Origin: Candidatus Omnitrophota bacterium | GTDB lineage: Bacteria; Ratteibacteria; UBA8468; MWAK01 | DNA length: 64,000 nucleotides | Assembly: GCA_043797665.1 (NCBI GenBank) | Contig: JAZDPL010000089.1 | Location: 33,972 to 97,971, forward strand | Direction of reading: 5' to 3' | Part shown: positions 1-64,000 of the stretch, one piece after another | Numbering within the stretch: position 1 is the stretch's first letter | How the letters are laid out: each line of letters opens with the position of its first letter | The notes under the pieces: model-generated | Seen by the model: only the letters and a program-made list of their open reading frames with translations | What the model was told of the DNA's origin: nothing | Database searches by the model: none | Position numbers and translations under genes: made by a program

Positions 1-500
1 GCGACTATATCACTGATTGGACTATCAGACTGGCTGGAGAACAGAACCTGGTTATAGCGGTCCACACCGGCTACTGGGGAGACTTTCGTAATGTAGACCC
101 ACTCCATATGATTCCCTTGCTTCAACGTCATCCTAACGTCCGTTTTGACATTTATCACGCAGGATATCCCTGGGTAAGAGAAACCCTGATGTTAGGTAAA
201 GGGTTTTCCAACGTCTGGCTGAACTTCTGCTGGACTCACATCATCTCCCAACGGTTTGCCATGGCGGCTCTGGACGAAGCGCTTGACCTTGTTCCCATCA
301 ACAAGATTCTGGCTTTCGGCGGCGATTACGGGACACCGGTAGAAAAGGTTTATGGTCACCTCCAGATGGCACGCGAAGACATCGCTAAAATTCTGGCAAA
401 ACGAATTAATGAAAACCAGATGAAAGAAGCAGAGGCTCTGAAAATAGCCCATCAATGGTTCTGGGAAAATCCCAAAGAGTTGTACCATTTGAAAGTATAG
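1..500 (+). CDS. Amidohydrolase_2-family (TIM-barrel metallohydrolase) protein, 5'-truncated by the window edge
   Basis: The frame is open from the window start. It has HTG, DIYHAGYP and FGGDY motifs typical of the amidohydrolase superfamily. Confidence 0.75.
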   Translation, partial: DYITDWTIRLAGEQNLVIAVHTGYWGDFRNVDPLHMIPLLQRHPNVRFDIYHAGYPWVRETLMLGKGFSNVWLNFCWTHIISQRFAMAALDEALDLVPINKILAFGGDYGTPVEKVYGHLQMAREDIAKILAKRINENQMKEAEALKIAHQWFWENPKELYHLKV

Positions 501-524
501 CAATCCCTATTTTTTCTCCCCCCT

Positions 525-3500
525 GTGACCCTGACACAAGTTTTCAAGCGACTGGCAAAGACAAAAACCTTTCAGGAAACCCTTTCTTTAATTGCCAAAT
601 CAGAAAAAACCGTTTATCTCTCAGGGTTGGCTGGCTCCTCCCGCAGCCTGTTTACCGCCGCCCTGTTTTCAAAATTACGTACGTTCCCAAAAACCCTACT
701 CATAACACCCAACGTAGAGAGCGCCAGCCGGGCTTACGGTGACCTGCAAACGTTTCTGCCTTCTAAAAATGTCGCCTACTTTCCTTTCAGTGAGGTACTT
801 CCTGACGAAGGACTTACCCCCCAATCTGACATTGGGGTCCCCGCGCCGCCTGAGGGATTGCCGAACAATAAAGTTGACCATTTGCCAGAGGCGATTTTGG
901 AACGAGACAAGGAGCGAAGAAGATTGCGTACCCCCTGTGGTACGGAAGCAATGAGCGACGCAGTCGCAGCCCAAAAGCGACCTGGCCCTTCGGGGAGTCC
1001 CATCTTTAGGTCATTGCGTCGTTGCTCCTCGGCTATGTGCCACAGTGGGCACAGAGCCTTCGTCGCGCCTTGCACTGACCTCAAATCCGGAACTCCAAAT
1101 AGTCAACTTTATTGTTCGGCAATCCCTGAGGTTGAAAGCCAGCGCCTTGAGGTACTTAATCAGATGTCGGCTAACGAAAAGGAACCCCTTCTGGTCGTGG
1201 CGCCAATTCAGGCAGTAATCCCGCCGTTACCCACTCCGAAAGTCCTCAAGGAACATACTATCAGCCTCAAACTCAGACAGCCCTTAGACCGCAGCCGTTT
1301 CATTGAGAAGATGGTGGCTTGTGGTTATCAGAGGGCGGAATTAGTCACGGAAGCCGGCCAGTTTGCAATCCGGGGCGGTATTATCGACCTTTTTCCGACC
1401 ACCCGGGAACGACCCCTCCGGATTGAACTCTCCGGCAACAAAATTATCTCCTTGCGGTACTTTAATCCGGAGACCCAGTTGAGTTACGAACCAACCGGTT
1501 CGGTCACCATCCTTCCCGTAACCGAAAAAGGACTGATGCCTCCGGAAAATGCCGGTTTCTTTCTGGAATATTTTCCGCCGGGAACCCTGCTGGTATTGTG
1601 GGAATTGCCGAATATCCTTACGGAAGAGAAAACTTTCTTCAGAAAGACGAACTTTCCTATTATCAGCCTCTCCTCTAATCCCCCTTCTTCCCCCTTTACA
1701 AAAGGGGGATTTGAGGGGGATTTAAAAGGAGAATCGTTCCACACGGAAAGCGTAACCCGGTTCAGTCTGAAAGGACCGGTTACCTTGCCGGATATCTGGC
1801 AGAAAGAACCCCTCCTCATCTTCTGCCGGAACGAAAGCCAATCCAAAAGGTTAAAAGAAGTTCTGGCGGAGCGCCGGTTAAGACTGCATCCGGAAAGCGT
1901 TGTTGACATCGGCTATCTTGCCGAAGGTTTTTCCTTTCCCGCAATCGGATTAACCTGCCTCTCCGACTCGGAAATCTTCGGCCGATACCGCTCCTTCCGG
2001 CCCGGGCTGAAACCCTTCTTCCAATCCCCGGCGATTCATACCACGGAAGAGATTAAACCCGGCAACTACGTCGTACATCTCAACGAAGGCATCGGAAAAT
2101 TTCTGGGTATCAGCCATCTCAAGGTAGACGAAAAGAAGGAAGAAGTGCTGAAGATTGAGTATGCAGAAGGTATGCTGCTTTACGTGCCGGTCAACCAGAT
2201 TAATCTGGTCCATCGCTACGCGGGTGCGGAAAAACCTCCTGTACTCTCCCGGTTAGGCGGTCGTACCTGGCTCAAAACCCGGGAACGGGTAAAGGAAGGG
2301 ATACGGGATTTAGCCAGCGACCTGCTGAGAATCTATCAGTACCGAAAAGAGAAGAAAGGGTTAGCCTACCCTCCGGATTCCGCCTGGCAGACCGAATTTG
2401 AAGGTGAATTTATTTACGAAGAGACACCGGACCAGTTAACCGTGACCAAAGAAGTAAAAGAAGACCTTCAATCCCCTAAACCGATGGACCGGCTCATCTG
2501 CGGGGACGTCGGTTACGGAAAGACCGAAGTGGCGATGCGGGCCGCCTTTAAAGTGGTAGAGACCGGGAAACAGGTGTCTCTCCTGTGCCCGACCACGATT
2601 CTCGCCGAACAGCACCTGCGGACCTTCCGCGAACGATTTGCCGACTTTCCGGTCCGGATTGAGAACTTATCCCGGTTCCGCAGTCAGGAAGAACAGAAAG
2701 CAATCGTTATTGACCTGGCGGAAGGCAAGATTGAAATCATTATCGGCACCCACCGGCTTTTCAGTAAGGATATCCGGTTCAAAGACTTAGGTTTGTGGAT
2801 TGTTGACGAGGAACAGCGCTTTGGCGTCACCCATAAAGAACGTTTACGGGCGCGCTGGCCGGAGATTGACATCCTAACCCTTTCCGCCACGCCGATTCCC
2901 CGGACGATGCAGTTATCCCTCTCTGGCATCCGGGACCTTTCCGTAATTGAAACACCTCCGGCCGGAAGGCAGGCAATCCTGACCTTCCTCTCGCCTTACC
3001 GGGAAGACCTGATTGTGAAGTCCTGCCAGCGCGAATTAGAACGTTCCGGACAGGTCTTCTTCGTCCACAACCGGATAGAAAACATTGACCGCATCGCCGA
3101 CCGTTTAAGGAATCTCATACCGGAGGCAGAAATTGCGACTGCCCACGGTCAGATGGAAGAAAAGGACCTGGCCGGAGTAATGGACCGGTTTTTAGACCAG
3201 AAAATAGACATCCTGGTATCCACCTCCATCGTGGAATCCGGTCTGGACATTCCCACCGCCAACACTATCATCATCAACAACAGCCAGAACTTCGGTTTAG
3301 CAGACCTTTACCAGTTACGGGGCCGGGTCGGCCGGTACAAAAGCCAGGCGTATTGTTATCTCCTCTATAACCCGGCGGAAGTACTCACCGAGGAGGCGCG
3401 TAAAAGGCTTACCGCAATGGAAGAATTCAGCCGGTTGGGCAGCGGCTTGCGTCTGGCTTTAGCAGACCTGGAGATACGCGGGGCGGGAAACATTCTGGGC

Positions 3501-3794
3501 AGGGAACAACACGGCTTCATTGAAGCGGTTGGTTTCTATCTCTATAGCCAGTTATTCCGGGAGGCGGTGGCAGAACTGACCGGTCAAAAGGTAAAAAGTG
3601 AAGTCAATATTTCCAAGATAAAAGGCGTCCTTCCGGAAGAGTATATCCCGTCAGAGATGGTACGCCTCTCCTTGTACCGCCGCATCTTTGGCCTTTCCGA
3701 AGATGCCGAAAAAATGGCGCGGGAGATGGCAGACCGTTTCGGTCCGGTACCGGAAGAGACCCGCAAATTCCTCCGTTCCTTTACGCCAGGCTGA
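525..3794 (+). CDS. mfd: Transcription-repair coupling factor Mfd, carrying in-frame repeat insertions
   Basis: It has a UvrB-homology region (FAIRGGIIDLFP), a CarD-like RID (VVHLNEGIGKF), and SF2 motifs GDVGYGKT, DEEQRFGV, SATPIPRT and QLRGRVGR. The TRG motif DLEIRGAGNILG is present. Confidence 0.97.
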   Translation: MTLTQVFKRLAKTKTFQETLSLIAKSEKTVYLSGLAGSSRSLFTAALFSKLRTFPKTLLITPNVESASRAYGDLQTFLPSKNVAYFPFSEVLPDEGLTPQSDIGVPAPPEGLPNNKVDHLPEAILERDKERRRLRTPCGTEAMSDAVAAQKRPGPSGSPIFRSLRRCSSAMCHSGHRAFVAPCTDLKSGTPNSQLYCSAIPEVESQRLEVLNQMSANEKEPLLVVAPIQAVIPPLPTPKVLKEHTISLKLRQPLDRSRFIEKMVACGYQRAELVTEAGQFAIRGGIIDLFPTTRERPLRIELSGNKIISLRYFNPETQLSYEPTGSVTILPVTEKGLMPPENAGFFLEYFPPGTLLVLWELPNILTEEKTFFRKTNFPIISLSSNPPSSPFTKGGFEGDLKGESFHTESVTRFSLKGPVTLPDIWQKEPLLIFCRNESQSKRLKEVLAERRLRLHPESVVDIGYLAEGFSFPAIGLTCLSDSEIFGRYRSFRPGLKPFFQSPAIHTTEEIKPGNYVVHLNEGIGKFLGISHLKVDEKKEEVLKIEYAEGMLLYVPVNQINLVHRYAGAEKPPVLSRLGGRTWLKTRERVKEGIRDLASDLLRIYQYRKEKKGLAYPPDSAWQTEFEGEFIYEETPDQLTVTKEVKEDLQSPKPMDRLICGDVGYGKTEVAMRAAFKVVETGKQVSLLCPTTILAEQHLRTFRERFADFPVRIENLSRFRSQEEQKAIVIDLAEGKIEIIIGTHRLFSKDIRFKDLGLWIVDEEQRFGVTHKERLRARWPEIDILTLSATPIPRTMQLSLSGIRDLSVIETPPAGRQAILTFLSPYREDLIVKSCQRELERSGQVFFVHNRIENIDRIADRLRNLIPEAEIATAHGQMEEKDLAGVMDRFLDQKIDILVSTSIVESGLDIPTANTIIINNSQNFGLADLYQLRGRVGRYKSQAYCYLLYNPAEVLTEEARKRLTAMEEFSRLGSGLRLALADLEIRGAGNILGREQHGFIEAVGFYLYSQLFREAVAELTGQKVKSEVNISKIKGVLPEEYIPSEMVRLSLYRRIFGLSEDAEKMAREMADRFGPVPEETRKFLRSFTPG
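854..1126. mobile_element. MITE (273 bp) inserted in frame in mfd
   Basis: Terminal inverted repeats of 31 bp with 1 mismatch (GGGATTGCCGAACAATAAAGTTGAC... / ...GTCAACTTTATTGTTCGGCAATCCC). TGA is duplicated at 851-853 and 1127-1129. Confidence 0.9.
1677..1722. repeat. CCCCCTTT..AAAGGGGG palindromic repeat translated inside mfd
   Basis: The sequence aatcccccttcttccccctttacaaaagggggatttgagggggatt belongs to the same family as 57042-57115. Confidence 0.8.
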
Positions 3795-3818
3795 AATTTT
3801 TGGTATAATAAGTTTGTG

Positions 3819-3909
3819 TGTCATTCTGAGCGTAGCGAAGAATCTCATCCTTAGATCCTTCACTACCCTTTCCCATCCGAGGGAAAGGGAACCCGCGTTC
3901 AGGATGACA
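3819..3909. repeat. TGTCAT(T/C)CTGA...TCAG(G/A)ATGACA intergenic palindromic repeat
   Basis: It has terminal inverted repeats, with related copies at ~15340-15442, 56323-56410 and 58533-58626. Confidence 0.85.
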
Positions 3910-3922
3910 TCTATACGTTCCT

Positions 3923-3994
3923 GGGGCAGTAGTTTAGTGGGAAAACACTGGAATCGCACTCCAGAGACCGAGGGTTCAAATCCCTTCTGCTCCA
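3923..3994 (+). tRNA. tRNA-Ala(CGC), CCA not encoded
   Basis: Acceptor stem GGGGCAG/CTGCTCC has the G3:U70 alanine identity pair. Anticodon stem CTGGA/TCCAG encloses loop ATCGCAC, and the T-loop reads GGTTCAAATCC. Confidence 0.9.
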
Positions 3995-4008
3995 CTTCCC
4001 TATTTTTA

Positions 4009-5736
4009 CTATTCTCTGAGGAATTGCTTGTTGAATGTTTTTTCGGTAATTTCAATCACGGTGGGACGGCCGTGCGGACAGGTAAAAGGGTCCCGGCAGT
4101 TCACCAGTTCGTTACGCAGATATTCCGCCTCTTCTTTATTAGAAGCATCACCCGCCATAACTGACTGACGGCAGGCACGCCGTACCAGGGAATCGTTACT
4201 GCAATTGGCAAGGTTCTCGCCGGAAAGAAGGTTGCGTATTGCCGGCTCCACGCTGGTAATCACCTGGGGATGGGAATGGACGCCGATATGCTCCTTGTCC
4301 CACAAGGTACTGGCAAACCCGATATCACCCAACCTCTCCTTCCCCTCCTCCCAACTTACCATTTCGGCCGGGGAAAGGTTGATTACGGACGGCACGAGCA
4401 GATGCTGCACCCTGACGGTACCGGTCTCAATCTCCAATTTCAGCTTTTCATAGGTAATCCGTTCGTGCGCCGAATGCTGGTCAATAATCAGGAGGGAATT
4501 ATCGGTCTCAAAGAAGAGGTATTTGTTCCGGAAGACTCCAAGATACCGGCTGTTTATCAGTTTAGACTTCAGGCTGCCGGCGCCGGAGTCCTCCCTGATT
4601 CCTTCTCCTTTCGGGAAATCTTCCTGACCCGGAAGAGATGCCTGGGTAAGGGGTATTTCAGACCCGGGCACCGGATAAGATACGGAACCGGAGGGTGACG
4701 TCTTTACGTCCGGGAATATAACCTCCCTGACCTGTTTTGCCTGCCCCATAGATACCAGGACTTCCTGACAGAGAAAATGAAGTCTGGAGGCAAGGAGGTT
4801 TTCGTCTTTTATCTTAACCTCGCGCTTGGCAGGGTGAATGTTGACGTCCACCGCTTCCGGAGGTACGGTGATATCCAGGATAAAGAAGGGGTACGATTCC
4901 GGAGGCAGGATGCTCCGGTACATTTTATTGATGACAAAACTGACGTTGTCGTGCTGGACCGGCCTGCGGTTGACAAAGACGAACTGTAAATCCCTCCTTG
5001 GTCTCTGAATGTTGATGTCGCCCAGAATCAAATGCAGGGAAACCTGACGGTCCGGGAACTCCTTTCCGGTCTCCAACAAAGATTCCCGGGGCAGGTTCAA
5101 AACCCGGCTGACCCGGTTTATCCGGTTCTCTTCCGGTAAGAGTTCCAGTACATTTTTTGATTCGTGCCAGAGGATGAACTGATATTCCGGATAGATAATC
5201 GTGTAAGGGATAAAAATATTGAGAATCTGCTTGAATTCGGTAGCGTCGGCCTTTAAAAATTTCCGCCGCGCCGGTGTATTGAAGAAGATCTCCTGAACTT
5301 CAATCTCCGTACCTACCGGCATACTAACGGTCCGGAGGCTTATCCTTTCGCCACCCCGCAGGTGCATCTCCAGACCGGTATCGGAGCCTTTCGTCCGGCT
5401 CCGTAACGTAACGTCGGATACCGCCGCAATACTGTAGAGCGCCTCTCCCCGGAATCCCAAGGATTTGACGGTGTAAAGGTCTTCGGCCCGGGATATCTTG
5501 CTGGTGGCGTGGCGCAAAAAGATTTTCTCCAGGTCGTCCGGCTCAATGCCGTCACCGGAATCCTTTACCTGAATGAAGGTCTTGCCGGACTTCTTGACCT
5601 TAACCTCCAACGTCTTAGCCCCGGCATCAAGACTGTTCTCAACCAGTTCTTTGACGACTGACGCGGGCCGTTCCACAACCTCGCCGGCGGCAATCTTGCC
5701 GGCTACCTCAGGCGGCAGCAGATTTACTTTTCCCAT
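4009..5736 (-). CDS. mutL: DNA mismatch repair endonuclease MutL
   Basis: Motifs IAAGEVVERPASVVKELVENSLDA, GFRGEAL, DQHSAHERITYE and CPHGRP. Confidence 0.98.
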   Translation of the reverse strand: MGKVNLLPPEVAGKIAAGEVVERPASVVKELVENSLDAGAKTLEVKVKKSGKTFIQVKDSGDGIEPDDLEKIFLRHATSKISRAEDLYTVKSLGFRGEALYSIAAVSDVTLRSRTKGSDTGLEMHLRGGERISLRTVSMPVGTEIEVQEIFFNTPARRKFLKADATEFKQILNIFIPYTIIYPEYQFILWHESKNVLELLPEENRINRVSRVLNLPRESLLETGKEFPDRQVSLHLILGDINIQRPRRDLQFVFVNRRPVQHDNVSFVINKMYRSILPPESYPFFILDITVPPEAVDVNIHPAKREVKIKDENLLASRLHFLCQEVLVSMGQAKQVREVIFPDVKTSPSGSVSYPVPGSEIPLTQASLPGQEDFPKGEGIREDSGAGSLKSKLINSRYLGVFRNKYLFFETDNSLLIIDQHSAHERITYEKLKLEIETGTVRVQHLLVPSVINLSPAEMVSWEEGKERLGDIGFASTLWDKEHIGVHSHPQVITSVEPAIRNLLSGENLANCSNDSLVRRACRQSVMAGDASNKEEAEYLRNELVNCRDPFTCPHGRPTVIEITEKTFNKQFLRE

Positions 5737-8323
5737 TCTTAGGGGTCCCTTTAATCTTTTCTTTCCATTCGGCTATCTTGTTCAATGCGGTCAGGGGAGT
5801 AAGGGAATTCAGGTCAAGGTTCGCCATCTCTTCCTCAATCTCTTTCAGGCTCTTTATCCCCTCCACCACCGGGTCTTCCGGAAATTCCCGCTCCAGAAAA
5901 AGAGGTAACTGAGTTCCGGTGGAGGTACGGCTGCGCATCTTCTGTTCCAGGTCATTCTGCATTTCTAATTTCCTCAATATCTGCTGGGAGCGCTTGATTA
6001 CTTCTTTCGGAATACCGGCTAATTTTGCCACGTAGATTCCGTAACTATCGTCCGTGCCCCCGGGGATAATCCTGTGGAGGAAAACGATCTCTTTTCCCCA
6101 CTCTTTCACCTCAACGTTATAGTTCTTCACGCCCGGATACTCCTCAGCCAGTACGGTGAGTTCGTGAAAGTGGGTGGCAAAGAGGGTTTTGACCCGGTGC
6201 TTTTGCAAATACTCAGCCACCGCCCAGGCAAGGCTCAGTCCGTCGTAGGTGCTGGTACCCCGGCCAATCTCATCCAGAACCACTAAACTCCTCTCGGAAA
6301 GGTTATTGAGAATTCCCGCGGTCTCGCTCATCTCCACCATAAAGGTGCTCTGCCCCCGGCTGATTTCATCGTGAGCCCCAATCCGGGTGAATATCTTGTC
6401 CACCATTCCGATAGAAGCGGACGAAGCCGGAATATAACTGCCCATCTGCGCCAGAATTACCAGAATGGCAACCTGCCGGATATAGGTGGACTTGCCGGAC
6501 ATATTGGGACCGGTGATGACCAGAAGGTGGTTCTCCTGGCAGTCCAGGAGCGCATCGTTGGGAACAAAGGGCTCAAGAGAAACTTTTTCCACCACCGGGT
6601 GCCTGCCATCCCTGATAATGAGTTCTTTGCCTTCGGTTATCTCCGGTAAAACGTAACCGGGCTGTAAAGCAATCCGGCTCAGGGAATAAATAACGTCCAT
6701 TTCTGCAATTCTGGTACTCAAGGTATGCAATGGGACAGAATTGTCCAGCACCATCTTCTGAAGAACCCGTAAAATCTCCGCCTCAATCCGGATGATATCC
6801 TCCTGAGCGGTGAGCATCTTCTCTTCAAACTCCTTAAGCGCCGGGGTGATAAACCGTTCCCCGTTCACCAGGGTCTGCTTCCGGATATAGTCGGCAGGAA
6901 CAAGATGGAGGTTCGGCTTGCTCACCTCTATGTAGTAACCGAAGACCCGGTTATAACCGACCTTCAGGGAATTGATGCCGGTCCGTTTTATCTCTTCTGC
7001 CTGAAGTTTCTTCAGCCCCTGCCGGCCATGCTCCTGAATGTCCCTGAGATAATCCAATTCTTTGTGGTAACCGGTCCGGATAGACTTGCCTTCAGCGTTG
7101 GCCAAGGGCATCTCCGGATTGATTGACTCCTCCAGAACCGTCCGCAGAGCCGGTATATCCTCCAGGAGGAAAAACCGGTTCTTTTGTACCAGAGGCGTAA
7201 GAACCTTTTCAATCTCCGGCACACGGACCAGCACGTTACGCAGGGCAAGCAGGTCTTTGGCAACAGCGTAACCGCAACTGATGCGGGAAAGATTCTTTTC
7301 CATGTCCGGCATATTACGCAAAAGCCGCACCAGACCTTCCTGAACTTCAGGGCTTTCACGTAATAGGGAAACCGCCTGCTGGCGTTTCTGAATCGCTTTC
7401 TTCTCTTTCAGGGGATGATAAGACCACGCTCTTAACTTCCGCTTACCCAACGGCGTCAGGGTATGGTCAATGGTCCTGACCAAAACCTCTAATTCCAGCC
7501 CGTAACAGGCGGCCGGCGAGATGAAGAGATAGTCACTATCGGTATAAACGGACAGCCGGTCCACGTGGAGCATCGGCTGGCGGTTCATCTCTTTTAAATA
7601 CTCCAAAAGTGCACCCGCACCTGCAACCGCCAAGGGAATGTCATTAATGCCGAATCCGCCCAAACCCTGGGTGTGAAAATGTTCGCAGAGTGACTTTTCC
7701 GCCATCTCCGGATTAAAAACCCAATCCATGTAGGGAGTCAGGGTGAAACCTTTCCCTTTCAAAAGAGGCTGATCAAGAATTTCTTTTACGCTGTCTTCCT
7801 CTCCCACCGGGAAAATAATTTCTGAAACGGATAGTTTGGCAATCACTTCCATCGCTTTCTCTATTTCCGGATATTGATTGACGTGGATGGTTCCGATAGC
7901 CGGGTCAACAAACGCCAGGCCGACTCCGTTTTTATCCCTGGACAGAGCAAGAAGATAACGGGATTCAAAACTGTTTTCGTCAATAAAGGTGCCGGAGGTT
8001 ACGATGCGGACAATGCCGCGCTTGACCAGACCCTTAGCCTGCGCCGGGTCTTCCACCTGTTCGCAGATGGCGACCTTGAATCCGGCTTTGATGAGTTTGG
8101 TGATATAGTTATCCGCCGCGTGGTAGGGTACGCCGCACATCGGCACCTTCCCGCTTTTAACGGAACGGCGTGCGGTAAGGACCAAATCCAGTATCTGGGA
8201 GGCTTTCTTGGCGTCCTCATAAAACATTTCATAAAAATCACCCAGACGGAAGAAGAGAATACAATCCGGATAACTGGCTTTAACCTCGTGATACTGCTTC
8301 TGCATCGGGGTCAGGTTTTCCAT
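5708..8323 (-). CDS. mutS: DNA mismatch repair protein MutS
   Basis: Motifs TPMQKQY, GDFYEMF, GPNMSGKST, STFMVEM and DEIGRGT. Confidence 0.98.
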   Translation of the reverse strand: MENLTPMQKQYHEVKASYPDCILFFRLGDFYEMFYEDAKKASQILDLVLTARRSVKSGKVPMCGVPYHAADNYITKLIKAGFKVAICEQVEDPAQAKGLVKRGIVRIVTSGTFIDENSFESRYLLALSRDKNGVGLAFVDPAIGTIHVNQYPEIEKAMEVIAKLSVSEIIFPVGEEDSVKEILDQPLLKGKGFTLTPYMDWVFNPEMAEKSLCEHFHTQGLGGFGINDIPLAVAGAGALLEYLKEMNRQPMLHVDRLSVYTDSDYLFISPAACYGLELEVLVRTIDHTLTPLGKRKLRAWSYHPLKEKKAIQKRQQAVSLLRESPEVQEGLVRLLRNMPDMEKNLSRISCGYAVAKDLLALRNVLVRVPEIEKVLTPLVQKNRFFLLEDIPALRTVLEESINPEMPLANAEGKSIRTGYHKELDYLRDIQEHGRQGLKKLQAEEIKRTGINSLKVGYNRVFGYYIEVSKPNLHLVPADYIRKQTLVNGERFITPALKEFEEKMLTAQEDIIRIEAEILRVLQKMVLDNSVPLHTLSTRIAEMDVIYSLSRIALQPGYVLPEITEGKELIIRDGRHPVVEKVSLEPFVPNDALLDCQENHLLVITGPNMSGKSTYIRQVAILVILAQMGSYIPASSASIGMVDKIFTRIGAHDEISRGQSTFMVEMSETAGILNNLSERSLVVLDEIGRGTSTYDGLSLAWAVAEYLQKHRVKTLFATHFHELTVLAEEYPGVKNYNVEVKEWGKEIVFLHRIIPGGTDDSYGIYVAKLAGIPKEVIKRSQQILRKLEMQNDLEQKMRSRTSTGTQLPLFLEREFPEDPVVEGIKSLKEIEEEMANLDLNSLTPLTALNKIAEWKEKIKGTPKNGKSKSAAA

Positions 8324-8341
8324 ATTAATCTTTGGATTTAT

Positions 8342-10231
8342 TCAGAGGCGGCAGCGCCGGACCAGCCCGCGGTAAAAACGGTTCCACTCTCTAAAGCCGA
8401 ACAGATAAAAACAGAGAGCCAACGCCTCAACCCCAAACCAGGAGACGTTATGGGTGGCTTTAGCCAGGAGCCTTCCGGAAAGACCAAGGACCAGACCGGC
8501 AGAACTGAACAGAGTAAGGAGCCTCATTATCTGGCTGTTATACTCATTCCAGACATCAGAAGCGGAAGGAATCGCCGGGTCATTCTCCATCTCCCGGAAG
8601 ATATACTGCATCCAGACCGGATTGCTGAAGCGTTCCAGCCCGGACAGGATAAGCTGGCTCATTATACCATAAAACAGGTAAAAGAGCGGGAAGGCCAAAA
8701 TTGGCATATCCGGAGAGTATGTGGCGCTGTACCCGATGGCGTATAAAGATATCAGCAAAAGTAATTCGGTCCGCCGGAATGGCAACAAAGCACGCTGGCA
8801 GACGTTAAGCAAAGTGTGAAGTTCGGTACGCTGGGGAGCCCGTTCCGCCCGTTTCAAAACATCACTCAGCACCTTGTAAGCACCCGCCATGGTATTCCAC
8901 TCCAGAAGTCCCGGAAAAGTATTCTTTATAAAGTCCATCAGGGGTTGCCTTTCACTTTCCCGCAGCAGTCCTGCTTCCTTCAGCCGCTCAGCCTGAGCGG
9001 TAAAAACCCTCACTATTTCCTCCCGGTCAAGAGGCTGAAGGTTATTTACCAGGGGAGCCAGAGATTGTACCGCCGGTTCGTCCAGACCTAAATCATGATT
9101 CAAAAGATTGAGAATCTCCGCCTGTTTCCCTTCTTTTACCATCTGATAAACTTTAGGTTTCACCAGGCGGTACCGCTCCATCTTTTCCGGAAGGTATTCG
9201 GTACTGCGAAAGAGGTTGGTATAGGCACGTTCAAAGTTGCGCCAGCCGCGAACCGCTTTCGCCTCGTACACGGCCCGGAATTCTTCGGAGTCACGCAGCC
9301 TCTGGAGCCGGGAACCGGGCAGATTTTTGGTCATCCGCAACGAACGCCTCATATTCACGATTTCTGCCGGTACGCGTAAAAAGACCAGGGCGCCGGCGGC
9401 TAAGATATACCAGGTATTCCCTTTCAGCCTTTCCGCCACCCGGACAAAAACACTGGCGAGAACGGTAGCGCTCCCCAAATTGTAAAAAATCACCAGATGA
9501 ATTACGTGTCTTATTTCGGGTATCAAACCTTCTTCCGAATAGAAAGCACGCAGGTTCGGGCTTTTAAAACCATAAATTGCCTGCCGAAAGAAGTTCTTGG
9601 GATTGGGGCGGGTGGGTTTAATCTCCGTTTCGGTATAGGTTCTTAAAAGGCTCTCCAACTTAAATTTGCCCGACTTAATCAAAAGGCGGTTCCGGAAAGA
9701 AAAAAAATACTGGCGCCGTAACGCACAGAAGTAGGGCTTACTCTCATCATTATCCTTAAGCCAGGCGTAAAAACGGCCCCGGAAGGAACGCAGATTGAAC
9801 TGTCCGGTGTATCCTTCGGACACTAACGTTCCCTGGCCGGTCTGCCACCAGGAGAACTTAATTATCTCTCTCCAGGAAATATCCTCAACGGAATAAGCCC
9901 TCTTCGCTAAAAAATGGCGTAAGAACTCCGTCACAAGGTTGAAATTGGTGTAGATAAATAACCTTCGGGGGGTAGACAGAAACTTCTGTATCTGGTCAAC
10001 CAGAACGATATGACCTTTCAGCCGGCGGCTGAAGTAGACGGTGTAGGTACGACCTTCGGCGTCAGAAAAGAGATTCCGCCGAGATAAAAAGTAGGGGCTT
10101 GATTTATCAAGCCCGCGGGTCGGATGAATCCGACCCCTACATGAAAGACTTAATGCATTTGGATTGAGGAGAGTGGTTCCTAAAAACTGAGCCACCCTTT
10201 CCGCTGATTGCCGTGCTTCGTTGGGATTCAT
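8342..10231 (-). CDS. Hypothetical membrane protein, with an in-frame REP-like insert near the N-terminus
   Basis: 629-aa ORF with several hydrophobic segments, co-oriented with mutS. No family recognised. Confidence 0.6.
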   Translation of the reverse strand: MNPNEARQSAERVAQFLGTTLLNPNALSLSCRGRIHPTRGLDKSSPYFLSRRNLFSDAEGRTYTVYFSRRLKGHIVLVDQIQKFLSTPRRLFIYTNFNLVTEFLRHFLAKRAYSVEDISWREIIKFSWWQTGQGTLVSEGYTGQFNLRSFRGRFYAWLKDNDESKPYFCALRRQYFFSFRNRLLIKSGKFKLESLLRTYTETEIKPTRPNPKNFFRQAIYGFKSPNLRAFYSEEGLIPEIRHVIHLVIFYNLGSATVLASVFVRVAERLKGNTWYILAAGALVFLRVPAEIVNMRRSLRMTKNLPGSRLQRLRDSEEFRAVYEAKAVRGWRNFERAYTNLFRSTEYLPEKMERYRLVKPKVYQMVKEGKQAEILNLLNHDLGLDEPAVQSLAPLVNNLQPLDREEIVRVFTAQAERLKEAGLLRESERQPLMDFIKNTFPGLLEWNTMAGAYKVLSDVLKRAERAPQRTELHTLLNVCQRALLPFRRTELLLLISLYAIGYSATYSPDMPILAFPLFYLFYGIMSQLILSGLERFSNPVWMQYIFREMENDPAIPSASDVWNEYNSQIMRLLTLFSSAGLVLGLSGRLLAKATHNVSWFGVEALALCFYLFGFREWNRFYRGLVRRCRL

Positions 10232-11568
10232 CTTTCTCTTTTTGGGGGAGAGGCGGGGTACTCACGAAGGGCGGGTTCCCTTTCCCTTGAGGGAAAGGGG
10301 TCGGGGTGAGGAGTGGCGGGACGGGAAACAAGTTTCTGGACCAGAAAAAGCGATACGCTTCGTTTGGTTGCCTGCTCTACGGTAAAGAGGAAGTTCTGAT
10401 AACGGAACTGTTCACCCTCATGAGGAATCCGGCCTAAATGTTTCAGGACAACCCCGGCTACCGTTTCTGCCCTTCCGTCTTCCTCTAAATTTAAACCTAA
10501 AATCTCGTTAGCCTTTTCAATCTCCATCTTCCCTTTAATGCGGTAGGTGTTTTCATCCACTTTATGATAATCGGCATCACCTACTTCGTGCTCGTCGGCG
10601 ATTTCGCCCACAATCTCTTCCAGGAGGTCCTCAATAGTAACCAGACCGGCGGTCCCGCCATACTCATCCATCACAATCGCCACGTGAAGTTTTCTGCGCC
10701 GGAACTCTTTCAGGAGTTCGGAAACTTTCATTAATTCCGGCACTAAAAATACCGGCCGCATTATCTGACGTACCAGCAGGTCCTTTTCGCCTTCGGCAAT
10801 TTTAGCCAGAATCTGTCTGGAATCTACGATGCCCATAATATCATCCATACTCTCCCGGTAAACCGGAAGACGGGAATGTCCCTCTTTAACCATCAAAATC
10901 AGGGTGTCAAAAACAGAGGCGTCTTCGGTAACCCCGACAATATTTATCCTTGGTTTCATTACATTGGAAACGACCGTCTCCCGGAACTCCATCACGCTGC
11001 TGAGCATCTCCCGTTCGTCTTTCGCCAGGGCTCCTTCCTCCTCGCCAATTTCTATCAACGTTCTGATTTCTTCGTTGCTGATATGGCTGGTCTGAGGTGG
11101 GAGGTGACCGCCAAAAAGGCGAATCACACCGTCGGAAATAGCGACAAAAAGTTTTACCAGCGGATTTAAAAGGTAGGAAAAAGAAAGGAGCGGCCAGATA
11201 AAGACCAAGGCTGCCTTTTCGTAGTGATGCCGGGCTAAGGTCTTGGGAACAATCTCCGCAAAGACCAGAATCAGAAGAACCATCAGTCCGGTGGCAATAC
11301 CCGCGCCCTTGTCGCCCCAGGCTTTAATCGCCAGATAGGCGGCTAAGATGGAAGCGGAAACCTCGGAGATGGTACTGCCGACGAGAAAAGTGGTCAGAAA
11401 CCGGTTCGGGTATTTCAACCAGAGGTTAAGGACTTCCGCTCGGCGGCCTTCGGATTCTATTAACGCCTTGACTTTGAGTTTGCTTAAGGAAGTAAGTGCG
11501 GTCTCAGTTGCGGAAAAGAAGGCCGACAGCCCAAAGAGGAGAATCAACCCCAGGAATGAGATTACCAT
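10228..11568 (-). CDS. CNNM/HlyC-CorC family protein (DUF21 + CBS pair + CorC_HlyC)
   Basis: Motifs [24 protein letters not shown] and [23 protein letters not shown]. Confidence 0.93.
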
Positions 11569-11674
11569 CAGTTACTATTATTATACTCCAAGGAAGGCAT
11601 CCTTGTAAAGATTACCGTTGCAAAACAATATTTTTCTTACGGTAAAAGGTTTCCCCTTAAGGGTACGCTGTCTT

Positions 11675-11971
11675 TTACGGATGAGGAGTAATCGTCACAA
11701 CTACGATCTCGCCTTTCTCTTGCCCGTAATAGAAAAAAATCCTATGCGCGGCAGGAGTATCTTGTTCGGCATAAGATTCGAAAACTTTTTCTCCATCAGG
11801 ACCTTTAAACGAAGAAAATTCGTGCGTCTGCAGGCCGGGATGGCGCGGATTCTCCTGTAGAAACTTAAGCGATTTGGACACCGTTTTAAAACGCTTCTCA
11901 AGGTGATGGTCATCCTTGAGTTCTTTGAGGTTGGCTTTAGCGGTTGGCGTAAAACTCAAGAAGAATCTCAT
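11675..11971 (-). CDS. RelE/ParE-like toxin
   Basis: 98-aa basic protein with NPRHPGLQTH and a C-terminal ITPHP. It overlaps the upstream small gene by 4 bp. Confidence 0.7.
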   Translation of the reverse strand: MRFFLSFTPTAKANLKELKDDHHLEKRFKTVSKSLKFLQENPRHPGLQTHEFSSFKGPDGEKVFESYAEQDTPAAHRIFFYYGQEKGEIVVVTITPHP

Positions 11972-12279
11972 AGTCTATCCAAAAAAGATTCCAGGTCATC
12001 TACACGCTCGGTTTTCCCTTCCCGTGCTTCTTTAAGCCCCTTGCGGACCCTTCCGACAACTTCAGGATTATTATATACCCATGCTTCACTGCTGGGGATA
12101 GATACAGTCGGCCTTAACAAGATATCTCCGTTTTTGCCGACAAAAATCCGGTACGCCTCTACGCTCATCCGCTTGCCCATTAGTTTTTTCAACCTACCAC
12201 CTAACGTAATCCGGTTTTTAGAATCCAGCACTTTTGTATGATACGGAAAAAACTCCTCATGTATCTCGAGTGTTTTCAT
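11968..12279 (-). CDS. AbrB/MraZ-like antitoxin
   Basis: LDSKNRITLG motif and an EAW..NPEV..GLKEAREGK tail. It is paired with the toxin, and GTGGGAA direct repeats lie upstream (12316-12346). Confidence 0.7.
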   Translation of the reverse strand: MKTLEIHEEFFPYHTKVLDSKNRITLGGRLKKLMGKRMSVEAYRIFVGKNGDILLRPTVSIPSSEAWVYNNPEVVGRVRKGLKEAREGKTERVDDLESFLDRL

Positions 12280-12421
12280 GTTTTTTTCTCCTTTCCAGTT
12301 AAAGCATACACTATTGTGGGAATATTGTCAAGTGGGAAAGTGGGAAATTTATTGTTACCCTGAGATTTATGGTAAAATTGAAATACGGAAATTTGTGCAT
12401 CTCTTACAGGGAGGTTTACCA

Positions 12422-13501
12422 ATGACTATCGGGATTCCGAAAGAGGTCAAGGTAGAGGAGTACCGGGTGGGAATTCTGCCTGATACGGTTTCGCTCCTTG
12501 CCCAAAAGGGGCATCAGGTACTGGTGGGAAAATCCGCCGGGTTGGGCGCCGGAATCAGGGATGAGGATTACGAGCGCGCCGGTGCGGAAATTGTATCAGA
12601 AGCAAGCCGGATTTACCGGAGAAGCGAATTGGTGGTAAAGGTTAAAGAACCGCAGCCCGCCGAATACCAACTTCTTCACGAAGGACAGATTGTCTTTACT
12701 TTCTTCCACTTCGCCGCAAATTTAGAGATGACCAAGGTTCTTCTGGAAAAAAAGGTAGACTGTATCGCTTACGAACTGGTAGAAAAGAATGGTTGTTTGC
12801 CCATCCTTACACCGATGAGCGAAATTGCCGGACGTCTGGCTCCCCAGCAAACCGCCAAATACTTAGAAAAGGAGTACGGCGGTAAAGGGGTCTTATTGAG
12901 CGGTGCTACCGGTGTAAAACCGGGCAAGGTGGTAATAATCGGCGGCGGTGTGGTCGGTTTTAATGCCGCAACGATTTCTGCCGGATTAGGTGCACAGGTG
13001 GTAATTCTGGAAATAAACGAAAAAAAGATAAAATACTTGAAGAAAAATTTACCTGCGAATTGCAAGGTGGTCCCCTCCAGCCGTGAAAATATCAAAAAAG
13101 AAACAAAAGATGCGGATGCGGTCATCGGAGCGGTCTTAATTTCCGGCGCACGGTCGCCGATTCTTTTAAAACGGGAAGACCTGAAAGAAATGGAACCCGG
13201 CACGGTGCTGATTGACGTGGCAATTGATCAGGGAGGCTGTTTTGAAACCAGCCGGCCAACCACGCACCGGAACCCGGTATATTTACTGGATGGCATTGTC
13301 CATTACTGTGTGGCAAATATGCCCGGCGGCGTTCCCAGAACGTCTACCTATGCCCTTTCTTATGCTACGGCACCTTATGTCTTACTCTTAGCAGAAAAAG
13401 GGAACCGAACGACTGAGCAAAATCCAGATTTGAAGAAGGGTCTGGCTATTCACAACGGGAAAATAGTTGCCAAATCTCTATCCGAAATTCTTAGCTCATA
13501 G
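12422..13501 (+). CDS. ald: Alanine dehydrogenase
   Basis: Motifs IGIPKEVK, PMSEIAGR, GGGVVG, DVAIDQGGCFETS and VANMPG. The start was moved to the ATG after an AGGAGG ribosome-binding site. Confidence 0.96.
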   Translation: MTIGIPKEVKVEEYRVGILPDTVSLLAQKGHQVLVGKSAGLGAGIRDEDYERAGAEIVSEASRIYRRSELVVKVKEPQPAEYQLLHEGQIVFTFFHFAANLEMTKVLLEKKVDCIAYELVEKNGCLPILTPMSEIAGRLAPQQTAKYLEKEYGGKGVLLSGATGVKPGKVVIIGGGVVGFNAATISAGLGAQVVILEINEKKIKYLKKNLPANCKVVPSSRENIKKETKDADAVIGAVLISGARSPILLKREDLKEMEPGTVLIDVAIDQGGCFETSRPTTHRNPVYLLDGIVHYCVANMPGGVPRTSTYALSYATAPYVLLLAEKGNRTTEQNPDLKKGLAIHNGKIVAKSLSEILSS

Positions 13502-13518
13502 TCAAAAGAAATTTTATT

Positions 13519-15228
13519 ATGATTAGAATCGGGTTGGCCCAGATTAACGCTACCGTCGGAGACATCCCCGGAAACGAGGCAAAGATTCTCCGGTACATCT
13601 CTGAAGCGCAGAGGGCGGGCGTGGATATCGTTGCCTTTCCGGAGATGGCTTTAACCGGTTACCCTCCGGAAGACCTGCTCTTTAAATCCGGTTTTATTGA
13701 AGCCAACCTGAACGCCCTGGCCCGAATCGCAAAGAAAACCAGAGATATCGTTGCGGTAACAGGTTTTATCGACCGGAAGGACGACCTTTATAATTCCGCG
13801 GCGGTCATCGCCGGCGGTAAGGTACGGGCAATCTACCACAAACGCTTTCTACCCAACTACAGCGTCTTTGACGAAGAGAGGTACTTTAAGGCGGGACAGG
13901 GAAACCTTATCTGTAAGTCCGGCAGCCTTACCTTTGGAATCAATATCTGCGAGGATATCTGGCATCCGGCCGGACCGATGGCGGAACAGGTATCTGCGGG
14001 AAGCCAGTTAATAATCAATATCTCTGCCTCACCCTACCAGTACGGCAAGGTCAAATACAAGGAAAGGATGCTGGCCGGCAGGACCGCAGACTATGCGGTC
14101 TTTCTCGCCTACGTTAACCTGGTGGGCGGTCAGGACGAACTGGTCTTTGACGGTCAGAGTGTGGTCTTTGACCCGGAAGGCAAGCTTATCGCCCGGGCAA
14201 AATCTTTCTCAGAAGATTTACTCATCGTTGATATTGAACCGGACCGGCTCTTAAAACGCAGGGTCCGGGAACCCAGGCTCCGGAAAGGGATGCCCTCACG
14301 GAATGCTGTTCCGGTTATCGCTCTTCCGGAAAAAAGAACAAAATCTCATTTTCCTAAACCTAAACCCGGGATAGAAAAACACCTGCCGAAAGCAGCGGAA
14401 GTCTACCGGGCGCTCCTTACCGGAACCAAAGATTACGTTGAGAAGAACGGTTTCAAAAAGGTAATCATCGGACTTTCCGGCGGTATTGACTCAGCGCTTA
14501 CCGCCACGATTGCGGTTGACTGCTTAGGAAAAGAACGGGTGGTCGGCCTCTTTATGCCCGGCCGGTATTCTGCGGAAATCAGTGGAAACGATTCCAGGCA
14601 ACTGGCTAAGAACTTAGGGATTGGGGTTCACGTCATACCTATTGAAGAAGTCTTCGAGTCATACCTGAAGACGCTAAAAAAACCGTTTGCGAACGCCAAA
14701 CCGGACATAACCGAGGAGAATCTACAGGCGCGTATCCGGGGTAACTTCATCATGGCTTTCTCAAACAAATACGGCTATTTAGTCCTGACCACCGGCAACA
14801 AGAGCGAAATCGCCACCGGATACTGTACGCTGTACGGAGATATGGCGGGAGGCTTTGCGGTTATTAAGGACATTCCCAAAACGCTGGTCTACAGTCTGGC
14901 GGAATACCGCAACAAAATCTCGCCGGTCATCCCCAACCGTATCCTCACCCGGCCGCCTACCGCAGAATTACGACCGGACCAGAAGGACAGCGATACCCTT
15001 CCGGAATATCCGGTCTTAGACCCGATTCTCAAAGCCTACGTTGAGGAAAACCTCTCACCGGGAGAGATTATTAAAAAAGGTCATCCGGAGAATTTGGTGC
15101 GGAAGGTCATCCGGATGGTTGACCGGAACGAATACAAACGCAGACAGGCTCCGCCGGGCATCAGAATTACCGGCCGGGCTTTCGGAAAGGACTGGCGCCT
15201 GCCCATCACCAACGCCTTCCGTCAGTAA
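13519..15228 (+). CDS. nadE: Glutamine-dependent NAD+ synthetase
   Basis: It has a nitrilase domain (FPEM, K, ICEDIW) and the synthetase motifs GLSGGIDS, ENLQAR and EYKRRQAPPG. Confidence 0.97.
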   Translation: MIRIGLAQINATVGDIPGNEAKILRYISEAQRAGVDIVAFPEMALTGYPPEDLLFKSGFIEANLNALARIAKKTRDIVAVTGFIDRKDDLYNSAAVIAGGKVRAIYHKRFLPNYSVFDEERYFKAGQGNLICKSGSLTFGINICEDIWHPAGPMAEQVSAGSQLIINISASPYQYGKVKYKERMLAGRTADYAVFLAYVNLVGGQDELVFDGQSVVFDPEGKLIARAKSFSEDLLIVDIEPDRLLKRRVREPRLRKGMPSRNAVPVIALPEKRTKSHFPKPKPGIEKHLPKAAEVYRALLTGTKDYVEKNGFKKVIIGLSGGIDSALTATIAVDCLGKERVVGLFMPGRYSAEISGNDSRQLAKNLGIGVHVIPIEEVFESYLKTLKKPFANAKPDITEENLQARIRGNFIMAFSNKYGYLVLTTGNKSEIATGYCTLYGDMAGGFAVIKDIPKTLVYSLAEYRNKISPVIPNRILTRPPTAELRPDQKDSDTLPEYPVLDPILKAYVEENLSPGEIIKKGHPENLVRKVIRMVDRNEYKRRQAPPGIRITGRAFGKDWRLPITNAFRQ

Positions 15229-15462
15229 ACTCCTCGGTTATTTAGCCTCGAGAAACCTTTCCCGAGCACGGGTTCCCTTTCCATCGGATTGGAAAGGGGT
15301 TTGCGATGCGGCAATCCGACGTGCTGAATCGTATTGTCATGTCATCCTGAGTGTAACAAGGGTACCCTTACCGTTGAATCGGTAAGGGAGGATCTAAGGG
15401 ATAGATTCTTCCCCTTCGCTTCGCTCAAGGGTCAGAATGACATAATATGTCGGATTTTTATT

Positions 15463-16668
15463 CTACCTCAGGCGGGTGAGAATGCTGGATTTATGTTCCG
15501 GCAAGCCTTCCAAATCCGCTAACGCCGAGATGTCCTCCGCCCACTCTTTCAAACCAGACTTATTCCACTTCAGCCGGGCAAAAGAACGTAAGAAAGTCAA
15601 GGCGGAAAGACCGGAAAACGAGGCCGCGGTCCCGCTGGTAGGCAGGATATGGCTGGGACCCGCCAAATAATCACCAAGCGCTACCGGCGTGTATCCGCCG
15701 ATGAAGATGGCGCCTGCGCTCTTAATCTTTCCGGCAAATTTTTCTGCTTTATCCGCCATCACCACCAGATGTTCCGGCGCAATCATCTCAATCAAGCTGA
15801 GAGCCTTTTCCCTTTCCGCATAGATGGCAAATCCTTCTACTCCGGCGCCGGCAATCTTTTCCAGAAGCCGCCGGTCCGTTGTAACCAGAACAGCCAGACC
15901 GCTGCGGTGCTCAGCCTGACTGGCTAACTCTGCCTTAACAAAAGCCGGCTCTGCGGTTTTATCCGCAAAGACCACCACCTCGCTGGGACCAGCCGGACAG
16001 TCCAAATCAACGATGCCGTAAAGGAGCCTTTTGGCTGCCGAGACATATTCATTGCCCGGACCGACAATCTTGGCAACCTTAGGAATCCCGCCGGCGCCAA
16101 AAGCTAACGCTGCGATCGCCTGGGCGCCTCCGATTTTATATATTTCCGTAACCCCCAGAAAGGCAGCGGTTGCCACCACCGCTCTATTGGCTTGACCATC
16201 CTTACCCGGTGGAGTAGCAATAACGATTCTCTTTACGCCGGCGACCTGGGCCGGAACCACCGCCATCAGAACCGTGGAGACCAGAGGCGCGGTACCGGCC
16301 GGTATATAAACTCCAACCGGTTCAACCGGCACGTAGAGCCGTTCCATCTTACCGGACCGCTCGACAATACTAAATCCCTTCGGAACCTCCTTCTCCGCAA
16401 ACCTTCTGATACGTCCGGCAGACCTTTCCAACCGCTGCCGCCATTCCCGGCTAAGAAACGCCTTCTTCGCCCCGGCAATCTCCCGGCGGGAAACCCGGAA
16501 GTCAGCAATCTCAACACCATCGTAGGTTCTGGTCAGTTCCCGTAAAGCAGCCTCACCATCTTTCTTAACCCGGCTGATAATCTCCGCTACCAAACCTTCC
16601 ACTCGGGGAAAGAGCTCACGGCGTACCGCCAGAATTATTAACAGTTCTTTCGAACTCACCACTCGCAT
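15463..16668 (-). CDS. hisD: Histidinol dehydrogenase
   Basis: Motifs GGAQAIAALAFG, KIVGPGNEYV, AGPSE, QAEH, APEHL and GDYLAGPSHILPT. The start is placed downstream of the REP at 16684-16741. Confidence 0.95.
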   Translation of the reverse strand: MRVVSSKELLIILAVRRELFPRVEGLVAEIISRVKKDGEAALRELTRTYDGVEIADFRVSRREIAGAKKAFLSREWRQRLERSAGRIRRFAEKEVPKGFSIVERSGKMERLYVPVEPVGVYIPAGTAPLVSTVLMAVVPAQVAGVKRIVIATPPGKDGQANRAVVATAAFLGVTEIYKIGGAQAIAALAFGAGGIPKVAKIVGPGNEYVSAAKRLLYGIVDLDCPAGPSEVVVFADKTAEPAFVKAELASQAEHRSGLAVLVTTDRRLLEKIAGAGVEGFAIYAEREKALSLIEMIAPEHLVVMADKAEKFAGKIKSAGAIFIGGYTPVALGDYLAGPSHILPTSGTAASFSGLSALTFLRSFARLKWNKSGLKEWAEDISALADLEGLPEHKSSILTRLR

Positions 16669-16683
16669 TGTAATATCCTTTTT

Positions 16684-16741
16684 TGTAGGGGTTCGATTCA
16701 TCGAACCCGATTCTTTCGGGTCGCATAAATGCGACCCCTAC
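16684..16741. repeat. GTAGGGG...CCCCTAC REP-like doublet, supplying the stop codon of the UroD-like gene
   Basis: Sequence gtaggggttcgattcatcgaacccg...cgggtcgcataaatgcgacccctac. Related copies lie at 10091, 23854, 52324, 56544 and 57365. Confidence 0.85.
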
Positions 16742-17811
16742 GCCTCTCGGCAGGCGGTGACGAATGCCTCAATATTTTCTATCGGAACCTCTGGTTCCAG
16801 AACATGGGTGGGTGCCAGAATAAGTGCACCGTCGTAACCCAAGTCTCTTTTACGCTCCCTCACTACCTTTTTCACCTCTTCCGGAGAACCGAACGGCATC
16901 GTAGACTGGGTACCGATGGTACCTTCAAAAACCAGCAGATTGCCATATCGTTTCTTTACCTCCAGCAAGTTAAGGCATTCCGGCTGGAGCGGGTTCAGGA
17001 TAGTAACGCCAATCTCAACCAGTTCCGGAATGATATCCCGGACGTTACCGTCGCTGTGGTACCAGATCTGGATATCCGGTTTTATCTGACGGGCTGCAGT
17101 ATAGACCTTAGCCCAGCGTTTTTTCATAATCTGGCGCCAGACCCCTGGTGAAAACATCAGACCCCGCTGGTTGGCAACGTCATCACCGGTAATAAGGACA
17201 TCAACGCCGGCTCTGGCGGCAGCGGTTGCTATCTTCAAATTACGTTCTGTCAGCCGGTCCAGAATATATTCGCACCATTCCGGTCTTTCCACGGTATCCA
17301 TCAAAAACTCTTCGTAGCCTCTGATCTGCCAGGCGCTTTCGTACATATGTCCGACCCAGCAGGAAGACACTTTTCCCTGCCGGTGTACTTCGGTAACCTT
17401 CTCCTTCATTCCGGTCTCATCAAATCCCCGGGCAACCGGAAAAGGAAACTTCTCTAATTCCAGAAAAGTCTTTGCGTTCCGCAGAGGGCTGATATATCCG
17501 GTAAAGTGATAGAACTTCGCCGGAATTTCCAGGACACCTAATTCGTTAATAAAAAAACCTTCCGGCTTTTCCACACCTTCAAAATAGGCTGAAAAGTCCG
17601 GTTTCGAAACCTCCGGTTCCTTCGGCTGAATTACAGCCGGCGCATACATCCCGAAGTATTCCGCGATACCCGCCTCAGGCTTAAGGTGATATCTCTCCCG
17701 AATCCGGCGTTCCAGGTCCGGGGTAAAACTGGCGCAAAAGAGGAAATCCTGGTGCGGTTCGTGCTTCACGGTCGCCCGAAAAATCTCCAGATGTGTCATC
17801 GCCATTTCCAC
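16738..17811 (-). CDS. Uroporphyrinogen decarboxylase (URO-D/MtaA-CmuA) family protein
   Basis: Motifs GDDVANQRGLMFSP, YHSDG, ILNPLQPE, GTIGTQ and ILAPTH. Confidence 0.85.
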   Translation of the reverse strand: MEMAMTHLEIFRATVKHEPHQDFLFCASFTPDLERRIRERYHLKPEAGIAEYFGMYAPAVIQPKEPEVSKPDFSAYFEGVEKPEGFFINELGVLEIPAKFYHFTGYISPLRNAKTFLELEKFPFPVARGFDETGMKEKVTEVHRQGKVSSCWVGHMYESAWQIRGYEEFLMDTVERPEWCEYILDRLTERNLKIATAAARAGVDVLITGDDVANQRGLMFSPGVWRQIMKKRWAKVYTAARQIKPDIQIWYHSDGNVRDIIPELVEIGVTILNPLQPECLNLLEVKKRYGNLLVFEGTIGTQSTMPFGSPEEVKKVVRERKRDLGYDGALILAPTHVLEPEVPIENIEAFVTACREA

Positions 17812-17850
17812 ACTCCTCCCCGAATAAGTATATCACACCCCAAATGTAAG

Positions 17851-18072
17851 TTAAATCTTAATCTCAATAATTTTTTGGCGGTTCCTTTCGCCTTTGACTA
17901 TGCGAATATCCTTCTTTTTCAACCCAAAATATTCCGATAAAACCTCAACTGCCGCCTTATTTGCCTTGCCATCCATTGCCGGCGCGGTCACATACACCTT
18001 GAGCCGGTTCTCTTCCGTTATCACCTTATCCTTGTGCGCGTTAGGAATGACCTTTATCTCTACCCGTCTCAT
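17851..18072 (-). CDS. DUF167/YggU family protein
   Basis: Motifs IKVIPNA and VTAPAMDGKAN. Confidence 0.9.
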   Translation of the reverse strand: MRRVEIKVIPNAHKDKVITEENRLKVYVTAPAMDGKANKAAVEVLSEYFGLKKKDIRIVKGERNRQKIIEIKI

Positions 18073-18149
18073 TAGAAACTATTTATTTTATCATTAAACC
18101 TCAATTTTTGAAAATAGAAAACTACTGATTTTAGTTTTTCTTTAGTAGG

Positions 18150-18179
18150 TTGACCTTAAAACGCAGGAAGAAGTACAAT
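18150..18179 (+). promoter_or_regulatory. Repeated sigma70-like promoter module (TTGACC-N18-TACAAT)
   Basis: Near-identical copies, including the spacer, at 23393, 31075 and 46718. Confidence 0.75.
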
Positions 18180-18195
18180 TTGTAAGGCAGAAAGA

Positions 18196-19971
18196 ATGAA
18201 GAAGATTAAACCGTCTAAAAGGCAAAAGAAAATATCAGAAAAATCCCTCCTTACGCAAAATATTCCCAGGAAAAAATACCTGAAAACCCTCATTTTAATA
18301 GTCGTTGTTGGAATTGCTGTCTACATCAATACCTTTGGCAATGAATTTGTTTGGGATGATAAATTTCTCATAACTGGAAATCCCCATATTAAAATCTGGC
18401 ATAGTATCAGCGATATTTTTAAAATGGAACTCTTTCACGGTAAAGGACCACAGGGTAATTTCTACCGACCTTTGCAGACATTGTCCTATATGGTTGATTA
18501 TTCCTTATGGCAGATCAAACCTTTGGGATACCATATTACCAATCTCTGCGGGCACATTTTAAACGCTTTGCTTATCTTTTTTATCGTCAATGTGATATCA
18601 AAAAGCAGGCCGGTCTCTTTAATCACCAGCCTCTTATTTATCGTTCACCCCATTCATACACAGGCTGTTACCTATATCGCAGGAAGGGCAGACCTGCTGG
18701 CAGCTTTCTTTTTTCTGTTATCCTTTCTTTTCTTTATCCGATATACGGATTATCCCGGCAAGAAGAGAATCGGCATTTATCTCGGTTCTCTTCTTGCTTT
18801 TATCCTTGCCCTCTTATCCAAGGAGACAACCCTTATTTTGCCCCTGCTCTTAATCCTCTGGTATCTTTCTTTCCGGCAGGAATGCGCATATCCTGTATCA
18901 CGTGTCGCATATCAGATATCGCCTTTTTTCCTTATTGCTGTGGTCTATATTGCCTTAAGAATTTTTGTTCTGAATTTTAGTGGGAGATCAATTCTGACCA
19001 GTTCTACTAATCTCTATCTGAGACTTCTCACGATGAGTAAGGTTACTATTGCCTATCTTGGGCTGCTCTTTTTACCCCTAAACCTGCATATGGAGCGAAC
19101 CATACCTTTCGCCACCTCTTTCTTTAATTTACCGGTCTTAATCTCCATGATCCTCTTAATATCCATTTGGATAATCACGGCTAAATTCTATAAACATTCC
19201 CGGGTCATCTTCTTTGCCTCTTTCTGGTTCTTCTTAACCCTGCTTCCAGTATCAAATATTATCCCCTTAAATGCTGTGATGGCAGAACACTGGTTATATA
19301 TTCCTTCCATCGGTTTCTTTTTCCTTTTGGCGCTGGGGATAGTCAAGATGACTCAACTAAAAATACCCGCATTTTCACCGGACATCTTAAGGAGAGTAAC
19401 AACCTCATCCTTTGTGTTGATACTTCTCTTTTATTCCGGCCTTACCATCCGACGCAATACTGATTGGAAGGATGAGTTGACTTTCTATCAAAAGACATTA
19501 AGGAGCGCGCCTGGCAGTGCCAGAGTGCACAATAATCTGGGAATGGTTTACGTCAAAAAAGGCTTATACGACGAGGCGATAAGAGAATATCAAGCGGCCT
19601 TAAGGATCGATCCGAATCACAGCAGAACTCATTATAACCTGGGAAATCTTTATGATGAAAAAGGCTTATACGATGAGGCGGTAAAAGAGTATCGGGAGGC
19701 TTTAAGAATAGACCCTGACAATAGCGGAACCCATAATAACCTGGGGGTTGTCTATGACAAGAAAGGCTTATTCAACGAGGCGGTAAAAGAGTATCAGGAG
19801 GCTTTACGGATGGACCCGAACAGCAAAGAATCTCATTATAATCTGGGGGCTATTTGTGATGAAAAAGGCTTGTACGATGAGGCGGTAAAAGAGTATCAAG
19901 CGGTCTTAAGAATAGACCCTAACTACCGCGATACTCGCAAGAAACTGGAAAGTGTTTATCAAAAAAGGTAG
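18196..19971 (+). CDS. TMTC-like membrane glycosyltransferase with C-terminal TPRs
   Basis: Motifs FVWDD, YRPL, YHITN, HPIHTQAVTYIAGR, SKE and AEHWLY, followed by tandem 34-aa TPRs. Confidence 0.85.
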   Translation: MKKIKPSKRQKKISEKSLLTQNIPRKKYLKTLILIVVVGIAVYINTFGNEFVWDDKFLITGNPHIKIWHSISDIFKMELFHGKGPQGNFYRPLQTLSYMVDYSLWQIKPLGYHITNLCGHILNALLIFFIVNVISKSRPVSLITSLLFIVHPIHTQAVTYIAGRADLLAAFFFLLSFLFFIRYTDYPGKKRIGIYLGSLLAFILALLSKETTLILPLLLILWYLSFRQECAYPVSRVAYQISPFFLIAVVYIALRIFVLNFSGRSILTSSTNLYLRLLTMSKVTIAYLGLLFLPLNLHMERTIPFATSFFNLPVLISMILLISIWIITAKFYKHSRVIFFASFWFFLTLLPVSNIIPLNAVMAEHWLYIPSIGFFFLLALGIVKMTQLKIPAFSPDILRRVTTSSFVLILLFYSGLTIRRNTDWKDELTFYQKTLRSAPGSARVHNNLGMVYVKKGLYDEAIREYQAALRIDPNHSRTHYNLGNLYDEKGLYDEAVKEYREALRIDPDNSGTHNNLGVVYDKKGLFNEAVKEYQEALRMDPNSKESHYNLGAICDEKGLYDEAVKEYQAVLRIDPNYRDTRKKLESVYQKR

Positions 19972-20149
19972 GTGGGCATCCTTTCCCTGACATCGCTACG
20001 GCGGCAATGCTCCGCCTCGTGGACAACGTTAGAACAATGCGTTCCGGACTATTCTCTCCTCGTAGACACGGGGTTTCGTGAAGCGGAGGAGAGGATGGGG
20101 AAGCGGAAGGTTCCGAACTGTTCTTCTCGTTAACACAGCGTGCATTTTG

Positions 20150-22585
20150 TCATGGGACGCTATTCCTGATTTGCAGTATTTCACCCCTGACGGTTTCGAT
20201 TTTCAGCAGTGGATCCTTGAATTGTTTCTCGCCGTGGACGCTGCTTTGGATCACGAACCCGGTCCATGGGAGGATCGCTCGCAGCGGATAACCCGCCTCG
20301 CTGATGATTTCAATCCATTGGGTCTCGCCGCGCTCAAACAGGGCACTGACGAGGAATGAACCGACTGCCCGCAGAGACTGGAATTCGGCTCGTTTGTTGC
20401 GCGGCCAGTTGGGGAAGAATCGCAACGTTCCGCTGTAACTCTGAAACAGGCACTCGTTGATGACAACGGGCAGCGCGAAATTCTCGAACCATATCCCCAT
20501 CCCCGTTCTGGAGTAAAAATCGAAGGGAGTGGTGTCGTCGTAACGTCCGTGCACCTGGAGTACCTTATCGGTGCACGTTCCGTTGGGGATGAGGCAGTAT
20601 TCAATCTGCCGTTTGAACCGCTCGAGATCGAGCAGGCCGAGCCGTGCGCCCTGAAGATTGAGAAAAACGAGTTCGTTGCCGCCCTCGTTGCGGTGGTTGC
20701 GGTAGGAATTCACCGCGATTTCAAACTCTTCGCGCGGCGAGTGCAATCCGTGGTCTTCTCCGGGAAAGACCGTCATCAAGCTGTTAGGCGTGTTGTATAC
20801 GATATCCGGATTCTCTCCCGGGACTGAGACGAAAACCACACCGCACCCTGATTCCGCCGTTGGATAGTCCGGGAAATAATCAAGCACTTCCTGCACGTCA
20901 CGAATCAGTGCCGCCTCTGTTTTCTCTCTTCCCAAAATCTCGCATGCCTTCAGGAAGGCTTTGAAGACGAATTTCGTCAGGGTCAGGTCAACCAGGCAGT
21001 CGAAATTGTTCTTGAACCCCGGACGTAATCCGTACAGTTCGGGATCTACGGTCGGGAACACGTGATATTTGTCATCGTTCCACTGCGGTCCGTGTGCCTC
21101 AGGTCGCTGCATGTAGTCAACGAGGAACAGCACTGCATCCCGGATGGGTTCGAAAGCACGGCGCTCAAGGAATGACCTGTCCTGGGTGTAGAGATAATGC
21201 CACCACAGGCTCTGCACCGTCCACGGTGTTTCGCAGATTTCCCAACCCCACGTCGGCACCGGATACGGGTTGGTGGTCATTTCGACGGGAAAGAATGAAT
21301 GCATCCCGTAGGCGCCGCGTAGGCCATAATACTCCCGTGCCCACTTTCGCTCGAGCGGCAGAACGCGCTCCACCATGTCAACATACGGCAGGTGCTTGTC
21401 CGGATGGTTGCCGGAGAACGTCGCCCAGAACGGCTGCTGGGCATTGTAGTTCATGTGATAATCGCCGTGCCATGCGGTACCGATGTCGCGGTAGCTCCAG
21501 TTGGCGAATAATCCCGGACAGGTGATTCCTTCCCTGACAGAACAGTTCAGAAAGTAGAAATTCCAGTACCAGGTGCGTTCCAGAAGATGGTCCTCGAGCG
21601 CGACCCCCGACCGGTTCCAGTATTCGCGCCATGTCTCTCGGCTCGCGTTGGATGCCTCCTCGAATGCGCTTTGCCTCGGATCCGGCAGGTTGCCGACATG
21701 CGTGGAGATTCCCGAAGCCTGACCTTCATCGAGTTGTACACAGGCAACGAATTCCGCTGCAGGACCGATGCTCCGTTCCAGGATCCCGGCCGTTTCCGGA
21801 ATCCCCGTCCAGGTGGCCGTCCTCATTCGCGATTCGAGAGGACCGTTCAGGGACACGGTGAGTCGGAATGCGCGATCCTTTGGATGTCCGTGCTTATCAT
21901 GCGCATGCGGTTCCTGAAACGGGAGTACCTGCCGGAAGGAGAGCATCGCCCCGGGCATCGGATCGGGCACTGTGAACGCGGGCAGATCAGGCGGCGTGGA
22001 AGGATCGGGAATCATCCGCACCCGGTCGAACGGGCTCTGTGCGGGTTTGCCGCCCTCATTCACCGTGCGCAGCCAGAGACGGTCCGCCTCCATTTCGACG
22101 AATACCTGTAGCATGACCGGTCTTCCCCCGACGAGCAATCGCACGTCGCACCGTCCGGTGGAGATATCGAGCGAGTAACCGAGTGCTTCCACGCTGCGGC
22201 GGTCGAAACCCAAAAGGAACGACCCGCACGGGAAGGGACGTGGGTAAGACTTGCGATAACTCCCGCTCATTTCGTTGAAATACTGTGCGCACCATGCATC
22301 CTCGTTGAGATCCCGGTACGTTGATGGAACCGCCTTCACCCGCTCGAACACCTGTTGAAACGTGCCGATTTTTTCCTTGTGATCTTCGGCGATACGAATG
22401 TCCCAGACATTGTTGTGGCCGAAGTGAACAACAATCGCATCGGGACGCACGCACACGATCGCACCCAGGCCCCCGTTACCGAGCACGGCACCTTCAAAGA
22501 AATCCACCGCAGGAGTCGTGCGAACGATCGGGTGCAGTGCCGCGTGTCCAACTGGGTCGAATGTTGAAAATGTATTTTTGTCCAT
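20150..22585 (-). CDS. Glycoside hydrolase, GH95-like (alpha/alpha)6 barrel
   Basis: Motifs LGNGGLGA, WHGDYHMNYN and INECLFQS..LRFFPNWP..F.SLRAVG.FLVSA. It is visibly GC-richer than its neighbours. Confidence 0.75.
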   Translation of the reverse strand: MDKNTFSTFDPVGHAALHPIVRTTPAVDFFEGAVLGNGGLGAIVCVRPDAIVVHFGHNNVWDIRIAEDHKEKIGTFQQVFERVKAVPSTYRDLNEDAWCAQYFNEMSGSYRKSYPRPFPCGSFLLGFDRRSVEALGYSLDISTGRCDVRLLVGGRPVMLQVFVEMEADRLWLRTVNEGGKPAQSPFDRVRMIPDPSTPPDLPAFTVPDPMPGAMLSFRQVLPFQEPHAHDKHGHPKDRAFRLTVSLNGPLESRMRTATWTGIPETAGILERSIGPAAEFVACVQLDEGQASGISTHVGNLPDPRQSAFEEASNASRETWREYWNRSGVALEDHLLERTWYWNFYFLNCSVREGITCPGLFANWSYRDIGTAWHGDYHMNYNAQQPFWATFSGNHPDKHLPYVDMVERVLPLERKWAREYYGLRGAYGMHSFFPVEMTTNPYPVPTWGWEICETPWTVQSLWWHYLYTQDRSFLERRAFEPIRDAVLFLVDYMQRPEAHGPQWNDDKYHVFPTVDPELYGLRPGFKNNFDCLVDLTLTKFVFKAFLKACEILGREKTEAALIRDVQEVLDYFPDYPTAESGCGVVFVSVPGENPDIVYNTPNSLMTVFPGEDHGLHSPREEFEIAVNSYRNHRNEGGNELVFLNLQGARLGLLDLERFKRQIEYCLIPNGTCTDKVLQVHGRYDDTTPFDFYSRTGMGIWFENFALPVVINECLFQSYSGTLRFFPNWPRNKRAEFQSLRAVGSFLVSALFERGETQWIEIISEAGYPLRAILPWTGFVIQSSVHGEKQFKDPLLKIETVRGEILQIRNSVP

Positions 22586-22839
22586 CACAAAAAAACATTT
22601 TAGTCCTGATAGCCTGCCTTGTTTATTATATTCTACTCCGCTGTTGTATCTATTTGTCAATAGACAAATCTGGCACAAGATTCTAACCCCTACCCCACCA
22701 TCCAGTCGCAATTAGTAGTTTTGACTTCTTTTGTCCGGAGGGATACAATTTAGACGCAAAGTTCTTTGAGAAGGCGAAGAATCTTTACGCAGCCTTTTTT
22801 TAAAAAATAGGATTAGCCTATTTAACCAGAGAGGTTTAA

Positions 22840-23199
22840 ATGAAAAAATTGTTAATAATTATTTTACTGCTAACTTTAATTTCTTTTTCTTCGGGATGTG
22901 GTGTGGCTTTGTTGGTTGGAGCTGGTGGATATGCCGAATCTCAAAGCCGCAAGGGAACTAAAGCAAAAGCCAAATATACTAAATTGTATAATAAATATAA
23001 GTTAAGGATGGAACAGATAAACCTGAACCGGGAAAAGGCAGGTTTGCAACCTAAGCCAATAATGAACTTTGAAGAATGGCTTAACCTGCAACCATTAAGT
23101 CCTGCAGAAGCGAATCTATTTGAAAAAACAGGGGTGCAAACACCAAAAGAAATAAAGGAACAAGAGAAAACAAGAACTGACACTTATATGCAGAAGTAG
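22840..23199 (+). CDS. Hypothetical lipoprotein
   Basis: Signal peptide with lipobox SSGC, a GAGG ribosome-binding site, and an upstream TTGACT-N17-TACAAT promoter. Confidence 0.7.
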   Translation: MKKLLIIILLLTLISFSSGCGVALLVGAGGYAESQSRKGTKAKAKYTKLYNKYKLRMEQINLNREKAGLQPKPIMNFEEWLNLQPLSPAEANLFEKTGVQTPKEIKEQEKTRTDTYMQK

Positions 23200-23206
23200 G
23201 AAAAAT

Positions 23207-23376
23207 CCTCGTGGACAATGTTAGAACTATCCTTCAACGGTCAAATGCATATATTCACATACCCGATTTAGCGCCACGAGCTTAGTTTGTCTTAATTATA
23301 GAAGTTTACCCTACCCTGCCACTCACTATATCTCTATTTTGATGGCTCACCTTCCCCACTATCCAGTCGCAATTAG
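23207..23376 (+). repeat. Cassette boundary repeat type B (att-like site + tail LVDNVRTILQRSN.YIHIPDLAP + motif Y)
   Basis: About 170 bp, with near-identical copies at 33348, 35971, 43214 and 44616. Confidence 0.9.
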
Positions 23377-23462
23377 TTTTGGCGTTAGGATGTTGACCCT
23401 GGAACGCAGGAAGAAGTACAATCTGGAAGGAAAACATTTAACGGAAACGACCACCCGGACCA

Positions 23463-25493
23463 ATGTCAAACCGCAACATAGAATCAGGTAAATTTGTCTC
23501 AAAAAGTCCTCGGCCGTATCGGCCCTCAACCCTTGTTGCCGTAATCGCCATCTGCCTTTTAGGTATTCTCATCTACTCCAATACCTTCCACGCCTCGTTC
23601 CATTTTGATGATGAACAAAATATTCTTACCAATGCTGCCATCCGTAACCTCTGGAACCTGAAAGCCATCTGGGATTTCGCTCCCACCCGCTTCTTCACCT
23701 ACCTTTCCTTATCGGTCAACTACCATCTTCATCAGTTATCTACCCCCGGCTACCACATATTCAACCTGGCGGTCCATCTGGGCTCGGCTATCTTAGTCTA
23801 CTGGTTTATCCTGCTAATTTTCTCCACCCCTTATTTCAGATCCTTCCCGCGTTGCGGGCTTGATAAATCAAGCCTCTACACCCCAAATGTAGGGGTTCAA
23901 TTTATTGAACCCGAAGGTAGGGTGAGAAACCTCCTGGCGTTATTTAGCGGTCTGCTCTTTGTCTGCCACCCGGTCCAGATCCAGGCGGTAACCTACATCA
24001 TCCAGCGTACCGCTTCTTTGGCTACCTTCTTTTACCTGCTTTCCGTCTGTCTCTATCTAAGAGCAAGATTAAACCAGGCACAAAAACCGGATTCCCCCTG
24101 CTGGTTAAGGTTCTATGCCGGTTCAATCCTATCTGCGGTTGCCGCCCTCTTTACCAAAGAGATGGCCGTTACCCTGCCGTTTATGCTTTTGCTTTGCGAG
24201 GTTTCTTTCTTTCGGGATAATCTCAAGAACACCGCTAAACGGCTCGCGCCGTTTTTTCTTATCCTGCTAATAGTTTTGATAAACATCAAGGTAACCGGGT
24301 GGTCGGCTAAATTTTCAGAGGCAAGGCTCTTACAGGAACCCCAGTCCGGCCTAACCGCCATCACCCCGGCCCAGTATCTTTTCACCCAGTTCAGGGTGAT
24401 TGTGACCTACATCAGGCTTTTGCTGGTACCGGTAAATCAAAACCTGGACTACGACTATCCAATCAGCCAAACGCTATGGCAAGTGCCCACCGTAACCAGT
24501 CTTATCTTTCTTTTGTTGCTCCTGACAGCCGGCTTTCTCCTGTTCCGGAAGTACCGGTTGATATCTTTTAGTATCTTCTGGTTCTTTCTGACCATCGCCC
24601 CGGAATCCAGTATTTTTCCTATCAGGGATGTTATCTACGAACACCGGCTCTACCTGCCTTTGGTCGGTTACAGCCTATTTTTGCCGGTTGCCGCCTATGT
24701 CTTGTTTGGAAACAGAAAATTAAAACTAATGATAATCATTCTCCTGTCCATAATCGCCTGCTATTCGGTGATGACCTATAGCCGCAACCGTGTCTGGAAA
24801 GACGAGCTAACCCTGTGGAGCGATGTGATGCGCAAGTTTCCGAATAAGACACGGCCGGCTTATAACTTGGGAGTGACTTATGCCGCTCTGGGCCGCTACC
24901 AGGAAGCAATTGATGCTTACAAGCAGGCAATCCGTATTAAACCGGATTATGCAGAGGCGCACTACAACCTGGGAGTGGCTTATTTCAAACTGGGCCGCTG
25001 CCAGGAAGCAATTGATGCTTACAAGCAGGCAATCCGCCTCAAGCCGGATGATGCCCCTGAGTACAACAACCTGGGAAATGTTTACGCCAGAGTGGATCGC
25101 TACCCGGAAGCGATTGACGCTTACAAGCAGGCAATTCGTATCAAGCCTGATTTCGCAGAGACGCGCTACAACCTGGGAAATGTTTACGACAGAGTGGGTC
25201 GCTACCCGGAAGCGATTGACGCTTACAAGCAGGCAATCCGCCTCAAGCCGGATGATGCCCCTACGTACAACAACCTGGGAAATGTTTACGCCAGAGTGGG
25301 TCGCTACCCGGAAACGATTGACGCCTACAAACAGGCTATCTGTATCAAACCGGATCTGGCAGAGGCGCACTTCAACCTGGGAGTGACTTATTTGAAGCTT
25401 GGTGATAAGGGTTCTGCCTTGGAAGAGTATACGATTCTCAAAGACCTGAACGGCGATTTAGCCAACAAATTGTTTAATACAATTTACAAATAA
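23463..25493 (+). CDS. TMTC-like membrane glycosyltransferase with TPRs
   Basis: Motifs FHFDD, YHIFN, HPVQIQAVTYIIQR, TKE and YEHRLY. Near-identical 102-bp TPR repeats occupy ~24860-25380. Confidence 0.85.
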   Translation: MSNRNIESGKFVSKSPRPYRPSTLVAVIAICLLGILIYSNTFHASFHFDDEQNILTNAAIRNLWNLKAIWDFAPTRFFTYLSLSVNYHLHQLSTPGYHIFNLAVHLGSAILVYWFILLIFSTPYFRSFPRCGLDKSSLYTPNVGVQFIEPEGRVRNLLALFSGLLFVCHPVQIQAVTYIIQRTASLATFFYLLSVCLYLRARLNQAQKPDSPCWLRFYAGSILSAVAALFTKEMAVTLPFMLLLCEVSFFRDNLKNTAKRLAPFFLILLIVLINIKVTGWSAKFSEARLLQEPQSGLTAITPAQYLFTQFRVIVTYIRLLLVPVNQNLDYDYPISQTLWQVPTVTSLIFLLLLLTAGFLLFRKYRLISFSIFWFFLTIAPESSIFPIRDVIYEHRLYLPLVGYSLFLPVAAYVLFGNRKLKLMIIILLSIIACYSVMTYSRNRVWKDELTLWSDVMRKFPNKTRPAYNLGVTYAALGRYQEAIDAYKQAIRIKPDYAEAHYNLGVAYFKLGRCQEAIDAYKQAIRLKPDDAPEYNNLGNVYARVDRYPEAIDAYKQAIRIKPDFAETRYNLGNVYDRVGRYPEAIDAYKQAIRLKPDDAPTYNNLGNVYARVGRYPETIDAYKQAICIKPDLAEAHFNLGVTYLKLGDKGSALEEYTILKDLNGDLANKLFNTIYK

Positions 25494-25701
25494 GTGACTT
25501 TCCCGTTGACTGGTTTTCGTTTTTATTTTCAAGCCATATTCTGACAGGTGATTATCTATCCAGTCTCCTCTGCCAACATAAGAAACCTTTTTCGGCAAAC
25601 AAACCATCATACGGGTGCAATTAGTCTTGGCCGCAACGTCGATTCCTGAAAACTATATTGTTTAAAGCACAAAGCGATTTTTGGGGGTTAATTTGAGTAT
25701 A

Positions 25702-26676
25702 TTATTGCTGAAGCAAAGAGCCAATCTGGCTAAAATACCTGAAATAAAACGAAATGACGATATATCCGACGTAAACCGCAATCAGCAGATAGACAATCAC
25801 CGGCAACATTGCAACGAGCCGTTCGGTCCCAGTTTCAACCTCATGTTCCATGTAATTGATCACCCGTGTAAGAGTCTCGTCCATTTTCCCGCTCATTTCC
25901 CCGATGCGCAACATCTCAAGGAGCATCGACGGGAAATAAGGATTGAGCGCAAATACTTCTGATATATTCCCGGATTCTTCCAGCCGCGGAACCATCTTGA
26001 GCGTTTCGCGTTCTATAACCGAATTCCCCATCGTCTGAGCCGCTATTTGAACCGCTCTTATTATTCCGATTCCGGCAACATATAAACAGACAAATGCCCG
26101 GAGAAAACGGAGTAACACAACCCTTTTCACCAGCGGTCCTACAACAGGCAAATTGATAATAATGCCGTCTAACCAAGAACCAAAAGCAGAAAGAGAGCAC
26201 AACTTTTTCGGCAAAACCCCGAAAACAAAAATAGCAGCATAGAGAATAGCCAGAGCAGGTAATGTCGTGCCAAGGAAAGCTCCCAACCCTCTGGAAATAA
26301 GGTTTGGTACTGCCGGAATGATAATTGCCGCATGGAGAAGCATCGCCGGATATAACAGACCGCTTATAAGTTTGGCCCTTGCACGGTGAAGAAAATCGAA
26401 GTAATCTGCCAGTTTCTCAAGAACATCCGGGAGTGTCCCCGAGGCCTCTCCGGCACGCATAATTGCCACCTCAAAAGGACTGAAAATACGGGGAGAAAAG
26501 TGCAAGAGGGCTTCGGTAAGCGACTTTCCTGAAGATATCCGGTCACAGAGAGTCAGAGTAACAGCAGCATCAAAACCCGTAGTCCTGATGGTTCCCAGAG
26601 CGTTCAAAATAGGCATCCCTGCCTTCAACATTACGCCCAACTGCCGGTAAAAAAGCGCTTTCGTCTGATATCTCAT
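25702..26676 (-). CDS. Type II secretion system F / PilC family protein
   Basis: Two T2SSF repeats: FYRQLGVMLKAGMPI..AGEASGTL and IGEMSGKMDETL. Confidence 0.88.
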   Translation of the reverse strand: MRYQTKALFYRQLGVMLKAGMPILNALGTIRTTGFDAAVTLTLCDRISSGKSLTEALLHFSPRIFSPFEVAIMRAGEASGTLPDVLEKLADYFDFLHRARAKLISGLLYPAMLLHAAIIIPAVPNLISRGLGAFLGTTLPALAILYAAIFVFGVLPKKLCSLSAFGSWLDGIIINLPVVGPLVKRVVLLRFLRAFVCLYVAGIGIIRAVQIAAQTMGNSVIERETLKMVPRLEESGNISEVFALNPYFPSMLLEMLRIGEMSGKMDETLTRVINYMEHEVETGTERLVAMLPVIVYLLIAVYVGYIVISFYFRYFSQIGSLLQQ

Positions 26677-26806
26677 ACCACTCCCTGCCCCCGAAGTTGC
26701 TATCAGCCAAATAAAGCAATTACTGACGAGTCTTCAGCAATAATCCTCTTGTATTATACCACCATCCTGTCGCAATTAGTCTTCTTCCCACAATCCCATT
26801 GACAGT

Positions 26807-26846
26807 TGTAACTAAAAAAGGTACAATTGTACCTAAAATGGGTACA
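26807..26846. promoter_or_regulatory. Tandem palindromic operators overlapping a TTGACA-N17-TACAAT promoter
   Basis: Palindromes TGTAACTAAAAAAGGTACA and TGTACCTAAAATGGGTACA. Confidence 0.65.
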
Positions 26847-27449
26847 AGAAACAAGGAAACGAGTTTATCTGCTGTTTTGTTCGGTAAAACCCGTCGGGCA
26901 GTTCTTTCCTTACTCTACGGTCACGCCGACCAGGCATTTTATCTGCGCGAGATTATCCGTAATGCCGGCGTTGGTCCGGGTGCTACCCAGCAGGAAGTAA
27001 AACAACTTTCCGAAGTCGGGATTATTAAGCGCACGGTTAGGGGACGCCAGGTTTATTACCAGGCAGATTCTGATTGTCCGATTTTCAATGAACTCAAAAA
27101 TCTTGTAACTAAGACTGTCGGGATGGCGGATATTTTAAGAAATTTCTTAACGCCACTTGCAGACCGTATTATAGCGGCGTTTATCTACGGTTCCGTTGTT
27201 CGCGGAGAAGACCGCAACGGGAGCGACGTGGATATATTGGTGGTGGGAGATATCGCTTTTACGGAAGTCTCCTCGGCTCTTTCCGGTGCCCAAAAGATAC
27301 TTTCCAGGGAGGTCAACCCCAGCGTATATCCCATCGCGGAATTTCGCACAAAATTGGCGAACGGACATCATTTCCTCAAATCTGTTATAGGCCAGGATAA
27401 GATTTTCCTGGTTGGAGACGAAGATGAGCTTAAGAGATTGGTTAAGTAA
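26838..27449 (+). CDS. HTH + minimal nucleotidyltransferase (MNT-type antitoxin)
   Basis: N-terminal winged HTH followed by the Pol-beta motif YGSVVRGEDRNGSDVDILVVG. Confidence 0.85.
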   Translation: MGTRNKETSLSAVLFGKTRRAVLSLLYGHADQAFYLREIIRNAGVGPGATQQEVKQLSEVGIIKRTVRGRQVYYQADSDCPIFNELKNLVTKTVGMADILRNFLTPLADRIIAAFIYGSVVRGEDRNGSDVDILVVGDIAFTEVSSALSGAQKILSREVNPSVYPIAEFRTKLANGHHFLKSVIGQDKIFLVGDEDELKRLVK

Positions 27450-27575
27450 CGGATGGCTGATTGAGCACAAATTTTATTGACCAATTCGATTCTTTCCGTA
27501 AGAAAAGGAATATCGGCGGTTATGAACGGGCTGGTTTAGTATCTGATCAGGAAGCAACCGAGATGCTATCTCAGG
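27424..27575 (+). pseudogene. Internally deleted HEPN-like toxin remnant
   Basis: MSLRDWLSNGWLIEHK overlaps the MNT stop. It is followed by FDSFRKKRNIGGYERAGLVSDQEA (HEPN-like R-x-Y motif), with most of the gene missing. Confidence 0.6.
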
Positions 27576-27679
27576 GGTGGCTCCCATCACCGGAATCAGT
27601 GGCTCCTTTGACCGGAATACGCAGATAAATAGCCCGAATTTGAGTTACAGACTTGGTTTTCCCCCATTTTTTAGTGTTG

Positions 27680-27767
27680 AGGGAGAGTTGGACGCGTTCG
27701 AACTGGAACCTGGCTTAAATACCCCTTTTTTGTTATTCCCCCTACCCCACCATCTAGCCGTAATTGA
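27680..27767 (+). repeat. Boundary repeat type C, direct repeat flanking the Fic gene
   Basis: GAGGGAGAGTTGGACGCGTTCGAACTGGAAC.TGGCTTAAATACCCC..., with a second copy at ~28934-29026. Confidence 0.85.
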
Positions 27768-27865
27768 TTTTGACTTATCCCGATTGAAGAGCAAATCTAA
27801 TGATGAGCAACAATTATGGAAACAATTAGTTGACAATTAATGCTTCGTTCATATAGAATATAACT

Positions 27866-28891
27866 ATGGAAATTTCATATTCTCCCAAATTTGAACGGTC
27901 AGCACGGTTGATCCAACATTTGACCCAAGCTTCAAGTCTGTGTGCATGGATTCAGGAACAAGCTATAGATGTTTCCTGGATTGCGCCTACCCAGCGAGAT
28001 GCTCTCGTACGATTAGCGCATTATTCTACACGTATTGAAGGGAATCCTCTGACCCTCCCTGAAGTAGAAGCACTCGCCATGGGTAAGGATTTGGCTGTTG
28101 AGGAGCATGCTAAACGAGAAGTGTTGAATTATTTTGCTGCACTCCGGTGGATCTGGACAAAAAGTCCAACTTATACAATTGAAGAAAAAGAACTTCTTAA
28201 TCTCCACAGACTCTTAACACAAGGGTTACTTCCTTTATCAGAATCCGGGACTTATAAGACAAAACCCAATGCTGTCTTCAAGGATAGTCGTATAATCTAC
28301 AAACCCCCGCCTCCGGAAGCATCTCCGATTCTTACCTGCAGCTTATTAAAATGGCTTAATTCCAACGAAGCAAGAGACGAACATACCGTTATCGTGGCTG
28401 CTATAGCCCACCATCGCCTTGTGTCAATTCACCCATTTCTGGATGGAAATGGCAGAGTCGCAAGAGCCTTAGAATCCTGGCTTCTTTATCATCGAGGTTT
28501 TGATACTTATCATATCTTCGCTCTCGATGAGTTTTTCGAAATTGATCGCGAACGATACTACAACGAGATTCAGAAGGTACGGAGGCAAGAAGAAAATCTC
28601 ACCTCGTGGTTGGAATACTTGGGCGAAGGAATTGTAGAAACTCTTAGAAAGACCCAACGCCGTATTCAATCTATACGTACCAAAATGCCAATCACAAAAT
28701 TTACCTTGAACCATCAACAAGAAAGAATTATGCGTATCCTTGGTGAAGTGCCAAAGATTAGCGGAGGTGAACTGGCAAGATCATTGGGTATATCCCGAAG
28801 CCATCTCAGTAAAGTGTTGAGCCCCCTTGTTAAAACCGGATTAGTCATAAAGGAAGGATCTACCAAGGCAGCGATATACCGACTTACCTAA
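27866..28891 (+). CDS. Fic family protein with C-terminal HTH
   Basis: Canonical HPFLDGNGRVAR motif and the inhibitory-type STRIEGN motif. Confidence 0.95.
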   Translation: MEISYSPKFERSARLIQHLTQASSLCAWIQEQAIDVSWIAPTQRDALVRLAHYSTRIEGNPLTLPEVEALAMGKDLAVEEHAKREVLNYFAALRWIWTKSPTYTIEEKELLNLHRLLTQGLLPLSESGTYKTKPNAVFKDSRIIYKPPPPEASPILTCSLLKWLNSNEARDEHTVIVAAIAHHRLVSIHPFLDGNGRVARALESWLLYHRGFDTYHIFALDEFFEIDRERYYNEIQKVRRQEENLTSWLEYLGEGIVETLRKTQRRIQSIRTKMPITKFTLNHQQERIMRILGEVPKISGGELARSLGISRSHLSKVLSPLVKTGLVIKEGSTKAAIYRLT

Positions 28892-29123
28892 AATTAAGCC
28901 AGCCGTCTTAGATTTCCGCGTTCCCTCGGTCAGGAGGGAGAGTTGGACGCGTTCGAACTGGAACTTGGCTTAAATACCCCTTTTTCTTGTTATCCCCCTA
29001 CCCCACTCCCATGCTGTCGCAATTAATTTTGACCAGGGGAGGAAAAACGTAGTATACTTTATGGTGGTTAGGCTGGAACCGGCTAAAATTTAACTTTTTG
29101 AAGCTAATGTGTTACGAGGAAGC

Positions 29124-29585
29124 ATGAAAGCTTGTCTGACATTTGTGAGCATGGTTGTTCTTTGCCTTCTATGCACCGGGTCCGTTGTCAACGGAGAAGG
29201 AACTTTTAATCCTGGTACAGAGCCCGATGGTTTCCGCAACATGACTTGGGGAACTGATATATCTGCCTTCGACGGACTTGAGCTTCTGCGAGATGATCCT
29301 GAAAAAGAATATGTGTATGTCCTGAAGGAATATCAAGGGGTTAAAATATACAAGAGAAATGGAGATGAATATATGATAGGCGATAATATACAGTTGGCAC
29401 TTACAGGTAATACTTCAGCAGCCCGAGGGTGGAGCAAGGTCCCAGAAGCACCGATTGAATGGTATTTCAAAAATGACAAGTTCTGTGGTGTTCACCTGAT
29501 TACCGGCAACTACGCTTCTGGAGGTCAATCTCTCGCAGGGTTCTTGGGAGGAAAAGGGAACAGTAATAGTTTCAGCGACCCCTGA
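29124..29585 (+). CDS. Secreted hypothetical protein, probably truncated or chimeric
   Basis: Signal peptide and an EPDGFRNMTWGT motif. It runs into an out-of-frame PEGA fragment. Confidence 0.55.
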   Translation: MKACLTFVSMVVLCLLCTGSVVNGEGTFNPGTEPDGFRNMTWGTDISAFDGLELLRDDPEKEYVYVLKEYQGVKIYKRNGDEYMIGDNIQLALTGNTSAARGWSKVPEAPIEWYFKNDKFCGVHLITGNYASGGQSLAGFLGGKGNSNSFSDP

Positions 29586-29763
29586 AAATGCCGAAGTAAA
29601 TATTGATGGGATTTTTATAGGTAATGTGCCCTGCAAGCTCTCGTTGAGTGACGGAATTCACATCATTGAAATAAAATCTGCTGGCTACAAAAACTATAGA
29701 AAGGAACTACGTGTTATAGGAGAGTCTGAAGTCACGATAAAGACTGCGTTGGAGAAAGAGTAG
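29556..29763 (+). pseudogene. PEGA-domain fragment
   Basis: Translates as GTVIVSATPENAEVNIDGIFIGNVP...GIHIIEIKSAGY and has no start codon of its own. Confidence 0.7.
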
Positions 29764-29819
29764 ATCCAAAGGCGAATCGAATCGCTGGAGAAGGGGTTTG
29801 TTTCCAAACGAATTGAGTC

Positions 29820-30080
29820 CTAGGGCAATCGTGGAGGAGCAGCGGGTTCTTTTAAGTTATTTATTTCCGAACATCACCGTGAACGATAATAAAATCAAGC
29901 CAAATTACACTTTAGCATTCGAATTTTTGGCAAAATGGATACCCAAACTCAATAGAACTTTCGAACTTGCTGAAACCCGCATAGATAAAGGCGAAAACGG
30001 AGATTCCCCCCAGTTTGTCCTCCATTGCTCCGGTGGCTGGACTATGTTAGAACCTATTTTATGAACCAGATTATATAGAT
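29820..30080 (+). pseudogene. C-terminal remnant of a putative large serine recombinase running through the att-like site
   Basis: Reads EEQRVLLSYLFPNITV..PNYTLAFEFL..LNRTFEL, then after a frameshift PVCPPLLRWLDYVRTYF. The family call is recalled from the pattern, not searched. Confidence 0.55.
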
Positions 30081-30163
30081 CTATTACCTCCAGACCTCTA
30101 AAAGCCTCCCAGAATCGATTTTCGAGGTGTTCTTGGAGGTATGTAAACCGTTGTTTAATTTCC

Positions 30164-30952
30164 TCACACCGCAAGGCAGGTAAATATTTGGTAGTGCAGG
30201 TAGGCGATAAATCCGTCTTCGGTAAGGGCGAAAACGTTCGGAATCTCGCCGAAAGAACGCGAAACTTCCCTTCTGATATTGATTACGTCTCTCCGGGTCA
30301 ACCGGTACCTTTTCGCCAGGTCTTCGGGTTTCAGGCACAACCGAGGCGCCAGGCAAATGTTTTGTACGGTCAGGTATTCTTCTTCCAGGGCTGTTTTCAA
30401 TTCCTTCTTGGTGGGGTACCACTTATCCGTACGCATCAATTTGTACAGAAGATTCAGACATTCTGCGTCGCGCTTCCTTTCAAAACAGGCTGTCTGATGA
30501 ATAAAGGTCTCGCCCGGTTCAAGAAGACCGCGTATGTGTTTAAGAAATGGACTTATCCCTGTCCGGCCGAAATAATGCAGTACCGAGCGCATGATGAGCA
30601 TAAGCCTTTCCTTCTTTGCGCCGATCTGTTCGCGTTTAACCTCTATTACCGAGGTTACCAGAGACGTAATTCGGGAGTCATGGTATTTTCGGACCTGTTT
30701 TGCAGATAGGTCTATGTTTACAAATTTGGTTCCGGCATAATCAGAACACTGGAGTAATTCTTTCAGGATGAAACCGGTTCCGCCGCCCAGGTCTGCCACG
30801 AAAGAGGGTGTAAATTCAGCGATTGCCTGTTCTATTTTTTCAATCAGTGGCCGGGCAATACCGGAATCGGCGAAGTATCCGTCGTGGATGTCGTTCCAAC
30901 ACTTTCCGTACACTCCTTTTTCCCTTTCAAGCCAATGGGTATTACGTTTCAT
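30164..30952 (-). CDS. Class I SAM-dependent methyltransferase
   Basis: Motif I VADLGGGTG, plus IDLS and RSVLHY. Confidence 0.85.
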   Translation of the reverse strand: MKRNTHWLEREKGVYGKCWNDIHDGYFADSGIARPLIEKIEQAIAEFTPSFVADLGGGTGFILKELLQCSDYAGTKFVNIDLSAKQVRKYHDSRITSLVTSVIEVKREQIGAKKERLMLIMRSVLHYFGRTGISPFLKHIRGLLEPGETFIHQTACFERKRDAECLNLLYKLMRTDKWYPTKKELKTALEEEYLTVQNICLAPRLCLKPEDLAKRYRLTRRDVINIRREVSRSFGEIPNVFALTEDGFIAYLHYQIFTCLAV

Positions 30953-31210
30953 TTTTGTTCTCCGGATTTTCACCGGATGTTCTGAATGTACTTTTTCATA
31001 TGAATTAATATAATACCATATTAAGAAATTGCCCACCGCCCACGAATGGGCAATGAGTTGTATTAAAGAAGAGATTGACCTTAGAACGCAGGAAGAAGTA
31101 TACTCTGGAAGGGAGAAACATTCCCAAAAACAATGGTCGGACCAACACCCGACGAAATAGATACACCGGAGTATAATACGATTAATAAAGCAGGGTACCA
31201 GTTAACATCG

Positions 31211-32191
31211 ATGAGAGTCATTAGCCTTCTGATACTGATGGTTGGGATGGTGTCATGTGCAAGTGATGACTCGTCCAGCACGAGTTGGAAATTTGCCTAC
31301 ATGAGCGACAATAAAGATGCCACAGCGGATAGTGGAGTTAACATGGCGACGGTTGGTCGGATTGCTGAAGATATGCAAAACCAAGGGGCGTCTCTTGTTC
31401 TGGCTGGAGGTGATTTAATCGATGGGCGAGGTCTGGATGTGGCGGGATTAAATGCACAATATGCAAAATGGATTGAGGCCATGGCCCCGGTTTATAATGC
31501 TTCAATACCTGTATATGCGGTTCCCGGTAACCACGAATACTGGGGTGATTCGGCGGAAAGTTGTGTAACAGCGTGGAATGAAAGCATCGTACCGGTGCTT
31601 CCATCCGGGAGAACGGATAACGCCGATTATGCGGGCCGCGAATATAGTTTTACATTTAACAACGCTTTGTTCATCGGTCTCGATCAGAATCAGTTTGGTT
31701 TTTCGATGCCGGACTACTATAGAGGCAATGATGTCGCGTGGGTTGAGGAGCAGTTAACCACTCTCTATGCGGCAACGTATCCACATGTAATCGCGTTTGG
31801 GCATATGCCACAATTCATGCTTCAATATGGTTGGTCGGACACAAACAAAGTGAATCGAGAAGAATTCTGGAACGCACTGGGATCCGCTAACTCGAAAATG
31901 TATTTTACAGGTCATTCCCACACCTATGCTTTGGGAGAGGCAACCACCATATCCGGTGATCATTCCATTTATCAAATTTTAGCAGGTTCAGCAGGGGCTG
32001 GTTTTGAAGATGGGAGTTGGACTGGCATTTATTATGAATCCGATCGTGTCACCCCGGTGGATAGCAACAACACTTATGAAGGGTATGCCTTAGTGACTAT
32101 CACGGGAGAGAATGTCATGATGGAATGGAGATATTATGATAGCGCCACCGGAACCTTCAAATCTCGAGCGGGTTTTGATTACAACCAATAA
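31211..32191 (+). CDS. Secreted or lipoprotein calcineurin-like metallophosphoesterase
   Basis: Motifs SD, GGDLID, PGNHE, FGH and GHSH, with an N-terminal signal ending in SC. Confidence 0.88.
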   Translation: MRVISLLILMVGMVSCASDDSSSTSWKFAYMSDNKDATADSGVNMATVGRIAEDMQNQGASLVLAGGDLIDGRGLDVAGLNAQYAKWIEAMAPVYNASIPVYAVPGNHEYWGDSAESCVTAWNESIVPVLPSGRTDNADYAGREYSFTFNNALFIGLDQNQFGFSMPDYYRGNDVAWVEEQLTTLYAATYPHVIAFGHMPQFMLQYGWSDTNKVNREEFWNALGSANSKMYFTGHSHTYALGEATTISGDHSIYQILAGSAGAGFEDGSWTGIYYESDRVTPVDSNNTYEGYALVTITGENVMMEWRYYDSATGTFKSRAGFDYNQ

Positions 32192-32296
32192 TAAATATTC
32201 AATTCGTTCTCTTTCATCATCCTGATTTCATGTTTCAGACTACGAAAATCTTTGTCTGATTACCACTCACTCAACCAGTCTACAAAGTTCCATAGA

Positions 32297-32398
32297 GCTC
32301 GCTTGGCAGGACAGCTTAGAACTTATGATTGGGCTAAAGCGTTCCCTTATCCCGAAGTAAGTTTATCACAAATCAGGCAATTATTGGCACTCGCTTGA
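32297..32398 (+). repeat. Cassette boundary repeat type A (att-like site + tail LxWQDSFRTYDW...PEV.I.QI.QLL)
   Basis: Copies at 34923, 37306, 40461 and 41694, with a partial copy at 26678. Confidence 0.9.
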
Positions 32399-32630
32399 CA
32401 TTTCGGGTAAATCCTTACCCCACTTGCTACTTACTATTTCTCAACTTTACCCCTGAATTGTATTAAATTATATCATATTTGATTTGGACGGCAACATGAC
32501 ACAAATCTGGCACAAAAAAAGAGGTGTTCACCCACACTTCATTTGACGGAGGTATTATATATCGGTATAATATACTTGATACTTTTCCGTAATGGAGTTC
32601 AGTAAATATTTGCATGTTTGGAGGTGGAGA

Positions 32631-32840
32631 ATGACCAAGAAAGAAGGAGTAGATTATGTTTCACTTTATCGTAATAAGAAATACCGTGGCAAGTTTGTGG
32701 CTTTAAAACCAAACGACCATAAAGTAGTCGGTTGTGGGCAGACTCCGGAGAAAGCCGAGAAGATGGCTGTCGATTCGGGCGTCGAAAATACAATCATCAC
32801 CAGGGTTCCTAATAAATCCGCAGGTTATCTTCTCTTATGA
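32631..32840 (+). CDS. DUF5678-like small protein
   Basis: Pattern KYRGKFVAL..VVGCG.T.EKA, with a GGAGG ribosome-binding site. It overlaps the downstream protease gene. Confidence 0.75.
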   Translation: MTKKEGVDYVSLYRNKKYRGKFVALKPNDHKVVGCGQTPEKAEKMAVDSGVENTIITRVPNKSAGYLLL

Positions 32841-33271
32841 AATCCAAGATTTACAAATTCTCTCCGTGTCCAATAACCGATAAAAACGGAAGACAAATAG
32901 CCACAGCCTTGCGACCGATAATAGAAATCGTTTTGACTTTAGATAATAAGAGTCGGCTGTTTTCTGGTTTGATTGATACGGGAGCAGACCTTTGTATCTT
33001 TCCTGCTTGGATAGCAAAGCATTTTGGACACAACCTATTATTAGGTAAAGAAAGAACAATAAAAGGTTTGTGTGGCAGTACGAAGGCTTATAAGCATACA
33101 ACTTTTATTTCAGTTTTCGATGCCGGATTCCGATGTGATTCTTATTATTCGGAGGATAAAGATATAAATAACTTGGGATTTGGTATCCTGGGTTTTCCAT
33201 TCCTGATAAATTTCGAAGTTGAGTTCCGCTACCCCGATTACTTTAAAATCAGCGAGCGAAAAGTATACTAA
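32837..33271 (+). CDS. Retropepsin-like (clan AA) aspartic protease
   Basis: Motifs RPII, GLIDTGAD and GILG..FL. Confidence 0.85.
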   Translation: MKSKIYKFSPCPITDKNGRQIATALRPIIEIVLTLDNKSRLFSGLIDTGADLCIFPAWIAKHFGHNLLLGKERTIKGLCGSTKAYKHTTFISVFDAGFRCDSYYSEDKDINNLGFGILGFPFLINFEVEFRYPDYFKISERKVY

Positions 33272-33549
33272 TACCTATCCTCTTCTCCCACCACCAAATT
33301 CATAAAAGGAACCCTTATTTGCCCACCCGACTTTCCGGTAAGATCGCCTCCGCATCGTGAACAACGTTAGAACTATACTTCAACGGTCAAATGAGTATAT
33401 CCACATACCCGATTTAGCGCCACAAGTTTAACTTGTCTCAATTATAGAAACTCACCCTACCCTGCCACTCACTATATCTCTATTTTGATGGCTTACATTC
33501 CCCACCATCCAGTCGCTGAAATAATGTTCGGTACAAGGGTACGCCGCAC

Positions 33550-34746
33550 TTATTCCAACCAGGAATCCGGCGGCGCAATTAAGAAATCTTCAAGGGGGAT
33601 TCCCTGGGTGGTACCCACAAGCAGTTTTTTATTTGTTTTAAATTGCCGGGAGAAGGCTTCCATTCCAGGCAGGTTTGTTTTCCGGCGGCCACTTTTAACT
33701 TCGATGGCGACAAGGTTTTTTCCTCTACAAAGTACAAAATCTACTTCTTGATTGTGGCTGTTCCAGTAGAAAATTTGCGTTTCTTTACCCAGAATGCCGT
33801 TTGCCAGGTACGCGCCTACAGCCGACTCCACCAACCTTCCCCAGAAATTAGAGTCTTGCCGGGCTTCTTCAACGGTCAGAGGTGAAGTGGCGGTTATCAG
33901 GGCGGTGTTAAGTACCAGCAGTTTCGGACTTGACCCGCGCTGGCGCACCATTTGTCCCGAATATTTGGACAATCCGCAAAGTAACCCGGCGCCTTGAAGC
34001 AGATGCAGGTAATGAGCGAGCGTGGTTGTGTTTCCGGCATCCTGTAATTGCCCCATCATCTTCTGGTACGAAAGAATTTGTCCCGAATACGCGCAACCCA
34101 GTTCAAAAAGCCGGCGCAAAAGAGCTGGTTTGTCCACCCGGGTCATCAGAAGGAGGTCTCGGGAAATGGAAGTTTCAATCAGGGAATCAAGGATATATTG
34201 AGCCCAGCGCCCGCGTTCTTTAATGAGCCCCGCGGCGCCCGGATACCCACCGTAATAAAGATACTTATCTAATTCCCATCCGAAAGCCTGCTTCATTTCA
34301 GAAAACGGCCAGTGGGTAACGTGGATAATTTCAAAACGGCCGGCCAGGCTTTCCGTCAAGCCACGCTGGACAAGCAAAGGTGAGGAACCGAGCAACACCA
34401 CCTGCAGGGGGATGTTTTTAAAGGTATCTTCGTCCCACAACCGTTTAACCGTTTCCGACCAGCCGGGAACTTTGTGGATTTCATCCAACACCAGCAGCGC
34501 CTTTTTCTTCCGATCCGGACTCTTTACGAGGGCGCGTCCGGATTCCCATTGCTGCTCAATCCAGGCACAGCTTTTTAGAGAAGGTTCATCAGCCGAAGCG
34601 TAATGGTTCGGGAAATCTATCTCCGTCAGAATCTGTTGAGCAACAGTTGTTTTACCGGTCTGCCGTGGTCCGGCAAGAACCTGAATAAAACGCCTCGGTT
34701 CAGAAAGGCGACGCAATAGAACATCAAAAACAGGCCGTTTATACAT
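33550..34746 (-). CDS. AAA_14 ATPase with DUF4143 (PD-(D/E)xK-like C-terminus)
   Basis: Motifs GPRQTGKT, LDEIH, ESLAGR, GGYP and EVDFV..IEVKS. Confidence 0.92.
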   Translation of the reverse strand: MYKRPVFDVLLRRLSEPRRFIQVLAGPRQTGKTTVAQQILTEIDFPNHYASADEPSLKSCAWIEQQWESGRALVKSPDRKKKALLVLDEIHKVPGWSETVKRLWDEDTFKNIPLQVVLLGSSPLLVQRGLTESLAGRFEIIHVTHWPFSEMKQAFGWELDKYLYYGGYPGAAGLIKERGRWAQYILDSLIETSISRDLLLMTRVDKPALLRRLFELGCAYSGQILSYQKMMGQLQDAGNTTTLAHYLHLLQGAGLLCGLSKYSGQMVRQRGSSPKLLVLNTALITATSPLTVEEARQDSNFWGRLVESAVGAYLANGILGKETQIFYWNSHNQEVDFVLCRGKNLVAIEVKSGRRKTNLPGMEAFSRQFKTNKKLLVGTTQGIPLEDFLIAPPDSWLE

Positions 34747-34769
34747 ATATTTACCTCCGGTTTTACAGT

Positions 34770-34810
34770 TTACTCATTGTCTTGAGTAATTTTACTCAAT
34801 GTAATGAGTA
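34770..34810. promoter_or_regulatory. Two TACTCA-N-TGAGTA palindromes upstream of the ATPase
   Basis: Sequences ttactcattgtcttgagtaa and ttactcaatgtaatgagta. Confidence 0.6.
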
Positions 34811-35164
34811 TTTGTCAAGAGGTACTACCTAAAGGAATTTTTTTTAACAGAAAGGTAGAAGGGTTCTAACGTCCTGTTGGGGGTAAGATGGAAATGCAGT
34901 AATAGTGCGGTTTCCAGACTTCGCTCGCTTGGCAGGACAGCTTTAGAACCTATGATTGGCCTACAGCCATCCCTGCCCCCGAAGTTGCTATCAGCCAAAT
35001 AAAACAATTGTTAATGAGCGTTCAACCATAGACCCAGCCAGAATGAACGATATTCGTTGACGGTTATTGTGCCGTTTTTTATGAAATACTTGACCGCTTT
35101 TTCTTGCCGTAAATTAAGACCACTGCCACAGTGAGGACATTTCATAGTCAGTGTCGGAATAAAC

Positions 35165-35335
35165 TCATTGGAAAATAACCGGGACTCTTGTTTGTATTAC
35201 CTCTTTTAACCCATATTTTCTTCTTATGGCTGCTAAATCTCTTTTTTCTTCTTCTGGATTCTTGCTGTATCTTTTGCTTAACTCATCTCGAATGTCTCGC
35301 ATCATTTTTACCGCATCAATTTTTTTACCTTTCAT
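35165..35335 (-). CDS. Small putative antitoxin downstream of the PIN gene
   Basis: MKGKKIDAVKMMRDIRD..., overlapping the PIN stop codon. Confidence 0.65.
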   Translation of the reverse strand: MKGKKIDAVKMMRDIRDELSKRYSKNPEEEKRDLAAIRRKYGLKEVIQTRVPVIFQ

Positions 35336-35780
35336 CGAATACCTCCAGCGGACTCCGTATTTCCAGGAACGGATATCCATACTTAAGATTTACCGAATTA
35401 TAAAGTCTAATTTTGCTCAAATTAACAATGTGCTTAAAATTCCAACTTACTAAAACATCAACCCTGTTAATAGTGGCCAGGGCTATATGCTGTGCATCAA
35501 CCAGATATCCCGTAGTTACAGCTCCATCTTTAATATAATACTGTGCCAGCTTTCTTGCTTCGTCGTCTAAAATAAGCGGTCTTCGATGTGCTTCTGGTAT
35601 TTCTTCAACTAATTTCCTGACCTCAAGAGGCGATCCCTCCAACTCTTTTAAGGTTAAATCAGAAATTACAACAATTTTCGAGCCCGAGATAAATTCATTG
35701 ATTAGGTTGCGGGACCATTTTTCAAACTCCGGATCAAAACATCCACCAAATACCGATGTGTCTGCGTACACTTGTATCAT
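35325..35780 (-). CDS. PIN-domain (VapC-like) protein
   Basis: Motifs VYADTSV, DAQHIALA and LVSWNFKH. Confidence 0.9.
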   Translation of the reverse strand: MIQVYADTSVFGGCFDPEFEKWSRNLINEFISGSKIVVISDLTLKELEGSPLEVRKLVEEIPEAHRRPLILDDEARKLAQYYIKDGAVTTGYLVDAQHIALATINRVDVLVSWNFKHIVNLSKIRLYNSVNLKYGYPFLEIRSPLEVFDER

Positions 35781-36321
35781 TTCACTCCCACAAAATTTGA
35801 AATCCCCAGGTTTTACCTCTGGTTAGTTCCTAACTTTTAAGTATACCACGAATAAAAACTCGAATCAAAGTCCAGGAGGTAACGAGATAAAAAGGAAAAA
35901 GAGGAAAAGTTCGAACGTCCTACCAGGGGTACAATCAGAAACGTAGGAATAGTGCGGTGTCTTGGACTTAGCTCCGCCTCGTGGACAACGTTAGAACCAT
36001 ACTTCAACGGTCAGATGAGTATATTCACATACCCGATTTGGCGCCACAAGCTTAGTTTGTCTTAATTATAGAAGTTTACCCTACCCTGCCACTCACTATA
36101 TCTCTATTTTGATGGGTGGCACTGGGAATCCGATCCCTACCGATTGGTCATCCCCTGTTAAAAAAATATTCCTCTGGGGTTCGCTTTTTTCTTTTATAAC
36201 TTGAGGAAACCGTTGTCATTATTAGGTTTGACCTATAAAAAGACAGTTTTTTATAGCATTTTATAACTTTAATACCTGGTGGTTCATTTCTAAAACTTAA
36301 GAGATATTTTAAAAGCGGTTT

Positions 36322-36861
36322 TCAGGAACCTCCAGCGAACTTTTTCTGGAAAATTTTGAATTTTTCCATCTCGCCTTCTTTTTCAGCCCACTTTTTTATT
36401 TTGGTTAAATTCACCTTATTGTCTTTCGCCACCAATATTGCCTGCTCCAGAGCCTGGCGGTCGTTCCAGAAAAAATAGGCGGCGAGCCTATCTTTAACGC
36501 AATCGGTCGCGGTTAATAAACGGATTATTCCGTACCTAGTTTCCAATGAATTGAGTTTAAGTACCGGCTCATTGCCTATGGCTATGGGCGGTGCCGGGAA
36601 ATCTATCAAAAATTTGCATTTGGGATTTTCAAATAGACGACCATCTTTCTTTTCGAAGCCAATTTTATTAAGTATCGGGACGAGTTCCTTGAGGGAGTTC
36701 TCGGTAATAAAATCCAGATCATAAGAAACGTATTTGTTTTTGGCGTATATTGAGACACAAGCGCCCCCTACCAGCGTGACTTCAACGCCATTTTTTCTTA
36801 AGGTATCGGAAACGATAGCCGCCAAATCCTTGATGGTAATTTTTTTCCAATCTATTTTCAT
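36322..36861 (-). CDS. Nucleotidyltransferase-fold protein (AbiEii/DUF6036-like)
   Basis: Motif LVGGAC..Y..YVSYDLDF. It is paired with an upstream winged HTH gene. Confidence 0.7.
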   Translation of the reverse strand: MKIDWKKITIKDLAAIVSDTLRKNGVEVTLVGGACVSIYAKNKYVSYDLDFITENSLKELVPILNKIGFEKKDGRLFENPKCKFLIDFPAPPIAIGNEPVLKLNSLETRYGIIRLLTATDCVKDRLAAYFFWNDRQALEQAILVAKDNKVNLTKIKKWAEKEGEMEKFKIFQKKFAGGS

Positions 36862-37187
36862 AGCGGTTTGCCCTTTTTTCTCGGTCTTGTTCTTTTACGA
36901 TAGTATCGCTCAATTTCTTTTTCGGAAAGAAATTCCATAGCCCTGCGCAATAGTGACTTCACTTCTTTAAGGAAGGGGTATCGTGAATTAAATCTGTATA
37001 GTCTTGTCTTTCCTTCAAGAAAACTGACCACTATTCCACCGTCTTCCAAGCGTTGGAGTTGTTGCTGGATGCCGTTAACGGAAATGCCGAAGGTCCTGGA
37101 CATTCCTTTGGGATACCCTTGTCCATAGGTTTCCAAGAAAAAAAATATTTTTTCTATCGTACCGTTACCCAGCAGAGGTTCTAACAT
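36858..37187 (-). CDS. Winged-helix transcriptional regulator, putative antitoxin
   Basis: HTH segment followed by QLQRLEDGGIV..GKTRLY. It overlaps its partner by 4 bp. Confidence 0.8.
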   Translation of the reverse strand: MLEPLLGNGTIEKIFFFLETYGQGYPKGMSRTFGISVNGIQQQLQRLEDGGIVVSFLEGKTRLYRFNSRYPFLKEVKSLLRRAMEFLSEKEIERYYRKRTRPRKKGKPL

Positions 37188-37200
37188 GGTTATCTCCTTT

Positions 37201-37238
37201 TACCATAATTTATGGTAATGTTACCATATAATATGGTA
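37201..37238. promoter_or_regulatory. Tandem TACCATA-N3-TATGGTA operators
   Basis: Two 17-bp palindromes directly upstream of the winged-HTH gene. Confidence 0.75.
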
Positions 37239-37846
37239 TAAGTCAAATTTATTCTTAGGTAATTATCTGGTTGATTACGGCAGGCGTACTCCTATTCGTA
37301 CACGAGCTCGCTTGGCAGGACAGCTTTAGAACCTATGATTGGCTTACAGCCATCCCTGCCCCCGAAGTTACTATCAACCAAATAAAGCAATTACTGATGA
37401 GTCTTCAGTAATAAACCTCTCATATTATATCGTTTTGGACGGTGACATGGCACAAATTTTTACCCTAACTGGACACCAGTCTTTCTTCCCTGAGGACAGA
37501 GTCCCACCCACCATACCTACTCTCCCTTGAGTTGCTGTTGAGGCTAAACAGCAACTTATGCCAAACCCTCTTAGAGAAACAATCTCTACCGCGCCCTTTA
37601 CCACCCCTACCCGCTGGAACAACGTTCACAAATTCACCGGAATAGCAGAAACTATTGGCTGATAACGGGTTAGATAGTGTGAACTTATCACTAATGCAAA
37701 ATGGACCACCTCACCCCTACCCCAGCCACAAGGAATTTGGTCTGGCTATTAGATTTTAGAAAATGGTTGTCCTAAGAGTAATGTGATATACTTTATGGTG
37801 ATTGGACTGGAGGCAAGTTGATAAGGATTGATTTTTTAACGCTAAT

Positions 37847-38335
37847 ATGTCACAAATAAAACAACTTCTATCATTAGTGTTCTTATTATTCCTATTATCC
37901 TCTATTCATTTCATTCCTTTTCTTTCTGCCCAAAGTAAGTCCGATTTTCTCTGCGACCCCAAAAGTCTTTTAATCATCTGCCAAAAACTGGGAGTAGAGG
38001 CGAACATAGATGAACTTACCCGATTTTATAACCAAGACAAAACTGGCACAACTATGGATCGTCTCTATGCAGCAGCCAAGAGAAAAGGACTTTACGCAGT
38101 GGAGATAAAGATAGGGGTGGATGACCTTGCCAAACTTAAAGTTCCTGCAATTGCTCATCTTTGGAATGATTATTTCCTTGTCGTAGAGCATACCGACACT
38201 GATACACTTAAAATAACTGACAGTAGAAACTTTACCCAAAACAACAGCCCGGACCGGTATCAAATCGCAAACTTGAAATCAGGCGATTGTTTCCACATAA
38301 TTCTGAAGATATACAGTAAAATCTCAAATGGTTAA
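37847..38335 (+). pseudogene. Truncated peptidase C39-like protein, followed by a trypsin-like fragment
   Basis: Motifs CDPKSL, GTTM..L..AA and PAIAHL...FLVV. A GQNLNFAIP fragment follows out of frame. Confidence 0.55.
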
Positions 38336-38606
38336 AGGCCAGAACCTGAACTTTGCCATCCCGGGCGAACAAAAATAATTGAACTTGAAGCGAACACCGG
38401 CAGAACGTTGAAGAAGTGGAGTACAAATCTGCAGGAGAGAAGTCATACGCACCTATTATTTCAAAAATAAAATAGCATCCGAATGGGGCTATTGGGATGG
38501 TGTGCCGGGAAGGATTACCCCGTAAGGGTCTATGGAAATTGGCGGGATATTATTACAGTTGATAATGTACAAGGTTGTCTCTAATTTTAAGGGAACTATA
38601 TCATAA

Positions 38607-40007
38607 TTATAAAGAACCTTCGTCTATCAACGATTTCTCTATAGGTACTAAGGGTTTATACGTATACGCCAATGTAAAGTTAAGACTTCTTGACTTATAA
38701 AAATCTCTGCTACTTTTAATTTGGCTCCAGTATTTATTCGCTTTTTGTGTAAGAGATTGCTTCTCAGTTCTTATATACCCTTGTAATTGAAGTTGAATTG
38801 TCATTTCCTGGATTTCCCATTCTGAACTGTAGTTATATGTTGTCCCAGACAGTATAGGATGCTCTTCCTTCGTATCACTCTCAGAAAATGTATAATAAGG
38901 AGGACTCTCTTTTACATTCTTAATTGGTTGCCCGTATTTTTTAGTTAAAGAATTCTGTAGGTTGTCGTAGCGAGAAGCGACCTTCTCCATCGTCCCTATT
39001 GTAACATCAAAACCAGTTGTTATGGAATACAGCTTATCCTGCGGAGGGCTGTATTCATCTGCTGGGGGCGTTGTTTTAAAAAGTAACATGGTATATTCTG
39101 GTATGTCAACACGAACCAAAGAACCATCATATACCTCAAAATATGTTGAGCCAAGAATGTAGTCATTTCCACATCCTATTTTTTCTTTCTCTTCCGTAAC
39201 GAACATCGCCTGTGCTTTTCCAGAACCCATACCAAATGTAAGTCCCATGATTGTTGGCGGTTTTGAACTTTTAGGTAAATCTTCTAACCGTTTTGGTTCT
39301 CCTGTTGACTGTAGCAAGGCGAGAAGATGTTTGATTGGTATGGCAAAACTCGTATTTTGTGCTCCTGACTCACCAGAAGTAAGAATCCCAATAACTTTTC
39401 CGTTGTTGTCTAACACTGGTCCGCCACTACAATCTTCAGGTATAGTTGAAGTAATCTTAAACAGAGGAAGTGTTGTTTGGACTAGAAAGGTGGGTATTTC
39501 TGTGGATAATTCACCAGAGTTTTTCAAGCCGTCTATGGTTCCTTCATAAACTTTCTTGTCCACCACACCAACAAGACCCATAGCTACAGCATAAGTATTA
39601 TTAACACATACTCGTTGTCCTTCTATAACTTTATCTGAATCGCCTATGTCAAGTACCTTCGGTGTTTTGATATCAATTCTGAAAATTACTAAATCCTTTT
39701 TTATGTCAAATCCAACGATATCCTTCAATTCGTACTCGTTCTTTTCGTAGTCTTTGATGACAACTTTTCGGGCACCTTCAATAACATGATAATTTGTAGC
39801 AACTTTCCCCTCTTTACTAACAAAAAATCCGGTTCCGAGACAAATTTCTTTTCCTTCTTCATCGTATGCCTTTATTGAGACGGTTCCTTTATTTGTGTCA
39901 AGGAATATTTTAAAAGCGTCTATTCCTGCCGCTTTGGAATTTTTGGGCGTTAGCAACAATAGGAAACTAATCAAAATCACTGTTTTTAGAGCGGTCATCT
40001 TAAACAT
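38607..40007 (-). CDS. Secreted trypsin-like (S1C) serine protease
   Basis: Motifs GTGFFV, TNYHV, DL, CSGGPVL and FAIP. The gene is AT-rich. Confidence 0.85.
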   Translation of the reverse strand: MFKMTALKTVILISFLLLLTPKNSKAAGIDAFKIFLDTNKGTVSIKAYDEEGKEICLGTGFFVSKEGKVATNYHVIEGARKVVIKDYEKNEYELKDIVGFDIKKDLVIFRIDIKTPKVLDIGDSDKVIEGQRVCVNNTYAVAMGLVGVVDKKVYEGTIDGLKNSGELSTEIPTFLVQTTLPLFKITSTIPEDCSGGPVLDNNGKVIGILTSGESGAQNTSFAIPIKHLLALLQSTGEPKRLEDLPKSSKPPTIMGLTFGMGSGKAQAMFVTEEKEKIGCGNDYILGSTYFEVYDGSLVRVDIPEYTMLLFKTTPPADEYSPPQDKLYSITTGFDVTIGTMEKVASRYDNLQNSLTKKYGQPIKNVKESPPYYTFSESDTKEEHPILSGTTYNYSSEWEIQEMTIQLQLQGYIRTEKQSLTQKANKYWSQIKSSRDFYKSRSLNFTLAYTYKPLVPIEKSLIDEGSL

Positions 40008-40548
40008 TTATGCCCCCCATATTTTTTTACCACCACAAACTATTAATTGCATTATTATATTTTTTGTTGCCATATAATAGTCAATAATATCTGCCAGCTT
40101 TTTTAAGGAAGAGGTGCTTGAAATAGAATAACATCCTCCATTTGCCCATTAAAAAGAAATATTTTAGCCTAATTTCCTGCTTTACTTATCCTTGATTTTA
40201 CTCCAATATATCTATGGTGTCAATTAAAAAGCTCCAAATTTTTATTCCTAAATACCCCAAAACTCTGTTTTTATGTCAAGGTATAAATTCCGCCGCAAGG
40301 TAGCCACCCGTACAGAACGCATATCGGCAAAGATTTCTTGAAAGTGATATTAGAGATACCACCTCCGAGGAGATTCTACGCCAGGACAATGCGTAGCTGC
40401 GTAGGATTGTTGAGATTGCCACGCCTGCTTACGCAGGCTCGCAATGACAGAACTGGTTTTGCTCCGGTGGCAGGACAGCTTTAGAACCTATGATTGGACT
40501 CAAGCCATTCCTTTCCCTGACGTCGCTATAAACCAAATAAAGCAGTTG

Positions 40549-41583
40549 CTAACGAGCGTTCACTGAAAAAGATGGGACAGCATACCTGACAGATTTGTAC
40601 TGACCCACCCTGACAACCACACCGTATTTAATAAGTGGCTTAAGTACATAATGTGCACCGGGAATGGTTGTTCTGATTGCTCTGGCTATATCACGAATGC
40701 TCATTATTCCTCGCTCCTGCAGAATCCGTAAAAGTTTTTCCTGTTTCAGAGTAAGTGATATATGTGTTTGTGTGGTAATACCGGTTGATAATATGCGGCT
40801 ATAAACTCTTTCCAGGGCTTCCAATATTGTTTCTGACATAAATTCTAACCATGCTTCAAGTGGATATTTTTCTACCTGAACCCGTTGGAGGTTTTTAATA
40901 TAAAGATTTCGGTTTTCAAGCAGGACCTCATCAAGCGAAAAGATATGCAATGTATCAAACCCTCTGTGGTATAATTCCCAGGTTGCCAGTGCTCTTGCAC
41001 ATCTGCCATTGCCGTCCCTGAAAGGGTGAATATTTACAAACTGTAAATGTAACAACGAGGAAGTAAAAACAGCAGGAATTTCTTTTGACTTATTATTTAA
41101 CCAATCGAGCAATTCTTTCATTAAACCAGGAACCTGCCGTCGGTTAGGAGCGGAATAAATACCGGCGGTTACATTTACTCTCCTGTACTCACCGATCGGG
41201 CCTTCGTCAACAGCGTCTGCCGCTATAATCTTATGAATCTGCATAATGTCTTTTTCCAGTAAAACAGATTTCTTTTCATTTTTGGTTACCCATTGAATCG
41301 CATCTATATAATTCTTAGCCATTCTGATATGTTTCTCAGGATAACCGAAAACTTTTTTGCCTTCAAACAACGATTTCACTGCATCCATGGAAAGTGTGCA
41401 CCCTTCTATGGCTGTGGAACCATGAGCAGAACGAATTACAGCATCACGAATTAACGATGGCATCCAGGCAAGTTTTACACTTGACGTCTCTATTTTTGAA
41501 CGAAGTTCGGTGATTTTTTCTAATAGTCCTAACGTTCTATTATTAATCTTGAAAATGGGTTGCCACATGTCATCCTCTTGCAT
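40549..41583 (-). CDS. Fic family protein with C-terminal HTH
   Basis: Motifs HPFRDGNGRCAR and STAIEG. It is a paralog of 27866-28891, sharing YHRGFDT.HIF.LDE. Confidence 0.95.
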   Translation of the reverse strand: MQEDDMWQPIFKINNRTLGLLEKITELRSKIETSSVKLAWMPSLIRDAVIRSAHGSTAIEGCTLSMDAVKSLFEGKKVFGYPEKHIRMAKNYIDAIQWVTKNEKKSVLLEKDIMQIHKIIAADAVDEGPIGEYRRVNVTAGIYSAPNRRQVPGLMKELLDWLNNKSKEIPAVFTSSLLHLQFVNIHPFRDGNGRCARALATWELYHRGFDTLHIFSLDEVLLENRNLYIKNLQRVQVEKYPLEAWLEFMSETILEALERVYSRILSTGITTQTHISLTLKQEKLLRILQERGIMSIRDIARAIRTTIPGAHYVLKPLIKYGVVVRVGQYKSVRYAVPSFSVNAR

Positions 41584-42056
41584 AAAGTTTACATAAAGTG
41601 TTGCCTAAAGTCAAATGGCAGGAAGAAAATAACTTTCGACTTTTCAACGTTAATCTAAAATAGGGAAGGTCAGTACGTCGCTACGGCGGCAATGCTCGGG
41701 TGGCAGGACAGCTTTAGAACCTATGATTGGGCTAAAGCGTTCCCTTATCCCGAAGTGAGTTTATCACAAATTAGGCAATTATTGGCACTCGCCTGATATT
41801 TCGGGGGGAATTCTTCCCCTACCCTGTCACTCACTATATCTCTATTTTGGTGGCTCACTTACCCCCACCATCCAGTCGCAATTAGTTTTTCCCGTGCAAT
41901 TTTAATTGACAAATAGTTACACCGGAGTAAAATATGATAGATAATGGTATCAGGCTAAAATATCTCTTTTTGATGGGCAAATAGAGGATGTCAGTTAATG
42001 ACTGTGGATTTTCTTAAGGAGAGCTTCGGTGACCTTAAAAGGAATAAGGCGGTGGA

Positions 42057-43076
42057 ATGAAAAAACTGAAAATCCGTGAGTTAACCATTGAAGTTATCTC
42101 CCTGTTGATTGTCTTCTCAGCCGGGTTCCTTGTCGCCCATAAAGTCGCCGGCAGAACCGGCAGCGTGTGGTTGGGAATTTTAGCGGGCTCGCTAACCTTC
42201 CTGGGAATCTTTTACGGGTTAACTCAACTGGTGAATCGAACCTGTCACCCGGCCAGAAGGAATCCCCTTTCCAATCCATCGGCAGAACCCTCGGGAACGG
42301 CTGCCCCTCTAAATGCGGGGGAGGCAGTCGGCTTTCTGCTTCTCTTCCTGGTCGGATACCTTACCGGACACTTCGTCGCCGGCCGGAGCGGCAGCGTGTG
42401 GTGGGGAGTTCTGGCCGGTTCGCTCACCCTCATAGTAATATTCGTTGCCTTGATACGGCTTTATCTGCGGATACAGGCCGGACCGTCAACTTCCGCACCT
42501 TCGTCTCCATCATCTCCGGACCAGGAACTCGCCTGGGCAGAACCAAGAGCCTTTAGAAGCGCGGACCTGGAGGATTCCAAAAAGTGGGTGTTTAACATGG
42601 TCCTCCTGATTGCCGGTGTCGCCCTTATCTTCATCTGTATCGCCAACCGGTTTGGGGCCGGGGCGGAGGTAACCCGAAAACTTTTGATAACCGCCGGAGG
42701 CCTCATCGCGTACTTCTTCGTCCTTCTTGGTTACACCAGGCTGATGAGCATCATCGTAAAGATTACCGACAAGGCCGTTGTCCGGGAGATGGGCGACTCT
42801 CCGGCCGTCTACCAGTTTGGAACCATTGACCATTGCGAAATCGGCCGGATGATGGTCAAGAACCAGATATACTCTATACTTGTGGTCGCACTCAAGCAAG
42901 GCGACCGGGAACTGTTCTGCGTTCATCCCTCAATTTCAACCGACGTTCTGCGCTCAACACTGGAACACCGGGGAGTGAACGTCGTGATAAGGACCGACAT
43001 GTTGAGCGAGGAAGCCCTCAAAAGCGAGGATGGAGACCCCCTCGTGATTCAGCAGCGGGCCGGGAACAGACCGTAG
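42057..43076 (+). CDS. Hypothetical membrane protein with an internally duplicated TM hairpin
   Basis: The segments VAGRTGSVWLGILAGSLT and VAGRSGSVWWGVLAGSLT are duplicates. Confidence 0.7.
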   Translation: MKKLKIRELTIEVISLLIVFSAGFLVAHKVAGRTGSVWLGILAGSLTFLGIFYGLTQLVNRTCHPARRNPLSNPSAEPSGTAAPLNAGEAVGFLLLFLVGYLTGHFVAGRSGSVWWGVLAGSLTLIVIFVALIRLYLRIQAGPSTSAPSSPSSPDQELAWAEPRAFRSADLEDSKKWVFNMVLLIAGVALIFICIANRFGAGAEVTRKLLITAGGLIAYFFVLLGYTRLMSIIVKITDKAVVREMGDSPAVYQFGTIDHCEIGRMMVKNQIYSILVVALKQGDRELFCVHPSISTDVLRSTLEHRGVNVVIRTDMLSEEALKSEDGDPLVIQQRAGNRP

Positions 43077-43486
43077 TTACCCTACAAAAATTGATTTTTT
43101 ACAAAATACAGGATAAGAGTTTAATTCCATTTTTCCGTAGTGAGATTTTGATGCATTTTTAGAGGCAGTCCAAAATAAAAAAATAGGTGGGTTATGATAA
43201 CCAAAAACTCGTGGCTCCGCCTCGTGAACAACGTTAGAACTATCCTTCAACGGTCAAATGAGTATATTCACATACCCGATTTGGCGCCATGAGATTAGTT
43301 TGTCTTAATTGTAGAAATTCACCCTACCCTGCCACTCACTATATCTCTATTTTGGTGGCTCACATTCCCCACCATACAGTTGCAATTGACGTTGACCCTA
43401 TCTTGACCCGGTTTTTGCGAGGTGGTAACATTTGGGTAAATTGGGAAAAATCTTTCGTGAACTTAATGGACGCTAATATTTAAAAA

Positions 43487-44548
43487 ATGAAACTTGAAGA
43501 TTTAGGTTATGGTACATTTGAGTCCAACCTGAAAAAATTGGATTTGGATGGCTGTTTAGTTGCACGAGTTATTGCCGAATATAAAGAGGCTTACAGAGTA
43601 AGAAGCGTAACCGGAGAATATCTGGCAAAAATAACCGGAAAACAAATGTTTAATGCTCTGTCGAGGGCAGACTATCCTGCTGTGGGTGATTGGGTGGCCA
43701 TAACCGAATTAAATAAAGAACAAGCGGTAATCAATAGAATATTGCCAAGGAAAACTATATTAAGAAGAAAGTACAGCAACAAACAAGAAAGTCAGATTAT
43801 TGCGACAAATATTGACGTTGCGTTCGTTATCGAATCCGTTGACAGGGATTATAATCTCAATCGTTTTGAAAGATATTTTGTTTTGGCAAGAGATGGGAAC
43901 ATCAAACCGGCTATTGTATTAAATAAAATCGATTTGGTTTCAGACGCAGAATTGAACTTAAAAATGGACCAAATAAAAGACAGATTTAACGATGTCGATA
44001 TTATTCTAACCAGCGCTATTGCTGAACGGGGGTTAGATAAATTAATGAGATACATAATAAGGGGGAAAACATATTGTTTCCTTGGTTCGTCCGGGGTGGG
44101 AAAATCGTCGTTGATAAACAAATTACTGGGAAGGAACTCCATAAAAATTAGAGAGATAAGCCGTCGTACCGGAAGAGGTAAGCATGCTACTACAAGTAGA
44201 GAAATATATTTTTTGGAAAACGGAGGAATCGTAATTGATAATCCAGGAATGAGAGAAGTTGGTATGGCGGACTCGGGTGCTGGAATAGAGGATGTATTTG
44301 ATGAAATAACCTCTTTATCAAAAAATTGTAAATATGTTAATTGTACACATACGCACGAGCCGGGTTGCGCCGTCTTGGACGCCGTTAAATCCAAAGAGTT
44401 GGATGAGAATAAATATTCGAATTACGTTAAACTGAAAAAGGAAACCGAATATTATAGTATGACAGAACTTGAAAAAAGAAGAAAAGACCGCCAGTTTGGA
44501 AAATTTGTGAAAAAGACTTTGGAGCAATTAAAGAAATACGAAACCTGA
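43487..44548 (+). CDS. rsgA: Ribosome small subunit-dependent GTPase A
   Basis: Motifs AVGDWV, NKID, GSSGVGKSSLIN, GKHATT, DNPG and CKYVNCTHTHEPGCAV. Confidence 0.95.
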   Translation: MKLEDLGYGTFESNLKKLDLDGCLVARVIAEYKEAYRVRSVTGEYLAKITGKQMFNALSRADYPAVGDWVAITELNKEQAVINRILPRKTILRRKYSNKQESQIIATNIDVAFVIESVDRDYNLNRFERYFVLARDGNIKPAIVLNKIDLVSDAELNLKMDQIKDRFNDVDIILTSAIAERGLDKLMRYIIRGKTYCFLGSSGVGKSSLINKLLGRNSIKIREISRRTGRGKHATTSREIYFLENGGIVIDNPGMREVGMADSGAGIEDVFDEITSLSKNCKYVNCTHTHEPGCAVLDAVKSKELDENKYSNYVKLKKETEYYSMTELEKRRKDRQFGKFVKKTLEQLKKYET

Positions 44549-44856
44549 TTATTGGATTCTAACGTTTTGTTAGGGGGTCTCTGGAAATGCAGGAACAGTG
44601 CGGTTCTTGGGTTTGGCTCCGCCTCGTGGACAACGTTAGAACTATACTTCAACGGTCAAATGAGTATATTCACATACCAGATTTAGCACCACAAGTTTAG
44701 TTTGTCTTAATTATAGAAATCCACCCTACCGCGCCACTCACTATATCTCTATTTTGATGGTTCACTTACCCCACCATCCAGTCGCAAGTAATTACTGATA
44801 ACGGTCAACGAATTTGACTACCCATAGAGAAGGTGGTATGCTTTAAGAGGTGAAAA

Positions 44857-45075
44857 ATGAAACCGATAGATTATACTCCGATTGAAAAAAAGGAAAAGTA
44901 CCGGGGCAAGTTTCTTGCCGTAAAAGAATCACGTGGCAAAGTTACAGTCATCGCTTTTGGTAAGGATCTAAAGAAAGTCATTGACGAAGCCCGGGCCAAA
45001 GGGTGTAAAGTACCCCACATTACCAGGGTAGCGGCAAAAAGACCCACCGCCGTTGTCTTTTACAATGCTTCTTAA
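44857..45075 (+). CDS. DUF5678-like small protein
   Basis: Pattern KYRGKFLAV..VIAFGKD. It is a paralog of 32631. Confidence 0.75.
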   Translation: MKPIDYTPIEKKEKYRGKFLAVKESRGKVTVIAFGKDLKKVIDEARAKGCKVPHITRVAAKRPTAVVFYNAS

Positions 45076-45463
45076 ATTCCCTTACGTTTCCAGAGGGGGA
45101 ATTTACCGGCCCGTCATTCCCGTGTCTTTTCCCACTTCCGGCAACGGCCGATTCGTGACAGACGGCTTAATTGATTCTGGAGCGCCGTGGTGTCTTTTTC
45201 CGGGCCACGTTGCAACAGTCCTCGGTCACAACACCTCAAAAGGACGGCGGCCGCACCGAATGATAATAGGGGGGTCGCAGGTTCTGTCTTACCTGCATAA
45301 AACAAAGGTTTGGGTGGAAGGAAAAGACTTTCTCTGGGACATCTACTTCTCGCACGATATTGACGATTGGGAATTCGGGGTATTAGGCCAGGAGCCCTTC
45401 TTTTCAAACTTCCAGATTACTTTTAACTACCCGAAGAAAGAAATTGTTTTAGAGCCCCTTTAA
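45065..45463 (+). CDS. Retropepsin-like aspartic protease
   Basis: Motifs RPVIPV, GLIDSGA and GVLGQ..FF. Confidence 0.85.
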   Translation: MLLKFPYVSRGGIYRPVIPVSFPTSGNGRFVTDGLIDSGAPWCLFPGHVATVLGHNTSKGRRPHRMIIGGSQVLSYLHKTKVWVEGKDFLWDIYFSHDIDDWEFGVLGQEPFFSNFQITFNYPKKEIVLEPL

Positions 45464-45507
45464 ACCATCAATCTCTTCTTCCATTTTATTCAAGTCATTG
45501 CGGACCC

Positions 45508-46494
45508 TTACGCCGCATTTTTACAGAATACTTTTATTATTTCAAAAAGAAACAATCTTCTTATAGCATCATATCCACGGTCATTCGGGTCTTCAAAATT
45601 GCAAAAGTACCAATAATGAGGGTCTTCTTTTCGGTAATACCTGTTGTGCTTGTCTCTGCAATGAATTCCATGTCCCAAGAAAGACGAATATATGTCTACC
45701 AGGTGGACATTTTCATAAGAACTGCATACTTCAGAAATGATTCCGTTGAATAAAGCAAGTACCTTTAATCCATCCGGCCATGGGGTGAGTTGAAAACCCG
45801 CGTTCTTTATATTGCCGAGGCCAATTCCATCAGTCGGATCGTACACATTTGCCACAAAGATCTCGCAACCACCTGGAAATTTACCGATAACTCCTTCAAT
45901 AACGCCTTTAAGCCTGTTTCTGAAACTATTTTCCCATTTCAATGCTTCCTGATACGTACAACCATACATTGCTCCGTCTCTTGGCGGTGATTTCCCGTAA
46001 TCATGGATGAGGTCATTGCCTCCAGTGGTAATCACGACGATTCCCTTCACGCTGGCAGGAAAAACCTCTATTTGTGGAATCTGATTCCTCAGGTGTTCTT
46101 CTGAAACTGTATAGTTCTCAGAATAATTGGAAAATTTCAGATTTGGAAAAACATGCTTCAAATCACGGCCTTTCATATCCGGATATTGAGAATCATCATT
46201 TTCTGTTAAAAGCTCAAAATAGCTGTGTTTTTCAGAAGACCCAAAACCTTTTGTAATGCTATCCCCCAAACCAAGAAGAATTATCTTGTCGGCTGACCAA
46301 ATATGTTTGAAGGGAACAATGTTGATCGAAGGACCCGCAGGACCGGTGCCGGCAGGAAGGTAGAATCTTCCCACCAGGCAATGCCAGCATAAAATAAATA
46401 AAGTAAATAGTACAACTCCAATTTGCCATCGGAACGAATACCATTTTAATTTTTTCTTAACACTTAATCCTTTTTTTCTCATGCTTCCGAACAT
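45508..46494 (-). CDS. SGNH/GDSL hydrolase family protein
   Basis: Motifs LGDSIT, GGNDL and DPNDRGY (the His of DxxH is apparently replaced). Confidence 0.85.
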   Translation of the reverse strand: MFGSMRKKGLSVKKKLKWYSFRWQIGVVLFTLFILCWHCLVGRFYLPAGTGPAGPSINIVPFKHIWSADKIILLGLGDSITKGFGSSEKHSYFELLTENDDSQYPDMKGRDLKHVFPNLKFSNYSENYTVSEEHLRNQIPQIEVFPASVKGIVVITTGGNDLIHDYGKSPPRDGAMYGCTYQEALKWENSFRNRLKGVIEGVIGKFPGGCEIFVANVYDPTDGIGLGNIKNAGFQLTPWPDGLKVLALFNGIISEVCSSYENVHLVDIYSSFLGHGIHCRDKHNRYYRKEDPHYWYFCNFEDPNDRGYDAIRRLFLFEIIKVFCKNAA

Positions 46495-46831
46495 TTCTGA
46501 ATCTGGACTGAAACAAATGCCGGGTTTAGAAAACCCGGCGTCTTGCGGTTTTCAACTCCTTACCCTCAACTAATGTTAGCACAGGTCAAAACCTTTTTAC
46601 AACCGTCACTATAGGTACCCGACATTTCGGGTAAGGTTGCCAAAGCCTTTATCTACCAACGGCTTCCAACTGTTACATACCCCACCGTGCCGTCGCAATT
46701 AATGTGGCTTTAGGAAGTTGACCTTAGAACACAGGAAGAAGTACAATCTGGAAGGGAAAACATTGCCCAAACAAGCAGCCCAGACAGGTTATCTCTAACC
46801 TGTCTGTCCAAGGATAGGGGTTCACTACAAA

Positions 46832-47863
46832 ATGCCTCAAACTAAAATAATTTGCACTTTAGGTCCGGCGTCAAACCAAGCGGGTGTCCTCCTCAAAATG
46901 ATGCGTGGGGGAATGGATGTGATAAGGTTAAACTTTTCCCACGGAAGCCTCCCGGAACATCTTCATCGGATACATCTGGTAAGAGAACTAAATAAAAAAT
47001 ATCACCGGCAGATAAAGATATTAGGCGATTTGGAAGGTTATCGGATAAGGGTCGGGAAACTTCAAAGGGGAGCGCCTATTACCGTCAAGAAAAACCAGAC
47101 CGTTTGGTTAACAACCCGGAATATCTCAGGAACCGGTAGTTTCATTCCGTTTGATTATCACGGTCCTTTAGCTTCGGTTAAAAAAGGCCAGCATATTTAT
47201 ATTGATGATGGTAACATTTCCTTGCTGGTTGAATCTTGCGAGGAAAAGTGTTTGAAAACCAGGGTGATTATTCCGGGATTAATCAAAGAACGTAAAGGAA
47301 TTAACATGCCGGGTGTTCCGTTAAACTTTAAAGGGTTGCTACCAAAAGATAAGGAAGATATCAACTTTTGCATAAAAAATAAAATCGACTATATCGCACA
47401 GTCTTTTGTAAGGAACAAAGCCGATATTCTCATCCTGAGAGAATATCTCACGAATTGTCCGCATAAATTACAGATCATTGCAAAAATTGAGAATAGGGAG
47501 GGCATTAGAAACGTTAAAGCGATAATCAAAGTTTCCGACGGGATTATGATTGCCAGGGGTGATATGGGCGTATCCGTCCCAATATACGAAGTTCCTGTAA
47601 TTCAAAAAGAGATCATTAAAAAATGTAACCGGTCAAAAAAATTTGTCATTACCGCTACGCAAATGTTGGAAAGCATGACCGAAAACCGTATCCCTACAAG
47701 AGCGGAAATTTCAGACGTAGCCAATGCCATACTGGATGGATCGGATTATCTAATGCTTTCTGCGGAGACTGCAATTGGATTGTATCCTGCAGAGTGTGTT
47801 GAGGTAATGAACGAAACAATTAAGTTTACAGAAAAGTATATTTCCAATCACGGGACCGCGTGA
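46832..47863 (+). CDS. pyk: Pyruvate kinase, short form lacking the C-terminal regulatory domain
   Basis: Motifs TKIICTLGPA, RLNFSHG, AKIE, MIARGDMG, ATQMLESM and MLSAETA. Confidence 0.93.
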   Translation: MPQTKIICTLGPASNQAGVLLKMMRGGMDVIRLNFSHGSLPEHLHRIHLVRELNKKYHRQIKILGDLEGYRIRVGKLQRGAPITVKKNQTVWLTTRNISGTGSFIPFDYHGPLASVKKGQHIYIDDGNISLLVESCEEKCLKTRVIIPGLIKERKGINMPGVPLNFKGLLPKDKEDINFCIKNKIDYIAQSFVRNKADILILREYLTNCPHKLQIIAKIENREGIRNVKAIIKVSDGIMIARGDMGVSVPIYEVPVIQKEIIKKCNRSKKFVITATQMLESMTENRIPTRAEISDVANAILDGSDYLMLSAETAIGLYPAECVEVMNETIKFTEKYISNHGTA

Positions 47864-47883
47864 TCCACCAAAGGTGGGTTTAG

Positions 47884-47955
47884 CTCCGGTGGTAGGATTC
47901 GAACCTACAACCTACTGGTTAACAGCCAGCCGCGCTACCCTTGCGCTACACCGGA
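47884..47955 (-). tRNA. tRNA-Asn(GTT), 3' end GCTA rather than GCCA
   Basis: Cloverleaf TCCGGTG...CTGGCTGTTAACCAG...GGTTCGAATCC..CACCGGAG. Confidence 0.95.
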
Positions 47956-48011
47956 AATGGGATATACCTTATGCCCTGGATTCCTGCTTAAAACATGCAG
48001 GAATGACAGAG

Positions 48012-48509
48012 TTAAAGCTGGAAACGGCGGTGTTTCTGGAAATACGGAACCAGACCTCCTTCGGAAAGGATGCCCAGCATTATCTTGGGCAAAGGCTTAA
48101 ATTTTATCTCGTCTCCCCGGCTGAGATTGACTAATTTTCCCTGGCTGAAGTCCACCTCTATCCGGTCGCCGTCTTTAATGCCTGCGGTATCACACTCTAC
48201 CAGAGGCAAGCCGACGTTAATGCTGTTCCGGAAGAATATCCGGGCAAAACTTCCGGCAACCACCACGCTGATTCCGGCATAGAGAATCGCCAGGGGCGCC
48301 TGCTCCCGGCTGCTCCCGCAGCCGAAATTGTTGCCAGCCACGATGATGTCGCCCGGGGCGAGATTTTTGACAAACTCCGGGTCCAAATCCTCCAGAAGGT
48401 GGCCGGCTAATTCCTTTTTGTCCAGCGTCTTGAATTTGTACCGGCCGGAAATGATGTAGTCGGTGTTGATGTCGTCGCCCAAAAGATGGACTTTTCCTTT
48501 TAATATCAC
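48012..48509 (-). CDS. leuD: 3-isopropylmalate dehydratase small subunit (LeuD/HacB type)
   Basis: Motifs [20 protein letters not shown] and SFARIFFRN. Confidence 0.88.
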
Positions 48510-48590
48510 ATTTTAATTATACAATATGGGTTCGCCGCTTGCCAAATGACGAGATAAAGGATAAAATTTATTGTTTACGGGAGGAGAGAG

Positions 48591-49085
48591 ATGGAAGGGT
48601 TGGAATTACTCAAAAAAAGAAGGAGTGTCAGGCAATACTTGCCCAAGCCGGTTTCTAAGGAGTCGCTGGAGAAGATTGTGGACGCGGGAAGGATGGCCGC
48701 AACCGCAATCAATATCCAGCCCTGGGAGTTTATTGTGGTTACCGACCCGGATAAGCGCAAGGCTATTGCGGAAATTTGCGAATACGGAAAGTTTATCAAG
48801 GATGCGGGTGCCTGCATCGTGGTGGTGGCAAAAGATACCAAATACTATCTGGAAGACGGGGCTGCGGCTACGGAGAATATCCTCCTGGCGGCGACGGAAT
48901 TAGGTTTGGGTTCCTGCTGGGTTGCGGGAGACAAGAAACCTTATGCGGACAAGATTTTGAAACTTTTAGGCGTTCCGGAAGGATATCGGCTGATAAGTTC
49001 TGTTTCCATCGGGTACCCGGCAGGAGAACCAGCGATACCCGCAAAAAGGACGCTGAAAGAAGTTATGCACTGGGAGAAATTTTAG
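48591..49085 (+). CDS. Nitroreductase family protein
   Basis: Motifs RRSVRQY, NIQPWEF and ENILLAATELGLGSCW. Confidence 0.93.
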   Translation: MEGLELLKKRRSVRQYLPKPVSKESLEKIVDAGRMAATAINIQPWEFIVVTDPDKRKAIAEICEYGKFIKDAGACIVVVAKDTKYYLEDGAAATENILLAATELGLGSCWVAGDKKPYADKILKLLGVPEGYRLISSVSIGYPAGEPAIPAKRTLKEVMHWEKF

Positions 49086-49117
49086 ATTCCGCATCAAGTG
49101 CGGAATAACAATTTGTG

Positions 49118-49192
49118 GCGCCTGTAGCTCAACCTGGATAGAGCATCTGCCCTCTAAGCAGAATGTTGGGCGTTCGAGTCGCCCCAGGCGCG
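49118..49192 (+). tRNA. tRNA-Arg(TCT)
   Basis: Acceptor stem GCGCCTG/CAGGCGC, anticodon stem TCTGC/GCAGA around loop CCTCTAA, and T-loop GTTCGAGTC. Confidence 0.9.
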
Positions 49193-49287
49193 CAAGGTAT
49201 GAAACGCAGGCTGAAGCCTGCGACTACCACTGGATTCCCGCTAAAAACATGCGGGAATGACAAAATGGGGTACACGCGGGAATGACA

Positions 49288-49923
49288 TCAGCGGCGGGAG
49301 AAGTAGTCTGTTAAAATCTGGCGGTGGTCAAAGACGATTTCCTGCGGTAGTTTATCCCGGGTGAAAACTCCAATTTCAACCGCATCGTCTTTCGCCTGAG
49401 AGTTACCCTCCCCCTTCGCCACAAAAACAGTGGAGATGGTGTGGAAACGCGGGTCCCGGCCGGGTGCGCTGTAGGTGTGGAACTGGCGTAAGTCTTTTAT
49501 TCCTAAATTTGTCTCTTCCTTAGCCTCTCTGATTGCCGCCGCCTCCAAACTCTCCCCCCAATCCACAAAACCACCCGGGATTGCCCAGCCAAAAGGCGGG
49601 TTCTTTCTCTTAATCAAAACGACCCCGTCTTCATATTCAATGATGATATCTACAGTAGGTATGGGATAGCGTCCCAATTTACGCTGGGTGTAGCCCAAAT
49701 GTTCTTTCGCACGCCGTAAGGAGTTACGGGTTGACTGCCGAATCTTCTCCTCGTCGGTTTCAAAGTCCATACCCATGGTGGCGGCATGGATAACGTAGCC
49801 GGCCACACCGCCGCCCATCAACAAACAGTTATTAGCCGCATTAACAACGACGTCTACTTTCTGACCGGTAATATCGCCTTTTTCCACCCTGATTTCAGTT
49901 CCTTTAATCTCCATGACTCTCAA
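49288..49923 (-). CDS. Truncated macro domain fused to a NUDIX hydrolase
   Basis: Macro motifs GDIT..VVNAAN..MGGGVAG, then the Nudix box [24 protein letters not shown] and RDPR. Confidence 0.85.
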
Positions 49924-49926
49924 TAA

Positions 49927-51312
49927 TTAACCCTGGTAGAAAGCAAGGTAGGCGCGGTAGGTGCTGTAAATGTCCGCCTTGTGGCTTACCTCGTAGGGTG
50001 CGTGCATGGAAAGGAGCGCCGGACCGATGTCTATCGTCTCCAAATTCTGCTGGGCTAAGTATTTGGCGACGGTGCCGCCGCCGCCCTTGTCGATCCTGCC
50101 CAACTCACCGGTCTGCCAGAAAACCTTGTGTTTTTCAAAAAGTCTTCTCAAATAAGCCACGTATTCCGCGCTAACCTCGCTGCTGCTGAATTTTCCACCG
50201 TGTCCGGTGAATTTGGTCAAGACGGTACCATAGCCTAACCGGGGAGCGTTCTGGGATTCGCTGACGTCTTTGTAAGCCGGGTCAAGTCCCGCGTTGACGT
50301 CTCCGCTAATCGCGTAGGATTTGGCAAAGGCTTCGTTCATCGGTGCCTCTCCCAAGCCGGAAGACCGGCCTAAGAAGTACCGTAAAAAGGTTGACTTGGC
50401 ACTGGCAACGCCTTCACTGCCGATTTCTTCCCGGTCAACCAGAAGGCAGACTGCGGCATATTCCGGCTGTTTTATCCGAAAGAGAGCCTGAAGAGAGGTG
50501 TAGACACAGATACGGTCATCCTGGCCGTAACCCAAGATGAGACTCCGGTCTAACCCTAAGTCTTTCGCCGGACCGGCCGGAACCGCCTGTACTTCGGCAC
50601 TGACCAGGTCTTCTTCGGTAATTCCGTAGGCAGCGTAAAGGAATTTCAGGAGGGCATCTTTTACCCGCGTAGCACCCTTTTTAGCGTCGTCCTCTTTTTT
50701 CTTGGGTGCCGGCAGGGAACCGATTAACAGGTTCAGCGATTCACCCTGGATGGCTTCGGACATCTTCTTCTCCATCTGCTCCTTGGCTAAGTGCGGCAAG
50801 AGGTCGGTGATGGTAAAAACCGGCTCTCCTTCCTTTTCCCCTATCAGGACATCTTTTTTGGTGCCGTCTTTAAGGATGATTACGCCGTGGAGGCTTAAAG
50901 GGTTGGCTACCCAATGGTACTTCTTGATGCCGCCGTAGTAGTGGGTTTTGAGAAAGCCCAGGGCTTCTTCTTCTATCAAGGGCTGAGGTTTCAGGTCCAG
51001 GTGGGGCGAGTCAATGTGGGAAACGATGAGTCGAAAACCTTCGGAAAGAGGCTTCTTCCCGGGAACTATCAGACCAAAGCCATATGATCGGTTGGGCAGG
51101 TAGAACTTTGTTGGGGAAGACAAAGAAGATACAAGCCGAAAATCGTTGGTTTCCGCGGTCTTCTTTGTCCAGTTGACCGTTTCTCTTTCGGTCTTGACTT
51201 CAGAAAGGAATCGGCGGTACCCATCGGCAAAGTCAAAAACCTCTTTCCTCTCTTCTTTCGCAAGGCTATCCCAGACTAATTTTCGCTCGTAACGCAATCT
51301 GTCTTCAGACAT
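49927..51312 (-). CDS. M18 family aminopeptidase
   Basis: Motifs SHIDSP, THYYGGIKKY, GQDDR, DREEIGS and LSMH. Confidence 0.93.
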   Translation of the reverse strand: MSEDRLRYERKLVWDSLAKEERKEVFDFADGYRRFLSEVKTERETVNWTKKTAETNDFRLVSSLSSPTKFYLPNRSYGFGLIVPGKKPLSEGFRLIVSHIDSPHLDLKPQPLIEEEALGFLKTHYYGGIKKYHWVANPLSLHGVIILKDGTKKDVLIGEKEGEPVFTITDLLPHLAKEQMEKKMSEAIQGESLNLLIGSLPAPKKKEDDAKKGATRVKDALLKFLYAAYGITEEDLVSAEVQAVPAGPAKDLGLDRSLILGYGQDDRICVYTSLQALFRIKQPEYAAVCLLVDREEIGSEGVASAKSTFLRYFLGRSSGLGEAPMNEAFAKSYAISGDVNAGLDPAYKDVSESQNAPRLGYGTVLTKFTGHGGKFSSSEVSAEYVAYLRRLFEKHKVFWQTGELGRIDKGGGGTVAKYLAQQNLETIDIGPALLSMHAPYEVSHKADIYSTYRAYLAFYQG

Positions 51313-51322
51313 CGTTCCTCCT

Positions 51323-52285
51323 TTATACTTTACGTGCAAAATAAACGACGGCACCGATAAGGCTGTTAAAGAAAGAGATGACAAGCATAATCAGAGCCAA
51401 ACCGAAGGCGCTCTCCCGGCCCATCTGGTTTTGAAAGAAGAAGAGATAAGCGGTTTCCCGGACACCCAGCCCTCCTAAAGAAGGCACGGTGGTCGACGCC
51501 CAGATTAAGGGAATAGCCACCAGAAACGAGATGAATGGAATTGATGTCCTCAATCCCAATGCCACCAAATAGTTAGCCAAAATTGCCAGAATCTGGGTTA
51601 AGTATGAGACCAGAATCGCATAAGAGAAAGAACGGGTATCCTGGATATAGTTGTGGAACCCGTAATAGAGCCGGCGTAACCCCTCTTCAGGCTTTTTCCA
51701 CGGCAATAAGCGTACCGACCACCTGCCAGCCAACCTTCCCAATCTCTGCCAGGCAATCAAAAGGAAAAAGAGAAGAATGGCTAAAAAGACACCAACAACC
51801 ACGTAGGCTACGGACCGGGAAATATAAGGAAAACGTATCAGCACTGCGACAAAACATAAACTCATCACCGAAAGGGTACCGATTAAACGGTCGATGACGA
51901 TAGAAAGTCCCAAGTCTAACTTACGCTCTTTGTCTCTGAGGAAGTAGTAACCTTTCACCGCATCACCACCGGCGCCGGTTGGCAAAAAGTTATTAAAAAA
52001 GAAACCGATAAAGGTCAGTCGTAATAAGAGAATAAAAGGGATTTGTTCCCTTCTCAAAATAATCTGCCAGCGCCAGGTAACCAGAAATCCGCTGAAAACG
52101 CTCAATAAGGCGGCCGGTATCACGTATCCGGGAAGGACACCCTTTAAAGTGGTTGAAAGACCCGCCAGTTTTACCAGCGGGAATCTGGATGAGATAAACC
52201 GGCTGGCTGGCACAACCAGAATAAAAAGCAGAAAACCGGTTATCGCAATCCGGCCAAGGTTAAATAGGGATTTTTTCACTCGCAA
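51323..52285 (-). CDS. Lysylphosphatidylglycerol synthase TM (UPF0104/flippase-like) protein
   Basis: Motifs RW, FFNNFLP..GGD, DR and PSLGGLGVRE. Confidence 0.88.
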   Translation of the reverse strand: MRVKKSLFNLGRIAITGFLLFILVVPASRFISSRFPLVKLAGLSTTLKGVLPGYVIPAALLSVFSGFLVTWRWQIILRREQIPFILLLRLTFIGFFFNNFLPTGAGGDAVKGYYFLRDKERKLDLGLSIVIDRLIGTLSVMSLCFVAVLIRFPYISRSVAYVVVGVFLAILLFFLLIAWQRLGRLAGRWSVRLLPWKKPEEGLRRLYYGFHNYIQDTRSFSYAILVSYLTQILAILANYLVALGLRTSIPFISFLVAIPLIWASTTVPSLGGLGVRETAYLFFFQNQMGRESAFGLALIMLVISFFNSLIGAVVYFARKV

Positions 52286-52369
52286 TTAGTACAACCGCAT
52301 TAAGTTAATTAACATCAATAACCGTAGGGGCTTGATTCATCAAGCCCGCGGGTCGGATGAATCCGACCC

Positions 52370-52903
52370 CTACTTTTTCGGGCTGCTTAAGGCTTTAACC
52401 AGTTCTTTGCCGAACTCTTCCGCGGCGTCAGGACCGTCGGCAGTAATTATTTTGCCGTCAGACACCACCGGTGAGTTTAAATAATGAGCGCCTTCCTTTT
52501 CCAGGGTCTCTGCTTCGCTCGAAAAGACCGTGGCTTTCTTGCCTTTCAGAATCCCTGCCCGGGCTAAAATCCCCGGTGCGATACAGATTGCGCCTACTAT
52601 TTTACCCTTTTGATAAGCCTCCCGCGCCAGATTTAAAGCGGTTTTGTCGTTGAAGTAATCTGCCGAACCCGGACCACCCACAAAAACTACTCCCGTATAA
52701 TCATCCACCTTGACGTCAGAAAGGGCTACGTCAACCTTGGCGGTTCCGCCCAACTTTCCCCGGGCAATGCCTGCCTTTACGGAACCGGTCACCACCTGGT
52801 AACCGGCGGACTCCAGAATCGCCTTAGGCTTAAAGTATTCTTCATCCCGGAATCCGTTCTGCGCCACAACCAAAAGGACCATCGTCATCACCCCATTAAC
52901 CAT
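52370..52903 (-). CDS. DJ-1/PfpI family protein
   Basis: Motifs FRDEE, VGGPG, AICIAP and ITADGP. Confidence 0.93.
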   Translation of the reverse strand: MVNGVMTMVLLVVAQNGFRDEEYFKPKAILESAGYQVVTGSVKAGIARGKLGGTAKVDVALSDVKVDDYTGVVFVGGPGSADYFNDKTALNLAREAYQKGKIVGAICIAPGILARAGILKGKKATVFSSEAETLEKEGAHYLNSPVVSDGKIITADGPDAAEEFGKELVKALSSPKK

Positions 52904-52931
52904 ATCGTACCCTCCCCCGCAAACGTCTCTC

Positions 52932-53110
52932 CCTGTCCAGACAGCTTACTTGCCCGGGACACTTGTTAGTCCCCAGCGAGGACTAACTCCCTATCCAATT
53001 CAATGGATAGGGTACCCGTGCTCGGCGCTCCTCCGCGCTCTTTTCGCCTGCCGGCGAAAAACCCTGCCCGCTTGTCGTCACGACGCCCGGTCAAGTAACT
53101 GTCTGACAGG
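52932..53110 (-). ncRNA. Candidate structured ncRNA or cis-element (~180 nt)
   Basis: A long closing stem encloses at least three hairpins, and G-U pairs favour the minus strand. Class not identified. Confidence 0.4.
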
Positions 53111-53121
53111 ACACTACGCCT

Positions 53122-56100
53122 TTATACTCCTCCAGATTTTAACTGAATGGTGTTGAGGCTGTATTTGTTAACGGAAATTGAAGCTTTGTCTTTACGTACC
53201 GGGATTGTCTGACTGCCTTTACCAAAGAGGTCTGCTTTGAGAATGCTTTTCACCGGGAAGTTGAACTTCAGGGAAGATTTTCCTTTACGCCCCAGAACTT
53301 CATAGAACCTTAAGATAAGGTTCTTTCCGTCCAGAGACTGATAGAGAGAACTGGGGATACAGTTCTGGGACTGTAACTTAAGAAAAGAAAAAGAAGACGG
53401 CAGTTTACCCGGGTGTTTGGAAGCAAGTACCGCTGAGAGAGGCCGGTTATAAGAAACCGCCTCTTTAGCCATTTCTACCTGGTCTAATTTCCCGAACCGG
53501 AGACGGTAACCAACCTCCTGCGGTCCGCTGTCCGGTAGAACATCTGGTTCATACGGATTACGCAAGAGAGTCAGCGCGATATTGTTTCCGTCAACCGAGT
53601 AACCGTGCTTTTCCCGGTTAAGAAGCCCTAACCGGTAGTTGCCTTCCGCAAGTGATACCGCTTTCAGAGCGGGTAGTTCTTTTCCTTCGGTCTTGCGTAC
53701 CTGCCAGCCGAAGGGAATTTCAAACTCTGCCTGAGACCGGTCAAACCCGGCCCGGAACTTCACCCGGAGCATCGGAACTCCATCCCTTGATGAACCTTTC
53801 TCCTGCCAGTCGGTGAATAAGGAAAAATCAACCTGCGGCAGGCCGGCGTAGATAATGACCTTCTGGTCAATTGGAGAATCTTTGTACCTGCGTTTGATGC
53901 CTAAAACCAACCTTACCGAACCCTCTTCCAGAACCTTAAATTCTTCCAAGCCGAAAAGGTTTTCGGTCCGAAAGACGTTTCCGATAATCCAGGATGACAT
54001 CGGATGGGGTTTTTCCTGCAAGACCTGCAGAAGGTTACCGCAGGTTTCTGCCCAGTAAGAAGATTGGTCTTCGGAAACGGAACGGCCGACGCTTAAGACC
54101 TCTCTCTTACTTACCTTGTCGTAAAGCCTGCGGATAACTCCGGTGTCCGGTGCAATTTCCAGGCGGTAATAGTCGTTTTCAAAAATACCGGACTTTATAT
54201 CTGAAGAGAGATTGTCACGGTCGCTACCGCTCTCTCGCAATGACGAAAGAAATCCTTCTTTCAGCCAGTAGGTCCTATACCCAAAAGAGGGAACGTTATC
54301 CGCAATAAAGAGGGCACGCTTTTTTACCCCCCCACCTACACCTCCCCCGCAAGGGGGGGAGGATATAATTTGAACCGGTATCCTTTTCCCTTTTTCATCT
54401 ACCAGATAGACATCTTTCCCGGAAATGCCCGACGGAATAACAAACTCAACCGGCTCGCTCCTCTCCCAGCCCAATTGATTGAAGACCACCAACGGGGTAC
54501 CCTCACCCTGGGTATTAACCTGGTCAGCGATGAAGTTAAGAGATTCATTAATTAAACCGGTACTGCTCTCCAGGACTTCTTTCGCCAGGCCCCGGGAATA
54601 ACGGTATGACTCAGAGATGGCTGAACCGTCAAAAATGTCGTGGAACTGGTTAAAGAGCGTTGTCTGCCAACAGGATTCTAACTTTTGAACCGGATAGTCC
54701 TTACCCAGAAGGTTAGCCAGAGCGGCCAGCGTTTCCAGGGTCAAAAGGGTATTTTCACACTGCCGGTTGGCTCTTTTAATATCAGAATGGGTGGTGTAAC
54801 AACCTTCAAAAACTGAGTTCAATTCGGTTTTGATAACCGGGTAACCTTTCCGTTTCCGAACCGTATCGTAGTATTTACAGGTGGTGGAAAAAATAAGGGT
54901 TGGAATAACCGGTTTCAAGTCCAGACGTTTTTTGCGCAAGATGTCCTTGCGGGTCGGACCACCGCCGTGGTCACCAACGCCGTAGACAAACATACTTTCC
55001 ATCAAACCATAATTTTCTCTAAACCGCCGCGCTACCGTAGTTACACTTTCGGCAAAAATGTAAGCGTTATAGATACTGTTAAAAGATAAAACCTGACATC
55101 CGTCCAAACCCTGCCAATTAAAAATTGGATGAGTAAAACCACCGGAAAGAAACCGGCTGCCCGGCCGCATGAAATAGTAATCTTTGATGCCGGCGTGTGC
55201 CAGAATGGTAGGGATGGTGACCGGGTGGCCAAAGGTATCCGGCGACCACATAATCTTCGGCTCCACGCCAAAACGTTCCCGGTTATATTTCCGGCTGTAC
55301 AGGATGTGCCGGCAGATGGCTTCACCATCAGCCATATTGAGGTCGCCTTCCACCCAGGCATTGGCGGTAACGTCCCACCGACCCTCTTTTATCCTCTCCT
55401 TTACCCGCTCAAAAAGTTGCGGGTTATGTTCCTCCACAATCTTGTAAATATGGGACTGGCTCTGGGAAAAGGTGAGGTCCGGAAACTCATCCATTAACTT
55501 GGTTACCGTCTCGAAGTCGCGCAGGCAGACGTGAATCGTATCTTCATAGTTCCAGAGCCAGTTCATATCAATATGGCTGTGACCAATAAGATGAACACGA
55601 TGCTTCCTGGCAAAGGACCGGAAGGGTTCCAACTCTTTCTCTATTTCTTTAATGTTGGCAAATATCTCTTTCCACTCCCTTCTCTTTATTATCTCCGGGT
55701 CTATGAGAGAAAGAACCTTCTGAAAGCTTTTCTTCAACGGAGCCTTTTTTTCTTTTTCCAGAATGTTCCGGGCAAACTTTATCTGGGCAGAGACGGTGGA
55801 AATTTCAAAGAGAGCCTCCTCAACCACCGGAAAAGAAAAATACGCCCCAAAACTACCTAATCCGTCACCGGCCGGTGTCTTGAAGACCAAAAGATGTTCT
55901 CTGCCAAATGCTACTTTATCCGGTAAAAGAAGCGGTGTGGCAATCTTATCCGCCCAGAATTTATGCTGGTACAAAGAATCGCCATTCCAGAAAACTTCCA
56001 CTCCGGAAGGAAAGGTGAAATTCAGTTCTATCGGACTGCCGGTCAAGTCTATCCCCTCCACTTTTCCGGGAAACCGTATCTTCTTCCGAAAATAGGCGAT

Positions 56101-56280
56101 ACCGTCTTTCAACGACCAGGTCAACGCTTTCTTTACTTCCCAGTCAGCATCGTCAAATTCGGGGACTTCCGCACCGGTCACGTTCTGCCGGAACTTAAAT
56201 TCACTCAGCCCGCAAATTTTGCCGAGGGTGTCGGTAAGATTATTAACCTCTTTCTCCCAGGATTCAAAAACTTTGTCCAT
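53122..56280 (-). CDS. GH38 alpha-mannosidase
   Basis: Motifs HSHIDMNWLW, WSPDTFGH, GVGDHGGGPT, GCYTT and QFHDI. Confidence 0.93.
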   Translation of the reverse strand: MDKVFESWEKEVNNLTDTLGKICGLSEFKFRQNVTGAEVPEFDDADWEVKKALTWSLKDGIAYFRKKIRFPGKVEGIDLTGSPIELNFTFPSGVEVFWNGDSLYQHKFWADKIATPLLLPDKVAFGREHLLVFKTPAGDGLGSFGAYFSFPVVEEALFEISTVSAQIKFARNILEKEKKAPLKKSFQKVLSLIDPEIIKRREWKEIFANIKEIEKELEPFRSFARKHRVHLIGHSHIDMNWLWNYEDTIHVCLRDFETVTKLMDEFPDLTFSQSQSHIYKIVEEHNPQLFERVKERIKEGRWDVTANAWVEGDLNMADGEAICRHILYSRKYNRERFGVEPKIMWSPDTFGHPVTIPTILAHAGIKDYYFMRPGSRFLSGGFTHPIFNWQGLDGCQVLSFNSIYNAYIFAESVTTVARRFRENYGLMESMFVYGVGDHGGGPTRKDILRKKRLDLKPVIPTLIFSTTCKYYDTVRKRKGYPVIKTELNSVFEGCYTTHSDIKRANRQCENTLLTLETLAALANLLGKDYPVQKLESCWQTTLFNQFHDIFDGSAISESYRYSRGLAKEVLESSTGLINESLNFIADQVNTQGEGTPLVVFNQLGWERSEPVEFVIPSGISGKDVYLVDEKGKRIPVQIISSPPCGGGVGGGVKKRALFIADNVPSFGYRTYWLKEGFLSSLRESGSDRDNLSSDIKSGIFENDYYRLEIAPDTGVIRRLYDKVSKREVLSVGRSVSEDQSSYWAETCGNLLQVLQEKPHPMSSWIIGNVFRTENLFGLEEFKVLEEGSVRLVLGIKRRYKDSPIDQKVIIYAGLPQVDFSLFTDWQEKGSSRDGVPMLRVKFRAGFDRSQAEFEIPFGWQVRKTEGKELPALKAVSLAEGNYRLGLLNREKHGYSVDGNNIALTLLRNPYEPDVLPDSGPQEVGYRLRFGKLDQVEMAKEAVSYNRPLSAVLASKHPGKLPSSFSFLKLQSQNCIPSSLYQSLDGKNLILRFYEVLGRKGKSSLKFNFPVKSILKADLFGKGSQTIPVRKDKASISVNKYSLNTIQLKSGGV

Positions 56281-56432
56281 AAATGAAATCCTTTCTGTCT
56301 CCGGTTAAAAAATGACGTCTTTTGTCATCCTGAACGAACGTGAAGGATCTAAAAGATAGATTCTTCGGCTCCCTACCTTGATGGTAGGGAACCCGTGCCT
56401 CAGAATGACATAGTAGTATATTTTAACATAAA

Positions 56433-57323
56433 TCAGGGAAGATTTAATATCTGATGGATTGGCGGGATGAGCCGGACCGAAGGAAGGAACTTCCGGGCGG
56501 ATTTAAGAAATCCCAGAAGTTTTTGACTATCACACCAATAACCGTAGGGGCTTGATCCCTGTTTAACCCATACAGGGACATGTTTATCAAGCCCGCGGGG
56601 CGGATGAATCCGCCCCCTACATGAAGGATTTAATGTGTTTGTCTTAGTTACTGCCGGTTGAATAATGAAAACAACGTTAGAACTAATGCTCTGAACCAAC
56701 AGGGCGGCATAAGCGATATCCTTCTGAATGGTTTCTCCGGTAACCACGACTTTGACAAAAGTATTTGGCACCGGACAAACCGCCAGGGCTTCTTTCAGAA
56801 AAGGTTTATGGACTTCCCACAGGGGATTACCACCGGTGGCACTGGGCAACTTTATATCCACGGCGATGAAATCACACCATCTGCCAACCTTCTTAAGTTC
56901 CGCAGGCAGGGTTCCGTTGGTCTCTAAATAGACCTTAAACCCATTCCTTTTTAAACAGGGCAAAAGATTTCCCAGAAAGTCTGCCTGGAGTAAAGGTTCA
57001 CCACCGGTGAGAGCAACGGAATGAACCAGCCCGGCCTTTCTAATCCCCCTCAATCCCCCTTTGCAAAAGGCGGGTTCCCTTGCCCTCGGATGGGCAAAGG
57101 GGGATTGAGGGGGACTTCCCCTTGAGACCGATTTATTTAATGCGGCGATTAACTGAACCAGTTTTCGAACGGTAAATTCTCTTTCCGGCAGTTCCCGGGA
57201 AACGTCGCAGTACTTACAAGTAAGGTTACAGCCGGCAAACCGGATGAATATCTGGGGCAATCCGATAAAAACCCCTTCCCCTTGAATGGAATAGAAAATC
57301 TCTGTTATTCTGGCTGTGGACAT
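56433..57323 (-). CDS. queE: 7-carboxy-7-deazaguanine synthase QueE, with two in-frame repeat insertions
   Basis: Motifs EIFYSIQGEG, CNLTCKYCD, TGGEPLLQ and LETNGT. It lies in an operon with queC and queD. Confidence 0.93.
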   Translation of the reverse strand: MSTARITEIFYSIQGEGVFIGLPQIFIRFAGCNLTCKYCDVSRELPEREFTVRKLVQLIAALNKSVSRGSPPQSPFAHPRAREPAFCKGGLRGIRKAGLVHSVALTGGEPLLQADFLGNLLPCLKRNGFKVYLETNGTLPAELKKVGRWCDFIAVDIKLPSATGGNPLWEVHKPFLKEALAVCPVPNTFVKVVVTGETIQKDIAYAALLVQSISSNVVFIIQPAVTKTNTLNPSCRGRIHPPRGLDKHVPVWVKQGSSPYGYWCDSQKLLGFLKSARKFLPSVRLIPPIHQILNLP

Positions 57324-57337
57324 TTTTTCTGCCTAAC

Positions 57338-57479
57338 TAATACGAACGCATTAAATATTTTGACGTAGGGGTCGGATTTATCCGACCCGCGGGCTTGATA
57401 AACATGTCCCTGTATGGGTTAAACAGGGATCAAGCCCCTACAAAGTATTGATGTAAATTAACTTAATGCGTTTGTATTA
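57338..57479. mobile_element. MITE/REPIN-like element wrapping a GTAG REP doublet and supplying the queC stop
   Basis: Terminal inverted repeats TAATACGAACGCATTAA / TTAATGCGTTTGTATTA (16/17 match). The inner 77 bp is an inverted near-copy of 56544-56620. Confidence 0.75.
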
Positions 57480-58131
57480 AGGGGTCTGCCATGCCGGCTT
57501 CCGCAAAACCTTTGGCACGCAAGAAGCAACTGTCGCACTTCCCGCAGGGCTTCTTCCCTCCGGCGTAGCAGGACCAGGTTAAATGGTAAGGAACTTTCAG
57601 GCGTATGCCCAAACGGATAATATCTGCCTTGGAAAGACGCACCAGCGGAGCCAGAACCTTAATTGGCTTGCCTTCAACACCCCTTTTGGTTCCCTCCAGA
57701 ACCAGGTGGTTTAAAATCCGAAAGAATTGGGGACGACAGTCAGGATAACCGGAGAAATCAATACTATTGGCACCGATGAGCACAAAAGAGGCTCCAATTG
57801 CCTCAGCGTAAGAGAACCCAAAAGCGAGGAAGATAAGGTTACGGCCGGGAACATAGGTTGAAGGAATTTCAGGGGTTGTCGCAGAATAAAACTGCGGGAG
57901 AGGAACTTCAGGGTCAAGGAGACTGCTTCCTTGCCAGGGCAAAGAAATCCGGATTATCTTCAGGCCCACACCAGCTGCCCGGGCTAATTTTTTTGCGGCA
58001 GAAATCTCCTTTTTGTGGCGCTGGCAATAATCAAAGGCAAGCGGAAAAATGAAGTATCCGCGCTTCTTTGCCCAGTATAAAACGGTTGCGGAATCCAGCC
58101 CGCCGGAAAGTAAAACTACCGCCTTTTTCAT
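57463..58131 (-). CDS. queC: 7-cyano-7-deazaguanine synthase QueC
   Basis: Motifs LSGGLDS, TYVPGRN, GYPDCR and TWSCY..CGKCDSC. Confidence 0.97.
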   Translation of the reverse strand: MKKAVVLLSGGLDSATVLYWAKKRGYFIFPLAFDYCQRHKKEISAAKKLARAAGVGLKIIRISLPWQGSSLLDPEVPLPQFYSATTPEIPSTYVPGRNLIFLAFGFSYAEAIGASFVLIGANSIDFSGYPDCRPQFFRILNHLVLEGTKRGVEGKPIKVLAPLVRLSKADIIRLGIRLKVPYHLTWSCYAGGKKPCGKCDSCFLRAKGFAEAGMADPLIQTH

Positions 58132-58514
58132 AAGGGGGGGGCTGTCACAGAATAAATGGCGCGGCAATTCTCTGATTCCCAGACCGATACGCCGGCTACC
58201 TTGACTTTCTTATCAGGGAGCCGGGAAGAAAACTGGTCGAAGATATACCGGGCGATGTTTTCTGAGGTGGGATTAACCTTCTGGAAATATGGGTGCTGAT
58301 TAAGAAAAGTATGGTCCAGTTCTTGCAAGATTGCGGAAAGGATGCGTTTCACCTCGGCGAAATCAATCGCCATACCTATTTCGTTTACCTGTTCTGCCGA
58401 AAGGGTTACCGAAATTTTCCAGTTATGACCATGGAGATTCTCGCATTTTCCCTGATAACCCCGCAGATGATGCGCCGCGCTGAATGAATCCGTCACCGCT
58501 ACCTGATACCCCAT
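58128..58514 (-). CDS. queD: 6-carboxytetrahydropterin synthase QueD
   Basis: Motifs FSAAH, CENLHGHN, LDH and NPTSENIA. Confidence 0.97.
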   Translation of the reverse strand: MGYQVAVTDSFSAAHHLRGYQGKCENLHGHNWKISVTLSAEQVNEIGMAIDFAEVKRILSAILQELDHTFLNQHPYFQKVNPTSENIARYIFDQFSSRLPDKKVKVAGVSVWESENCRAIYSVTAPPL

Positions 58515-58679
58515 AAAACTTTAGACCTCGGATGTCATTCTGAAGCGTATTGTGCTACGGGTCCCCTAACCAATGCTCTGGTTAGGGTAGAATCTCTGAG
58601 ATTCTTCGCTATTGCTCAGAATGACAATTTAAGTTTTAGAATAACATATGCCGAAATTAATTGCAAAACTTACTCTGTT

Positions 58680-59582
58680 TTGGGATATAATAAAAGGGTG
58701 ACCCAATTCGGTTTTAAAGAAATCGAGAATTTACCGGTCTTAAGACGTTTCCAGAAAGCCCTGCACATTCTAACCGGTCTGCCTTTCGACTTTGTGGATA
58801 CCCGGGGCCGTTCCTCTTCACAACTGAAACCCTTTGAAGTCTACACACCCTTCTGTAAATTAATCAGCCGGAGCGCCTCAGGCCGCATCGCCTGCGAAAG
58901 GTGTGATCTGGAAGCGGTTGAAAGATGCGTAGGAACAAGAAAATCTTCCGCCTATGTTTGCCACTTAGGTCTAACCGATATTACCGTGCCTCTGACCATT
59001 CACAATGAAGTAATCGGGGTTCTCTGTTCCGGCCAATTCCTTTCTTCCCACCCCTCGGAAAAAGAATTCCAGAAGATAAAAGACCGGTTAATAAAGATGG
59101 GGATTAACCCTAACGAAGCAAAGAGGTGTTATTATTCCATTCCCGTGGTAAAAAAGGAAAAGGTGGAAACTATCCTTGACCTTATCGCCATCGTAACCGA
59201 GTATATCATAGATGCGGAGAATAAAATCTTTACTTTAACTGACGCCTTACATAAAGACAAAATACGGCAGGCACAGAAATTTATCTCCGCACACTACAAG
59301 GAGAAAATCTCTTTAAAGGAAACCTCGGATGCGGTCCATTTAAGTCCCTTCCGGCTGGCACATCTCTTTCAAGAGAAATTGCACACCCCATTTACCCATT
59401 ACCTCAACAACTTACGGATTGAAGAATCCAAACTCCTCCTTTCCGGCACTAATCTTAAGGTCATTGAAATTGCCCTTCAGTCTGGTTTTGGTAGTCTCAG
59501 TTACTTTAACCGCTCCTTCCGGAACGAGGTTGGCCTCTCCCCGGTAGAATATCGGAAACAGCAAACCAGTGCCAGAATTTAG
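58680..59582 (+). CDS. AraC-family regulator with a PocR ligand-binding domain
   Basis: Pattern FCKLI..C..CD..Y.CHLGL in the sensor domain, plus the C-terminal AraC HTH IALQSGFGSLSYFNRSF. Confidence 0.9.
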   Translation: MGYNKRVTQFGFKEIENLPVLRRFQKALHILTGLPFDFVDTRGRSSSQLKPFEVYTPFCKLISRSASGRIACERCDLEAVERCVGTRKSSAYVCHLGLTDITVPLTIHNEVIGVLCSGQFLSSHPSEKEFQKIKDRLIKMGINPNEAKRCYYSIPVVKKEKVETILDLIAIVTEYIIDAENKIFTLTDALHKDKIRQAQKFISAHYKEKISLKETSDAVHLSPFRLAHLFQEKLHTPFTHYLNNLRIEESKLLLSGTNLKVIEIALQSGFGSLSYFNRSFRNEVGLSPVEYRKQQTSARI

Positions 59583-59647
59583 CAATATAGAGGTAGATAT
59601 CCTTATCCCCGTCATCTTATACTATAAAATAAAAAACGGAGGTGTGT

Positions 59648-60334
59648 ATGTTAAAAGTTCTATCTTTATGCGGACACCTGGATGACAGCGTTATCGCTAT
59701 CGGCGGAACCATACGAAAGATAGTCAATGCCGGCGGCGAGGTAAGCGTGGTCTGCTTCGGGAACGGCAGCGAAGGGTATTCCGACCTGAAAGATAAGGAA
59801 AAGATAGTAGAAGTATTCACCAGGGAAGCCCGAATAAGTAACGAGGTGCTCGGGGTAAAAAATTTTGAATGTCTGGGTTACGGCGACTTTGACGTTCTGG
59901 CAAACGCGGAAACATACAAATTAGCGATAAAAGCCATCAGGAAATACCAGCCGGATATCATCTTTACCCATTACTGGAAGGAGTATTTCCAGCACCGGAA
60001 TACCGCCCGGCTGGTAACCGATGCCTGGTGGCAGGCAGAATGGAAAGCATCGCTGGCACTGGGAGAACCCTGGAAAGCTAAAAAACTCTATTATTTTGAG
60101 GTAATTCATCTTCTGAACCGGCCCACGCATATCGTAGATGTTACGGATACATTTGAGGTAAAGATTAAAGCCTGGAAAACATTCGCCTGCCAGCAGGAAT
60201 CCTTGGACCAACTCGCGGAACAGTTGGAAGCGCGGGCAAGGTTTTACGGAAGTTTAATCGGAGTAAAGTACGGAGAAGCGCTTAAGTTATCCGATTATAT
60301 TCCCCAGGCAATTAGGAGGGTTAGCGAATTATAA
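59648..60334 (+). CDS. PIG-L/LmbE family deacetylase
   Basis: Motifs GHLDD, REA, PDIIFTH and QH. Confidence 0.85.
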   Translation: MLKVLSLCGHLDDSVIAIGGTIRKIVNAGGEVSVVCFGNGSEGYSDLKDKEKIVEVFTREARISNEVLGVKNFECLGYGDFDVLANAETYKLAIKAIRKYQPDIIFTHYWKEYFQHRNTARLVTDAWWQAEWKASLALGEPWKAKKLYYFEVIHLLNRPTHIVDVTDTFEVKIKAWKTFACQQESLDQLAEQLEARARFYGSLIGVKYGEALKLSDYIPQAIRRVSEL

Positions 60335-60355
60335 TACAAAAAGTAACGAGACAAA

Positions 60356-61216
60356 ATGAACCAGGTTAAGTTTGCCTTTACGGTAGATGATGTAGCCCTG
60401 AAAGATTTTTCCAGCGTCGAAGGCTTTCTGGAACTGCTGGAATTCTTAAAGAAACAACATATACCGGGAACTTTCTTCGTGGTACCGTTTAACCAGGATA
60501 TACCATTATACGAAAGACCCGACTGGATTTCGGTACTGAAAAAAGCGCTGTCTGCCGGTCACGAACTCCAGCTCCACGGTTTGCGGCACCAGGCTTTTGA
60601 ATGGGGAATCCCGCCGGACTTTATCCTCGCCTACGAACATCAGGAACGGCAGAAGCTGGAAAGGGAACGGGAAGAAATAGAACGGACATTTACGGTAGAA
60701 GCCTTTAAAGAAAAGATTGCCCAGGGAATAGAGATATTTACCAGGGCTATCGGTCATCGTCCGACCGGCTTTCGCTCTCCTTATGCTTCAACCCACCCAA
60801 ATCTATTCCAAGCCCTGGCAGAATGCGGATTTACCTACGACTCATCCCTGATTGTTAATCCAAAGGGGTGGAGATACGTCGTGAAGGATTATACCCCGGG
60901 AATCACCTGGAATAAAGATGTTCCGCCCCGGCCCCGGGAATACCATCCCGGCCTGGTTGAAATCCCGATTATGGCTGAATATACCTGGTTTTTAAAGGAA
61001 GAGAACATAGAAAAGCATTACGGATTAATCAAGGAAGATCTGGATAAGATTAGCGAAACCGGTGGCGTTATGGTCTCTGTCTGCCATGTAGTACCAGTAA
61101 CCGGGGTCAACCGGGCCGGTCTAAAGGTTTACGAAAGATTATTGAATTATGCCCGGCAAAACGGAAACGTTTCCTTCGGTACGTTAAAGGAGGTATCTCT
61201 CGATGAAAAATCTTAA
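60356..61216 (+). CDS. Polysaccharide deacetylase (CE4-like) protein
   Basis: Motifs TVDD, TFFVVP, HELQLHG..H, GFRSP and YDSS. Confidence 0.85.
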   Translation: MNQVKFAFTVDDVALKDFSSVEGFLELLEFLKKQHIPGTFFVVPFNQDIPLYERPDWISVLKKALSAGHELQLHGLRHQAFEWGIPPDFILAYEHQERQKLEREREEIERTFTVEAFKEKIAQGIEIFTRAIGHRPTGFRSPYASTHPNLFQALAECGFTYDSSLIVNPKGWRYVVKDYTPGITWNKDVPPRPREYHPGLVEIPIMAEYTWFLKEENIEKHYGLIKEDLDKISETGGVMVSVCHVVPVTGVNRAGLKVYERLLNYARQNGNVSFGTLKEVSLDEKS

Positions 61217-62615
61217 AGAGCGGATGCCGAAGCCTAAAATCGGTCTTTTGCCTACCGGTCACTTTTACTACTGGAAGCAGTTCCCAAAGCTAAGGGAAAT
61301 GGGATTGGCAATGTACGACAAATTAAGAAACCGCCTGGAAGAAATCGGCGATGTGATTGCCCCGGACCTGGTGGATACGATGGAAAAAGCAACCAGAGCC
61401 GGCGAATTTTTCCGGAACAAAGACATTGACATCCTGCTCATCTTTCCCTTTGGGTACACACCCAGTATGTGTATCGTCCCGGCGGTAAAAAACCTGGACC
61501 TGCCGATTCGCTTAATCAATGCCCACGAAGACAGTTCCTATGATTACAAAAATGCTGACACGACTATGTACCTTCATCACGAAGGGGTCTGCTGCATTCC
61601 GGAGTACTCCGGCGCCCTGGTAAATATCAACAAAAAATTCCGGGTGCGCACCGGACATTTTGGCTCAAAACGGTTCTGGGAGGAAATCAGGGCAGATTGT
61701 GTGGGAGCCGCAGCGGGGCGGTTCTTCCGTTCCATGAACATCGGCCTCATCGGAGAGATATACACCAATATGTGTGATATGCCGATAGACGAACACCGGC
61801 TTTTGCGAGCCACCGGCAAACTTCTTATCCGGCCGGAGGTGGAAGAAATTGAAGAAGCATACCACCGCGTGACAAAGTCCCGGTTGGAAGATATGTATTG
61901 CCAGTTCCGCCGGATGTATGAGGTGGACAAAACCGTAACCAACGAACACCTGAAATTTTCCGCGCAGATTGCCGTAGCCTATGAAGAAGTCATCCTCAAA
62001 CACGATATATTTGCCTTCGGATTTTACTGGTGGGGAGAAAAAGAGTTGATAACCCAGATGCGGTCACAGTCCGCTTTGGCGGTTTCCCGTTTAGCCGCTT
62101 TAGGCCGGCCCGGAGTTACCGAAGGGGACGCAAAGGCGGCTATGGCTATGAAGATACTTGACCTTTTGGGCGGCGGTGGTATGTTTCTGGAATTTTTCTC
62201 CATGGACTTTGACAAAGATTTCGTGATGATGGGACACGACGGTCCCAGTAATATCAACGTTGCCGAGGGCCGGCCCAAACTCCAGCATCTAAAAGTTCAC
62301 CACGGCAAGTCAGGACATGGTCTGGGCATAGATTTTAAAATGCGAAAAGGCCCGGTGACCCTTTTAAACCTGACCCAGTTTGATGCCGGAGATACCTTTA
62401 AACTAATCTATACTATCGGCGAAGTTATTCCGGGAGACATCCTGAATATCGGTAATCCCAACTGCCGGGTCAGGGTCAAACAACCGATACACGAATTTTT
62501 TGATGCCTGGTGCCAGCAAGGACCAGAACACCATTCGGCACTTGGCATTGGCGACCACAGCACTGAAATTGAAGCCTTTGCCGAAAGCATGAAATTCCGT
62601 TGTGTTAGGATATGA
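61203..62615 (+). CDS. L-fucose/L-arabinose isomerase family protein
   Basis: Motifs EGD, FLE, MGHDG and GPEHHSALG. Confidence 0.8.
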   Translation: MKNLKERMPKPKIGLLPTGHFYYWKQFPKLREMGLAMYDKLRNRLEEIGDVIAPDLVDTMEKATRAGEFFRNKDIDILLIFPFGYTPSMCIVPAVKNLDLPIRLINAHEDSSYDYKNADTTMYLHHEGVCCIPEYSGALVNINKKFRVRTGHFGSKRFWEEIRADCVGAAAGRFFRSMNIGLIGEIYTNMCDMPIDEHRLLRATGKLLIRPEVEEIEEAYHRVTKSRLEDMYCQFRRMYEVDKTVTNEHLKFSAQIAVAYEEVILKHDIFAFGFYWWGEKELITQMRSQSALAVSRLAALGRPGVTEGDAKAAMAMKILDLLGGGGMFLEFFSMDFDKDFVMMGHDGPSNINVAEGRPKLQHLKVHHGKSGHGLGIDFKMRKGPVTLLNLTQFDAGDTFKLIYTIGEVIPGDILNIGNPNCRVRVKQPIHEFFDAWCQQGPEHHSALGIGDHSTEIEAFAESMKFRCVRI

Positions 62616-62649
62616 TTCCTGATTGCCAGAAGGTGATTTTGCGGGAGGA

Positions 62650-63813
62650 ATGATGAGATCTATAACGAAGGAGGGGTTTCATAAGCGCATCCGGTCTATT
62701 CAGGAAGAGATGGAGAGACGGAAGATTGATGCTATTATGGTCTACGGAGACGAATACCGGAAAGAGAATCTCCGGTATGTCTCCAACTTCTGGCCTATTT
62801 TTGAAAGGGCGTCGGTCTTCATCGGCAGAAAAGGAGACCCAATTCTGGCCGGGGCACCGGAAGGCGAGAAATACGCCCGGGAGATGGCAGTCTGGGATGA
62901 CTATCGGAATATCAAGGAATTTCTTTGCGTCAGCGTACCGGAAGAGATAGACTATCCTTTAGCAGACTTCTCTTCCCTTCGGGAGATTCTGGGGGAAACG
63001 ATGGGAGCGGGTAAAAAATTAGGCCTGGCAGGCAGCCGGGATATCCCTCATATAATCCATGAACGCATCCTGAAGGCATCTCCTGCCATTGAAATCGTTC
63101 CGGCAGACGATATCCTTGAGAAAATGCGACTCATTAAATCAGAATCGGAGGTTCTCTGCCTTAAGGAGGCGGGAAGGTTAGCCGGTATCGCCTATGAAGA
63201 ACTGTTGAAGAACGCTGTTCCGGGACAGACGGAACTCTATGCCACCGGAAAGGCAGAAGGAGCCGCCCGCTCTGCCGGCGCAGAAGGAATTACCTTTACG
63301 GTCTTTGGAAGCGGACAGAGAACCAATACGATTATCGGAAGACCAACCGAAAAGGTTATTGAAGACGGCGATATGATGATGGTTTCCATCGCGGTTCAGT
63401 ATGAGGGCTACGTGGCAACTGCTGAGTTTCCTTTTGTGGCCGGCAAGATGTCGGAAGAGCAAAAATTCCTTATCGGAACGCTGATTGAAGCAACCAACGT
63501 CGGCCTTCCTTATCTGAAGGCAGGCAAACCGATGCAGGAATTCGTCCGGGCGGTACGCAATGTCTTCCGGAAAAAGAACCTGGCACAGTATGATATCTAC
63601 CCGCCCTTACACGGGTGTGGTCTGGCCGAAGCAGAGTCACCCTATCCGGATGAAGACACCGGTGCACCCTTCCAGGCGGGGATGACCGTAAATACCGACA
63701 TCAGCCTCTTCGGACACCCGGCCGGTTCCAACCGGATTGAGGAGGGTTTTGTTATTACGGAAAAGGGAATGGAAAGTCTAACGCCGTTGATACAAGAACT
63801 GACTGACAAATGA
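62650..63813 (+). CDS. M24 (Xaa-Pro peptidase/creatinase) family protein
   Basis: Creatinase_N-like start (ENLRYVSNF), then RLIKSESE, HGCG and RIEE. Confidence 0.85.
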   Translation: MMRSITKEGFHKRIRSIQEEMERRKIDAIMVYGDEYRKENLRYVSNFWPIFERASVFIGRKGDPILAGAPEGEKYAREMAVWDDYRNIKEFLCVSVPEEIDYPLADFSSLREILGETMGAGKKLGLAGSRDIPHIIHERILKASPAIEIVPADDILEKMRLIKSESEVLCLKEAGRLAGIAYEELLKNAVPGQTELYATGKAEGAARSAGAEGITFTVFGSGQRTNTIIGRPTEKVIEDGDMMMVSIAVQYEGYVATAEFPFVAGKMSEEQKFLIGTLIEATNVGLPYLKAGKPMQEFVRAVRNVFRKKNLAQYDIYPPLHGCGLAEAESPYPDEDTGAPFQAGMTVNTDISLFGHPAGSNRIEEGFVITEKGMESLTPLIQELTDK

Positions 63814-64000
63814 TACATCGGAGTAAAATATGATAAGCAAAGCAGGATATCAGACTAAACCCGCATTCTCCATATGAAGATAGAATTTTGCATGGACAAA
63901 TTGACCTTTTTCCGTCTATAATATAGATAGAAATAGATGAACAAAGGAGAAACCCAATGGGTGGAAGTAAAAACAGCTATTTTCGAGTAGGATTTAATCA

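Follow-up and report, generated by a model that had tools for sequence, protein, structure and literature searches.

How did a run of small, unrelated gene units come to be lined up along ~30 kb of DNA that ends at a tRNA-Asn gene? The window, a stretch of 64,000 nucleotides, carries a low-GC island of ~15 units of mostly foreign genes (18100..47882, ending on the right at the 3' end of the tRNA and with an approximate left boundary). GC content within the island is 0.385–0.47 per 2-kb bin, with one bin at 0.565, and ~0.48–0.52 in both flanks. The tRNA-Asn(gtt) gene (47883..47955, minus strand; ARAGORN) is the sole tRNA-Asn found in the assembly and its 3' end faces the array. The flank on its 5' side (48012..49193; aconitase-C-like small subunit, nitroreductase and tRNA-Arg(tct)) is conserved chromosomal DNA, syntenic in another genus and in a congener. 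The congener, whose tRNA is 99% identical to that of the window, has kept tRNA-Asn and its 5' flank, and the 3' side is wholly different from the first base beyond the tRNA.

The preliminary description of the locus listed twelve repeats resembling the antisense 3' end of tRNA-Asn, separating units of 1–3 kb with 1–3 unrelated genes each. Both statements are borne out: all twelve sites carry the motif, co-oriented on the plus strand, and the units have the size and content described. The left end is complete at ten of the twelve, those at 23207 and 33348 being cut short. The example given for the likeness, 40461 against the tRNA at 47883, is exact, the alignment needing a single 5-base gap, in the T-loop region. 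A search with a 23-mer of the tRNA end, allowing up to three mismatches, matched solely the tRNA itself, so the likeness of the sites to the tRNA is a gapped one; it is strong at some sites only.

Alignment resolves two main families of repeats, 85–92% identical, each of which represents, in frame, the last 30–35 codons of a large serine recombinase (LSR). Family A (~175 nt) begins at the most distal site, 20009 (19980..20035), where a core alone follows a B-tail stump and likeness ends directly after a shared heptamer. It further includes 23207 (23199..23377), truncated at its left end and followed by a dispersed module and a promoter module; 33348 (33345..33518), which reads LRIVNNVRTILQRSNEYIHIPDLAP.., stop; 35971 (35900..36142), preceded by an LSR 3' remnant (35900–35970); 43214 (43212..43385), immediately upstream of rsgA; and 44616 (44554..44787), where another LSR 3' remnant starts 6 nt past the rsgA stop and leads into the site. 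Family B (~110 nt) is represented by a core at 30027 (30025..30057), with likeness stopping a few bases past the heptamer; by 32297 (32297..32407), in which a 1-base deletion breaks the tail frame; by 34923 (34861..35034), preceded by a remnant with stops that adds ~26 LSR codons from an F-E-P motif onwards (34861–34922), pseudogenised and compared with LSR ends; and by 37306 (37306..37417), 40461 (40461..40572) and 41694 (41694..41886), the last followed by the dispersed module with its 22-base box. Three further plus-strand sites were found beyond the listed twelve: the distal half of a family-B tail (26681..26737; tblastn) and two copies of a type-C site, a tRNA-3'-end-like piece without tail coding, at 27690 (27652..27730) and 28945 (28907..28985).

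The repeat-rich nature of the region is the one point that could be raised for chance resemblance or misassembly. The shared heptamer, however, occurs 14 times on the plus strand between 20 and 48 kb (twice within promoter modules), that is, 0.5 per kb versus 0.046 per kb genome-wide. This is an enrichment of about eleven-fold, always on one strand, and the same structures recur in independent assemblies, which makes such an explanation extremely improbable.

The small units, with recombination sites between them and a fixed chromosomal anchor, are ordered as in integrons (IntI, attI, attC), and the locus had been called analogous to one. The layout does fit, and four sites, three in the window and one in a relative, have the core repeated in inverted form ~60 nt upstream, giving an attC-like hairpin. 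A true integron, or an attC cluster without integrase, is nevertheless hardly credible. The inverted arm is absent at 11 of the 15 window sites and, where present, consists of the F-E-P codons of an LSR remnant; unlike integrons, the locus has no tyrosine recombinase IntI, no attC hairpins and no common promoter, and its genes lie on both strands. The integron reading also failed when an integron integrase was sought, the best match scoring 85.5 bits against a cut-off of 265. The analogy is weakened, too, by single-copy rsgA and pyk inside the array, and by islands of this kind, including members without integrase, having already been described, namely the Dehalococcoides ssrA and tycheposon islands.

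The proposal that the repeats are the ends of LSR genes containing their own att site is well founded. At 40461..40572 the left half is followed by an LSR tail remainder (L.WQDSFRTYDW...QIKQLL, stop), and full-length metagenome LSRs end in such tails. Intact LSRs ending in L..D.(V/F)RT, a search for which had been suggested, do exist: P0004 and P0005, full-length relatives of the 153-codon remnant mentioned below, have a tail of the family-B type at their ends; on L062, the LSR end reads LAFQNSFRTYNW.., which is close to LAWQDSFRTYDW in the window; and a congener LSR on L033 (Resolvase and Zn ribbon) ends WWALVEDVRTFY.., with another site ~190 nt downstream. In sister arrays, truncated LSR genes of 97, 153 and 307 codons are still joined to tails. 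The 97-codon remnant, on contig C44, matches the C-terminal part of P0001 (E 4.7e-24), a 202-aa fragment that has no Pfam domain on record and whose end resembles full-length LSR ends; all seven full-length relatives of the 153-codon remnant possess Resolvase and Recombinase domains. At least some units therefore came with their own LSR and then lost it.

In other LSRs of this family the gene terminates in antisense tRNA-Gln, -His, -Ser, -Asn or -Tyr. The LSR on C75 runs over tRNA-Gln, four of five LSR frames examined end at tRNA-His (3) or tRNA-Ser (1), and tRNA-Asn (2) or tRNA-Tyr (3) directly follows the LSR in 5 of 14 metagenome loci. Free and tRNA-fused LSR ends split directly after an Asp codon, which corresponds to the start of the T loop.

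In their left half the sites fit the tRNA next to which they lie, which is tRNA-Asn in the window and tRNA-Gln or tRNA-His in sister arrays. The left 15 bases of 40461 and 41694 differ from the tRNA-Asn 3' end at one and two positions, respectively, the next best of 46 tRNAs having four mismatches to both; in the alignment, the variant at 30027 differs from tRNA-Asn at 2/15 positions. The variant shared by 32297, 34923 and 37306 has four mismatches to tRNA-Asn and is slightly closer to tRNA-Arg(cct), with three. Family-B sites of tRNA-Gln arrays match tRNA-Gln with 0/15 mismatches. Family-A sites open with the acceptor bases of tRNA-His where the array is at tRNA-His, and with bases of tRNA-Asn in three arrays located at tRNA-Asn; beyond the first 6 bases, tRNA-Asn fits family A no better than other tRNAs do. 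The repeats are linked to tRNA genes, as had been claimed, and the 2.69-Mb, 93-contig assembly contains the core parts of families A and B at no other place.

The same geometry, in which the tails lie beyond a tRNA 3' end, downstream of it and in antisense orientation, recurs in another genus (tRNA-Asn and tRNA-His), in the congener (tRNA-Asn), on C44 (tRNA-Gln) and in other MAGs (tRNA-Ser). Short insertions with T-loop-to-3'-end direct repeats at both ends are present at tRNA-Pro in the same genome and at tRNA-Ser in a relative. Taken together, the LSR tails, the left halves specific to the local tRNA, the low GC content and the break of the congener at the tRNA end indicate an island formed by serial LSR integration at tRNA-Asn. 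The region from 18.1 to 47.9 kb was therefore probably seeded at the tRNA-Asn 3' end and built by repeated site-specific integration of this LSR family, the repeats being att scars; it is a dense variant of the known pile-up of mobile DNA at tRNA genes.

The distal half of the family-A repeat and the promoter module occur elsewhere without tails, as does the repeat's 22-base box, with 36 copies spread over 17 contigs, and a 127-nt promoter module, 83% identical, stands before an unrelated gene in another genus. Reusable spacer or promoter modules might accordingly be shuffled by homologous recombination or gene conversion, with the tails as passengers of one old insertion. We consider this unlikely, since it would leave unexplained the match of left halves to the local tRNA in three different arrays, the constant position of arrays antisense and downstream of a tRNA 3' end, and the fusion of related LSRs to those very tRNAs.

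Under serial LSR integration, we infer the order of events, the crossover points and the route of recombinase-gene loss as follows. Elements of one tRNA-targeting LSR family would integrate repeatedly, in tandem. The att site of each would lie inside the last 30–35 codons of the recombinase gene, which reads outward over the junction; integrated beside the tRNA, the gene would end in antisense tRNA, and when free or beside another element it would end in the tail. Each new integration would move the previous junction away from the tRNA, leaving a scar in three parts: a left half that resembles the tRNA 3' end, what remains of the tail, and the conserved left end of the unit that follows, often with a promoter module. 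The crossover of family B would be placed at the start of the T loop, that of family A probably 6–7 bases inside the acceptor stem. Three family-B sites share a left half unable to restore the tRNA-Asn acceptor stem, and those of family A would leave the T stem unrestored; not all sites can therefore have been the tRNA end, if the crossover is as placed.

In such an array the 3' end of tRNA-Asn(gtt) acts as the terminal (proximal) att site. The preliminary description had the array stopping exactly at the tRNA, which holds for the tRNA as terminal site; the last repeat, 44616, lies 3.27 kb off and does not abut it. A hairpin immediately beyond tRNA-Asn is common to the window and another genus, and a recent insertion at the tRNA itself fits poorly with this. 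The 3' end does read CTA instead of CCA, as noted earlier, which merely means that CCA is not encoded; the congener likewise lacks an encoded CCA.

It is also correct that no integrase gene lies beside the tRNA. None was found in the window, a domain scan of 52 of its 61 ORFs revealing no recombinase domain, and the LSR body is kept in none of the 15 units. The idea had been put forward that the units are non-autonomous mini-cassettes, each with a short att site, captured serially at tRNA-Asn by an LSR encoded elsewhere; the locus would then be a working gene-capture platform, functionally integron-like. Several observations agree with capture in trans. Left edges of the repeats are sharp, located at the tRNA-end position or at one same F-E-P codon (three window units and one in another genus), and such same-base edges are unexpected under independent decay. 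One and the same LSR stump, starting at F-E-P, stands before sites in two genera, in four units that differ in cargo, which points to spread after truncation. In other MAGs a terminator-like hairpin stands directly before several sites, as expected of a displaced tRNA end. The cargo is cassette-typical (Fic, nucleotidyltransferase pairs, DUF4143 ATPase), and a DUF5678 pair directly follows a site in three places and an LSR junction in a fourth: in the window at 44857..45463 (plus strand, with a 136-aa partner) and 32592–33271, after a tail in the congener, and after an LSR/comM junction on contig C37. Islands that lack an integrase and are mobilised by accretion are, moreover, allowed for in the literature.

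However, no LSR specific for tRNA-Asn was found in the 86%-complete assembly, whose two LSRs are fused to comM and to tRNA-Gln. The tails carry frameshifts and stops, the 97–307-codon LSRs on tails in sister arrays show decay in progress, and use of many of the left halves would leave the tRNA inactive. Neither an excision or circle junction nor an empty site was seen. Of the cassette proposal, serial insertion downstream of the tRNA-Asn 3' end thus stands; non-autonomous capture in trans, weakened by the truncated LSRs of sister arrays and the missing tRNA-Asn LSR, is possible but rather doubtful. The units would most simply be LSR-less derivatives that are fixed in place or that, at best, a related LSR could mobilise.

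The closest precedents are the Dehalococcoides ssrA islands and the Prochlorococcus tycheposon islands. In the former, as described by McMurdie et al. (2011, PMC3146451), the 3' end of the gene for the LSR DsiB always overlaps the att site, a t(m)RNA gene receives the insertion in its T loop, each of several tandem downstream islands is bounded by a repeat of the LSR gene 3' end, and some islands without integration module are discussed as cis-mobilisable. All four features have counterparts here. By that account the Dehalococcoides target is tmRNA, whereas here it is ordinary tRNAs (Asn, Gln, His, Ser, Tyr); our units are far smaller (1–3 kb) and more numerous (~15 in 30 kb), none retains the recombinase, the repeat takes in, instead of just 20 bp, a conserved coding tail and a promoter module, and no second small recombinase or six-gene integration module was seen. 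Tycheposon islands, according to Hackl et al. (bioRxiv 10.1101/2020.12.28.424599), adjoin tRNA genes, repeated integration pushing older elements inward, and contain scattered partial tRNAs, broken integrases and adaptive or defensive cargo; 910 of the 937 elements in that study have a tyrosine recombinase. The present island resembles them in its growth beside a tRNA, partial tRNAs, broken integrases and adaptive or defensive cargo, but differs in that its enzyme family is LSR, with the att site within the coding tail.

Cis-mobilisable elements of the ICESt1/ICESt3 type are att-bounded DNA without a recombinase of their own, in tandem with related elements; the known cases of accretion comprise, to our knowledge, one or two units. 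Att-bounded, recombinase-less DNA in tandem is likewise found here; a conjugative partner was not seen. SSV-type archaeal integrases, which are tyrosine recombinases, have attP within their own gene, which is split when integration takes place at the target, a tRNA gene. An att site in the recombinase coding sequence and a tRNA target are common to both systems, but here the enzyme is an LSR and only the last codons would be exchanged.

Two cargo genes speak against LSR accretion, both single-copy and inside the array. rsgA (43487..44548, plus strand; ribosome small-subunit GTPase, Pfam) has a family-A site on either side, and in two relatives it is located elsewhere without tails. The pyruvate kinase gene pyk (46832..47863, plus strand; barrel domain) lies between the last site and the tRNA and is preceded by a promoter module (46699–46760); in one relative it is 8 kb away on the opposite side of tRNA-Asn. 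The repeats, 85–92% identical, would invite homologous recombination, which may have carried chromosomal rsgA and pyk into the array. The cargo of the remaining units (20150..43076, both strands) includes a GH95-like hydrolase, a TPR protein, a T2SS-F-like protein, two nucleotidyltransferase sets, two Fic/HTH proteins, a methyltransferase, a metallophosphoesterase, a DUF4143 ATPase, C39 and trypsin-like peptidases and several family-less ORFs. One cargo pair (36322–37187) is found in the congener downstream of tRNA-Pro, its visible side without a tail, indicating that cargo moves by other routes too.

The island lies at about 18.1–47.9 kb, downstream of the 3' end of the tRNA-Asn(gtt) gene (47883–47955, minus strand), and its units, all on the 3' side of that gene, have as their boundaries the gene itself and repeated copies of its 3' end. 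The 12 sites named in the preliminary description all display the motif reported there, on the plus strand. Repeat finding and alignment sorted them into two families: family A (~175 nt), comprising sites 20009 (core only), 23207, 33348, 35971, 43214 and 44616, and family B (~110 nt), comprising 30027 (core only), 32297, 34923, 37306, 40461 and 41694 (sites are denoted by coordinate). Beyond these, a partial B tail is present at 26681–26737 and two sites of a third type, C, lie at 27690 and 28945. From 20 to 48 kb, the plus strand carries 14 copies of a heptamer common to all sites (0.5 per kb versus 0.046 per kb assembly-wide), two of which fall within promoter modules, and the core parts of families A and B are confined to this locus in the 2.69-Mb, 93-contig, 86%-complete assembly searched. 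As had been described, the sites delimit units of 1–3 kb with unrelated genes; there are about 15 of them, with genes on both strands. The cargo includes a GH95-like hydrolase, TPR proteins, a T2SS-F-like protein, nucleotidyltransferase sets, two Fic/HTH proteins, a methyltransferase, a metallophosphoesterase, a DUF4143 ATPase, peptidases and two DUF5678 pairs. In 2-kb bins, GC content between 18 and 48 kb is 0.385–0.47 (0.565 in one bin), versus about 0.50 on either side.

Each site, translated in frame, yields a short peptide closed by a stop codon; no peptide is joined to a long frame. The family A peptide is L-R-L-V-D-N-V-R-T-I-L-Q-R-S-N-E-Y-I-H-I-P-D-L-A-P and that of family B is L-x-W-Q-D-S-F-R-T-Y-D-W...I-P-x-P-E-V...Q-I-K-Q-L-L. 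Further, more diverged tail copies were found on contigs C44 and C90 of the same genome; one of these terminates a 97-codon frame matching the C-terminal part of P0001 (E 4.7e-24), a fragment of 202 aa for which no Pfam domain is recorded, the end of which resembles the ends of full-length large serine recombinases (LSRs). Searches seeded with a 153-codon remnant from a relative resulted in seven full-length matches of 489–542 aa, all with Resolvase and Recombinase domains. Two of them (P0004 and P0005) end in a family-B-type tail, one is cut short, and the remaining four have ends of the 'W-L-R-R-x-D-S-N' kind, a protein motif that probably corresponds to antisense tRNA. Among the metagenome loci found with P0004, the LSR of L062 ends in L-A-F-Q-N-S-F-R-T-Y-N-W, near family B of the window, and that of L051 carries a P0004-type tail at its end. 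An LSR of the congener, with Resolvase domain and zinc ribbon, ends in W-W-A-L-V-E-D-V-R-T-F-Y and is followed by the next site ~190 nt downstream. LSRs with such tails having been found, including in the congener, an enzyme with the ending predicted in the preliminary description does exist. LSRs (Resolvase, Recombinase, zinc ribbon) were encountered outside the window, in P0004–P0008, at loci L033, L028, L055 and L057 and, within the genome of the window itself, on contig C75.

The sites are in-frame LSR tails, and in relatives the 3' ends of the recombinase genes read into antisense tRNA. In the window's own genome, the end of the C75 LSR lies within antisense tRNA-Gln(ctg). Three of the five LSR frames examined in relatives end at tRNA-His, one ends near tRNA-Ser(gga) and one has a free tail; among 14 metagenome loci, the LSR is directly followed, on the opposite strand, by tRNA-Asn in two cases and tRNA-Tyr in three. 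Free and tRNA-fused LSR endings share the same residues up to an Asp codon, which in the tRNA corresponds to the first base of the T loop, and diverge after it. Small insertions at tRNA-Pro of this genome and, in a relative, at tRNA-Ser(tga) are bordered by a direct repeat spanning the T loop to the 3' end, which points to the same crossover region. The crossover of family B would be placed at the start of the T loop, and that of family A probably lies 6–7 bases inside the acceptor stem. The insertions themselves, ~100–170 nt in length and located directly past tRNA-Pro(ggg) (contig C63, about 38600–38850) and tRNA-Ser(tga) (L020, 6019–6139), resemble empty units of this recombination system. 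A second copy of the tRNA-Gln end, sought on C75 in order to place the far end of the LSR element, was not found within the contig. The genome has two tRNA-Gln(ctg) genes, 95% identical and at unrelated loci (C75:24599–24672 and C44:7518–7589); CCA is encoded by the LSR-overlapped copy on C75 and not by the array-heading copy on C44. Four tyrosine recombinase genes are situated ~0.2 kb or less from tRNA-Lys, tRNA-Thr, tRNA-Met and tRNA-Phe (contigs C1, C78, C52 and C65), and other tRNAs of this genome thus serve classical integrases.

The left halves of the sites, taken as the 15 bases ahead of the family-specific part, were scored against the 46 tRNAs of the genome. Site 40461 differs from tRNA-Asn by one mismatch (four for the next best tRNA) and 41694 by two (again four), and the variant shared by 32297, 34923 and 37306 has four mismatches to tRNA-Asn and three to tRNA-Arg(cct), which is slightly better. 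By alignment, outside the 46-tRNA scoring, the 30027 variant differs from tRNA-Asn at two of 15 positions. In family A the likeness covers only the first 6 bases. The resemblance to the tRNA-Asn 3' end that had been ascribed to the sites is strong at 30027, 40461 and 41694, the other sites matching the first 4–6 bases only. An ungapped search with a 23-mer of the tRNA end, allowing up to three mismatches, matched the tRNA alone, so the likeness requires a 5-base gap. In the C44 and C90 arrays, family-B sites show no mismatches to tRNA-Gln. In another genus, family-A sites begin with tRNA-His acceptor bases in a tRNA-His-ended array and with tRNA-Asn bases at tRNA-Asn; the tRNA-Asn form of the family-A start is also present in a third MAG. 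By these comparisons, the left halves of the sites follow the local tRNA.

The preliminary description had likened the array to an integron, but without IntI and attC. We reject an integron as such, since the best IntI match in the genome scores 85.5 bits, below the cut-off of 265, none of the six tyrosine recombinases of the genome is on the window's contig, and an attC-like inverted arm was detected at only three of the 15 window sites. At these three, the arm is a pseudogenised stretch of ~26 LSR codons from the conserved F-E-P motif of the family. Nor are the genes co-oriented behind a common promoter: about 10 of 27 lie on the minus strand and several units have a promoter-like module of their own. 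An inverted core at 37178 was dismissed as a site; the congener's copy shows it to be the first codons of the gene at 36858–37187.

The island probably arose as elements of this LSR family integrated one after another, site-specifically, at tRNA-Asn, the repeats being att scars. The earlier interpretation is thus partly supported, namely in tRNA-linked recombinase tails as att scars and in serial integration; for a recombinase acting in trans, no LSR partner for tRNA-Asn is present in the assembly (86% complete), the only two LSRs of which are fused to comM and tRNA-Gln. The reported lack of an integrase gene beside the tRNA extends to the window: recombinase domains are absent from the 52 of its 61 ORFs that were scanned, tblastn with four LSR queries returned tails only, and no unit keeps an LSR body or encodes an LSR at its edge. 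The units are thus flanked by att sites without recombination or transfer genes, as are cis-mobilisable elements. This could have come about by decay, the units being elements whose LSR genes were lost: sister arrays contain LSR remnants (97, 153 and 307 codons) that are still attached to tails, evidence that such loss occurs, and the tails carry a frameshift (32297) and stops. That the units are instead non-autonomous and were moved in trans by an LSR is possible, if doubtful. It would account for the sharp left edges of the sites, for an identical F-E-P-truncated stump that stands before the sites of four units, in two genera and with different cargo, and for some sites elsewhere that sit after a terminator-like hairpin, like a displaced tRNA end; a DUF5678 pair directly following a site in three places and, in a fourth, the LSR/comM junction on contig C37 points the same way. 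A clean cassette model is however at odds with the fusion of the only two LSRs to comM and tRNA-Gln, with the many left halves incapable of restoring the tRNA, with a hairpin just past the tRNA that is common to another genus, and with one cargo pair located downstream of tRNA-Pro in the congener without a tail on the visible side. We regard as no more than a tentative proposal a tRNA-anchored, serine-recombinase-dependent gene-capture platform in Omnitrophota and beyond. In it, LSR-less cassettes with a short att site (tRNA-end mimic plus tail codons) would be stacked by an LSR in trans at the 3' ends of tRNAs (Asn, Gln, His, Ser); thanks to the tail codons, any LSR gene next to them would stay complete, and capture could extend to core genes such as rsgA.

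Both rsgA and pyk are single-copy and lie inside the array. In two relatives rsgA is found at another locus without tails, and a comparison of three genomes showed unlike neighbours in each; one relative has it 1.2 kb from tRNA-Ser(tga). In one relative pyk is 8 kb off, on the opposite side of tRNA-Asn. These placements could be explained by capture or by rearrangement between repeats that are 85–92% identical. On C37 (3064–5994; loci L001 and L003), an intact LSR with Resolvase, Recombinase and zinc-ribbon domains runs straight into a 3' fragment of comM (Mg-chelatase-like), indicating that an element is integrated in comM. This LSR was considered as the trans-acting enzyme and rejected, since its fusion to the comM fragment identifies comM as its target. 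The DUF5678 pair just past the comM end is 59–63% identical to window positions 44857–45463.

The family-A repeat is present in four of the 41 related genomes searched, including the window's own, and the LSR remnant in seven of 65 genomes of the class. In another genus, the 5' flank of tRNA-Asn shares synteny with window positions 48012–49193 (aconitase-C-like gene, nitroreductase, tRNA-Arg), and on the 3' side a GIY-YIG gene and a 161-aa ORF precede a lone family-A tail, which, as in the window, is antisense to the tRNA. The congener has a 99% identical tRNA-Asn and keeps the 5' flank, but its sequence is entirely different starting with the first base after the tRNA 3' end; it has a B-type tail at a distance of 2.1 kb. 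An exact 26-base family-A pattern matched four contigs (GC 35–39%) of MAGs assigned by title to Candidatus Saccharibacteria, in two of which the tail is ~1 kb downstream of the tRNA-Ser(tga) 3' end. A hairpin repeat at 40412–40452, beside site 40461, also flanks the congener's tRNA-Asn (contig C159); the two are alike at 27/27 and 30/35 bases, and the congener copy contains a nested 26-base hairpin insertion. We give little weight to this shared hairpin as a mark of 40461 being the displaced original tRNA end, because it is multi-copy: in groundwater reads its depth is about 390 in one run versus about 5 nearby. In public read data, 5–7% of the sampled words occur in three groundwater runs from a single study. 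Contigs built from them are mostly 150–300 nt, at depth 2–10, and derive from this and related organisms (the organism itself at ~2–4). The 15 listed joints combine repeat modules differently, as where the end of the 136-aa gene meets a family-B site; with sides of 25–48 nt (one of 126 inside rsgA) and 85% likeness, they were not counted as evidence.

Tyrosine integrases commonly seed and enlarge islands at tRNA genes; the present island suggests that serine recombinases are able to do so at ordinary tRNA genes in an uncultured phylum. In Dehalococcoides, islands are reported to integrate at the tmRNA gene via the LSR DsiB, and the 3' end of its gene is described as always overlapping the att site (McMurdie et al. 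2011, PMC3146451). Prochlorococcus tycheposons are described as integrating repeatedly at tRNA genes and leaving partial tRNAs and broken integrases in islands, with a tyrosine recombinase in 910 of 937 elements and an LSR in the rest (bioRxiv 10.1101/2020.12.28.424599). The island is a variant of this known kind. It stands out for the use of several ordinary tRNAs by LSRs, for an att site readable as a protein tail and for an unusually dense series of small, integrase-less units. A limited literature search retrieved no account of arrays of LSR tails at ordinary tRNA genes, which does not prove that none exists. Since the att site lies within the last codons of the enzyme itself, the scars can be read as protein tails and provide a simple route to such islands and their recombinases in metagenomes. 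The natural att sites of this LSR family, in conserved tRNA genes of several identities, may also interest those seeking new integrase tools. If the units were indeed mobile in trans, an integron-like cassette system would have been invented a second time, independently.

Parts of the repeats are dispersed modules that are found without tails too. A 22-base box (window 22689–22716, 23350–23377, 26753–26780, 41859–41886, 44765–44792 and 46676–46703) has 36 copies on 17 contigs of the genome and none in shuffled sequence of 20 contigs, and is often positioned just upstream of a promoter-like module. The latter, consisting of two hexamers and a ribosome-binding-site-like end (18131–18192, 23374–23435, 31056–31117 and 46699–46760), precedes four unrelated genes including pyk; a version of 127 nt found in another genus, ahead of an unrelated methyltransferase gene, shows 83% identity. 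Two TPR proteins (18196–19971 and 23463–25493) contain internal repeats of 102 nt (34 aa), and their family numbers at least eight additional copies, many of them located at the ends of contigs, where they probably break the assembly.
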